Assembly (NCBI GenBank): GCA_016212565.1
Contig: JACRFY010000088.1
Location: 1-49,809 of the forward strand
Reading direction: 5' to 3'
DNA from: Magnetospirillum sp.
GTDB lineage: Bacteria > Pseudomonadota > Alphaproteobacteria > Rhodospirillales > Magnetospirillaceae
Length of the DNA stretch: 49,809 nucleotides
In this document: piece after piece, positions 1 through 49,809 of the stretch
How positions within the stretch are numbered: the first letter of the stretch is position 1
How the letters are laid out: every line of letters starts with the position of its first letter
Position numbers and translations under genes: made by a program
Notes under the pieces: model-generated
What the model was told of the DNA's origin: nothing
The model's database searches: none
Seen by the model: the letters and a program-made list of their open reading frames with translations, nothing else

Positions 1-138
1 CACCTCGCCGATCGAATTGACGGTGGCGTAGATCACCTCGACCAGACGATAGCCCGAAGCCCCCTGGAGGGCGATCACGTCACCGGAGGTGAAGTCGGTG
101 ATGGTGTCGAAGCTGTCGCCGACACTGTCGCCGGCGGC
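1..138 (-). repeat. Left arm of a >=138-bp inverted repeat (truncated by the window edge)
   Basis: Bases 1..138 are the reverse complement of 934..1071 with 135/138 matches (mismatches at 35, 46, 90). The minus strand reads AAGDSVGDSFDTITDFTSGDVIALQGASGYRLVEVIYATVNSIGEV, the same peptide the + strand encodes at 934..1071. ORF-track cross-check: ORF 89..409(+) and ORF 699..974(-) both open with MVSKLSPTLSPAA. Confidence 0.9.
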
Positions 139-210
139 ATCGGCGGCGACAGAGGCGGCGGCTGCGGCGTCGGCGCCGGCGTGGGCGGCCTCGGCGACGA
201 CGCCTATCAC
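1..210 (-). CDS. Possible 5' portion of a divergent paralogous RTX-adhesin-like gene running off the left edge, or a non-functional inverted-duplication remnant
   Basis: The minus frame in phase with the giant ORF reads ..VIGVVAEAAHAGADAAAAASVAADAAGDSVGDSFDTITDFTSGDVIALQGASGYRLVEVIY.. This is an Ala-rich linker followed by the conserved module, as in the + gene. Candidate GTG starts lie at 210 and 273. There is no visible promoter or intergenic space, and the region overlaps the + ORF, so this is very uncertain. Confidence 0.25.
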   Translation of the reverse strand, partial: MIGVVAEAAHAGADAAAAASVAADAAGDSVGDSFDTITDFTSGDVIALQGASGYRLVEVIYATVNSIGEV

Positions 211-3200
211 GGCGGCAGCGACGGCAGCGACGACAGTCCGGCCGACACGGTCAAGTATTCCAGCGCCATCCACACCATCACCGTCGACCTCGCCGCCGGC
301 ACCGCCAGCGGCGTCGACATCGGCAGCGACACGCTGGACGGCATCGAGCACGTCATCGGTGGCCAGGGCGACGATTTCATCATCGGCAACGCCGCCGACA
401 ATTCCTTGAACGGCGGGGCCGGCATCGACTCGCTGACCGGCGGCACGGGGGCCGACACCCTGACCGGCGGCAGCGGCGGCGACACCTTCACCATCACCGC
501 TTCCGCCGCCGCTGTCGCCGCCGCCACTGCCGCCGCCGCCGCCCAAGCCGATGCCGCCCAAGCCGGCGCAGACGCCGTAGCCGCCGCCGCTGTCGCCGCC
601 GATGCCGCGGCAGCCGCCACCGCCGCGATCGCAGCCGTCAATGGCGCCGACACTGCCGCCACCACCGCCACCACCACCGCCATTGCCGCCGCCGCCGCCT
701 ACGCCGATGCTGTCGCCGCCAACGCAGATGCCGCGACTCTCGCCGCCCTGGCCGCCGCCCAGACCGCCGCCGAAACCGACGCCGCTATCGCCACCGGGAT
801 GGCCAGCAGCGCCCACGCTCTCGCCGACGCCGCCCAAACCAACGCCGATGCCCTCCTCGCCGCTGCCGTTGCCGCCGACGCCGCCGCCGCCATCGCTCTC
901 GACGCTGCCGCCGCCGCCCCCACCGCCGCCCGCGCCGCCGGCGACAGTGTCGGCGACAGCTTCGACACCATCACCGACTTCGCCTCCGGTGACGTGATCG
1001 CCCTCCAGGGGGCTTCGGGCTATCGCCTGGTCGAGGGGATCTACGCCACCGTCAATTCGATCGGCGAGGTGGCCACCGCCATCGCCGCCGACACCCGGCT
1101 GGCCGATGCCGTCGTCCGCTTCCAGGTCAACGGGGATTCGAGCACCTACTTGTACGTCTCCGGCGACGGCGGCGGCACGTCGTACGATGGAACCGTCATC
1201 CGTCTGGAGAACGGCGCCGTTCCGGCGTGGAGCGATTTCAGCGGCGTCAAAGGCCGCATCGTCTTGGATTCCGGCGCCGCGGAGAGCCTGACCGGCGGCA
1301 GCGGCGACGACCTGCTGATCCACGCCGGCGGCGTCGACACGGCCGAGGGCGGTGCCGGCAACGACACGGTCGAGATCCGCCTGACCGCCTCGCAGTCGCT
1401 GATGGGCTTCGACGTGATCGGCACCACCGGGCTCCGGGTCAACATATCCGGGGACAACGGCCAGTCGGTGGCCCATTCGCTCGAGATCGCCGGCCAGTTC
1501 GGCAGCGGCGGGGTCGAAACCCTGCGCCTGGTCAAAGAGGTCAGCACCGGGGTCTACGAGACCCAGACCTATTCGCTGTCCACCACCCGCGGCACCCAGG
1601 GCGGCACCGGATCCGAGATCCTGGTCACGGCGGCCACCGGAAGTTCGCTGAACGGCGGCGCCGGCGACGACTGGATCCTCGGCGATGCCGGCGCCGACAC
1701 CCTGACCGGCGAAGGCGGCGAGGACGTCCTGGTCGGCGGTGCGGGTGACGACACGCTGGCCGGCGGGGCGGCCGGCGACGTCCTGCTCGGCCAGGGCGGC
1801 GCCGACACCTTCCGCATCTTCGCCGGCACCTCGACGGTCGCCGATCCCGACGTGATCGGCGATTTCGACGGCAATACCGACATCATCAGCTTCGTCGGCA
1901 TGTCCGACGCCTCCTACCGCGCCCAGCCCTTCACCTTCGCCACCGATGCCGCGACCACCGCCGGCCAGATCGCCGCCGACAGCACCCTGGGCAATGTGGT
2001 GGTGTTCTTCGCCGACCTGAACGGCCAGACCTCGTACCTGTACGTCCGCAATCCCGGTACGAGCCTCGACGGCACCCTGGTCGAGTTGCGCGGTGTCGTG
2101 ACCATGCCGCCGCTGTCGGCGATCGACGGCGTCATCGGCTACGCTCCCACCGAGGGCAACGACATCCTGGTCGGCAACGCCTCGGTCAATGCTCTCTCCG
2201 GCCTGGGCGGCGACGATTCCCTTGAGGGGCGCGGCGGCGACGACCTGCTCGACGGCGGCGATGGCGCCGACGTCGCCAAGTTCACCGGGACCTCGGACGC
2301 CTACACCATCTCGGCCAGCGGCCTGACCGTGACCGTCGCCGATTCGACCGCCGGCCGCGACGGCAGCGACACACTGACCAATGTCGAGGCGCTGGACTTC
2401 GCCGGCGACGGCGCGCCGCTCTCGATCGACCTGACGTCCTCGACCAGCCCGCGGCTGATGGCCGGCGACGGCGCCGATTCGCTGGTCATCGGCAGCGGCA
2501 TCGAAGCGGTGGACCTGGGGGCCGGCGACGATGCCCTGACCCTGGCGGTCGGTTCCGCCCACGCGACGTCGATCCAAGGCGGCGCCGGCACCGACACGGT
2601 GCGGCTGTCCGGAACCCTCGCCGACACCGCCTTCGCCACCATGGCCGGTGTCGAGCGCCTGGAGCTGACGGGAACCACCGCCCTGACGTTGGGCGGAAAT
2701 TCGGCCATTGCCGGAATTGTCGCCGTCGATGCCGCGGGGGCCGGCGGCGCCGTCACCATCGACGCCACCACCCATGGCGGAGCCGTCACCCTGACCGGCG
2801 GCGCCGGCAACGATACAATCACCGGCACCTCCGAGAGCGGAGCGGCGCCGGCTTTGTCGGTGACGGCCCTCGACGGCAAGAACGGCTTCGCCATGAACGG
2901 CGAGGCGGCGGGCGATTCGTTGGGAATCCAGCTCGGGGCCCTGGGCGACATCAACGGCGACGGCTTCGACGACGTCATCGTCTCCGCGCGCGAGGCCGAT
3001 CCCGCCGGCAACTCCCGCGCCGGCTCGGCCTATGTGGTGTTCGGCAAGGCGAGCGGATGGTCGAGCCAGCTCGACCTGGCGTCGCTGAATGGGACCAGCG
3101 GCTTCCGCATCGACGGCAGCGCGGTCGACGACATGCTGGGCATGGAGGTGCGCGGCGTCGGCGACGTCAACGCCGATGGCATCGACGACTTCGCCTTCAG

Positions 3201-6200
3201 TGCCGGTGGCACCGATTTCAACGGCCTCACCACCTCCGGCTCGGTCTACGTGGTATTCGGCAAGAAGAGCGGGTGGACGGCGAGCCTGAGCGTCGCCGGC
3301 CTCGACGGCAGCACCGGGTTCCGGGTCGATGGCGCCGCGGCCGGCGATACCATCGGTCGCGCCGTCGGCGCGGCAGGCGACGTCAATGGCGACGGCATCG
3401 GCGACCTCTCTATCGGCTCGCCGTTCGTCGGCAGCGGCGATCCCGGCGGCGTCTCGGTGCTGTTCGGCAAGGCATCGGGCTGGACGGCGACCATGAGTCT
3501 CGCCACCATCGACGGCAGCAACGGGTTCAATCTGACCAGCACCGTCATCGGTGGCGGGGTGGGATACAGCGTCGCCTCGGCCGGCGACTTCAACCACGAC
3601 GGTTACGACGACCTGATCGTCGGCGCTCCCACCGACGCCGGAAAGGCCTATGTCGTCTATGGCCACGGCGGCGCCTGGACGTCGTCCTCGTCGCTCGGAT
3701 CCCTGGACGGCAGCAACGGCTTTGCCATCCTGGGCGGCGCCACCGGCGACGTGACCGGGCTCAACGTCGACGGCGGCGCCGATCTCAATCACGACGGTTA
3801 CGCCGATCTGATCGTTTCGGCCGACCATGCCGACCTTGCCGGCACCGCCGACGGCGGCGCCGCTTATGTCATCTACGGCAAAGCCGGCACGGTCGCGCCG
3901 ACGCTGTCCCTGTCCGCGTTCACCGCCACCGATGGGGTGGTGATCGAAGGCGCCAATAACAACGATCTGGCCGGCAGGGGCGTGTCGTTCCTCGGCGACG
4001 TCAACGGCGACGGCGTCGACGACGTCGTGATCGGCGCCCCGTATGCCGATTCCCCTGGGGCCTCGGACGGCGGTTCCGCCTACGTGCTTTACGGCAAGGC
4101 GGGCGGAATCGGCTCCGGCGGCACCCTGTCGCTGGGCGCACTGACCGTCGCCGACGGCTTCCGCATCGACGGAGTCGCCGGCTCGAAGCTCGGCTACACC
4201 GCGCGCGGAGCCGGCGACGTCAATGGCGACGGCCGGGCCGATATCCGCGTCGGTGCCGAATATGCCGATCCTGCCGGCCGCACAAACGCCGGCGCCGCCT
4301 ATTTGGTATTCGGCGCCGCCGACGATACCCTGACCGGCGGCGGCGGCGCCGACGTGCTGACCGGGGGCGCCGGCACCGATCTGTTCGTCTATGCGGCCGG
4401 CGATTCGGCGGTGGGCGGCGTCGACACCATCGCCGACTTCAGCCCCGGCACCGACGTCATCCGCCTGAGCGGTGCCGCCGGCTATCACTTCCTCACCCAG
4501 GTGGTTGCCGTTTCCGGCAACGCCGTCACCACCGCCATCGCCGGCCTCGATTCCAATTACGACGATTCTGTGGTGGCGTTGAGCAACGGCACCGACGGCT
4601 GGCTCTACGTCAAGGGCGACGGCGACGGCATCGGCGCCGATTTCGACGGCACCCTGATCGCCGTCACCGGCCTCAAGGCGCGGCCGACGATGGCAGCCGT
4701 CGAGGGCGTCGACGGGGACCTGTATGTCGGCACCAGCGGCGACGACACCCTGACCCTCAACCAGGGGGCGGTGTTCCGCGGCGGCCTGGGCAACGACACC
4801 TATGTCGTCAGCGCGGTCTCGGCGATGGTGATCGCCGATGCCGGCGGCACCGATGTGCTCGATGTCACGGCGATGCCCGAAAGCGCGTTCGTCGGCATGA
4901 GCCGGTCGGGCAGCGATCTGGTGATCACGCTGTGGAACGGGACCTCCCAGATCGACACCGTGATCAAGGATCACTTCGGCGCCGGCACCATCGAGAACGC
5001 CACCGACGGCAGCGGCACGATGCACTTCGCCACCGGCCTGACCGGCACCGGCGGCGACGACATCATCGTCGGCACCGGTGCCGGCGAAACCCTGACCGGC
5101 GGCGGCGGCGACGACGAGTTCTTCGGCGGCGGCGGCGCGGATACCTTCGTCGGCGATGCCACCGCCACCGCCTGGGGCGGGATCGAGGGCGGCTCGGTCA
5201 GCTATGCCGTGGCGGCGTCGGGGGTGACGGCCAACCTGACCACCGGCACCGGCGTTCTGGGCGGCGCGACGCAGACCTTCGTCGCCATCACCCGGGTGGA
5301 GGGCTCGGCCTTCGCCGATGCGCTGACCGGCAGCAGCCATGGCGGCGACCTCGAAGGCCGCGCCGGCAACGACAGCCTGACCGCCGGAGCGGCGAATACC
5401 TGGGCGGTGTACGACAGTTCGCCGAGCAAGGTGGTGGTCAACCTGTCGCTCGCCACCCAGGCCGGCGTGACATCGATGCATGCCAGCGACGGCTTCGGCG
5501 GCGACGACACCCTGAGTGGCATTCGCGCCGTCCAGGGCTCCGGCTTCGCCGACACCCTGTATGCCGGCAACGACGGCGACACCCTGAGCGGCGGCGCCGG
5601 CAACGACGACCTCCACGGCGGCGCCGGCAGCGACATGCTCGGCGTGCGCAATGCCGACAGCGACACCGTCGACGGCGGCGGCGGCACCGACACCCTGTAC
5701 ATCGACGAGAACGGCAACGGAGCCACCGCCTACGATCTCACCGGCCATGCCGGCACCATCGACGGCATCGAGCGCATCAACCTCGACTGGAAGGGCCAGA
5801 ACGTCGCCCTGACCGTCAGCCAAAGCGCCATCGCCGCCACCACCAGCGGCAACGCGCTGACCGTCGAGGGCAGTGCCGGCGATTCGGTGGTCGCCCACGG
5901 CACCTGGACTCACACCGCCAACGAGACCTCCGGCAACACCTACCGCGTCTTCACCGGCAGCAACGGCGAGGTCCTGAAGGTCGATTCCGACGTGGCGATG
6001 AGCTTCGACAGCGCCATGGCGCCGCTGATCACCGGCTCGGGCGCCGGCAATTTGGCCGAGGGCGGCACGTTGACGGTGAGCGCGGCCTTGCTCGGCGCCG
6101 ACGACGTCGATACCGCGGCGGCGAACCTGACCTTCCGCGTCGCCACCCTGCCCGCCCATGGCCAGCTTCGCCTCGACGGCAGCCTGCTCACCGTCAACGC

Positions 6201-9200
6201 CACCTTCACCCCGGCCGATCTGGCCGCCGGCAAGGTGACCTTCGTCCATGACGGCGGCGAGACCACCGCCGACAGCTTCGCCGTCACCCTTGGCGACGGC
6301 AGCAACACCACCGCCGCGCGGACCATTTCGTTGAGCGTCGCGCCGGTCAACGATGCCCCAGTGGCGGCGGCCGATGCCAACACCTATGGGGCGACCCCGC
6401 TGGCCATCGCCACCACCACCGCCTTTGACACCGAGTCCTTCACAATCGGCGGCCAGACCTACCTCGCCGCCGCCGGCGGCGACCTGGCCATCCACCGCTG
6501 GGACGGCACCCGGTTCACCACGGTCCAGACCCTGCCCCAGACCGCGTTGGCCAAGGGCCTGGACAGCTTCACCATCGGCGGCGAGACCTATCTTGCGGTA
6601 GCCAACAGCGTCGCCAGCGGCGACTACACCATCGGCTCGATCATCTACCGCTGGAACGGCACCCAGTTTGCCCAGGTCCAGTCGATTGCCACCAGCGGCG
6701 CCACGGACTGGGAAGCCTTCACGGCCGGCGGCAACAGCTATCTGGCGGTCGCCAACAGCTATGACGGCACCAGCGCCAACATTACCTCGTGCATCTACCA
6801 GTGGAACGGCACCCAGTTCGCCCAGGTGGCATCCATCGCCACGTCCTACATCCAGGACTGGGAAAGCTTCGAGATCGACGGACAGGTCTACCTGGCCTCG
6901 GCCAACATTAGCGATACACCTGTCGTCTACAAGTGGAACACCGACACCAGTCAGCTCGACTCCATCCAGAGCTTCTCCGACTCCACCCCCTCGGACTGGA
7001 CCAGCTGCAAGATCGCCGGCGAGACCTACCTCGCAGGATTCACCTATGATGCGAGTTTGAACACCTCTAAGATCTACAAGTGGAACGCCGGTACGGCGCA
7101 GTTCGCCCCGGTGCAGACGCTCGTGACCGCCGCGGTCCGCGACGTCGAGGCGGTGCAGATCGGCACCGACACCTATCTTGCCCAGGCGTCCTATACCACC
7201 GGCTCGGTCATCTACAAGTGGAACGGCAGCCAGTTCACCGCGTGGGACACCGTTACGGCCAGTTCCGCCAGGGACTGGGAAGGCGTCACCATCGACGGCG
7301 AGACCTATCTTGCCGTCGCCGAGTATGGTGCCGCCAGTTCCCGCCTCTACCGCTTCAACCCCGAAACGGGCAGCTTCATCCAGGCATTCGAGGCCACCCC
7401 GGACCTCACCACCGCCGAGAACGCGCCGCTCGCCATCGCCGCCTCCAGCCTGGTGGCCAATGATAGCGACGTCGACGGCGACACGCTGACCATCACCACG
7501 GTCGCCATGGCGCCGGGTGACGAGGGCAAGGGGACGGTGAGCCTCAGCGGCGGCACCGTCACCTTCACCCCCTCCGCCGCCGGCGATGCCCTGAATGGCG
7601 GCGAGGTGTCCAACGTCGGCTTCACTTATACCGTCTCCGACGGCCACGGCGGCACCGCAACCGCGACGGCGACCGTGCGGGTGGTCGGCGTCAACGACGC
7701 GCCGGCCGTCACGCTGCCGGCCAGCGTGTCCGCCATCGAGGACACGCCCACATCCCTTACTCTGACGGTTGCCGACGTCGACTCGGACAGCCTCACCACG
7801 ACACTGAATGTCGCCCACGGCACCCTGAGCCTGGGCTCGACCACCGGGCTGACCGTCAGCGGTGCCGGCACCGGGGCGGTGGCCCTGAGCGGCTCGGGCG
7901 CCGATCTCCACAGCGCGCGGGCCACCCTGTCCTACACGGGCACGGCGAACTACAACGGCGCCGACAGCCTGACCGTCACCACCTCGGACGGGACGCTGTC
8001 GGACACCGACAGCGTCGCCATCACCATTTCCGCGGTCGCCGACGCGGCGACGTTCGGCGGCAACCTGACCGCAACCGTCGGCGCCCAGACGCCGGACATC
8101 ATCCGCCTCGACACCACCAGCGCCGGCGCCCAGGCCAATGGCAATACCAATTCTTACGCGTCCTTCTCGGCCGACGGCAATCTCGTCGCTTTCACCAGCG
8201 CCGCCACCAACCTGGTCGACGGCGACAGCAACGGCAAGTGGGACGTCTTCGTCAAGAACCTGACCACCGGCGCGGTCACCCGGGTCAACACCCTGGCCGA
8301 CGGTAGCCAGACCACCGGCAATGCCACCTTCCAGAGAGTGGCGCTCTCGCCCGACGGCACCAAGGTAGCCTTCATGAGCGAGGCCACCGATCTGGTGGGC
8401 AGCGATACCAACGGCGTGGTCGACATCTTCGTCAAGGATCTGGTCACCGGAGCGCTGGTGCGGGTCAACACCGCCGCCGACGGTACGGCGGCCAACAGCG
8501 CTCCAAGCCTTCTCGCCTTCACCCCCGACGGCAACAATCTGGCGTTCGACACCGGCGCCTCCAACCTGACGGCCGGCGACACCACGGTCTGGGACATTTT
8601 CCTCAAGAGCCTCACGGGGACGAATGTCGACGGGAATCTGGCGTCGACGATCACCAAGCTCAGCACCAGTGCGAGCGGCACCGCCGGCAATGGCAACAGT
8701 ACCGAGGTGGCGTTCTCGGCGGACGGCACCAAGGTGTCGTTTGTGAGCGTTGCCACCAATCTCGTGTCCGGCGACACCGGAACCACCGATATTTTCGTCA
8801 AGGATTTGGCCACCGGAAGCGTCACCAAGGTCAGCCAACTTTCCAACGGCACTGGGGGCAACGTCTCCAGTACTTCGACCAGCATCTCGGCCGACGGCAC
8901 CAAGGTCGCCTTCCGTTACGACGGCACCGGCTTCTCGGCCGCCGCCGACACCAATGGTACCGGCGACATCTACGTCAAGGACCTGACCAGCGGGGCGATG
9001 ACCCTGGTCAGCACCGCCGCCGACGGCACGGCCGCCAACGCGCTGTGCACGCTGCCGGCGATCTCGCCCGACGGCACCAAGGTGGTGTTCACCAGCACCG
9101 CCACCAACCTGGTGCCGGGGGTGACCAGCGGCGTCTCGCAGCTCTACCTCAAGGATCTGGTTACCGGAGCCATCTCGGTCATCAGCGCCGCCGCCGACGG

Positions 9201-12200
9201 TACCGTGGGCAACGCTGTTTCCAACGTGCCACTGTTCACCCCCGACGGCACCCACGTCGAATTCATCAGTGGCGCCACCAACCTGGTCGCCGGCGACACC
9301 AACGCCACCTACGACATCTTCTTGAAGACCCTGCCGCAGACCGGCTCGGTGTCCGGCACGGCGACGGCGAGCGACGTCGACGGCGCCACCGCGTTTACTG
9401 CCCAGACGGCCACCGCCGGCACCTATGGCAGCTTCTCGATCACCGCCGCCGGCAGGTGGACCTACACCCTCGATAGCGGCGCCTACGCCCCGCTGGCGGC
9501 CGGCCAGACCGCCACCGAGACCTTCGCCGTCACCGCCACCGACGGCACCACCCAGAATGTGGTCGTCACCGTCAAGGGCACCAACGATGCCCCGGTCAAC
9601 ATCCTGCCGGCGACGACGATCACCGCCGCCGAGGATGCCAGCCAGGCGATCACCGGGCTCACGGTGGCCGACGTCGACGGCGGCAACCTGACCACCACGC
9701 TGGCGGTCGGCCACGGCACCCTGAGCCTGGGCTCGACCACCGGACTGACCGTCACCGGCGCCGGCACCGGGGCGGTGACGCTCAGCGGCTCGGGGGCCGC
9801 TCTCAACAGCGCGCTGGGCACCCTGTCCTATCTGGGGACCGGCAACTACAACGGCGCCGACAGCCTGACCGTCACCACCTCGGACGGGACACTGTCGGAC
9901 ACCGACAGCGTCGCCATCACCATTTCCGCAGTCGCCGACCCGGCGACGTTCGGCGGCAACCTGAGCGCAACCGCCGGCGCGGTGACGCCGACCACCATCC
10001 GGGTCAACACCGACTTGGCCGGCGCCCAGGCCACCGGCGGCAACACCAATTCCGCAGCATCCTTCTCGGCCGACGGGCGGCTGATGGCCTTCACCAGTTC
10101 CGCCACCAACCTGGTGAGTGGCGACACCAACGCCGACTACGACATCTTCGTCAAGAACATCGGCACCAGCACCGTCAACGGCCTGGCGCCCGGCCAGGTG
10201 ATCCGCGTCAACACCCTGGCCGACGGCAGCCAGCCCGCCGGCGTGACCGGCGTCTCGCCGACGAGCATCGCCATCTCGCCCGACGGCACCAAGGTCGCCT
10301 TCCTCAGCTCCGCCACCGACCTGGTGGCCGGCGATACCAACGGCGTGGCCGACCTCTTCGTCAAGGATCTGACCACCGGAGCGCTGACCCGGGTCAACAC
10401 CGCCGCCGACGGGAGCGAAGCCAACGCCACCGTGGGCGCCTTCACCTTCACCCCCGACGGCAACATCGCCTTCGACACCACCGCCACCACCCTGACGGCG
10501 GGAGATACGGCGGTCCGCGACATCTTCCTCAAGAACCTGACCACGGGAGCGGTCACCAAGTTCAGCCCCTATGCGGACGGCACCGCCGGCACCAGCAATA
10601 CCGGTCTTGGCGGGTTCTCGGCGGACGGCACCAAGGTGGTGTTCACCAGCGCTGCCAGCAACCTGGTGGCGGGCGACACCAACGGGCTGGGCGACATTTT
10701 CGTCAAGGATCTGACCACCGGAACCGTCACCCGGGCCAGCGTGCTGGCGGACGGGTCCCAGGCCAATGGCAACCTGGAATCGCCCACCCTGTCGGCCGAC
10801 GGCACCAAGGTGGCGTTCCGCTACTACGGCACCGGATTCTCGGCCGCCGACACCAACGGACTCACCGACATCTACGTCAAGGATCTGACCACCGGCAGCA
10901 TGACCCTGGTCAGCGCCGCCGCCGACGGCACGGTCGGCAACGCGCTGTCCATTGGCGCGGCGATTTCGCCTGACGGCACCAAGGTGGCCTTCCTCAGCAG
11001 CGCCACCAATCTGGTGACCGGCGACACCAACGCCAGCACCGATGTTTTCGTCAAGGATCTCGTCACCGGGGCCATAACACGGGCGTCCACCGCCACCGAC
11101 GGCACCCAGGCGAATGCTTTCACCCCGATCAGCGTCCTGCCCGACAGCAACCGGGTGATTTTCATCAGCAGCTCTACCAGCTTGGTTGCCGGCGACACCA
11201 ACAACGCCTACGACCTGTTCATCAAGACCCTGCCCTTCGCCTCCACCATCACCGGCACGGCGACGGCAAGCGACGTCGACGGCGCCACCGCGTTTACTGC
11301 CCAGGCGGCGACCGCCGGCACCTATGGCAGCTTCTCGATCACCGCCGCCGGCAAGTGGACCTACACCCTCGATAGCAGCGCCTATGCCCCGCTGGTGGCC
11401 GGCCAGACCGCCACCGAGACCTTCGCCATCACCGCCACCGACGGCACCAGCCAGAACATCGTCGTCACCGTCAACGGCGCCGACGACGCGGCCGCCCTGG
11501 TCGCCGACACGGCGTCGGTGACCGTCGGCGGGACCGCCACCGGCAACCTGCTGACCAACGACGTCGACGTCGACACCGGCAGCAGCTTCACCGTCACCGG
11601 AATCACCTCCGAGGACTCGGCCGCCCACTTCACCGGCGTCGGCAAGCTGACCACCACCCCGATCGTCGCCAGCGCCACCACCGGGCAGCAGGTGTCGGTG
11701 TCCTTCGACATGAAGTGGGACGGGACGCAGTTGGTCATGCCCGTCGGCTTCACTACCTACTCTCTCTATGTGTCTAACGGCGGCTTCGGCTTCAACACCG
11801 GGAACAGCGACGATATCTTCGGCATTGCCAACGGCAGCGCCCTGGCCGGCGACTGGCACAGCATCACTGCGGTGTTCACCCAAGGAAACGTCGGCGCCAG
11901 CAAGCTTTATATCGATGGCGTCGAGCAAACCCTGGGGCAGATCAACGGCTCGGCCAACAACGCCAATGCCATCATCACCGATACCCTCAACCTGGCGGGC
12001 TGGGCGCATCCGACCATCCCCGATGGCTACCGCTTCTCCGGCGACCTCGCCAACGTGCAACTGCACGACCGGGCGCTGACCGCCGCCGAAGCGGCCCAGG
12101 TCGCCGAGGGCACCGTCGTCGCCAGCGGGCTGGTGGCGCAGTACGAGTTCAATTCCGGGGCCCTGCTGGTCGACAGCTCGGGCAACGGCCACACCGCGAC

Positions 12201-15200
12201 GGTGTCGGGCACCACGCCGAGCATCGTGGCGATGGGCGCCACCCTCGACGGGCCGACGACGCTCAACGGCGAGTTCGGCGAGCTGACGCTCAACACCGAC
12301 GGCAGCTACACCTACACCCTCGACCAGGACCGGACGGCGACCAAGGCGCTGGCCGCCGGGGCCACCGCCACCGACGTCTTCACCGTCGCCACCCGCGAGA
12401 ACCAGTCGAGCGCGACCGGCAACGAAACGCTGACCATCACCGTCACCGGCACCAACGACGGCCCGGTGGCCACCGCCGACCAGACCACCTTCGGTGCGGC
12501 CCCGCTTCAGTTCGCGACCAACGGCGCCAGCCATTGGGAAAGCTTCACCATCGGCAGCGACACCTACCTGGCGGTGGCCAACGAGACCACCGGCGGATCG
12601 CAAAACCTCGATTCGGTGATCTACAAGTGGGATGGCAGCCAGTTCGCCCAGTTCCAGACCATCGCCACCCATGGCGGCTACGACCTCGAGAGCTTCGAGA
12701 TCGACGGCACCCGCTATCTGGCGGCGGCCAACTCGTTCGACGGCTCCAGCTACACCCTCAGTTCTCCGGTCTACAAGTGGGACGGCTCGACCTTCGTGTC
12801 GACGACCTCGCTGAACACCACCGGAACCCAGGACTTCGAGAGCTTCCGGATCAACGGCGAGACCTATCTCGCCGCCGCCAACAATCGCAGCGGATCCTCG
12901 ACCGTCGACATCGACTCGACCGTCTACAAGTGGACCGGCAGCAGCTTCACCAGTATCCAGCAGATCGCCACCCACACCGCCACCGGGTGGGAGAGCTTCG
13001 CCATCAATGGCGACACCTACCTGATGGGCACCGGCCTGAGCGGAAGCCAGTCCGACCTCTACAAGTGGAACACCGCCACCAGTCAGTTCGCCAGCGTGCA
13101 GAGTTTCGCCCTGAGCACCCACGCCAGCGCCTTCACCATCGGCAGCGACAGCTACCTCGCCCTGTCCGGCGCCACGCCGGCGATCTACAAGTGGAACGGC
13201 ACCCAGTTCCAGTCGTACCAGACCTTCAGCCACGACGCCGCCGACTGGGAGGTCTTCACCGCCGGCAGCGACACCTATCTGGCCCAGGCGGTCAATTGGG
13301 AAGCGGGAGACTTCAACACCAATTCCTACATCTACAAGTGGAACGGGACCCAGTTCGCCCAGACCCAGGCGATCCTCACCCACTGCGCCACGGACTGGGA
13401 GAGCGTCCAGGTCGACGGCCAGACCTATCTGGCGGTGGCCAACCGCTACAACGGGGCGAGCTTCAGCGAGACGTCGCCGCTCTACCGCCTCGACACCGCC
13501 AGCGGCCAGTTCGTCGCGGCGACCAACGTCACCCTCAACCTCGGCACCAGCGAGGACAAGGCGGTCAGCTTCAGCGCCGCCAGCCTGCTCGGCAACGACA
13601 GCGATGCCGACGGCGACACCCTGAGCGTGACCGCGGTGGCGATGGCCGAGGGCGACGAGAACAAGGGCACGGTCAGCCTGTCCGCCGGCACGGTGACCTT
13701 CACCCCCGGCGACGGGCTCGATTCTCTGAGCGCAGGCGCCACCCAGGACGTCCACGTCATCTACACCGTCTCCGACGGCCATGGCGGCACCGCCACGGCC
13801 ACCGCGGCCATCGCCGTCACCGGCACCAATGACACGCCGAGTGTGGTGTCGACGGTCAACGGCGCCCTCAGCCTCACCGGTGCCGGGGTGATCCTGCCCT
13901 CCACCAACGCCACCACCTTCACCGGTGCCGACGATTTCACCATCGTCATGGATATCAAGCCGTCCGGCGCCGGCCGACTGTATACCCAGACCGCCTACAA
14001 TTCCGGGCTGCAAATCTACACCGCGGTCAATGCCGACGGCTCGTTGACCTTCGGCCTCGACAAGCAGACCACCGGCGGCTGGGACTGGGCGGGTTCGCCG
14101 GCCAACACGTTGAGTTTTGGCGAGTGGGCACAGGTCACCTTCGTCAAGACCGGCGGCACCGCCAAGATCTACGTCGACGGCACCGAGGTGTTGTCCGACC
14201 CCATCGGCGCGGCGCAGTTGAGCGCCATCGATAACCCCCAGGGCAACCCGCTGTCGTTCGGCGAAGATGGCGCCGCCCGCTATACCGGCGAAATCAGCAC
14301 CCTCAAGATCTACACCACCGCGCTGAGCAGTGGTGACGCCACCACCCTGGCCGCCGGCGGCACCGTCGCCACCGGCCTCGCCGCCGATTGGCGCTTCGAC
14401 GAGGGCCAGGGGACCACGGTCGCCGATGCGTCCGGCGTCAGCGGCGCCATCAACCTCGCCACCGCCGTCACCGCCGGCACCACCGCCTGGACGGTGCCCG
14501 CCAAGGAAGACACCGCCATCACCGGATCGCTGCAGGTCAGCGACATCGACGGCGACACCCTCACCGTCACCACCCAGGTCGCTCCCGGCCACGGTGCGGT
14601 CAGTTGGGACAACACCACCAAGCAGTGGACCTATACCCCGGCGGCCAACTACACCGGCGCCGACACCTTCACCCTGCGGGTCAGCGACGGTCACGGCGGC
14701 ACGGTCGACAAGGCGTTCTCGGTCTCGGTCGGGGCGGTCGACGACGCCCCCGCCAACACCATGCCGGCTCCGGTCACGGTGCCCCATCACCTGGCGACGG
14801 CGATCACCGGCCTGTCGGTCGCCGATATCGATTCCGCGTCCCTGTCGGTGTCGCTGGGGGTCAATCATGGCATCCTGGCCCTCGGCACCACCACCAACCT
14901 GACGGTCACCGGCGCCGGCACCGGATCGGTGACGCTCAGCGGAACGCCCACGGCCCTCAATGCCGCCCTGGCCAGCCTCACCTACCAGGGGGCGACGAAC
15001 TACAGCGGGTCCGACACGCTGAGCGTTGCCACCTCGGACGGAACGTTCACCGATACCGATACCGTCGCCATCACCGTCAGTGCGGCGACCAACCATGCCC
15101 CCACCCCGGACAGTGCGGCCCTCTTCGATGGCGTCGGCGACTACGCCTCGGCAGGCAACGTCTTCAACGTCGGATCCGGCGACTTCACCGTCGAGGCGTG

Positions 15201-18200
15201 GATCAATCCCAACGCCGCCACCGCGGCCGCCCACGCGGTGATCCTCGGCAAGGAGATGACCAACCAGGGCGCGGCGCAGTTCCGCCTTCAGCTCGCCGAC
15301 GGCAAGCCGGCCTTCATGATGGCCGGCACCGGCGGCGCATTGTGGACGGAGTCGGGCTACGACCTCCAGGCGCCGGCCGCGGTTGTCGCCGGCACCTGGA
15401 CCCATGTCGCCGCCACCCGCGCGGGGACGCTGTTCACCCTTTACGTTAACGGTGTGGCGGTCGACACCTTCACCTCGGCCCAGGTCATCGACACCGCCAA
15501 CAGCTACCCGCTGGTGGTCGGCGGCAGTTGGACCGGCAGCGGGGTAACCGGCGCGTTCGGCGGCGCCATCGGCGAGATCCGCCTGTGGACCGAGGCCCGC
15601 AGCGGCGCCGAGATCGCCGCCAACTACGACACCGTCCTCACCGACCCCGGCGCCACCCTCGCCACCCAGTGGATGTTCGATTCGGTCACCGGCGGCGTGG
15701 TCGCCGGCACCTTGCCGCTGACCCTGGCCGGCGCCAGCCTGATCAACACCTTTGCCACCGACGAAGATTCTCCGCTCGCCGTCCCGGTCGCCGATCTGCT
15801 GCGCAACGACAGCGACGCCGACGGCGACACGTTGAGCGTCACCGCGGTGGCGATGGCCAGCGGCGACGAGGACAAGGGCACGGTCAGCCTCAACGCCGGC
15901 ACCGTCACCTTCACCCCCGACGCCTCGTTCGATGCCCTGGCGGCGGGCGCCAGCCAGGATGTCCACTTCACCTACTCCGTCTCCGACGGCCACGGCGGCA
16001 CCGCCACGGCCACGGCGACCGTCACCGTCACCGGCACCGACGATGCGCCGCTGATCCTCGCCCCCAACGGCACCGGGGCCGGGTTCCCGAACTACACCAC
16101 CGACACCTACCTCAAAAGCGACGACTTCCACGGCCTCGGCTCGAGCGCCGGGGCGCTGACGGTCGAATTCTGGGCCAATTTCGCCGCCAAGGTGCCGACC
16201 TCCGACCACAACACCGTGCTGTCCTACATCGACCCCCAGGGCCACAAGCTGGCGGTGTGGTGCGACGGCACCGGCGATCTCGGCGTCACCATCGACGGCC
16301 AGCAGGCGACCACCCCCACCGGCGCCGAGTTCGACGTCGGCGCCTGGCACCACGTCGCGGTGGTGTGGAACTCGACCCACGGCACCCTGATGGTGGTGAA
16401 GGACGGCTCGCCGGTCCTGGTCACCAGCGGCCTCGCCAGCGGCGTCACCTTCGCCGAGGGCGGCACCCTGGTGGTCGGCCAGGACCAGACCGTCCCCGGC
16501 GGCGGCTTCACCGAAGACACCGCCTTTGGCGGCGCGCTGGACACGGTGAGGATCTGGAACACCGCCCGCTCGATCGCCGGCATCCGCGACGGCATGGACG
16601 GCACGCTGACCAGCTCGACCGGGCTGATCGCCGATTGGAGCCTCGACGACCTCAGCGGCAGCACCGCCGCCGACACCAGCACCGCCCACGACAACGGGCT
16701 GTCGCTGTTCGGCGACCTCGCCCCGGCCGGCATGGCCAGCGGCACCGAGGGTGTGGACCCCAGCTTCCAGCCGCGCGCGGTCGATCCCGACGGCACCACC
16801 CCCACCGTGTCGGTGAGCGCCGCGACGCCGTCCGGCGCCACCGTCTCGATGACCAGTGGCACCGCGCACTACCAGGCCTCCACCGACTTCAACGGCACCG
16901 GCACGGTGGCGGTCTCGGCCACCGACGGCACCAACTCGGTGTCGAAGACCGTCTCGGTCGACATCCTGCCGACCAACGACCCGGTTTCCCTCCGCCCCCT
17001 CGCCACGGTCGGCGGCAGCAATTCCGGTCGCTTCACCGGCACCGGCGTCGCCGAGACCGCCACCGTGGCCATCGCCGGCACCGGCGCGGTGACGATGGAA
17101 ATGCTGGTGCGCTGGGATGGCCCCGGCGACGGCACCATCTTCTACAACGGCACCTACAACTTCGACGGCTTCGGCCTGATCGTCGACGGCGGGTGCTTCG
17201 CCATCAAGGTGGGCGAGATCGTCCTCCAGGGCGATGCCGCGGTGTTGAAGAACACCTGGCAGCACGTGGCGGCCACCTATGACGGCAGCACCTGGGCCCT
17301 GTTCGTCAACGGCACGGAAACGACGACGTCCAATGCCGGTGCGGCGATCTACACGCCCACCGGCACGACCCGGGTCGGCGGGACCGCCGACGGCTTCCCC
17401 GGACTGGTCGACGAAGTGCGGCTGTGGTCGGACGTGCGCACGCCGCAGGAGATCGAAGCCAACATGTTCGGCCAGTTGGCCGATCCGTCGGATACCAGCC
17501 TCAAGGGCTATTGGCGCTTCGAAGAGGGCAGCGGCACCTCCACCGCCGACCTGTCGACCGGCGGCCACGGCCTGACCCTGACGAATGCGACCTTCTCCGC
17601 CACCACCTACGACGGCACCGAGCGTTCGGTGGCCGAAGACCAGGTGCTGACCGGCACCATCCGGGTCTCCGACACCGACGGCGACGAGGTGGCCTATGTC
17701 GCCACCCAGGCCACGCACGGCGCGGTGAGCATCGAGCGCACCGGGGGCGTGGAGACCATCGACGGCACGCCGTGGGCGACCTACACCTGGACCTACGTCC
17801 CCGCCGCCAATTGGAACAGCGGCAGCGGCACGCCGGTGGTGGACAGCTTCACCCTGGGCGGCCGCTCGCCCGACGACGCGCCGGTGACCAAGACCATCAC
17901 CATCAACGTCGCCGCCGTCAACGACAGGCCGGTGGTGGCCGGCGGCCACACCGTGACCCTGACCGCCGTCGCCGAGGACTGGCAGCCGCCGGTCGGCTTC
18001 ACCACCGACGGCTCGACCCTGGTCTCCGCCCTGGTCGCCACCGGAGTGTCCGACGCCGACTTCGCCGGCCCGTTCGGCATCGCCGTCACCGACGCCGACA
18101 CCGCCCATGGGCAGTGGCAATACAGCGTCGACGGCGGCAGTTATTGGATCCAGTTCGGCACCCTCGATGCCTCCTCGGCGACCCTGCTGTTCGGATCCGC

Positions 18201-21200
18201 CCGGATCCGCTTCCTTCCCAACGCCGATTTCAGCGGCACCGCCGCGCTGACCTACCGCGCCTGGGATACCGGCGGCGACTATTACAACGGCGAAACCGGC
18301 GTTCCGTTGACCGGCGGCGCGAACAGCCCGTTCAGCGCCAACCAGGCCACCGCCACCGTCACCGTCACCGACGATGGCGCCCCGACCATCACCAGTTCGT
18401 CGTACACCGTCGCCGAGGACGGAACGCTGACCGGCACCCTGACGGCCACCGATCCCCAGAACGACGCCGTCACCTTCGCCACCACCGGCACCCCCAGCCA
18501 CGGCACCGTCGCGGTCGCGGCCAACGGCGCCTTCACCTACCGTCCCAGCGCCGAGTGGAACGGAAGCGATTCCTTCACCGTCATCGCCACCGACGCTGCG
18601 AACCACAGCACCACCAAGACGATCAGCGTCGACGTCACCGCCGTCAACGACGCCCCGCAAGTGGCCGGCGCCGGGGTGCGCCAAGGGGTAGTGTCGCTCG
18701 AAAACGGCGTCACCGCGTCGACGGTGTTCGCCGACAACACCTTTGCCAACGGCGTCACCATCGAACTCGACGTCAAGCTGGAGGCCAACAACGCCCTGGC
18801 GCAGACCCTGGTGCAACTGGGCGGCCTCAGCGTCGGCATCGATGCCGCCGGCAACCTGACCTGCACGGCCGGCAACCTCTTCGCCATCGGCCCGCATCTG
18901 ACCGCCGGGGAATGGACCCACCTCGCCCTGCGCACCACCACCGATCCGACCACCGGCCATCGCGGCCTGACCCTGATGGGCGAAGACGGGTCGCTGGCGT
19001 CGACCGCCAGCAGTCCCACCTTCGCCCTCCCCGCCGCGGTGCCGACCCTGACGCTGGGCGGGACCAATATCGACGTGCTGCTCGACAATCTGCGGGTGTG
19101 GAGCGTCGAGCGCTCGGATTCCGAGCTGATCGCCGGCACCCATGTGTTGCCGTCCGGGTCGGAGAGCGGTCTGGTCGGCCTGTGGACCTTCGACCCCGAT
19201 GCCGCCAATCTGCGCACCGTCGCCGACCTCGCCGGCACCGACAACGCGTTGCAGATCAACGGCAACGGCATCGCTCCCGCGGTCCTGGCGCCGCCGGTGG
19301 CGGCGATGGACTTCGACGGATCCGGCGGCCTGACCATCAACACCGGCGAGGGCCAAGCGGTGTCCGCCGCCATGACCTTCGAGACCTGGATCCGGCCCGA
19401 AGCGTTGAACTGCCAGATTGCCGGCCAGCAAGCCTTGACTGGCAGCCCCCTCCCCGCCTGGCACCTGGGCCTGGACGCCACCGGCCTGCTCCATTTCGCA
19501 GCCGGCGGCGGCACCGCGACAACGACTGCGGCCCTGACGGTCGGCGAGTGGGCCCATGTGGCGACCAGCTACGAGGCCGCCACCGGCACCGCGCGCATCT
19601 ACATCAACGGCGTCCTGGCGGCGCAGACCGTCGGCACCCCGACCCCCATCGCCGCCGTCGACGGGCCGATAACCCTCGGCTGGCATACCGACAGCGATCC
19701 GATCCCCTTCACCGGCCAGATGGCCGATGCCCGGCTGTGGAGCACCGCCCGCACCCAGACCGAGATCGTCGAGACCATGAACGGCACCGTCTCGGGCACC
19801 GAGAGCGGCCTGGTCGGCGCGTGGTCGCTGGTCGACGGCGCCGGCCGCGACAGCGTCGGCGACGCCCACCTGGTCGGCGGCGTCGCCTGGGCGGCGCCCA
19901 CCGGCACCGGCCTGCCCTTGGATGCGGCCAAGGTGCTCGATTTCAACGGCACCAGCGGCCGGGTGGAGATCGGCACCGAGGGGCTGGGCCTCGATCCCGA
20001 TGTCCGCACCGTCGAGTTCTGGTTCAAGCCGGATACCGCACCGGTCGACATGACGACGCTGTTTGCCGATGGCAATCTCGACGACTGGGGCTTCCATCTC
20101 AATCTCAACGCCGACCGCACCGTCGAGTTCTCCACCTCCGACACGGCGAACGCCGAGCACACCGTCACCAGCACCGCCGTTTCGCTCGACAGCTGGCACC
20201 ATCTGGTGGCGTCCTACTCGGCCGGCGGCCAGCAGAAACTCTCCATCGACGGCACTGCGGTGGCGATCGCCGCCACCACGCCGCTGCGCACCTCGGCCGA
20301 GCCGGTCATCGACGTCGGCGCCTGGAGTCATAACGGCACCGCCGAGCGCTTCTTCGACGGCCAGATGACCGACCTGCGGATCTGGAACGTCGTTCCGGCC
20401 AACACGGACGACGCCGGAAATGTCCGCCTGGCCGGCAGCGAGCCGGATCTGGCCGGCTATTGGCGCTTCGACGAGACCAGCGGCGTTGTCGCCGCCAACC
20501 GGGTCGGCGACGCCATCGAGCGCGGCGAAGCGCAGGTGCTCGGGGCGACGTGGTCGGCGCCAAGCGCCGGCCTGCCCGCCGGCATGGTCGACAAGGCCAG
20601 CGTGTTGACGCTGAACGATGCCGGCGCCCACGTCACCACCTCCGGCACCGTGCGATTTGGCTCGCACACGGTGGAGACGTGGTTCCGTACGACCGACAAT
20701 ACCGCCGGTCAGGGCATCGTCTCGCTGCTGAATCCGCAGCAAGACGGCTCGGTGCAGATGACACTGACCGCCGACGGCCGGATGCGGGTAGGCATCTACG
20801 ACACGGCCGGCGTCCCCACGGCCACCGAGACATCAACCGCCATCAACGATGGCACCTGGCACCACCTGGCCTACAGCTACGATGTGACAGGCCGGCTCCT
20901 GACCTTGTACGTGGACGGCACGCTGTCGGCCACGCTGTCCAATACCGACCTCAGCACCGCGTTCACCCTGGAAGGCCCGCTGGCGTTCGGCTTCAACCGC
21001 GCCAATTACGGCTCGCCGGCCAACGCGCAGATCACCGACGTCCGGGTGTGGGACAGCGCGCTGACCCAAGCGGTCATCCAGGGCCACAAGGATGTCCGCC
21101 TCGGCGGCGGCGAAAGCGGCCTGCTCGCCTACTACCAATTGAACGAGGGTGTCGGCTCCACCGTCGCGGACTTTGCCCATCCGACCGCCGACGACGTCAC

Positions 21201-24200
21201 CCTGTACGCCGTCGGCGGCGCGGCGTTCGGCGCCCCCTCAGGCACCATGCCGCTGGGCGCCACCGCGGTGCTCAAGCTCGACGGCACCGACGACATGCTG
21301 CGCTCGGATGCGGTGGTCGAGCTGGGCTCGCACACGGTCGAGACCTGGGTCAAGACCACCGACGGCCGCTGGTTCGCCGGCCTGACCTCGATCCGCGACT
21401 CCAACACCGGCCTCAGCGGCAGCGGCGGCTGGGTGCAGTTGGTCATCGACGACAACGGCCATCCCAAGGTCGAGATCGCCGACAATGGCGGCGCTTGGGA
21501 GTGGCCGACCGCCACCGGAATCAGCGTCAAGGACGGCGCCTGGCACCACGTCGCCTATTCCTACGACGCCACCGCCAAGGTGTTCAGCTTCTACATCGAC
21601 GGCCAGTTCTGCAACACCGTCACCGTGACCAGCATTCCCACCGGCTTCACCGCCAGCGGCCCGTTCCAGATCGGCGCCTCGCGCAACACCGAAACCGGCA
21701 CCCCCTTCCTCGCCGGCGAAATGGCCGATACCCGGCTGTGGAGCGACGTCCGCTCCGCCGCCGAGATCGCCGCCAACTACAACCAGCGCCTCTCCGGCAG
21801 CGAAGACGGCCTGCTCGGTTATTGGCGTCTCGACGAGGCCGCCGGCACGACGGCGATTGCCAGCGATGCCTCGGGCACGTGGACCGACAGCGGCGTCGTC
21901 GCCGTCACCGCTCTGGCCACCGCCGAGGACACGCCGGTGATCGGCAAGGTGATCGCCGCCGACGTCGAAAGCGCCGCCCTCACCTATACGTGCAAGACCG
22001 CCCCCGGCAACGGTGCCGTGGAGCTCAACGCCGACGGCACCTTCCGCTATACGCCGAAGGCCGGCTATGCCGGCAGCGACAGCTTCACCGTGTCGGTCAC
22101 CGATGCCGCCGGAACGGCGGTCGACAAGACCTTCACCGTCACCGTCGCCGACACCACCGAAATCGACGGCGCCAATGTCGGCGGCAGCTTCCTGCAGGCG
22201 ACCGGCGCCGTGGCGCCCCATTACCAGCAGAGCTTTGCCGCCAACACCTTCACCAACGCCTTCACCGTCGAATTCGACCTCAACCCGAGCGATTTCGGCA
22301 TCGGCCACAGGCTGTTCCGCCTCGGCGGCGATGCCGCCCCGTTCTTCACGGTCGGCTTCGACGAAGGCGGCCATGTTCAATTGACCAGCAGTTCCGGCAC
22401 CCTGACCACCAGCGACATCCTCAACCTCGGGGATTGGAACAAGGTGGCGGTGACCTTCGCCGGCGGCGAGGCGCTGATCAGCATCGATGGCGAGGTGGTC
22501 AAGAGCGGCACCATCGCCTACACGCCGCTCGCCGGCGGACAGCAGACCATGCGTCTGGTCAGCGACGACGCCACCAACGGCTCGCTGCATGACAGCAGCT
22601 TCGGCCTCGACAACGTCAAGCTGTGGAACATCGCCCGGACTCCGTCCGAAATCGAGGCCGGCTCGACCGCCGTGTCGAACGGCAACGAGACCGGCCTGGT
22701 CGGCTATTGGACCTTCGACGAGGCCGGCGCCGTGGTGGTCGAGGACCTGGCCGCGGCCGGCGGGCAGCAGGACCTGGTTCTGGCCGCGGCCCCGGTCGGG
22801 GCAATGCATTTCGACGGCAACGACGGCCTGACCATTGCCGACCATGCTGCCCTGGCGACCGGCGCCGGCGCCTTCACCTACGAGGCATGGATCCGCACCA
22901 GCGATGCGACCAACCGCCAGGAAATCATCGCCATCGGCGACAACAACACGGCGCGAGCGAAGGCCTCCATCTACGTCAGCGGCGGCACGCTGCACTTCGA
23001 ACTGTCCCAGGCCGGCGAGGCGATCTCGTTTACCAACGTCGCCGACGGCCAGTGGCACCACGTCGCCGCCACCATGCAGATCGATGCCACCGTGCAGCTC
23101 TATGTCGACGGCGTCTTCGACGGCTCCGGCAGCTTCGGCTTCTACGACATCACCGAAGGCGCCGCAGTCATCGGCCAGGACATCCTGCTGGGCGGCAACC
23201 ACTTTGCCGGCGAGATCGCGGAAGTGCGGGTGTGGAACCAGACGCGGACCGCCACCGAAATCGCTGACACCATGAACCAACGGCTCAGCGGCACCGAAGG
23301 CGGACTGCTCAGCTATTGGAAGCTCGACAACGTCGCCGCCGGCATCGCCCCGGACAGTTCGCTGGCCAACGGCGCCCAGAGCGCCACGGTGATGGGCTCT
23401 CCGACGGTCGTCACCACCGCCCCGCCGCCGATCACCGACGGCGTTGCGGTCATCGAACCGCCCAGCCAGGGTACCCACTTCGACGGCACCGGCGACTATA
23501 TCCGCTCCGACAGCACGCTGACCCTCGGCGCCCACACCACCGAGCTGTGGATCAAGAGCGACGACCACTTCGATGCGTGGAGCGGAATCCTCGGCAAGTT
23601 CGCCTCGCTGTCCTCCGACTACGGTCATCTCCACATCCGGGTAGATGGCGGCGGCGGCAATCACACCGATTACGTCTCCGAGGGCGTGATCCTCGACGGC
23701 GCCTGGCACCACATCGCCTACAGCTGCGATCCCACCGCCGCGATCGACGACCGCATCGTCCTGTATGTCGACGGCGTGGCAGCCAGCTTGGCTGTCTCCG
23801 CCGCCGGCGCCTTAACCACCGCCCTCACCGACGTGGAATTGCCGGTGATCATCGGCGATAGAGATGGCGATGGGACCCACACCATCGACGGCACCCTTGC
23901 CGACGTGCGCATCTGGGCCGGAATCCGAACCGCCGACCAGATTGCCGCCACCATGAACGAGCGGCTGTCCGGCGACGAGAGCGGCCTGATCGCCAACTGG
24001 CGCCTCGACGATCTGTCCGGCACCACGGTCCCGGCCCAGCGCGGCCCGGCGGCGACCTTGACCGGCACCGCCACCGTCGAGGCCATCGCCACCGACGTCT
24101 CGTCGCTGACCATCACCACGCCCGAGGACACCGCCTTTGCCGGCCAGCTCGACGGCTGGGACCCGGTGCAGGGCGACACCCTGCTGTGGGCCAAGGTCGC

Positions 24201-27200
24201 CAACAGCGTCCACGGCGGCACGGTCACCGTCGAAAGCGACGGCCGCTTCACCTACGTCCCCGCCGCCAATTACAGCGGCGCCGACAGCTTCCAGGTCAAG
24301 GCCTGGGACGGCAGCGCATGGACGACGCAGACCATCGCCGTCACCGTCGAAGACTCCACCGATTTCCTCGGCGTCCAGGACGGCGGGGCCTTCCTCCAGG
24401 TCACCCCGGGCGGGTTGCCGATCAGCCAGCAGACCTTTACCGCCGGCACCTTCGCGCGCGCCTTCACCTTCGAGACCGACATCAACGTCAGCGATTTCGG
24501 CGTCGTCTCGCAGTCCTTCAGCGGCCATCCGTTCTTCCGCCTCGGCGACGATGCCGGCACCGGCGGCTTCACCCTCGGCTTCGACCTCGACGGCGTCATC
24601 CATCTCGCCGGCACCACCGGGGCGATGGTGTCCTCCGCCAGCGGCGCCCTGGACGCCGACACCTGGCACCATCTCGGCGTCAGCTACGACGGCAGCACGG
24701 CGGTGATCACCGTCGACGGCGAGATCGCCGCCAGCGGGTCGCTGGGCGCGATCACCGTCGCCCAGCAGGTGATGCGGCTGATCGACGCCAATCCGCTGGG
24801 CGACGCCCACGGCGCCGCCTTCGCGCTGGACAACACCCGGCTGTGGAACGTCGCCCGGACTCCGGCCGAGATCGCCGCGACCGCCCACACCACGCTGGAC
24901 GGCGACGAAAGCGGCCTGATCGGTTCCTGGACCTTCGACGGCGAGGCCGGCGGCTCCGTCGCCCACGATCTGGCCGCGGCGGGCGGACGCCAGGATCTGA
25001 CCGTCGAGACCCAGGCCGCCAGCCAGGGCCTGCTCACCGATGGCCGGAGCCTCGCCACCGCCACGCCGGTGACCCAACAGCTCGACAACATCACCATGGA
25101 GGCCTGGCTGCGCCGCGACGGCACCGGCGGCGCGCAGATGGTGATCTATAATGGAAATTCCGGCTTTAACGGCTACGGCATCCTGGTCGACACGACCTCC
25201 GGCCAGCCGAAGATCCTGTGCGGCGGCTCCGGCTACGTCACCGCCACCAGCGCCACCATCGCGGTCGGCGACTGGCACCACATCGCCGCCACCCGCTCGG
25301 GCGGCACTTGGCACATGTATCTCGACGGCAGCGAGATCGCCGTCGACGGCGCGTCAACCGCCCCCGTCAGCACCGCGGTGACCGGCGTCACCGGCGTCGG
25401 CGGCGTGTCCACGACCGGCTTCAACGGCGCCCTGGCGGACGCCCGGCTGTGGACGGTAGCCCGCACCGCCGACGAGATCCGCGAGACCATGGACACGCGG
25501 CTGTCGGGGAACGAGACCGGACTGGCCGGCTACTGGCGCCTCGACGACCTCAGCGGCTCGGTGGCGCCCGATCTGGCCAGCGCCGGCGGCACCAGCAACA
25601 TGACCCTGGCCGGCACGCGCGCCATGACCGATGGCCCGCCGCTGCACGCCAACGTCACCATCATCGAGCCGCCGCAGCAGGGCATTCATTTCGACGGCAG
25701 CGGCGATTTCATCGCCACCGCCGCCTCCCTGACTCTGGGTGCCCATACCACCGAGTTGTGGATCAGGAGCGAGGACCATTCTCGTTCTTGGGGTGGTATC
25801 GTCGGCAAATTCGTTTCACTGTCGTCCGACTATGGTCGCCTTCGCATCCAGGTGGATGGCGGTGGCGGCAATTACACCGATTACATCACCAGCGACATCA
25901 TCCTCGATGGCGTCTGGCACCACATCGCCTACGGCTACGATCCCACCGCCGCGGTCGCCGACCGCGTCACCCTGTATGTCGATGGCGTCGAGACGGCTCT
26001 CGGCATCACCACCATCGGCGACATGACCACCGCCCCCACCGCCATCGCCTCGTCGGTGGTGATCGGCGATTCGGAAGGCGACGGCGCTCACACCATCGAC
26101 GGTACCCTCGCCGACGTGCGCATCTGGAACGGCGTCCGCAGCGCCGACCAGATCGCCGAGACCATGAACCAGCGGCTGTCGGGCGACGAGAGCGGACTGG
26201 TCGCCAACTGGGTCCTCGACGACGTCAGCGGCAGCACGGTTCCGGCCCTCGTCGGCCCAGCGGCCACCCTGACCGGGGCGACCGTCGCGGATATCGCCAC
26301 CGACGTCCACAGCCTCAGCATCGCCACCAGCGAGGACACCGCGATCCACGGCACCCTCGCCGCCACCGATCCGCAACTGAGCGGCGCGCTGACCTGGTCG
26401 CTGGCCGCCGGCGGGACCCCGCACGGCACGGTCAGCGTCGCCGCCGACGGCAGCTTCGTCTACACGCCGACCGCCGGCTATGCCGGTACCGCCAGCTTCA
26501 ACGTCGCGGTCGTCGACGCCCAGGGGGCGTCGAGCACCCAGACCATCACCGTCAAGGTCGCCGACACCACCGAGGTGCTCGGCGTCACCACCGGCGGCGC
26601 GCGGATGCGCTTCGACGGCGCCACCACCCTGTCGCTGGCCAGCCCCGCGACCGTCGCCACCGGCACCGGCGACTTCACCTGGGAGGCGGTGATCCGCACC
26701 GGCCAGACCGGCGGGCGCATGGACCTGATCGACATCGGCAGCGTCACCGCGGGCGCAAACCGCATGGCGACGCTGATGGTCCAGGACGGCAAGGCGTCGT
26801 TCGCGGTTCGCGACCAGTCGGCCCTGACCGGCGAGAGCAACATCGCCGACGGCCTGTGGCACCATGTGGCGGTGACCTACGCCAAGGCCACCGGCGAAGC
26901 GCAACTGGTGGTCGACGGCGTCGCCGAAGGCAGTGCGGTGCGGATCAACCCCGACCTGGCCAGCGACTTCGCCACCGTCGGCGGGGCCAAATGGACCGGC
27001 ACCTACAACTTCGTCGGCGAGATGGAAGAGGTGCGGCTGTGGAACGTCGCCCGCAGCCCCGACGACATCGCCGCCGCGATGCATTCCCCGTTGAGCGGTA
27101 GCGAGACCGGCCTGGTCACCTGGCTGCGCCCCGAGGACGGCAGCGCCGACACCATCGCCGACCTGGCCGGCGGCAACAACACCGCCACGGCGGTGCGCAT

Positions 27201-30200
27201 GCCCGACCACCTGGACGGCGCGGCGCTGCGGATGGACGGCAACGATTACGTCTCCATCACCAACCTGACCGGCCTGAGCACCGGCGGCGGCGCCTTCACC
27301 TACGAGGCCTGGGTGCGGACGGCCGCCACCGGCGCCGAGAATCCCATTCTCGCCGTTGGCGCCAACGGGAACGGCGGGGCCGCCGCATTGTGGCTCTCCG
27401 TGGATGGCAGCCTGCGGGCGCAGATCGACGGCAACAGCGTTTACAGCGTCCCGGCCGCCATTGCCGACGGCACCTGGCACCATGTCGCGGTGTCCTACGG
27501 CGGCAATGGCAGCCAGACGCTGTCCTTCACCGTCGACGGCATCGCCAGCGGCTCCTTCACCAACGTCGCCTCGACCACGGCCGCCGCCATCGTCTCCGGC
27601 GTCGCCCGCATCGGCACCAACCTGACATCGAGCGCCTATTTCGTCGGCGACATCGCCGACGTTCGGGTGTGGGATACCGCCCGCACCACCGCCGAGATCG
27701 CCGCCACCAAGGACACCATCCTCGACCCGGCGAGCAACGGCCACCTGGTCGGCAACTGGCACCTGTCGGAACTGTCCGGCACCACCGTCGCCGACGCCAC
27801 CAACACCGACAACGCCGACAATGCCGGCACGCTGACCGGCGGGACCTGGGTGCACGTCCTCAACGACGGCCCCGTCGCCATCGTCCCGCCGGCCCGGGCG
27901 CTGAACTTCGACGGCGTCGACGACAAGGTGACGGCAACGCTCGCCAGTGGATCGGCCGCCATCAAGACCCTGGAGTGTTGGGCCTCGTTCGACAGCCTGT
28001 CCGACACCCGAACCATCGTCAGCAAGCTCGGCGCCGGAGCCGGATTCGAGATCGTCCTCATGAACGGGGAACTGCGCGTCTACGTCGACAACGCCGACTA
28101 CGGCGGCGGCACCGGCATGGCGCACATACCTGCCTCCGCGCTGGGGACCAGACAGTGGCACCATATTGCCGCCACCCACGATGGCCCCAACAGCATCCTG
28201 CGGCTGTATGTCGACGGCGTCGAAATGGGTACCGCCATGGTGCCGTCGAGCATCGGTGAAACGACTGGGGTAATGATCGGCAATTGGTTCACCAACCGCC
28301 CCTTCGACGGCCAGATCGCCGACGTCCGCGTCTGGTCGGTCGCGCGCAGCGCCGAAGACCTGCGTGCGACGATGAACGAGACCCTGTCGGGCAGCGAGCC
28401 GAACCTGCTCGGCAACTGGCCGCTGGCCAACGATGCCGTCGATATCAAGACCCTGGGGGCCGGCACCGTGACCGGCGGTCCGGGCTTCGTCGACACCACC
28501 GCCGCGGTCTACGACGAGTCCATCACCGTTCACGCCGGCACCGCCTTCAACGGCCATCTCGGCGGGCTCGACGCCGACGGCGCCACCCTGGCGTGGAGCG
28601 CCGGTGCGGCCACCTCGGCGCAGGGCGGAACGCTCGACGTCGGTTCCGGCGGCGTGTTCGTCTACAAGCCGGCCGCCGGCTTCGTCGGCACCGACAGCTT
28701 CACCGTCATCGCCTCCGACGGCGACGCCACCACCAGCAAGGTCATCACCGTCACCGTCGAGAGCGCCCTGACCAATTCCGGCGTCGGAAACGACGCGCCG
28801 ATTGCCGCCAGCGGCAATGTCCCGGTCGGCGGCCAATTGGTGGCCGAGGACGACGGCCGGCCGGTGAGCTGGAACGTCGGCACCACCGCCACCGCCCATG
28901 GCAGCGTCGCCATCGCCGCCGACGGCAGCTTCACCTACACCGCCGCCGACGCCTATGTCGGCGCCGACAGCTTCACCGCCATCGCCACCAGCGACGGCAT
29001 CACCCGCAGCAAGACCATCGCCGTCGCGGTGGAGAACCCGCTGGCGGACATCGGCGCCAGCCATTCCGGCGGGCAGTTGCGCCTCGACGGCGTCGACGAT
29101 GCCGCCGCCACCGCCGATGCCTCGCTCGATGTGTGCGGCAAGTCGTTCAGCTGGGAGTTCTGGGCTCGCCGCGACTCGGCCGCCGGCGACGACATCGTCC
29201 TCAAGCAGGGCACCGCCGCCATCGACGGCGGATTGCAGATCGGCTTCGTCGGCGCCCAGACCTTCCGCTTCGGTTTCTACAACGACGACCTCGATTACAC
29301 CGTGGCCGGCGACACCACCGACACCTGGCAGCATTGGGCCGGCACCTTCGATGCCGCCTCCAACGTCCGCAAGCTGTACCTGAACGGCGCGTTGGTGGCC
29401 GAGAACGTGGCCAACGGCGATTATGTCGGCGGCGGTGCGCTGACGCTGGGCGCCGGCTTCTCCGGCGGCAATTTCGGCGGCCAGCTCGACGATGTCCGCA
29501 TCTGGAGCGGCGTGCGCAGCGGCGCCGAAATCGCCGCCAACCTCGACAACACGGTGGCCGCCAATTCCACCGGCCTGCTGGCCAACTGGACCTTCGACGA
29601 TGTGCACGAGGGGGCGTGGATCGAGGACCGCAGCGCCAACAACCACGACCTGACGCTGGCGGGCGCCGATGGCCGCGCCAGGATCATCGCCCCGCCGGAT
29701 CGGGCGACCGCCTTCGACGGCGGCGAGCTGTTGACCGTCGGCGCCCTGACCACCGGCACCAGCGCCATGACCTACGACGCCTGGATCCACACCGACCAGG
29801 CCACCGGCCGCATGGAGATCCTGACGGCGGGCGACGATGCCGTGGCCAAGAAGGGCCTGGCGTTCACCGTCGACAACGGCCTGCTGCACTTCGACCTCAC
29901 CGGCACCAGCGGGCCGACCGGCGCGACCAATGTCGCCGACGGGGCCTGGCACCATGTGGCGGCGGTCCTGAGCAGCGCCGGCACGGTGTCCCTGTATGTC
30001 GACGGCAAGCTCGACGCGGTCGGCAGTGCCGGCGCCATGGCCGGCTATGCCTTCGACAGCACCGCTGCCGCCGTGTTGGGCGACACCTTCGTCGGCCAGA
30101 TCGCCGAGGCCCGGGTGTGGACCACCGACTTCTCCGCCGACCGGGTGCGCGAGCTGATGAGCGAGCGGATGAGCGGCGGCGAAGCGAACCTGCTCGCCTG

Positions 30201-33200
30201 CTGGCGTCTCGACGGCCCCGCCGGTTCCGGCGCGGTCGACGTGGCCTCGGCCGCCGCTCACGGCGGCGACCAGTCGGGCACGTTGAGCGGCAACGCCGGC
30301 ATCGATCCGACGGTGGTCGAAGCCGAGAAGCCCGGCATCTACGACCTCACCCTGACCACGCGCGAGAACACCGTCCTCCGCGCCACGCTGGCGGCCGACG
30401 AGACCGTCGACGGCCGCAGCGGCACCGTGGCCTGGACCGCGACCAGCGGCACCGGCACCTATGGGACCTATCAGGTGTCGGCCGACGGCACGCTCAGCTA
30501 CACTCCGACCGCGGGCAAGGTCGGCACCGACACCTTCACCCTCTCCGCCGTGGCCGGCGGCGTCACCACCACCCGCACCGTGTCGGTGACCGTCGAGGAT
30601 TCGACCGAGATCCTCGGCGCCAACACCGCCGGCGCCGGCTTGCAGTTCGACGGAATCGACGACAGCGCCAAGACCACCGTGGCCATGGGCACCGCCGGCA
30701 CCATCGAGATTTGGGTGCAGAAGGCGGATTGGAGCCCGGCCACCGACGAATTGATCATCGGCAACGGCCTCCATTGGCAGAGCGACGATCCCCTCTACCT
30801 CAGCATGAACCCGGCCGGCCTGCACTTCCGCTACGGCGGCCAGACGCAAACGGGGCAGCAATCCTACGCCTATAGCGACGCACTGACCTGGGCGCCGCAA
30901 TCGTGGCACCACGTCGCCCTCTCGTGGCAGCAGAGCGGCACTCAGACCCTGTTGACCCTGTATGCCGACGGGACCCAGGTCGCCAGCACCACCACCACCC
31001 TGCAAATCCCCATCGCGGCGCTCGACGAGTGGGTGCTGGGCCAACGCCTGACCACCGGCGGCGACATCAATCAGGGCTGGCTCAACGGCACGCTCGACAA
31101 CATCCGCCTGTGGGGCGACGTCCGCAGCGCCGAGGAAATCGCCGACGGCTACAACCGGGCCACACCGGCGGCGACCGATCACCTGCTGGCCAACTGGGAC
31201 TTCGGCACCACCGGCGCCGTCGACGGTTACGCCAGCGACGGCCACGGCAACAACCTGATCCTGGGCGCCGCATATGCGCCGGAGGCCGGCGACCCGGTGG
31301 TGATCAATCCGCCGCATGCCGCCCTGTCCTTCGACGGCGTCGACGACAGCGTCGACCTCGGCACGGTGGCGTTCGGCGGCGCCTGGGCGGTCGAGGCGTG
31401 GGTTTCCCTCGACAGCGCGACCGGCAGCCCGGTCGTCGCCTCGCTGACCAACGGCGGCGACGCCATGACCCTCGGCTTCGTCGCCGGCAAGCCGACGTTG
31501 GTCCTGGTCGCCGGCGGCCATACCTACGCCCTGACCGGCACCGCCGCGGTGAACGCAAACCAGTGGGTGCACGTGGCCGGCTCGCTCGACGCCAGCGGCA
31601 CTCCCATCCTGGTCGTCAATGGCCAGACCGCGGCCTTCACCGCCACCAAGGACGGCGGCGCGATGAGCCTCGGCGAGACCGTGCCGATGCCGGCCGAGGG
31701 CACCTGGAGCGCCACCCTGGGCAAGGACGACGCAACCGCCTCCGGCTACCTCGACGGCATGATCGCCGACGTGCGGCTGTGGGATCGCACCCGCTCGGTG
31801 TCGGAAATCGCCACCGCCATGAACCAGCGCCTGGCCGGCGACGAGCAAAGCCTGGTCGGCAACTGGCGCCTCGACGACGTCAGCGGCACCAGCGCCGCCA
31901 ATGCCGCCGAGACTCCGCCCGCCGGCACCAGCACCACCGCCACCATCAGCGGCGCCACCGTGGTGATGCTGAAGCCGGTCGCGGTCGACAAGGCCTTGAG
32001 CGTCAACGAAGACACCACCATCCGCGGCACGCTGGTCGGCAGCGACGACGAGGACCAGGCTTTGATCTGGTCGGCGGGCTCGGCCACCTCGGCCCACGGC
32101 GGCAGCGTGGTGGTCAACAGCGACGGCACCTTCGCCTACACCCCGGCGGCCAATTATTACGGCAACGACAGCTTCACCGTCGCCGCCCACGAGCTGGGCA
32201 CCACGGCGACCGACACCACCAGGACCATCACCGTCACCGTGCAGCCGACCAACGGGGCGACCGCCTCGACCTGGACGGGGGCCGTCGACTCCACCTGGAG
32301 CACGTCCGCCAACTGGAGCAATGGGGCTCCGGGCGAGGACACGCTGGTCACCGTCGTCAACACCGCCGCCGCCCTCACCCAGGGAACCGGGATTGCCGGT
32401 CTGGCCGTGTCCGGCACCAACGGCGCGGTGCAGATCTCGGCCGGAACCCTGCGCATCGGCGGCGGCGATCTCACCGTCGGCACCGGTGCCGAACTGCGCC
32501 TGAGCGGCGGCAACATCGAGACCCTCGCCGGCTCGGTGGCCAGCAGCGGCGATCTGGTCGTCGACAGCGACGCCACCATCACCGTCGCCGCCGGGGAGGC
32601 TCTATCCCTGACCGGCGGCACCGTCGATGTGGCCCTGGGCAAGACCCTGACCGTTGCCGGCGCGGGCACCGTCAACCTGTCGGGCGATATCGCCTGGGCC
32701 GACGAGGGCGATGTCGACCTCAGCGGCAGCCACACCCTGCACCTCGCCACCGGCGGCGTCACTTTGCATGCCACCCCGGCGGATGCCGGCCGGATCCTGT
32801 TCTCCGGCGCCATCACCGTCACCGGCGGAACGCTGACCAACGACCGCACGCTGTCGCTGTCGGGCGCCGACGACGTCTTCCAGGCCGCGGTGGTCAACAC
32901 CGGGGGGCTGCGCGTGATCGACGACGGCAGCGCTGCCAACGTGCTGTTCGACGGCGGCCTTACCAACAGCGACACCATCGAATTGACCGGCACCACCGAC
33001 GCCGCCAGACTCAGCCTGGGCAGCGGCGACGTCCTCAGCAATGCCGGCACCGGCCGGATCGAGGTCTCCGGCACCCATGCCGAGATCGCCGGCATCCTCG
33101 CCAACGCCGGCACCGTCGACCTCAACCACGCCGGCACGCTGACCTTGGCGGCGGGTTCGACCTTCACCAACGCCGCCGGGGCGACCATCCTCGGCGCCGA

Positions 33201-35319: not shown

Positions 35320-36080
35320 CCATCGCCGGAGCGATCGTCGCGAGATTCGTCGGCGGGCTGTTCGCGGTCCTGATGGCAGCCGGCGTCGCCATGGCCGGCG
35401 AGCAGACCTACGTCGTCGGCGTCGAGGACCTCGACTACAGCCCGGTCTATGCGGTCGAGAACGGCGTCTATGTCGGCGCCGGACGCGACATCCTCGACGC
35501 CTTCGCCGCCGATCAGGGCTTTCGCTTCATCTATCGCCCGCTGCCGGTCCGCCGCCTGTTCGCCGAGTTGATCCGCAACGGCATCGACTTCAAGTTCCCC
35601 GACAATCCCCACTGGCAGGTGGCGGCCAAGGCCGGGACGACCATCGCCTACAGCCGTCCGATGATCGCCTATATCGACGGCACCCTGGTCCCCAAGGCGG
35701 CCGCCGGCCGCGGCATCGAGAGAGTCGCCCAGCTCGGCACCGTGCGCGGCTTCACCCCCTTCGCCTGGGCTCAACGCCTGGCCGCCGGCCGCCCGCAACT
35801 GCGCGAAGGCGCGCGGCTCGACAACCTGCTGGCATCGCTGGAGGGCGGACGTCTCGATGCCATCTATGCCAACGTCGCCGTGGCCCTGAGCAAGCTCGAA
35901 CGCCAGGGGCGCGGCGGCGCGGTGGTCTTCGACCCGGCGCTGCCCCACGATATCGGTGCCTATATGCTGTCGACGCCCCGGCACCCGGAGATCATCGCCC
36001 GCTTCGACGCCTGGATGATCGCCAACGCCGAGCGGGTGCGGCAGATCAAGGCCTCCTGGCAGGCGGAGCGGCGCAACTAA
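35316..36080 (+). CDS. Periplasmic solute-binding protein, family 3 (amino-acid-ABC-type PBP fold), orphan
   Basis: 254 codons. The ATG at 35316 overlaps the giant-gene TGA (ATGA). Signal peptide: MTIAGAIVARFVGGLFAVLMAAGVAMA|GEQ. The body (..DLDYSPVYAVENGVYVGAGRDILDAF..FRFIYRPLPVRRLF..DFKFPDNP..) resembles SBP_bac_3. Only the last 254 codons of track ORF 33648..36080 are used. Confidence 0.82.
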   Translation: MTIAGAIVARFVGGLFAVLMAAGVAMAGEQTYVVGVEDLDYSPVYAVENGVYVGAGRDILDAFAADQGFRFIYRPLPVRRLFAELIRNGIDFKFPDNPHWQVAAKAGTTIAYSRPMIAYIDGTLVPKAAAGRGIERVAQLGTVRGFTPFAWAQRLAAGRPQLREGARLDNLLASLEGGRLDAIYANVAVALSKLERQGRGGAVVFDPALPHDIGAYMLSTPRHPEIIARFDAWMIANAERVRQIKASWQAERRN

Positions 36081-36111
36081 AGCGTGACGCCAAAAATGGG
36101 CATCACGCTTT
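36079..36111 (+). terminator. Candidate Rho-independent terminator after the SBP gene
   Basis: AAAGCGTGACGCC (36079..36091) pairs with GGCATCACGCTTT (36099..36111): a 13-bp stem with 1 mismatch and a 7-nt loop. A T-rich stretch ..agcattatggtttt follows. Confidence 0.5.
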
Positions 36112-36311
36112 AGCATTATGGTTTTGCCCCTCGCCGGGCGCGGCTCTCCGGCCGCTTGGCAGCTCGCTCAATGCTTGCAAAAGCACCGCGCTGCACATTT
36201 AAGGCGCGTCGTTCTAGGCTTCCCTCCCCCGGCGGAGGTACGCCCTCCGCCCACTGCCCCTCGTCCCCCCGCCAACCAATATCCGGAGGGTGGTCATACG
36301 AAGGGGCAGCC

Positions 36312-37484
36312 ATGGCGGACCAGTCGGGATACAATGCGACATCGATGCACCCGCTTCCGGCCTCCGACGAGGATCTGCTGGCGTCGCGGGCGCTGTTCAA
36401 GGGCATCCTCGACATCGCCGCCGACGCCGTGGTGTCCATCGACGAGCGCGAGAGCATCGTCCTGTTCAATCAGGGCGCCGAGCGCATCTTCGGCTATCAG
36501 GCCGCCGAATTGATCGGGCAGCCGCTGTCGGTTCTGCTGCCGCCCCATGTCGGCGACAGCCACCATCACCACATCGCCCATTTCCGCCGTTCGCCCAGCC
36601 ATGCCCGGCAGATGGGCGAGCGCGGTGCCATCTACGGGCGCCGCAAGGACGGCAGCGTCTTCCCCGCCGAGGCGTCGATTTCGCGCATCGAGATCGAGGG
36701 ACGGACCATCTTCACCGCCATCCTGCGCGATATCACCCCGCAGCGCGAAGCCGAAGCCTCGATCCAGCGCCTCAACGGCGATCTCCTCCACCGCGCCGCA
36801 CAGCTGGAGGTTGCCAATCGCGAGTTGGAGGCCTTCTCGTATTCGGTGTCCCACGACCTGCGCCAGCCGCTGCGCAGCATCGACGGCTTCTCCCAGGTGC
36901 TGCTGGAAGACTACGGCGACCGCCTCGACGGCGAGGCCAAGGACAGCCTCAACCGCATCCGTGCCGCCAGCCAACGCATGGCCCAGTTGATCGACGATAT
37001 CCTCAACCTGTCGCGACTGACCCGCGGCGAGATGCACCGCGACCGCGTCGACCTGTCCGCCTTGGCCCGCCAGGTGGCCGACGAATTCTCCCGTTCGGCG
37101 CCCGAGCGCGACGTCGCCTTCCACATTGCCCCCGACCTGATCGACGAAGGCGATCCGCATCTGGTGCGCTCGGTGCTGGCCAATCTGTTGGGAAACGCCT
37201 GGAAGTACACGTCGAAGCGTCCCAGCGCCAACATCGTCTTCGGCGCACGCAGCCAAGCGGATGGGCCGCGGATCTACTTCGTCCAGGATGACGGCGTCGG
37301 CTTCGACATGACCTATGCCGACAAGCTGTTCGGCGCCTTCCAGCGCCTCCACGGTGCCGACGAATACCCGGGAACCGGGGTGGGCCTGGCCACCGTCCAA
37401 CGCATCGTCCACAAGCACGGCGGCGAGGTGTGGGCGGAGGCGGCCATCGACAAGGGGGCGTCGTTCTTCTTCACCCTTCACTAG
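36312..37484 (+). CDS. PAS-domain sensor histidine kinase with no evident TM segment (PAS-HisKA-HATPase_c)
   Basis: Start chosen at the ATG of MADQSGYN.. (track ORF begins at 36156). PAS: ..ILDIAADAVVSIDERESIVLFNQGAERIFGY..GRRKDGSVFPAEASISRIE... H-box: FSYSVSHDLRQPLRSIDGFSQVL. N and G boxes: LLGNAWKYT, DDGVGFD, GTGVGLATV. No hydrophobic TM segment seen. Confidence 0.9.
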   Translation: MADQSGYNATSMHPLPASDEDLLASRALFKGILDIAADAVVSIDERESIVLFNQGAERIFGYQAAELIGQPLSVLLPPHVGDSHHHHIAHFRRSPSHARQMGERGAIYGRRKDGSVFPAEASISRIEIEGRTIFTAILRDITPQREAEASIQRLNGDLLHRAAQLEVANRELEAFSYSVSHDLRQPLRSIDGFSQVLLEDYGDRLDGEAKDSLNRIRAASQRMAQLIDDILNLSRLTRGEMHRDRVDLSALARQVADEFSRSAPERDVAFHIAPDLIDEGDPHLVRSVLANLLGNAWKYTSKRPSANIVFGARSQADGPRIYFVQDDGVGFDMTYADKLFGAFQRLHGADEYPGTGVGLATVQRIVHKHGGEVWAEAAIDKGASFFFTLH

Positions 37485-37495
37485 CGGATGGCACC

Positions 37496-37912
37496 ATGAC
37501 TCTGCTGCCGATCCTCCTCGTCGAGGACAATCCGGATGACGAGAAGCTGACCATCCGGGCCCTGCAAAAGCACAACATCCAGAACGACGTGGTGGTCGCC
37601 CGCGACGGCCCCGAGGCGCTGGACCATCTGTTCGGCCCCCAGGCCATCACCCCGGCGATCGTGTTGCTGGACCTCAAGCTGCCCAAGATCGACGGCATCG
37701 AAATCCTGCGCCGGATCCGCGCCGATCCGAAGACCAGGCTGACTCCGGTGGTGGTCCTGACCTCGTCGCGCGAGGAACAGGATCTGATCGCCAGCTACGA
37801 ACTGGGCGCCAACAGCTACATCCGCAAGCCGGTCGACTTCGTCCAGTTCACCGAGGCGGTGCGCCATCTTGGCCTCTACTGGCTGATCATCAACGAACCG
37901 CCGCCGCACTGA
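37496..37912 (+). CDS. Single-domain response regulator (CheY/Rcp1-like receiver)
   Basis: MTLLPILLVEDNPDDEKLTIRAL..VLLDLKLPKIDGIEILRRIR..PVVVLTSS..ANSYIRKP. 138 aa, located 12 nt after the kinase stop codon. Confidence 0.92.
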   Translation: MTLLPILLVEDNPDDEKLTIRALQKHNIQNDVVVARDGPEALDHLFGPQAITPAIVLLDLKLPKIDGIEILRRIRADPKTRLTPVVVLTSSREEQDLIASYELGANSYIRKPVDFVQFTEAVRHLGLYWLIINEPPPH

Positions 37913-39444
37913 TGACGACGGCTCTCAAGCTGCTGATCGTCGACGACTGCGTGGACGACTGCCTGTTGCTGGTGCGCCGGGTCCGCCAGGCCGGCTATCA
38001 GGTCCGCCATCTGTGCATCGATACCGCCGAGGCGATGGCCGAGGCGTTGCGCGACCAGAGCTGGGACGCCATCGTCAGCGACGTCAGCATGCCCAACTTC
38101 AGCGCCGCGGCGGCCCTGCGGCTGTATCAACTGTCGGGCGGCACCTGCCCGTTCCTGGTGGTGTCGGGGGTGATCGGCGAGGAGACCGCGGCGTCGCTGC
38201 TGAAGGCCGGCGCCCACGATTTCCTGCTCAAGGACAACCTCGCCCGTCTGGTGCCGGCGCTGGAGCGGGAAATGCGCGAGTCCGAAACCCGCCGCGCCCG
38301 CATCGCCGCCGAAGAGGCCCTGCGGCGCAGCGAGGAGCGCTATGCCCTGGCGGCCCGGGGGGCCAACGACGGGCTGTGGGATTGGGACGTCGTCGCCGGG
38401 CGGGTCTACTATTCGACACGCTGGCGCGAGATGATCGGCTGCAGCGACGACACCATCGAGCCTTCGCTGGGCGGATGGCTGAACCGGGTCCACCCCGACG
38501 ATCTGCCCGCGGTCGAGAACGCCCTCTCCCGAATCCTCTCCGGCAGCGACGAGCACCTGTCCGTCGAGCACCGCATCCGCCACTGCGGCGGCGGCTGGCG
38601 CTGGGCGCTGGTGCGCGGGCTGGCCGTCTATGGTCCCGGCGGACCGCTGCGGCTGGTCGGCTCGCTGACCGATACCACCGCCTATCGCGAGGCGGTCGAG
38701 GAGATGCGCCGGGCCCGCGACCTGGCCCAGCAGGCCCTCGCCGCCAAGACCCGCTTCCTCGCCGCCGCCAGCCACGATTTGCGCCAGCCGGTGCAGGCGC
38801 TGCTGTGCTTCAGCGGCGTGCTGCAATCGCTGCTGGGCGGCCATCCCGCCGCCGCCGCGGTCGCGGATCTCGACTCCACCCTCGGCGTGTTGAAATCGCT
38901 GCTCGACTCGCTGCTCGACGTCTCGCGGCTGGATGCCGGCCAGGTCACGGTGACGTTCAGCGACGTCGCCGTCGGCGAAATCCTCGACCAGGTCGGGCGC
39001 GAGCTGGCCGGCCGTGCCGCCGACAAGGGGCTGCGCTTCCGCGTCGTTCCCTGTCGCCACCATGTGCGCACCGATCCGGTCCTGCTCAGCCGCATGCTGC
39101 GCAATCTGCTGGAAAACGCGCTGAAATACACCGAAGCCGGCGGGGTGTTGATCGGCTGCCGCCACCACGGCGATTCCCTGACGATCGTCGTCGCCGATAC
39201 CGGGGCGGGCATCTCGCCCGAGCATCTCGGCGAAGTGTTCGAGGAGTTCTTCCAGGTCGGCAACTCCGAGCGCGACCGCCGCCAGGGCCTGGGATTGGGC
39301 CTGGCCATCGTGCGCCGGCTGTCGCACCTGCTCCGGCATCCGGTCACCGTCCGCTCGGTGGTGGGCCGGGGTTCGGCGTTCGCGGTGACGGTTCCGGTTG
39401 TCGAACCGGTCCCCGCCGTCGACGCCGGCGTGGGGCGTTCTTGA
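37912..39444 (+). CDS. Hybrid REC-PAS-HisKA-HATPase_c sensor histidine kinase
   Basis: The ATG shares 1 nt with the preceding TGA (TGATG). REC: LLIVDDCVDD..AIVSDVSMP..FLVVSG..AHDFLLK. PAS: ERYALAARGANDGLWDWD..YYSTRWREMIG. H-box: FLAAASHDLRQPVQAL. ATPase: LLENALKYT, DTGAGI, GLGLGLAIV. Confidence 0.9.
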   Translation: MTTALKLLIVDDCVDDCLLLVRRVRQAGYQVRHLCIDTAEAMAEALRDQSWDAIVSDVSMPNFSAAAALRLYQLSGGTCPFLVVSGVIGEETAASLLKAGAHDFLLKDNLARLVPALEREMRESETRRARIAAEEALRRSEERYALAARGANDGLWDWDVVAGRVYYSTRWREMIGCSDDTIEPSLGGWLNRVHPDDLPAVENALSRILSGSDEHLSVEHRIRHCGGGWRWALVRGLAVYGPGGPLRLVGSLTDTTAYREAVEEMRRARDLAQQALAAKTRFLAAASHDLRQPVQALLCFSGVLQSLLGGHPAAAAVADLDSTLGVLKSLLDSLLDVSRLDAGQVTVTFSDVAVGEILDQVGRELAGRAADKGLRFRVVPCRHHVRTDPVLLSRMLRNLLENALKYTEAGGVLIGCRHHGDSLTIVVADTGAGISPEHLGEVFEEFFQVGNSERDRRQGLGLGLAIVRRLSHLLRHPVTVRSVVGRGSAFAVTVPVVEPVPAVDAGVGRS

Positions 39445-39461
39445 CCGGGATCACGGAGGCG

Positions 39462-40256
39462 ATGCCCCGCCCCGCTATAATCCGCCCCTCCCTGGTGCGG
39501 ACATTGATGGCCGATTTGAACCGTTTCATTCCCGTTCAGCACGACGCCGCCGCACCCGGCGGCTCTGCCACGTGGGCAAAGGTGCCCGCCGAACTGGTCG
39601 CCTTGGTCGAAGCGGCCAACGACGTGCGCCGGATGAGCCGGTCGGCATGGCTGTTCCATGAAGGCGAGGCGGTCGACTGCCTGTTTGCGCTGATGACCGG
39701 AGCGATCACCATCCGCCGCTCCACCCCGTGCGGCGAGGATTTCGCGGTCTACCTGGCGACACCGGGCATGACCATCGGCTATCGCGGACTGATCATGGGC
39801 GGCCGGCATCCGGTTTCGGCGCGATGCAGCACCGACTGCGTGGTCTGCCGCCTTCCCCGCGCCGCCGCCGAGGCGGCGATGCAGGCCAATCGAGCCCTGG
39901 AAGGGATCTTCTTTCGTCACATGGCCCTGGAGTTGGGCTGCGCCGAGACGCGCATGCTGCACAACGCCACCCTGTGCGTCCGCGACCGCATGCTGATGTT
40001 CCTGGGCGAACTGACCCGCCACTTCGGCCGCACCGTCGGCGGCGGCGCCCTTCACATCGCCATTCCCATCAGCCGCATCGACATGGGATCCCTGACCGGC
40101 ATGACCTCCGAGACCGTCTCCCGGTGCATCCGCAATCTCCAGGCCGAGAACCTCGCCCACTTCACCCGCCGCCAGGTGGTGATTCCATCGCGGGAGCGGT
40201 TCCTGGCCGAACTGGCGCTTCTCCAGGGGCAGGACGGCCGTCTCCATGGCCATTGA
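39462..40256 (+). CDS. Crp/Fnr-family transcriptional regulator (cNMP-binding-like domain + HTH_Crp)
   Basis: GGAGG sits just upstream of the ATG at 39462 (alternative ATG at 39507). Sequence ..WLFHEGEAVDCLFALMTGAITIRR.. then HTH ISRIDMGSLTGMTSETVSRCIRNLQAENL. This is the tail of track ORF 38013..40256. Confidence 0.82.
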   Translation: MPRPAIIRPSLVRTLMADLNRFIPVQHDAAAPGGSATWAKVPAELVALVEAANDVRRMSRSAWLFHEGEAVDCLFALMTGAITIRRSTPCGEDFAVYLATPGMTIGYRGLIMGGRHPVSARCSTDCVVCRLPRAAAEAAMQANRALEGIFFRHMALELGCAETRMLHNATLCVRDRMLMFLGELTRHFGRTVGGGALHIAIPISRIDMGSLTGMTSETVSRCIRNLQAENLAHFTRRQVVIPSRERFLAELALLQGQDGRLHGH

Positions 40257-41007
40257 TTTCCCTGCCACGCCGACCGCTCCCGGGCCGGGACGCCCGATCA
40301 CCTGCCGAACCTGCGGCATCGTCACCACCGAGACCTGGGACGGCGTCCCGCCGCCGGTGCTGTCGGCCCTCAGCTCGCGCAAGACCATCCGTGCCTTCGC
40401 CAAGGGCAGCATCATCTTCCACGACGGCGATGCGGTCTCGGCCCTGTACCGCCTGTTGAGCGGGGTGGTCCTGCTGCGCAAAGGCAACCACGACGGCAAC
40501 AGCATCGTCACCCGGATGGTCGTTCCCACCGCCACCTTCGGCTTCGGCGCCTTCATTGCCCGCGAATGCCATTCGGTGACCGCCCAGTGCGCCACCGACG
40601 TGTCCCTGTGCTGCATTCCCGCCGATGTCGCCGAACTCGCCTTTGCCAACAACCGCTCGCTGGAGCGGGTCTTTGCCCAACATGTCGCCCACGAGTTGGA
40701 CTATGCCGAGGACGCCCTGCTCGCCCAGGCCGGCCTGTCGGTCCATCAACGGCTGCTGCTGCTGTTCGAACAGTTCGCCCTGCGCTTCGGCGCCGCCACG
40801 CCCGACGGCACCTGGCAGGCCGAGATTCCCCTGCTGCGCGGCGATATGGCGGCCTTGCTCGGCATCGCCCGGGAATCGTTTTCCCGCGGACTGGCACGCA
40901 TCGTCGGCGAGGGACTGTTGACCTTCGACGGCCGCACGATCCGCGTCCCCGCCATCGACCGCTTACGCCACAAGGCCGAGGACATTCGCTCCGGCCTGGC
41001 ACAATAG
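40246..41007 (+). CDS. Second Crp/Fnr-family transcriptional regulator
   Basis: Overlaps the previous gene by 11 nt. ..IRAFAKGSIIFHDGDAVSALYRLLSGVVLLRK.. then HTH LLRGDMAALLGIARESFSRGLARIVGEGLL. The N-terminus carries CRTCG. Confidence 0.82.
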   Translation: MAIDFPATPTAPGPGRPITCRTCGIVTTETWDGVPPPVLSALSSRKTIRAFAKGSIIFHDGDAVSALYRLLSGVVLLRKGNHDGNSIVTRMVVPTATFGFGAFIARECHSVTAQCATDVSLCCIPADVAELAFANNRSLERVFAQHVAHELDYAEDALLAQAGLSVHQRLLLLFEQFALRFGAATPDGTWQAEIPLLRGDMAALLGIARESFSRGLARIVGEGLLTFDGRTIRVPAIDRLRHKAEDIRSGLAQ

Positions 41008-41122
41008 CGGTGCCGCGGCAATTTCGCCTGCGCTGCTTGCCGCCGATCCACAACCCATCCTCAGGTTGCGCCCCTCGTTCCCTCATGGTATAGGTTTTCT
41101 TATACTTTGGGGTTAAGGGGCC

Positions 41123-44100
41123 ATGAAGGACGCCAGCACCGTCACCGTCGCGCCCGCGGAATCCGCCCCTCGGCGGCGCAAGCGGAAGGCTCCCGCCGCC
41201 AAGCGGCTGTTCGTGGTCGGCATCGGCGCGTCGGCCGGCGGTCTGGAGGCGCTGCGACCCTTCGTCGCCAATCTGCCCCACGCGGCCAACATGGGCTATG
41301 TCATCGTCCAGCACCTGTCGCCGCAGTATCGCAGCATGATGGTCCAGTTGCTGTCGCGCGAGACGGAACTGCCGGTGATCGAGATCTCCGAGGGCATGGC
41401 GATCGCCGCCAACACCATCTACCTGACGCCCCCAACAAGGACGTGCGCATCAAGGGCGGGATCCTGCATCTGTCCGAACCGTCGATGCCGCTCGGTCCCA
41501 AGCCATCCATCGACCGCTTCTTCACCAGCCTGGCCGAAGAGTGCGGCTTCAACGCCATCGGCGTCATCCTCTCGGGCACCGGCACCGACGGCTCGCACGG
41601 CATCCGCGCGCTCAAGGCCCACGAAGGCTTCACCGTCTCGCAGGAGCCCGACAGCGCCAAGTACGACGGCATGCCCAAGGCGGCCATCGACACCGGCTGC
41701 GTCGACCGCATCCTCAAGCCCGACGAGATGGGCCGCGAGTTGGAGGCCATCGCCCACTTTCCCCGTCCCACCATGCTCGACCAGGGCGACGGTACCGACA
41801 GCGACACCCTGCGCCGCCTGTTCACCCTGGTGCGCACCCACAACGGCATCGACTTCTCGCAGTACAAGACCAACACCATCAACCGCCGGCTGGAGCGCCG
41901 CCTGGCGGCCAACCGCATCGAGACCATCCAGGCCTATCTCGAATACGTCCGCGCCAATCCCGCCGAACTCGATCTCCTGTGCAAGGACATCCTGATCTCG
42001 GTGACCTCGTTCTTCCGCGATCCCAAGGCGTTCGAGGATGTGCGCCAGGCGCTGTCCGAGGTGATCGCCACCAAGCACCCCGGCGACGGCATCCGCCTGT
42101 GGGTGACCGGCTGTGCCACCGGCGAGGAGGCCTACTCCTTCGCCTTCATGCTCCACGACCTGCTCGGCGACCGTCTGCCCGAGTACAAGGTGCAGATCTT
42201 CGCCACCGATATCGATACCGAAGCGATGGTGTGCGCCCGGCGCGGCCTCTATCCCGAGACGGCGCTGGTCGGTCTGCCGCGCCCGTTCCTCGCCCGCTAT
42301 CTCGACCGCATCGGCCACTCCTTCCAGGTGCGCAAGGAGATCCGCGAGATGATGGTGTTCGCGCGCCAGGATCTTGCCAAGGACCCGCCGTTCCTCAAGA
42401 TCGACCTGATCAGCTGCCGCAACATTCTCATCTACTTCAATGCCGAGCTCCAGGATCGGGTGCTGCGGCTGTTCCACTACGCCCTCAATGCCGACGGCTA
42501 TCTGTTCCTCGGCAAATCGGAATCGGTGGGGCGCAACACCGACCTGTTCCGCTCGATCCGCATCAGCTCCAAAGTGTTCCAGCGCCGTCTGGCCGCCGGC
42601 CGCACCAACGGCGCCGCCCTGCTCGGCCTCGGCCGCCTGCTGCCCAGCGATGCCGCGCGCGATCAGCAGGCGCAGAAGCGCGCCCCGGCCATGGGCGATC
42701 TGGTCCGCGATGCCTTCATCGCCGCCTGCATGCCGCCCAGCGTCGCCGTCAACGACGATCTCGACATCCAGTATGTCCATGGCGACGTCAAGCAGTTCCT
42801 CAAAATCCCCGAGGGCGCGCCGACCCACAGTCTGGTCAAGGTCATCGACGACGTCTTCCGCGCCGATCTGCGCGCCCTGGCCTATCGCGCCAAGGGCCAC
42901 ACCGGCGCCTGCCTCGGTCCCCTGCGGTGCGTGCAGCGCGGGCCCGAGAGCGATCTCAACGTCCGCCTGGTGGTCCGCTCGTTGCCCATCCAGGCCCGCG
43001 AGCAGTTGATGCTGGTGTCGTGGGAGAAGGCCGAGCCGCGCGAACCGCTGCCCTATTCCCAGCCCAATGTGGACAGCGAGGCCCGCACCGCCGAACTGGA
43101 GCAGGAACTCACCGCCACCCGCGAACACCTGCAAACGGTGGTCGAGGAGCTGGAGACCTCGAACGAGGAACTGCAAGCGGTCAACGAAGAGCTTCAGGCT
43201 GCCAACGAGGAACTGCAATCCTCCAACGAAGAGCTGGAGACCTCGAACGAAGAGCTTCAGGCGACCAACGAGGAGCTGACCACCGTCAACCAGGAACTCC
43301 AGGTACGCAGTTCCGAGTTGGCCGAGGCCAATGCCGACCTGATCAATATCCAGGACAATATCGGCTTCCCGCTGGTGGTGGTCGACCACGAGTTGCGCCT
43401 GACCCGCTACTCGCCGCAGGCCGTGCGCCTGTTCGGAATGCTGCATAGCGACATCGGCCAGCCGATCACCGCCCTGCCCAACCACCTGCAGATCGCCTCG
43501 CTGCGCGAACGCCTGCGCAATGTCATCTTCTCCGCCGAGCCCTGCGAGGACGAGATCCATTACCACGAGCGCATCCTGCACATGCGCATCGTGCCGTGCC
43601 GCGACCAGATCGGGCGCGTCAATGGCGCGGCCTTGACCTTCGTCGACGAAACCGAGGTCCGCCGCGCCCGGCGCGAGCTGGAGGACATGGTGGCGATCCT
43701 GCGCGCCTCGGAAGAAGCGCTGCGCACCGCCAAGGAGGCCGCCGAGCACGCCAGCCGCGCCAAATCGGCCTTCCTGGCCCGCATGAGCCACGAGTTGCGC
43801 ACGCCGATGAACGCGGTCCTCGGCTTCACCGAACTGCTGGTCGACGAGCCCCACGGCAGCCTGCCGCGGCCCAAGCAGGTGGAGTACCTCCACGCCGTGC
43901 AGGAAAGCGGCATCCATCTGCTCAGTCTGATCGAGGACCTCCTGGACATCTCGCGCATCGAGGCGGGAGGGGTGAAGCTTCACGAGATCCCCGTCGACCT
44001 CGGCACCACCATCGGCTTCGCCATGGAGGTCCTGGGGCAACGTGCGGCGGCGGGAGGGGTGGCGCTGGCCGTCGCCCTGCCCGACCGGCTGCCGCGCATC

Positions 44101-44463
44101 CGCGGCGACGAGACCGCCATCCGCCGGGTGCTGATCAACATCGTCGGCAATGCGGTCAAGTTCACCCCACCGGGCGGACGCATCGACGTCCAAGGCCGCT
44201 GGAGCGACGACGGCCTTCAATTGGTGATCGCGGACACCGGCATCGGTATCGCCGCCGAAGATCTCGCCCGCATCATGGAGCCGTTCGAGCAGGCGCGCAC
44301 CAATCCCGCCATTCGCCAGGAGGGGGTCGGTCTCGGACTGCCGATCGCCAATTCGCTGATGACCTTGCACGGCGGCAGCATCCGCCTGAGTTCCAACCCC
44401 ACCCAGGGAACCATGGTCACCCTGTCCTTCCCCGCCGACCGCCTGCTGCCACGCGAAGATTGA
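41123..44463 (+). pseudogene. CheB-methylesterase / CheR-methyltransferase / PAS / HisKA-HATPase_c fusion kinase, interrupted by a 1-nt frameshift at 41429..41433
   Basis: Frame 2 (ORF 41123..41995) reads the CheB-like start ..LFVVGIGASAGGLEALRPF..YVIVQHLSPQYRS..NTIYLTPP, then becomes junk. Frame 1 (ORF 41107..44463) resumes at NKDVRIKGGILHLS..GVILSGTGTDGSHG.. and continues through CheR (..SFFRDPKAF..LWVTGCATGEEAYS..), a heptad coiled coil, PAS, H-box (FLARMSHELRTPMNAV) and ATPase (GNAVKFT, DTGIGI, GVGLGLPI). The junction lies in a run of five C. Either a true frameshift or a homopolymer sequencing error. Confidence 0.6.
43144..43302 (+). repeat. 7.5 x 21-nt (heptad) coding repeat, EEL(Q/E)xxN coiled coil
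   Basis: EELETSN EELQAVN EELQAAN EELQSSN EELETSN EELQATN EELTTVN QELQ. Characteristic linker of the CheB/CheR-PAS kinase family. Confidence 0.8.
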
Positions 44464-44575
44464 GGTGGCTGGAAATCTCCGTTCAGCGTAATACCTGAAT
44501 GATGCGGGATGGAATCCGCACACCATATGTGGGGCGGAATCGGGCCGGATGGCCCGTTGCGGGGATGGACCGGCC

Positions 44576-45202
44576 ATGCGGCCCTTGACGTCCGATTTGC
44601 TGGTGCGCGCCTACGCGATGGGGATCTTCCCCATGGCGCGCTCGCGGCACGATCCCCGGCTGTATTGGATCGACCCCGACCAGCGCGGCATCCTGCCGCT
44701 CGAAGAGTTCCATCTTCCCCGCTCGCTGAAGAAGGTGGTGGCCCGCAGCGCCTTCGAGATCCGCATCGACACCGCCTTTGCCGCGGTGATGCAGGGCTGC
44801 GCCGAGCCGCGGCCCGGGCGCCCCGACACCTGGATCAACGACGAGATCGTGCGCCTGTTCGTCGACCTCCACCACCTCGGGCTGGCCCATTCGGTGGAGA
44901 CCTGGCAGGACGGCGAACTGGCCGGCGGGCTGTATGGCCTGTCGCTGGGCGCGGCGTTCTTCGGCGAAAGCATGTTCAGCCACCGCACCGACGCCTCCAA
45001 GGTGGCGCTGGTGCATCTGGTGGCGCGGCTGAAGGCCGGCGGCTATACCCTTCTCGACACCCAGTTCGTCACCGAGCACCTGGCCCGGTTCGGTGCCCGC
45101 GAGATCTCCCGCCACGACTACCTGCGCCGCCTGTCGCGCGCCGTCGACACCCCCGCCGCCTTCGACCGCGGGCCGGTGGCGTGGGAGCGGGCGCTGGATT
45201 AA
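44576..45202 (+). CDS. aat: Leucyl/phenylalanyl-tRNA--protein transferase
   Basis: MRPLTSDLLVRAYAMGIFPMA..LYWIDPDQRGILPLEEFHLPRSLKK..TWINDEIVRLFVDLHHLGLAHSVETW..LAGGLYGLSLGAAFFGESMFS..ASKVAL..DTQFVTEHLARFGAREISR.DY matches conserved Aat motifs. An alternative upstream start exists at 44549. Confidence 0.9.
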   Translation: MRPLTSDLLVRAYAMGIFPMARSRHDPRLYWIDPDQRGILPLEEFHLPRSLKKVVARSAFEIRIDTAFAAVMQGCAEPRPGRPDTWINDEIVRLFVDLHHLGLAHSVETWQDGELAGGLYGLSLGAAFFGESMFSHRTDASKVALVHLVARLKAGGYTLLDTQFVTEHLARFGAREISRHDYLRRLSRAVDTPAAFDRGPVAWERALD

Positions 45203-45595
45203 ACGCAATACAGTTCAGTTAAGCAAATAACCGTTATGTATCAAATGGGTGTCGTCATGGCCGTGCTAGTCACGGCCATCCACGCGGTGCCATTCCCGGC
45301 GGCTTTTGCCGTGGTCCCAGGCGACGAGCGACCATCTCACCGCCAAGACGCCAAAGTCGCCTTCGGCGACACGCCAAGGACGCCCTGCGGACGGAGGGAT
45401 GCCATATCGCCTTGGCGGTCTTGAGTTTTTCTTGGCGCCTTGGCGGTGAAACCGAGAGCCGCCTGGGACAACGGAATAAGCCGTAATTCCCATTAACGGC
45501 GAAAATTTGGGATCGGCGTGGATGCCCGGAACACGTCCGGGCATGACACTAACTCGTTGGGACGAATGCATTTACCCCTTAACTGAACCGCATTG
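45202..45595. mobile_element. MITE-like non-coding nested-palindrome element (~394 bp)
   Basis: Terminal inverted repeats CAATACAGTTCAGTTAAG (45206..45223) and CTTAACTGAACCGCATTG (45578..45595) match 16/18. Nested inverted pairs: 45314..45323 / 45460..45469 (10/10) and 45337..45354 / 45432..45449 (17/18). Local hairpins: ATGGCCGTG-n5-CACGGCCAT (45257..45279) and ATGCCCGGA-n5-TCCGGGCAT (45522..45544). GGATTA lies on both outer borders (45196..45201 and 45596..45601). No transposase gene. Confidence 0.55.
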
Positions 45596-45721
45596 GGATT
45601 AGCCGGCTTCTCGGACCAATTCTGAGATGACCCCAGCCGGGGCGGAACGATTACCCCGGCACGAATTGCTGTTACCGCCGCAGGCGGACAGCCTCACCAA
45701 GGCCTCCGAATCTGATTGCAC

Positions 45722-45741
45722 ATACTGCAATAATGCAGTAT
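45722..45741. promoter_or_regulatory. Perfect palindrome (candidate operator) in the RHH gene promoter region
   Basis: ATACTGCA-ATAA-TGCAGTAT has 8-bp perfect arms. It overlaps a second palindrome TTGCA-n5-TGCAA (45716..45730) and is followed by TATACAT (-10-like) and GGAGGA (45760..45765) before the ATG at 45770. Confidence 0.45.
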
Positions 45742-45769
45742 TATACATCATACAGAAGCGGAGGACGAC

Positions 45770-46156
45770 ATGCGTGAAAGCGAGACTGCGGCTCTGACCA
45801 TTAGACTGCCTGCCAGCATGCGCGATGAGTTTGCCAGAGCAATGCGCGAGGCCGGCACGACGGCGTCTGCGCATTTGCGCAAGGCAATTGAGGAAGCGGT
45901 TACCGGCCGAATTCCGGGCCCGATAAAGTTGAGCCCAGCGGAGCATGCTCGGGCCATGGTAGCGAAGGACGGAAAAGTCGGCGACGGCGACCTTGTTGGC
46001 GACAATCAAGGAGCGGCATTCCCATTGGCGCCCACCGAGCGCCGCTATCGCGACACGATTATTTTCCTGTCCCAGGCGGTGCTCGCGCAGGATGCAGCCC
46101 TGCGGCGTGTTGCAGCCGCCGTGAATGATTTCCAGGAGACCGGCTATGCCCCCTGA
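45770..46156 (+). CDS. Ribbon-helix-helix (CopG/MetJ-like) DNA-binding protein, 128 aa
   Basis: The N-terminus LTIRLPASMRDEFARAMREAGTTASAHLRKAIEEAV fits the strand-helix-helix pattern. GGAGGA lies 4 nt upstream of the ATG. Codon usage is atypical for the window (AGA, ATA, ATT, TTG) and local GC is lower. Confidence 0.6.
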   Translation: MRESETAALTIRLPASMRDEFARAMREAGTTASAHLRKAIEEAVTGRIPGPIKLSPAEHARAMVAKDGKVGDGDLVGDNQGAAFPLAPTERRYRDTIIFLSQAVLAQDAALRRVAAAVNDFQETGYAP

Positions 46157-46292
46157 TGATCGCGCTCGCTACGCAGCTCCCAAAGGACGCGCGAGCCGCG
46201 CCAAGGAGTGGGCGGGCGTAGCCAAGGAGATTCTCCACTGCGTCGCAATTGCAGTCGGCATCATAGCCACGATCAAGAAGATGCAGGCGTAA
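46146..46292 (+). CDS. 48-codon micro-ORF for a small C-terminally membrane-anchored peptide (below the ORF-track cutoff)
   Basis: The ATG at 46146 overlaps the RHH gene end by 11 nt. Translation: MPPDDRARYAAPKGRASRAKEWAGVAKEILHCVAIAVGIIATIKKMQA, a basic N-terminus with one hydrophobic helix. No homology claim possible. Confidence 0.3.
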   Translation: MPPDDRARYAAPKGRASRAKEWAGVAKEILHCVAIAVGIIATIKKMQA

Positions 46293-46304
46293 GGGCATCT
46301 CCCC

Positions 46305-46679
46305 CTACTTGACGCAGTCGAGGACCCAGACGTCGTAGACCGGGTGCTCCATCGCCGACAGGGCCGGCGAGGAGGCGAACATCCAACCGCGGAATACGCC
46401 GGCGGCCGGCTGGTCGGGGCGCAGCTCCCAGATGTCGAGGAAGGCGGCGCTCTCGGGATTTTCCTCGGGGCGATGCTTCTTGCACGCCCGGGCGACGATC
46501 TCCAGGGTGCCGAAACGCACCGGCTGCCCCACCGGCGCCTCCTTGGTCACCACCTTGGCGGTGACCTTGTCGAGCCCGCCCAGGACCACGGTCCGCAGCG
46601 ACAGGTCCTCGGCCTCCTGGGCCGAAGCACCCAGCGAAACCAAGGCCAACAGCAGCGCGGCAGCCGCGGCAATCCTCAT
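46305..46679 (-). CDS. DUF2155-family periplasmic protein
   Basis: Signal peptide MRIAAAAALLLALVSLGASA, then ..LGGLDKVTAKV..VRFGTLEIVARACKK.PPEE.PESAAFLDIWE..GWMFASSPALSAMEHPVYDVWVLDC, the conserved alphaproteobacterial DUF2155 pattern. Its ATG overlaps the upstream MlaD stop codon (ATGA). Confidence 0.82.
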   Translation of the reverse strand: MRIAAAAALLLALVSLGASAQEAEDLSLRTVVLGGLDKVTAKVVTKEAPVGQPVRFGTLEIVARACKKHRPEENPESAAFLDIWELRPDQPAAGVFRGWMFASSPALSAMEHPVYDVWVLDCVK

Positions 46680-47197
46680 TTCAGGCTGCCGCCGATCCCG
46701 AGCGAGTCGCCGCCCGGCGCGGCTTGGGCGCCCGGCGCCGCCTCGGCGGAATTGTCGGCGGTGGCAAGGAAGATCAGTTCGCCGACCATCTCCTCGATGG
46801 ACTTGAACTCCTTGGTCTTGCCGATGGCGCCGCCGACGGCGATCAGCTCCTGGGAGCGGCCGGGATCGAGCTTGATGTATTTGCCGCCCAACAGGCCTTC
46901 CGAGGCCACCGAGGCCACGGTGTCCTTGGGCAGCTTGATGTCGGGGCTGATCGACAGCCGCACCACGGCGTTGAAGGTCTGCGGATCGAGGGCGTGGCCG
47001 GCGACGGTGCCGACCTTGATGCCGTTGATGCGCACGTCCGAGCCGTCCTCGACCCCGCCCACCGAGGTGAACTGGGCGGTGATCTCGTAGCCCTTGATTT
47101 CCTTCATGCTGGAGTGGTTGTAGGCGAACACCAGAAAAAATCCGGCCACCAACAGGACCACGGCCCCCATGATGGTTTCGATCAGGTTGCGTCCCAT
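46676..47197 (-). CDS. mlaD: MlaD-type MCE-domain protein (outer-membrane lipid asymmetry system component)
   Basis: N-terminal TM ETIMGAVVLLVAGFFLVFAY, then MCE domain ..YEITAQFTSVGGVEDGSDVRINGIKVGTVAGHALDPQTFNAVVRLSI..VASEGLLGGKYIKLDPG... Confidence 0.82.
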   Translation of the reverse strand: MGRNLIETIMGAVVLLVAGFFLVFAYNHSSMKEIKGYEITAQFTSVGGVEDGSDVRINGIKVGTVAGHALDPQTFNAVVRLSISPDIKLPKDTVASVASEGLLGGKYIKLDPGRSQELIAVGGAIGKTKEFKSIEEMVGELIFLATADNSAEAAPGAQAAPGGDSLGIGGSLK

Positions 47198-47207
47198 GGT
47201 CGCTCTC

Positions 47208-47699
47208 TCACTTCGTCATGCTGGGGATCGGTTTGTCGAGGTAACCCCGCTTGGCCTTGCCCTGGGCGATGATCATTTCCAACAGCTCTTCGATCACGAT
47301 CGCATCCTGGGTATAGGCGATCTCGCCGCCCGGCTTGAGCACCGCCTCGTCGCCGCCGGGGCGCAATTCGATGTACTTGCCGCCCAGCAGGCCGTCGGTA
47401 TGGATCAGGGCGGCGGTGTCGGTGGTCAACAGCACGTTGTTGGCCACCTTCAGCGTCGTCCTGGCCCGGAACTGCGGATCCAGCTCCGCCGCCACCACCT
47501 TGCCGACCGGCAACCCGGCCATCCGCACCTGACTGCCGACGGTAATTCCCTCGGCGCGCTGGAAGCGAGCGGTCAGGGTATAGCCGTCCTCGGTGCTGGG
47601 GGCGTTGTCGCGGGCATAGACGATCCCCAGCAGCAGCGCGCCCACCAGCACCACCGCCGCACCGGTCATCGTGTCGCGATCGCCGCCCTTGGTCACCAT
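47208..47699 (-). CDS. Second, tandem MlaD-like MCE-domain protein
   Basis: Uses the last 163 codons of track ORF 47208..48203: MVTKGGDRDTMTGAAVVLVGALLLGIVYA..YTLTARFQRAEGITVGSQVRMAGLPVGKVVAAELDPQFRARTTLKV..HTDGLLGGKYIELRPGG... Alternative ATG at 47669. Confidence 0.75.
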   Translation of the reverse strand: MVTKGGDRDTMTGAAVVLVGALLLGIVYARDNAPSTEDGYTLTARFQRAEGITVGSQVRMAGLPVGKVVAAELDPQFRARTTLKVANNVLLTTDTAALIHTDGLLGGKYIELRPGGDEAVLKPGGEIAYTQDAIVIEELLEMIIAQGKAKRGYLDKPIPSMTK

Positions 47700-47719
47700 C
47701 GGCGCCCGGCCCACGGCGC

Positions 47720-48070
47720 TCACGGCCGCCACGGTTCGTAGTCCCCGGCCGCCCGTTCGCGCCGCCCGCCCCTCAGGTCGTGCCCGGGGGGAAGATAGGC
47801 CTCGCCGGTGCCGGTGGCGTTGGCCTCGTGGCCCTTCTGCCATGGCTGGCGCTTGGCGGCGGTCAGCGGCTCGTCGGCGGTGTAGTGCAGCCAGGCATGC
47901 CACTCGGCCGGCACCTTCGAGCCCTCGGGGGCACCGCGGTAGATCACCCAGCGCTTGGCGCGCCGGCCGGCCGGCGCGCCGCGCTCGGCGTAATAGCTGT
48001 TGCCGGCGGAATCGGTGCCGACACGACGACCCTTGATCCAGGTGTAGAGGATGGTGCCCACAGTGGTCAT
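47720..48070 (-). CDS. NADH:ubiquinone oxidoreductase subunit NDUFA12-family protein
   Basis: Uses the last 116 codons of track ORF 47720..48361: MTTVGTILYTWIKGRRVGTDSAGNSYYAE....RWVIY.G..E.S.VPAEWHAWLHYT.DEP.., the bacterial NDUFA12/B17.2-like pattern. Confidence 0.82.
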   Translation of the reverse strand: MTTVGTILYTWIKGRRVGTDSAGNSYYAERGAPAGRRAKRWVIYRGAPEGSKVPAEWHAWLHYTADEPLTAAKRQPWQKGHEANATGTGEAYLPPGHDLRGGRRERAAGDYEPWRP

Positions 48071-48298
48071 CTCGCCCCCGGCGCAATTTGGAAACCCGGC
48101 CGGGACTATGGCAAATGCGAGGCCAAGCGTCCAGAGCCTCTGCGGTCGGATGCCGCGAGATCCGCGCCAACGCTCGATAGCGACAAAACCCGACAAACAC
48201 CAATCATATATGATGTGTCGGAATGGCTCATCAGGGACAAAATCTTGTTGATGCGGGCCGGACTCTGGCATAGCTTGTCGCCACATCGAGAGACATGT

Positions 48299-48314
48299 GC
48301 ACAACATCTTGTGA
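48299..48314. promoter_or_regulatory. Candidate NrdR box upstream of nrdJ
   Basis: GCACAACATCTTGTGA matches 12/16 to the published NrdR consensus acaCwAtATaTwGtgt and is internally palindromic. A weaker AT-rich candidate is ATCATATATGATGTGT at 48203..48218 (11/16). Confidence 0.3.
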
Positions 48315-48381
48315 GTGGGGGAACGGGGGCGCAGCTCCCCTCGCCCCGTTCCGGCCGACAACTGACGACTACGAGGGGACC

Positions 48382-49809
48382 ATGCGCGTATCGCGTCACT
48401 TCACCAAGGCAGGGGAGCCGGCCTATGCCGGTATCGCGTTCCGCACCACCGCCAGCGAGATCCGCAATCCCGATGGCTCGGTGGTGTTCTCGCTGTCGGA
48501 CATGGAGGTCCCCGCCGCGTGGTCGCAGGTGGCCTGCGACGTCCTGGCGCAGAAGTATTTCCGCAAGGCCGGCATCCCCGCCGCCACCAGGCCGGTGGCC
48601 GAGAAGGGCGTGCCGGTGTGGTTGCAGCGCCACGAGCCCGACACCGAGGCGCTGGCCGCCCTGCCCGAGAAAGAGCGCAGCCGCGGCGAAAAGAGCGCCC
48701 GCGAGGTGTTCGACCGTCTGGCCGGCACCTGGACCTACTGGGGGTGGAAGGGCGGCTATTTCGCCGCCGAGGCCGATGCCAGCGCCTTCCACGACGAGAT
48801 GCGGGTAATGCTGGCCCGCCAGATGGGCGCCCCCAACTCGCCGCAATGGTTCAACACCGGCCTGCATTGGGCCTATGGCATCGACGGCCCCAGCCAGGGC
48901 CACTTCTACGTCGATCCCAAGACCGGCAAGATGGTGCGCTCGAAATCCGCCTACGAGCATCCCCAGCCCCATGCCTGCTTCATCCAGGGCATCGAGGACG
49001 ATCTGGTCAACGAAGGCGGCATCATGGACCTGTGGGTGCGCGAGGCGCGCCTGTTCAAGTACGGCTCGGGCACCGGCACCAACTTCTCCAAGCTGCGCGG
49101 CGAAGGCGAGCGCCTGTCGGGCGGCGGCAAGTCGTCGGGGCTGATGAGCTTCCTCAAGATCGGCGACCGCGCCGCCGGGGCGATCAAGTCCGGCGGCACC
49201 ACCCGGCGCGCCGCCAAGATGGTGGTGGTCGACGTCGACCATCCCGACATCGAGACCTTCATCGACTGGAAGGTGATCGAGGAGCAGAAGGTCGCCGCCC
49301 TGGTCGCCGGCTCGCGCCTCGCCGCCAAGCACCTCACCGAGGTGATGGCCGCCTGCCGCGAGTGGGATGGCCTCAGCGGCGAAGCCGCGTCCCGCGGTCT
49401 TGGCGATGGCGACGCCCGCTTCGACCCCAAGATCAACAAGCGCCTCAAGGCGGCGATCCTCGCCTCGCGCGCCGCCATGCTGCCCGAGAACTACGTCCAG
49501 CGGGTGATCCAGTTCGCCCGCCAGGGCTACCAGCACATCGACTTCCCGGTCTACGATACCGACTGGGATTCCGAGGCCTATCTGACCGTCTCGGGGCAGA
49601 ACTCCAACAACACCGTCCGCGTCACCGATTCCTTCCTGGGCGCGGTGGCCGACGACGCCGACTGGGATCTGCCGTGGCGCACCCGGCCGGGGGTCAAGAA
49701 GACGCTCAAGGCCCGCGACCTGTGGGAGAAGATCGGCGAGGCCGCCTGGGCCTGTGCCGACCCGGGCATCCAGTTCGACACCACCATCAACGACTGGCAC
49801 ACCTGCCCG
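48382..49809 (+). CDS. nrdJ: Class II (adenosylcobalamin-dependent) ribonucleotide reductase, 5' partial (476 codons, runs off the window)
   Basis: Absent from the ORF track because no stop codon lies in the window. Frame 1 from the ATG at 48382 reads MRVSRHFTKAGEPAYAGIAFRTTASEIRNPDGSVVFSLSDMEVPAAWSQVACDVLAQKYFRKAGIP..PQWFNTGLHWAYGI..PHACFIQGIEDDLVNEGGIMDLW.REARLFKYGSGTGTNFS.LRGEGE.LSGGGKSSGLMSFLKIGDRAAGAIKSGGTTRRAAKMV..DHPDIE.FI.WK, typical NrdJ N-terminal and active-site regions. Confidence 0.92.
   Translation, partial: MRVSRHFTKAGEPAYAGIAFRTTASEIRNPDGSVVFSLSDMEVPAAWSQVACDVLAQKYFRKAGIPAATRPVAEKGVPVWLQRHEPDTEALAALPEKERSRGEKSAREVFDRLAGTWTYWGWKGGYFAAEADASAFHDEMRVMLARQMGAPNSPQWFNTGLHWAYGIDGPSQGHFYVDPKTGKMVRSKSAYEHPQPHACFIQGIEDDLVNEGGIMDLWVREARLFKYGSGTGTNFSKLRGEGERLSGGGKSSGLMSFLKIGDRAAGAIKSGGTTRRAAKMVVVDVDHPDIETFIDWKVIEEQKVAALVAGSRLAAKHLTEVMAACREWDGLSGEAASRGLGDGDARFDPKINKRLKAAILASRAAMLPENYVQRVIQFARQGYQHIDFPVYDTDWDSEAYLTVSGQNSNNTVRVTDSFLGAVADDADWDLPWRTRPGVKKTLKARDLWEKIGEAAWACADPGIQFDTTINDWHTCP

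What the first reader, a model, noticed from the sequence alone, without database searches (positions are those of the whole stretch)
1..1071. 98%-identical inverted repeat brackets the 5' RTX/poly-Ala cassette of the giant gene: candidate invertible N-terminal cassette or head-to-head paralogue
Bases 1..138 are the reverse complement of 934..1071 (135/138). Both arms encode the same 46-aa peptide on opposite strands. The left arm is cut by the window edge, so the repeat may be much longer. The spacer 139..933 is exactly 795 nt (265 codons). It contains no TTA, CTA or TCA codon in frame 1, so its in-phase antisense frame is also open. Flipping the spacer by recombination between the arms would therefore keep a continuous reading frame into both the + strand giant gene and a minus-strand gene running leftwards. 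In the flipped state the RTX + poly-Ala cassette would be joined in-frame to the leftward copy. In the present orientation the leftward copy is preceded by only a short Ala-rich stretch (antisense of 139..240) and then by antisense RTX. No intergenic or promoter space exists between the two divergent coding sequences. The two other paralogous copies of this module inside the same gene (1807..2100 and 4381..4678) are similar only at motif level. The 98% DNA identity therefore argues for recent duplication, gene conversion or ongoing recombination. Shufflon-type inversions that exchange coding ends are known in other bacterial systems, but I know of no such inversion reported for a giant RTX adhesin.
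Basis: partly seen in the sequence, partly recalled or inferred. Interest (0 to 1): 0.8.

Follow-up and report, generated by a model that had tools for sequence, protein, structure and literature searches.

The report
Inverted gene-fragment copy at contig end
The first 195 bases of this contig are a back-to-front copy of a piece of the giant adhesin-like gene that follows. It looks like a rearrangement scar or an assembly problem at a repeat, and nothing found here shows that it works as a genetic switch.

Summary
The inverted repeat is real in the sequence. Bases 1-138 are the reverse complement of 934-1071 at 135/138, and it is the only inverted repeat of 60 nt or more in the window. The homology is longer than reported. 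Bases 139-195 match the reverse complement of 547-603 at 52/57, so the left copy is "Ala-rich linker + module" lacking 330 nt (604-933) of the right copy. Homology stops sharply at 195|196. There the copy is fused head-to-head to plus-strand RTX coding sequence, with no intergenic DNA, promoter-like site or credible start on either strand.

Three points weaken the switch reading:
- **Open antisense frame:** this is uninformative, because the giant ORF's in-phase antisense frame is open for 6,945 codons.
- **No enzyme:** no recombinase or reverse transcriptase gene was recognised in the annotated 14.5 kb downstream; upstream DNA is unseen.
- **Contig end:** the window is a whole 49,809-nt contig, so the left arm lies on a contig end. 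A strain 99.2% identical over 1.9 kb exists in another sample.

Best reading is a genuine inverted partial duplication or inversion scar in the 5' region of a repetitive RTX gene, where assembly broke. Part of the terminal arm could be a turn-back artefact. No relatives or reads were reachable.

The parts
1..138 (-). Left arm. This is an inverted copy of the first 46 codons of the beta-roll-capping module. It is 135/138 identical to 934-1071 and lies on the contig end.
   Evidence: The codon-position GC signature and codon-usage log ratio are of minus-strand type.
139..195 (-). Ala-rich linker segment of the left copy (AEAAHAGADAAAAASVAAD). It is homologous to 547-603 of the right copy at 52/57.
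   Evidence: The best in-phase match stands 4-4.5 SD above the poly-Ala background, and identity falls to background at 196.
181..183 (+). GTG, the first in-frame start codon of the giant ORF. It lies inside the inverted left copy. It is the complement of a CAC His codon that aligns with CAA Gln in the right copy. No Shine-Dalgarno sequence precedes it.
196..498 (+). RTX cassette (DDAYHGGSDGSDDSPADTVKYSS...GGSGGDTFTITAS). This is plus-strand coding sequence that starts without a start codon at the 195|196 breakpoint.
   Evidence: Pfam HemolysinCabind hits. Plus-strand codon usage holds from about 181-196 onward. The same unit is an internal repeat in thousands of large RTX proteins.
499..933 (+). 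Poly-Ala linker of the right copy. It is inserted between the last RTX repeat and the module. Bases 604-933 (330 nt) have no counterpart in the left copy.
   Evidence: One search shows weak 3/9/12/15-nt tandem periodicity, which makes the region prone to slippage.
934..1260 (+). Right copy of the module, which resembles the cap after the RTX beta-roll in the serralysin C-terminal domain. Bases 934-1071 form the right arm.
   Evidence: The Pfam Peptidase_M10_C hit itself is on the third module copy, which shares 41% identity with this one.
1..35319 (+). Giant ORF in frame 1, open from the contig end for 11,773 codons. It contains RTX, FG-GAP, at least 22 Laminin_G_3, EPTP, PD40 and cadherin-like domains, plus a C-terminal RTX block.

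Best explanation
The contig starts inside a genuine inverted partial copy of the Ala-rich linker and capping module that end the first RTX unit of a giant, probably type I-secreted, adhesin-like gene. The organism is related to Magnetospirillum. The copy is a rearrangement product: either an inverted (fold-back or tandem-inversion type) duplication, or an inversion with one breakpoint at 195|196 inside coding DNA.

The copy is 5'-truncated and is joined head-to-head to the RTX cassette. Its module part is nearly identical to the right copy (98%) and its linker part is a little less so (91%). The two copies differ by a 330-nt in-frame length change in the slippage-prone poly-Ala tract.

The assembler stopped in this repeat, which is why the arm sits on the contig end. 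The 138-nt arms could support occasional RecA-dependent gene conversion or a flip of the roughly 0.8-kb spacer. That would be a passive property of any such repeat. Nothing indicates a dedicated switch.

Shown: the repeat, its composite structure, the breakpoint, the contig end, and the absence of start, promoter or recognised recombinase in the parts examined.
Inferred: the origin by duplication or inversion, the cause of the contig break, and the recombination potential.
For: - The repeat and its statistics.
- A diverged, length-variant second segment (139-195 against 547-603, 52/57, with 330 nt missing) sits in the same order and phase as in the right copy. Folding back the right copy's own sequence cannot produce this.
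- Homology ends sharply at 195|196, and codon usage switches strand at about 170-196.
- No promoter-like site is found in 1-2000, and no start with a Shine-Dalgarno sequence is found on either strand at the junction.
- The RTX cassette is a generic internal repeat unit of large RTX proteins, so a start at its edge is not expected.
- The window is the whole contig. A random contig break would fall inside a 138-nt arm with a probability of about 0.3%, so the break is probably caused by the repeat.
- The poly-Ala tract has short-period tandem structure.
Against: - DNA left of base 1 is unknown, so the length of the copy and the true 5' end of the giant gene are unknown.
- The source and all close relatives were unreachable, so nothing confirms the arrangement independently.
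- The outer 90 nt carry all three mismatches and lie at a contig end. A strain 99.2% identical over 1.9 kb exists in another sample. If such a variant was present in the assembled sample, that part could be misassembled.
- The other contig end cuts a ribonucleotide reductase gene, so contig breaks here also occur away from obvious repeats.
Confidence: 0.5

Rival explanations
1. Assembly artefact at the contig end. A shorter or more diverged true inverted copy exists, covering roughly 91-195. On entering the shared exact block (91-138, 48 nt), the graph assembler turned back along the reverse complement of the right arm, possibly following a co-occurring strain variant. On this reading the outermost 90-138 nt and the '98% identity' are not genomic.
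For: - Base 1 is a contig end.
- All three mismatches lie in 1-90, and 91-138 is exact.
- A strain 99.2% identical over 1.9 kb, with a 1.1-kb indel, exists in another sample. At that divergence, three or more differences in 138 nt have P of about 0.10.
- The contig ends 34 nt after the last mismatch, which is what k-mer-based termination would give.
Against: - Bases 139-195 form a diverged, interior, unique copy, so an inverted paralogous fragment exists in any case.
- Three mismatches clustering in 1-90 is not significant (P = 0.28).
- A collapsed repeat or a simple fold-back would give 100% identity and no spacer.
- An implied k of about 35 is not a usual final k-mer size (my own knowledge of assembler defaults).
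Confidence: 0.25
2. Head-to-head full-length paralogue. The left arm is the start of a second large RTX gene that runs leftwards and is expressed on its own. The high identity would come from recent duplication or gene conversion.
For: - The minus-strand frame is open, and the left arm has minus-strand codon signatures.
- A contig break inside the arm is what a long unresolved repeat would cause.
Against: - The left copy is truncated at 195|196 within its linker. It has no RTX block, start codon with Shine-Dalgarno sequence, promoter-like site or intergenic DNA upstream.
- The open minus frame is uninformative.
- If long exact identity continued beyond base 1, the right side at 1072 and beyond should also have broken the assembly, and it did not.
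Confidence: 0.12
3. Programmed or frequent inversion switch. On this reading, recombination between the arms flips 139-933. That hands one 5' cassette (start, RTX, poly-Ala) alternately to the rightward giant gene and to a leftward gene. It would resemble the Campylobacter fetus sap locus or the Ureaplasma MBA/UU172 elements.
For: - The arms lie in coding DNA of opposite orientation and are in phase.
- Exact blocks of 34-48 nt exceed the minimal length for RecA-dependent recombination (my own knowledge).
- The drop in identity from 98% in the arms to 91% in the adjacent linker is compatible with gene conversion.
- Whichever way the spacer lies, the cassette is preceded by the same antisense-arm sequence. 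A promoter inside or beyond the arm could therefore serve both states (inference).
- Some invertible regions have no recombinase gene nearby (PMC9881135).
Against: - No recombinase was recognised in the annotated downstream ORFs.
- The spacer has no promoter-like site or credible start.
- In either orientation one gene would begin with antisense-derived Gly-rich sequence.
- The open-frame argument is void.
- Only one orientation is seen, in one contig, at its end.
- No relatives are available to show both states.
Confidence: 0.08
4. Diversity-generating retroelement template and variable repeat pair.
For: Two repeats of about 140 nt at about 98% identity, one of them inside a surface-protein gene.
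Against: - The mismatches are not adenine-specific. On one strand the left copy has A, A and T where the right copy has C, G and C.
- No reverse transcriptase was recognised in the parts of the contig that were scanned.
- The repeat is not in a C-terminal variable domain.
Confidence: 0.01

Closest known systems
Inverted segmental duplications and inversion scars made by replication template switching or fold-back. Examples are tandem inversion duplications in Salmonella (my own knowledge) and template switching that homogenises inverted-repeat arms and inverts spacers (PMC8604942).
   Same: Two inverted copies lie around a short unique spacer. The breakpoint is sharp with no intergenic DNA. 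The arms are highly similar. The feature sits in a repeat-rich gene.
   Different: The second junction and the total extent are unseen. The arms here (138-195 nt) are much longer than the short quasi-palindromes studied in PMC8604942. The junction was not searched for microhomology.
Campylobacter fetus sap S-layer locus. It undergoes RecA-dependent inversion between the conserved 5' regions of oppositely oriented sapA homologues around a single promoter (my own knowledge; no paper was retrieved).
   Same: The repeat arms are 5'-proximal coding sequence of oppositely oriented copies of a type I-secreted surface-protein gene. Inversion would reassign the 5' part.
   Different: In sap the invertible segment carries a defined promoter and the cassettes are complete genes with about 600-bp conserved 5' regions. 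Here the spacer has no promoter or start, the left copy is a truncated fragment, and no alternative orientation has been observed.
Ureaplasma MBA / UU172 phase-variable elements (PMC3047005)
   Same: Inversion at inverted repeats inside or next to coding DNA swaps an N-terminal part between alternative downstream parts and can create chimeric genes.
   Different: Those are site-specific events at short repeats, and both states were shown experimentally. Here there is a long homologous repeat, no recognised recombinase and a single state.
Gene-altering programmed inversions, shufflons and intragenic or partial-intergenic invertons (PMC9881135, PMC10028968)
   Same: Inverted repeats within coding sequences. 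A flip would recode part of a protein.
   Different: Known cases are defined by read-level evidence for both orientations, and usually by a nearby recombinase gene. Neither is available here. PMC10028968 also notes that very long inverted repeats gave false positives.

Membership tests
Programmed inversion (inverton, shufflon, gene-altering inversion) | A pair of inverted repeats flanks the segment | tested here: met
   1-138 and 934-1071 match at 135/138.
Programmed inversion (inverton, shufflon, gene-altering inversion) | A site-specific recombinase is encoded in or near the invertible region (usual but not universal, PMC9881135) | tested here: not met
   No recombinase domain appears in the giant ORF or in the ORFs annotated in the 14.5 kb downstream. 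DNA upstream of base 1 is unavailable, so absence is shown on one side only.
Programmed inversion (inverton, shufflon, gene-altering inversion) | Both orientations are present in reads, or in strains of one species | not testable with these tools
   No reads are available. The source contig and close relatives are absent from all searchable collections.
sap-like RecA-dependent promoter or 5'-cassette inversion | The invertible segment carries the only promoter or start that serves two outward-facing complete genes | tested here: not met
   No promoter-like site occurs in 1-2000 (a weak test at 73% GC). GTG 181 lacks a Shine-Dalgarno sequence and lies in the inverted copy. The left copy is truncated at 195|196.
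sap-like RecA-dependent promoter or 5'-cassette inversion | Long, nearly identical 5' coding regions in oppositely oriented paralogues | tested here: inconclusive
   138 nt at 98% plus 57 nt at 91% are seen, but the arm is cut by the contig end.
Diversity-generating retroelement | Adenine-specific mismatches between template and variable repeats, plus a reverse transcriptase | tested here: not met
   The mismatches are A/C, A/G and T/C on one strand. No reverse transcriptase domain was found.
Giant RTX (type I-secreted) adhesin-like protein | RTX nonapeptide repeats, including a block near the C-terminus | tested here: met
   HemolysinCabind hits occur near the N-terminus, and also at residues 4598-4632 of the last 4,773.
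Giant RTX (type I-secreted) adhesin-like protein | Adjacent type I secretion genes (ABC transporter, membrane fusion protein, TolC) and an N-terminal retention module | tested here: not met
   None were recognised in the 14.5 kb downstream. The upstream side and the true N-terminus are unseen. These genes can also be unlinked.

The most novel reading that the evidence does not exclude
The two arms recombine regularly (RecA-dependent, sap-like), so that one 5' expression cassette (start, RTX block, poly-Ala linker) is passed back and forth between two head-to-head giant adhesin genes. It would be driven by a promoter that lies in or beyond the antisense arm, and that promoter would therefore be the same in both states. 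This would be an inversion-based variation system for giant RTX adhesins in a free-living alphaproteobacterium.
Probability: 0.07. Interest if true: 0.7.

Novelty: new member of a known kind. Interest (0 to 1): 0.25.

Why it matters
If the copy is real, it marks a recent rearrangement that cut or re-started the 5' end of an 11,700-residue surface protein gene. It affects how that gene should be annotated: the start codon is uncertain and the gene may be 5'-truncated or interrupted. The case also shows two traps. An open antisense frame means nothing in a high-GC gene. An inverted repeat on a contig end needs read-level checking before any biological reading. Only evidence for both orientations would make it a new kind of adhesin variation.

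Tried and rejected
- **Source contig.** An exact 60-nt arm pattern, with N at two of the three variable sites, found nothing in genome contigs, viral contigs or metagenome contigs.
- **Exact-protein look-ups.** Three downstream genes with my own start choices were not on record. With the database's own version of Aat (P0121), one Logan contig was found. It is 1.9 kb long, 99.2% identical and far from the repeat.
- **Homologue searches.**
  - The module region (934-1500) gave no hit.
  - The region 1072-6000 gave only 35-47% FG-GAP/RTX relatives, all under 2,900 aa.
  - Related-locus scans of genome and metagenome contigs gave only 25-56% RTX-level matches.
  - The exhaustive representative search returned generic RTX repeat proteins at 50% identity or less.
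  No orthologous locus could therefore be compared.
- **Other features.** No Rfam family or tRNA is present.
- **DGR reading.** Rejected on the mismatch pattern.
- **Missed-adapter or zero-spacer palindrome artefact.** Rejected because the spacer is not self-complementary.
- **Collinear alignment.** Aligning 139-172 with 900-933 (25/34) was rejected in favour of 570-603 (31/34).
- **Literature.** Searches for the run accession and for a paper on contig-end inverted-repeat artefacts found nothing useful.
Full report
**1. The observation**

Bases 1-138 are the reverse complement of 934-1071 at 135 of 138 positions. The mismatches lie at 35, 46 and 90. The exact runs from base 1 are 34, 10, 43 and 48 nt. 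A 60-nt arm pattern occurs only at these two places, and never in 100 shuffles.

This is the only inverted repeat of 60 nt or more in the whole 49,809-nt window. It is more similar than any direct repeat of at least 100 nt in the window, which reach 88-93%. The two arms encode 44 of 46 identical residues on opposite strands. The three differences are T/A, V/G and one silent change.

The other copies of this module in the gene share only 36-41% amino-acid identity with it.

**2. The repeat is composite and ends at a sharp breakpoint**

Beyond base 138 the collinear alignment, 139-172 against 900-933, is no better than several other poly-Ala windows (25/34). The same stretch matches the reverse complement of 570-603 at 31/34. 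The whole of 139-225 matches 517-603 at 68/87, which is 4.5 SD above the in-phase poly-Ala background.

Split into segments, the identities are:

| Left copy | Right copy | Identity |
|---|---|---|
| 1-90 | 982-1071 | 87/90 |
| 91-138 | 934-981 | 48/48 |
| 139-195 | 547-603 | 52/57 |
| 196-225 | 517-546 | 16/30 (background) |
| 226-260 | 482-516 | 10/35 |

On the minus strand the left copy reads AEAAHAGADAAAAASVAAD-AAGDSVGDSFDTITDF.... It is an Ala-rich linker followed by the module, as in the right copy. It lacks 330 nt (604-933, 110 codons) of the right copy's poly-Ala tract. That tract has short-period tandem structure.

A diverged, length-variant copy in the same order and phase cannot be produced by folding the right copy's own sequence back on itself. 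An inverted paralogous fragment covering at least about 91-195 is therefore real.

**3. The junction is a rearrangement scar, not two gene starts**

The codon-position GC signature is of minus-strand type in 1-120 and of plus-strand type from 241 onward. A codon-usage log ratio places the switch at about 170-196.

From 196 the plus strand encodes DDAYHGGSDGSDDSPADTVKYSS..., followed by RTX nonapeptides (Pfam HemolysinCabind). The exhaustive HMMER search shows that this unit recurs 20-70 times inside thousands of large RTX proteins. It looks like the middle of a repeat array rather than an N-terminus.

The start codons near the junction are unconvincing:
- The first in-frame start of the giant ORF, GTG 181, lies inside the inverted copy. 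It is the complement of a His codon that aligns with Gln in the right copy, and no Shine-Dalgarno sequence precedes it.
- The next in-frame starts are TTG 406 and ATG 799.
- On the minus strand the nearest in-phase start is GTG 210. It has no Shine-Dalgarno sequence and lies in plus-type DNA.
- No sigma-70-like site is found in 1-2000 on either strand. This is a weak test at 73% GC.

The left copy is therefore a 5'-truncated fragment, fused head-to-head to plus-strand coding DNA that also lacks a start. The giant gene has three possibilities: it starts fortuitously at GTG 181, it continues from upstream of the contig through the antisense arm (frame 1 is open from base 1), or it has lost its 5' end.

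**4. The "frames stay open" argument**

Only 6 of the 11,773 frame-1 codons are TTA, CTA or TCA, and the first is at codon 6,945. The in-phase antisense frame is thus open for 20.8 kb, and 88% of all 265-codon windows in this gene are antisense-open.

A spacer length that is a multiple of three has a prior probability of one in three. These features say nothing about an invertible cassette.

**5. Context**

The giant ORF ends at 35,319. It contains RTX, FG-GAP, at least 22 Laminin_G_3, EPTP, PD40 and cadherin-like domains, and a C-terminal RTX block.

The annotated downstream genes are as follows:
- two PAS histidine kinases;
- two Crp-like regulators;
- a CheB-CheR-kinase fusion;
- Aat;
- DUF2155;
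- MlaD;
- NDUFA12;
- a truncated ribonucleotide reductase.

No recombinase, transposase, reverse transcriptase or type I secretion gene was recognised among the ORFs scanned. No Rfam family or tRNA is present. The closest Aat relatives, at about 80% identity, are mostly from Magnetospirillum and other Rhodospirillales metagenome bins.

**6. Base 1 is a contig end**

The window's own Aat protein is recorded on one contig whose length, 49,809, equals the window length. A random break would fall inside a 138-nt arm with a probability of about 0.3%, so the break is probably caused by the repeat.

There are two ways this could happen. In the first, the copy is real and the assembler could not extend through it. 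In the second, the assembler entered the exact 48-nt block (91-138) and turned back along the reverse complement of the right arm.

The second is plausible. A strain 99.2% identical over 1.9 kb, with a 1.1-kb indel, exists in run SRR22216450. Whether that run is related to the sample behind this contig is unknown. At that level of divergence, three differences in 138 nt have P of about 0.10. All three mismatches lie in the outer 90 nt, although that clustering is not significant by itself (P = 0.28). The other contig end cuts a ribonucleotide reductase gene, so breaks also occur away from obvious repeats.

**7. Comparative evidence could not be obtained**

The following searches all failed to reach the source or a close relative:
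- The exact arm pattern is absent from all three contig collections.
- The module region has no homologue at E of 0.001 or better in the 5.8-billion protein set.
- Larger queries find only 25-56% RTX/FG-GAP relatives.

No orthologous 5' end, no upstream sequence and no second orientation could be examined.

**8. Verdict**

- **Most likely (about 0.5).** A genuine inverted partial duplication or inversion scar in the 5' region of a repetitive giant RTX gene, with the assembly broken in the repeat. Its exact blocks of 34-48 nt exceed the minimal length for RecA-dependent exchange (my own knowledge). Occasional gene conversion or spacer inversion is therefore possible as a passive property of the repeat. 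Homogenisation of repeat arms and spacer inversion by template switching is documented for short repeats (PMC8604942).
- **Turn-back or strain-chimera artefact of the outer arm (about 0.25).**
- **Full-length head-to-head paralogue (about 0.12).**
- **Dedicated switch (about 0.08).** This would resemble C. fetus sap (my own knowledge), Ureaplasma MBA/UU172 (PMC3047005) or gene-altering invertons (PMC9881135, PMC10028968). Those systems are defined by read-level evidence for both orientations, and usually by a nearby recombinase gene. Neither is available here.
- **DGR.** Excluded by the mismatch pattern.

Interest is low to moderate until reads are examined.

Noticed in passing
window 45206-46304: A segment of about 1.1 kb with lower GC (0.61) lies between the Aat and DUF2155 genes. 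It is absent from a Logan contig of a strain 99.2% identical over 1.9 kb (L070, SRR22216450). It holds small ORFs (45770-46156 with a GGAGG Shine-Dalgarno sequence, and about 46145-46291). The three ORFs scanned there have no Pfam match; the 46145-46291 ORF was not scanned. It also holds a short inverted motif, CAGTTCAGTTAAG at about 45212 and CTTAACTGAAC at about 45579. It may be a small strain-specific insertion.
   Followed up: partly
window 1-35319: The giant ORF has 11,773 codons. Its in-phase antisense frame is open for the first 20.8 kb, with only 6 antisense-stop codons in total. Long spurious minus-strand ORFs are listed elsewhere in the gene, for example 25816-32190 at 2,124 aa. The domains are RTX, FG-GAP, at least 22 Laminin_G_3, 8 EPTP, PD40 and cadherin-like/Big_9.
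   Followed up: partly
window 499-933: A 145-residue poly-Ala tract lies between the last RTX repeat ('GGDTFTITAS') and the module start ('AAGDSVGDSFDTITDF'). In module copies 2 and 3 the RTX block runs straight into the module. The tract therefore looks like an expansion in a loop of a serralysin-C-like domain.
   Followed up: no
window 49210-49809: The right contig end cuts a ribonucleotide reductase gene within its barrel domain. This contig end is therefore not at an obvious repeat.
   Followed up: partly
window 39501-41007 and 41107-44463: Two adjacent Crp/Fnr-like regulator genes overlap by 11 nt. They are followed by a 1,118-residue fusion of CheB, CheR, PAS and histidine kinase domains.
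   Followed up: no
window 35320-49809: No type I secretion genes (ABC transporter, membrane fusion protein, TolC) were recognised in the 14.5 kb downstream of the giant RTX gene. The first ORF downstream (35463-36080), which I read as a periplasmic binding-type protein, has no Pfam hit.
   Followed up: partly
window 115-135: A short quasi-palindrome (CGACA-C-TGTCG) lies at the inner end of the left arm, inside the exact 48-nt block. It could serve as a template-switch or snap-back site. This was not analysed further.
   Followed up: no

Follow-up and report, generated by a model that had tools for sequence, protein, structure and literature searches.

The contig analysed here raises the question of what a single 35-kb reading frame encodes, and by which route a product of that size could reach the cell surface when none of the genes visible beside it has a role in secretion. 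The window, that is, the whole stretch of DNA that was analysed (49,809 nt), is the entire contig, so that the upstream side of the giant gene lies outside it. Its source is an uncultured alphaproteobacterium related to Magnetospirillum. The reading we favor, with a probability of about 0.78, is that the gene encodes a surface or matrix protein of the type I secretion system (T1SS) type, acidic, putatively calcium-binding, and no smaller than 1.18 MDa.

The argument starts from one feature of the contig:

181..35319, plus strand: giant open reading frame (ORF), 11,712 codons from the first in-frame GTG, which is a candidate start only (ORF list)

When read from base 1, frame 1 comprises 11,772 codons and its sole stop is the TGA at 35317-35319, while the other five frames of the same 35.3-kb span contain 315, 36, 6, 246, and 492 stops. 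The antisense frame in the same register as the giant ORF has just 6 stops in about 11,773 codons, and an open frame alone is therefore weak evidence of coding in DNA with a GC content of 70%. The GC content of the three codon positions (GC1/GC2/GC3) is 0.62/0.55/0.91, and GC3 is at least 0.85 in all 600-nt bins except the first. The absence of stops together with this codon-position signal shows that frame 1 is a real, single coding sequence. An earlier reading made from the sequence alone had maintained that the 11,712 stop-free codons are not a frame artefact, and this is borne out by Pfam matches all along the protein, by the GC3 value, and by the 6-492 stops in the other frames.

Counted from GTG181, the predicted protein has a mass of 1,178 kDa, a pI of 4.09, and 15 cysteines in 11,712 amino acids, and thus has the acidic, cysteine-poor composition of RTX T1SS substrates. 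By inspection, no hydrophobic N-terminal segment resembling a Sec signal follows any of the candidate starts GTG181, TTG406, or ATG799. Its mass of 1.18 MDa puts it among the larger predicted proteins of bacteria. Genes longer than 30 kb and proteins longer than 10,000 amino acids are rare and known in many phyla (bioRxiv 10.1101/2023.11.21.568195), and RTX adhesins span 1,500-15,000 amino acids (bioRxiv 10.1101/2025.09.30.679566).

The domain content was read directly from this frame by running Pfam on the whole protein and on twenty 600-amino-acid pieces of it, and the copy numbers were derived from HMMs built on the giant's own repeats. The Pfam families present are FG-GAP, EPTP, PD40, Laminin_G_3, Big_9, Cadherin_3/4/5, HemolysinCabind, and G8. 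EPTP has an overall E of 5.8e-104, and Laminin_G_3 matches with E = 0 in more than 20 stretches, which overlap Laminin_G_1/2 and Pentaxin matches. HemolysinCabind matches occur in the first ~1,900 amino acids and again close to the C-terminus. The giant's own HMMs count 7 FG-GAP blades, 7+7 EPTP blades, 7+7 PD40 blades, 23 LamG domains, and 22 Big_9-like domains, arranged as follows:

184..492, plus strand: first RTX nonapeptide block, aa 62-164 (HemolysinCabind at aa 128-162; GGxGxD at aa 62, 72, 120, 138, 147, and 156)
493..933, plus strand: Ala-rich low-complexity stretch of ~150 aa between the RTX block and its cap motif (translation)
934..5700, plus strand: further RTX blocks with serralysin-C-like caps ('DxIxDF...YLYV...DGT'), flanking the FG-GAP propeller on both sides (HemolysinCabind, Peptidase_M10_C)
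2923..4308, plus strand: FG-GAP propeller, integrin-alpha-like, 7 blades, aa 975-1436 (Pfam; own HMM)
6382..7359, plus strand: EPTP propeller 1, 7 blades, aa 2128-2453 (Pfam; own HMM)
7762..11489, plus strand: tandem duplication of two 1.87-kb units, each Big_9, 7-bladed PD40 propeller, and Big_9 (self-BLAST, PD40 matches)
8113..9324 (aa 2705-3108) and 10015..11223 (aa 3339-3741), plus strand: PD40 propellers, 7 blades each (own HMM)
11632..12096, plus strand: first LamG domain (Laminin_G_3), aa 3878-4032 (own HMM)
12487..13494, plus strand: EPTP propeller 2, 7 blades, aa 4163-4498 (Pfam; own HMM)
13876..31812, plus strand: 22 more LamG domains, aa 4626-10604, with Big_9/cadherin-like Ig domains between them (Laminin_G_3, Pentaxin, Big_9)
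32272..34794, plus strand: beta-helix-like region, aa 10758-11598, made up of two segments, both opening with 'W...W...P..d.v' (G8 match at aa 11217-11280)
34795..34956, plus strand: C-terminal RTX beta-roll, 4 nonapeptides (HemolysinCabind at aa 11597-11631; GGxGxD motifs within aa 11607-11649)
34957..35316, plus strand: C-terminal tail of ~120 aa, presumed T1SS targeting region (other giant RTX proteins end in a conserved counterpart)

The region 934..5700 additionally has partial matches to NCBIfam serralysin/RTX models, and the EPTP region matches the EPTP domain of human LGI1 by sequence (E 5e-11). The two PD40 units (7762-9590 and 9658-11489) are 77% identical at the nucleotide level in a DNA self-comparison. 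The LamG copies, all 23 of which lie within aa 3878-10604, have a median protein identity to each other of 24%. The 22 Big_9/cadherin-like domains are placed singly or in pairs among the LamG domains and propellers and form no single long tandem array. The domain list of the earlier reading (FG-GAP, two EPTP, two PD40, and about 23 LamG) was thus near-exact by Pfam and by the own-repeat counts. Its description of the beta-helix as PATR-like did not hold up, as neither PATR nor Autotransporter of Pfam matches the giant at E≤0.01, and the beta-helix region matches G8 alone. An AF2 model of the beta-helix end is all-beta, with a mean pLDDT of 72 that rises to 80-90 over the last 170 amino acids. 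By fold, it has weak matches (all weaker than E 0.001) to RTX rolls and to the passenger ends of autotransporters, among them the IcsA autochaperone, Ssp, and Ag43.

A protein of this kind could also be a product of the assembler, in which case the 35-kb frame would consist of collapsed, expanded, or chimeric repeats of several genes or strains. The contig does come from a metagenome-type assembly, one of its ends lies within a repeat, and the protein is highly repetitive at the domain level. At the DNA level, however, internal repeats are at most 77% identical over more than 300 nt and at most 84% over 255 nt, and share no long k-mers. Furthermore, a chimera would rarely hold 11,772 open codons with a uniform GC3, and a homologous pair of proteins (12,181 and 3,976 amino acids) is present in an independent assembly. 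We consider an assembly artefact highly improbable. Repeat collapse within the giant gene was rejected specifically, the best long internal DNA repeat being 77% identical and the LamG median 24%; the sequence-only reading had named collapsed or chimeric repeats as the finding that could overturn it, and the same 77% value makes this unlikely.

The export route is best approached from the C-terminus. Gly/Asp-rich nonapeptides, which characterize RTX T1SS substrates, are present near it, and a beta-roll is followed by a tail of ~120 amino acids, as in RTX adhesins. By sequence, the C-terminus matches CyaA, the Pseudomonas (PML) lipase, AlgE R-modules, and serralysins in the PDB. An exhaustive HMMER search with the last 450 amino acids returned matches that reach the extreme C-termini of other giants: P0262 (5,392 aa), P0244 (5,408 aa), P0332/P0391 (3,342 and 3,976 aa), P0362 (2,738 aa), and P0260 (3,800 aa, partial). 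Over the last ~160 amino acids the identity to P0391, P0262, P0244, P0260, and P0362 is 37-47% (BLAST E 1e-13 to 2e-40), and the alignment displays a pattern of invariant residues common to the homologues.

The conservation of this module and, in one relative, its link to a T1SS operon were observed directly. P0260, which comes from a Noviherbaspirillum MAG and is 39% identical to the giant over 160 amino acids, is followed after 3 nt by genes for ABC_membrane+ABC_tran, an AprE-type MFP, and an OEP outer-membrane factor. As the giant shares its C-terminal module with a protein that adjoins a T1SS operon, the type I secretion reading is supported, and the module is likely to serve in T1SS export. 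The earlier proposal that the RTX blocks and the C-terminal tail mark a T1SS substrate is in line with the HemolysinCabind matches, the RTX matches in the PDB, the homology to other giant proteins, and the P0260 operon. The NCBIfam models of T1SS C-terminal target domains did not match the giant at E≤0.01, and a word-index search with the 130-amino-acid tail alone gave no match.

As a separate observation, the link to a T1SS operon comes from P0260 alone among the relatives; the visible flanks of P0391 and P0362 carry no T1SS genes.

Could the giant leave the cell in another way, or not leave it at all? An export mode of the two-partner or autotransporter kind, centered on the beta-helix, would fit the resemblance of this region to autotransporter passengers, the lack of T1SS genes on the contig, and the lack of a match to a curated T1SS-target model. 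But no Sec signal is found at any candidate start, Pfam and NCBIfam show no match to a beta-barrel, TPS, or POTRA domain, and the C-terminal module recurs in P0260, whose gene adjoins a T1SS operon. A further point against these fates is that, as is established for RTX proteins, the rolls do not fold without extracellular calcium. We give such non-T1SS fates a very small chance. An autotransporter identity was rejected outright, as no barrel was found and the C-terminus consists of an RTX block and a tail.

For the export route, the calcium-driven folding, and the adhesive role of the giant as a T1SS-type surface protein, we infer the following model. Lacking a Sec signal, the protein would be synthesized in the cytoplasm. 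An ABC/MFP/OMF T1SS encoded elsewhere would recognize its C-terminal RTX block and ~120-amino-acid tail and export the chain unfolded with the C-terminus leading. Folding would take place outside the cell upon binding of calcium to the RTX rolls and the cadherin-like domains. The five propellers and 23 LamG domains (which have a lectin fold), spaced by Ig domains, may then provide numerous sites that bind ligands or carbohydrates and serve in adhesion or in building a matrix.

The contig also shows what lies downstream of the giant gene:

35316..36080, plus strand: 254-aa periplasmic SBP_bac_3-like protein with a signal peptide (GC 0.70/0.48/0.89 at the three codon positions; weak SBP_bac_3 match, 22.5 bits, below the cut-off)
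36156..44463, plus strand: cytoplasmic signalling cluster of PAS-HK, RR, RR-PAS-HK, Crp-like regulator, and CheB-CheR-PAS-HK (Pfam)

The 254-amino-acid protein has weak PDB matches to amino-acid-binding proteins. The ATG of its gene overlaps the TGA of the giant (ATGA), and the two genes are therefore probably co-transcribed. Beyond the signalling cluster lie aat, two MlaD genes, and a class II RNR gene. Searches with Pfam found no ABC exporter, MFP, OMF, LapG, or LapD in the 14.5 kb downstream, the upstream side being outside the contig; this agrees with the earlier description of the region as an SBP and a cytoplasmic signalling cluster in place of secretion or retention genes. No Rfam family was found in the window, and terminator and promoter scans gave nothing at either end of the giant gene. 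Exact look-up of three downstream proteins with their assumed starts gave no match.

The earlier reading had treated the lack of T1SS genes as a surprise, and this element of it weakens under scrutiny. T1SS genes and their substrate usually form one operon (PMC8277102), but the PrsDE system of Rhizobium leguminosarum exports at least 12 substrates whose genes are scattered over the genome, cadherin-like and beta-helix proteins among them (PMC2275737). Given that the contig ends upstream of the giant and that unlinked alphaproteobacterial T1SS substrates are documented, the absence of secretion genes downstream means little. For the same two reasons, with one side of the giant visible and a precedent for unlinked substrates, the idea of an orphan substrate is a weak one. 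The general lesson is that secretion genes missing on one side of a gene limited by its contig convey little information.

Outside this contig, the aat protein (P0121) was found solely on a 1.9-kb Logan contig; the reads of SRR22216450 contain the same gene. Its homologues from Magnetospirillum and Rhodospirillaceae MAGs are ~78-81% identical to it. One of these MAGs has an aat-DUF2155-MlaD-MlaD block syntenic with that of the window, which is preceded there by an integrase island and accBC. The giant gene and the signalling cluster are thus accessory relative to that genome.

Two of the proteins that share the C-terminal module also share much of the giant's build. P0391 contains 11 LamG_3 domains, Big_9/Cadherin_5 domains, and a C-terminal RTX block with a tail. 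It aligns collinearly to aa 9598-11757 of the giant, with 30-33% identity (47% over the tail), and is encoded 15 nt after a 12,181-amino-acid ORF on a 53,163-nt contig of an independent assembly (ERZ1426765). By sequence, then, a distant homologue of the giant's architecture (12,181 + 3,976 amino acids) exists in another assembly. The two ORFs fill 48.5 kb of that contig and leave no more than 2.7 kb on the upstream side and 2.0 kb on the downstream side (HybE, FBPase), flanks too short to accommodate a full T1SS operon. P0362 carries 21 FG-GAP repeats, LamG domains, RTX repeats, and the same tail, and T1SS genes are absent from the 10 kb downstream of it.

P0391 and P0362 are uncharacterized metagenomic giants with LamG arrays, a type of RTX protein that has no name and no tested function. 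Like the giant, they combine LamG_3, Big_9/Cadherin_5, and FG-GAP blocks with a C-terminal beta-helix, RTX block, and tail. The likeness to P0391 extends over the last ~2,200 amino acids of the giant, at a body identity of just 30-33%. The domain mix, which the sequence-only reading had called unusual, is so in relation to textbook RTX adhesins; it is not unique, since P0391 and P0362 share its blocks and the C-terminal module. These similarities point to the giant and at least one other metagenomic giant as members of an as yet uncharacterized subfamily of T1SS-type surface proteins in environmental proteobacteria. On a long-shot reading, the LamG-array giants would constitute a T1SS class that has no retention module and uses unlinked exporters, with the ATGA-coupled SBP-like protein as a new partner.

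How does the giant compare to RTX adhesins of the LapA/MpIBP family (MpIBP, PMC5550230)? Like them, it is acidic, cysteine-poor, and predicted to be calcium-dependent, its size falls within the reported range, it contains Ig/cadherin-like and lectin-type domains, and its C-terminal beta-roll is followed by a short tail. In addition, P0262 and P0244, which share its C-terminal module, have N-termini with weak, sub-threshold similarity to the BapA prefix and the LapA retention module (NF033682, NF033677). In contrast to these adhesins, the giant shows no retention module in the available sequence: neither NF033682 nor NF033677 of NCBIfam matches aa 61-2000 at E≤0.01, the contig ending at the 5′ side. 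Its Ig domains are interspersed, alone or two at a time, among the 23 LamG domains and five propellers and do not form a long extender array, RTX blocks also occupy the first ~1,900 amino acids, and the repeats are strongly diverged and not near-identical. Furthermore, no lapBCE-type T1SS, lapG, or lapD is adjacent to it in the 14.5 kb downstream. With the C-terminal feature present, the retention module not found, and the extender array ambiguous, the giant is not assigned to the LapA/MpIBP family. We treat it as a variant that would work like a T1SS RTX surface protein. Five propellers and 23 diverged LamG domains set it apart from the canonical build, which comprises a retention module, an extender array, a ligand-binding region, and an RTX block.

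The substrates of PrsDE, which include the Rap cadherin-like lectins and beta-helix proteins (PMC2275737, PMC5061743), form a second point of comparison. Like the predicted giant, they are calcium-binding extracellular proteins of an alphaproteobacterium with cadherin-like, lectin, or beta-helix domains. Their T1SS is encoded elsewhere in the genome, and they are released and do not stay behind as an outer-membrane plug. In size they fall one to two orders of magnitude below the giant, and the likeness is one of generic RTX and cadherin-like domains. Finally, CyaA, AprA, the PML lipase, and the AlgE R-modules have an RTX beta-roll and cap that resemble those of the giant by sequence and weakly by fold. 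Unlike these toxins, serralysins, and lipases, the giant has no toxin, protease, lipase, or epimerase domain, and its size and architecture are those of the surface/adhesion type.

The left end of the contig carries one more feature:

1..~205, minus strand: paralogue of 873-1071 in inverted orientation, at the contig end (inverted repeat; encodes '...AEAAHAGADAAAAASVAADAAGDSVGDSFDTITDFTSGDVIALQGASGYRLVEVIYATVNSIGEV' on the minus strand)

The two arms of the inverted repeat (1-199 and 873-1071) are 88% complementary, with a similarity that falls off gradually; they share a 48-nt exact stretch, and the reverse complement of 1-132 differs from 940-1071 by 3 mismatches. The minus-strand product of the left copy, '...AAGDSVGDSFDTITDFTSGDVIALQGASGYRLVEVIYATVNSIGEV', is an RTX-cap module that is also found at aa 312-357 of the giant. 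In the plus register, nt 1-120 have a GC1 of 0.88 and a GC3 of 0.57, which indicates minus-strand coding, and plus-strand coding (GC3 0.93) sets in at ~nt 181-205. The two coding signals meet at ~nt 205 with zero spacer. The earlier suggestion that the gene may be longer still, as its frame is open to the left edge, is not sustained: bases 1-~205 belong to the minus-strand-coding paralogue, and in DNA where the antisense register has 6 stops in 11,773 codons a 60-codon open stretch says nothing. In DNA of 70% GC, an open frame at a contig edge does not count as evidence of coding.

The only in-frame starts at the 5′ end are GTG181, TTG406, and ATG799, and none of them is preceded by a Shine-Dalgarno sequence. 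A scan of the 5′ end for sigma-70-like promoters found none, and nt 1-1200 contain no GC dip (the lowest GC in 60 nt is 0.58, compared to 0.42-0.50 in the real intergenic regions of the contig). With no start signal, promoter, or GC dip, the contig sequence does not fix the 5′ end. A start at GTG181 is possible, considering that the giants P0310 and P0359 open straight with RTX repeats. Two further readings of the left edge are a contig break or misjoin at the inverted paralogue and a real inversion junction at ~nt 205.

No upstream sequence was recovered from public collections. An exact 30-mer from the left end is absent from metagenome_contigs, and a protein-guided search for upstream sequence with aa 314-900 in genome_contigs and metagenome_contigs returned generic RTX proteins only, at ~30% identity. 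The plasmid collection gave no match by DNA or protein. In a word-index protein search with the N-terminal 840 amino acids, small RTX proteins swamped the list, and none exceeded 1,469 amino acids.

These features of the left end bear on a rival to the reading of the ORF as an intact gene. The ORF may be a 5′-truncated remnant or inversion product with a junction near nt 205, whose body has lost its true start along with any retention module; the rearrangement would either exist in the genome or come from the assembler wrongly joining inverted paralogous modules, and the giant may not be expressed as such. The abutting plus- and minus-strand coding signals, the absence of a promoter-like site and a Shine-Dalgarno sequence, the GC minimum of nt 1-1200, and the termination of the contig within a repeat all fit this scenario, as does the fact that the complete homologues P0262 and P0244 have BapA-prefix and retention-like domains at their N-termini, of which the giant shows none. 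On the other hand, 35 kb without a stop and with an undiminished GC3 speak for continuing selection or a very recent event, and the RTX-first giants P0310 and P0359 make an intact start conceivable. A simple fold-back artefact of assembly at the left end was rejected, as the arms are 88% and not 100% identical and diverge gradually. Taken together, we judge truncation unlikely, yet it is clearly the strongest competitor of an intact T1SS-type surface-protein gene.

A more elaborate possibility is that an invertible 673-bp 'head' of RTX and Ala-rich sequence lies between the repeats 1-199 and 873-1071 and serves two divergent giant paralogues as a switch for phase or antigenic variation. The arms are in coding register, the segment shares its frame with the right arm and would share that of the left copy once inverted, and the break of the contig fits a high-identity inverted paralogue that runs on leftward. 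But the window contains no recombinase or invertase gene, the segment lacks promoter-like sequence and a start signal, nothing attests to a second giant gene, and arms that are only 88% identical overall make frequent homologous exchange unlikely. We regard such a switch as a long shot; if real, it would mean phase or antigenic variation of megadalton surface proteins. The inverted copy and the head-to-head coding junction at the left end of this contig are the most interesting loose end.

The gene for the giant protein, a predicted calcium-binding RTX surface protein of the type I secretion (T1SS) class, carries the following features along its length and at the left end of the contig:

1-205 and 873-1071, arms of a 199-nt inverted repeat, 88% identical overall, with the left arm at the contig edge
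493-933, plus strand, Ala-rich low-complexity stretch of ~150 amino acids that separates an RTX block from its cap
6382-7359 and 12487-13494, plus strand, two EPTP propellers of seven blades each
7762-9590 and 9658-11489, plus strand, tandem duplication in 1.87-kb units with 77% nucleotide identity

The propellers of this bacterial protein match the EPTP domain of human LGI1 with an E-value of 5e-11. In vertebrates, the giant adhesion receptor ADGRV1/VLGR1 likewise unites an EPTP propeller with a LamG/pentraxin domain and repeats that bind calcium. Each copy of the duplicated unit consists of a seven-bladed PD40 propeller flanked on both sides by a Big_9 domain, and this duplication is the only sizeable repeat at the DNA level within the giant gene.

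Near its N-terminus, the giant protein runs from an RTX block (GGSGGDTFTI) through the Ala-rich insert to the usual cap motif (DTITDFASGDVIAL). As the translation of the insert is Ala- or Gly-rich on either strand, a strand call from composition is ambiguous there. The arms of the inverted repeat differ at only three positions in their outer 132 nt, and the minus-strand product of the left arm is the RTX-cap module that the giant protein itself carries. Plus- and minus-strand coding signals meet head to head at nucleotide ~205 with no spacer. Across nucleotides 1-35319, the minus strand read in the same codon register contains six stops in 11,773 codons, and spurious antisense ORFs opposite the giant gene reach 2,124 amino acids (25816-32190). 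Such a near-stopless antisense register is a pitfall in the ORF-based annotation of GC-rich DNA.

Another giant reading frame is found on the 53,163-nt contig (sample ERZ1426765) of P0391, a 3,976-amino-acid metagenomic LamG/RTX protein whose C-terminal module is homologous to that of the giant protein. An ORF of 12,181 amino acids precedes P0391 there by a gap of 15 nt, and the two may represent one gene of ~16,000 codons broken by a frameshift or a stop. The flanks of this contig are too short to accommodate a T1SS operon.

Two genes anchor the description of the region downstream of the giant gene:

35316-36080, plus strand, SBP_bac_3-like periplasmic protein of 254 amino acids with a signal peptide
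41107-44463, plus strand, fusion of CheB methylesterase, CheR methyltransferase, PAS, and histidine kinase, 1,118 amino acids

The stop codon of the giant gene shares bases with the ATG of the SBP_bac_3-like gene, and this ATGA overlap suggests that the two are translationally coupled. No such neighbor was found beside those homologues of the giant protein that have a readable gene context. The CheB-CheR fusion clusters with two other PAS kinases, one receiver, and a Crp-like regulator; the stretch of ~800 nt that follows the hybrid kinase and precedes the Crp-like gene (39445-40245) gave no recognized genes or Pfam matches on either strand. Further downstream, an aat-DUF2155-MlaD-MlaD block (44549-48203) is syntenic with a Magnetospirillum MAG (JANQAI010000011.1), in which aat is preceded by a phage-integrase island and accBC, whereas the signaling cluster and the giant gene occupy this position here. 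The site upstream of aat appears to be variable.
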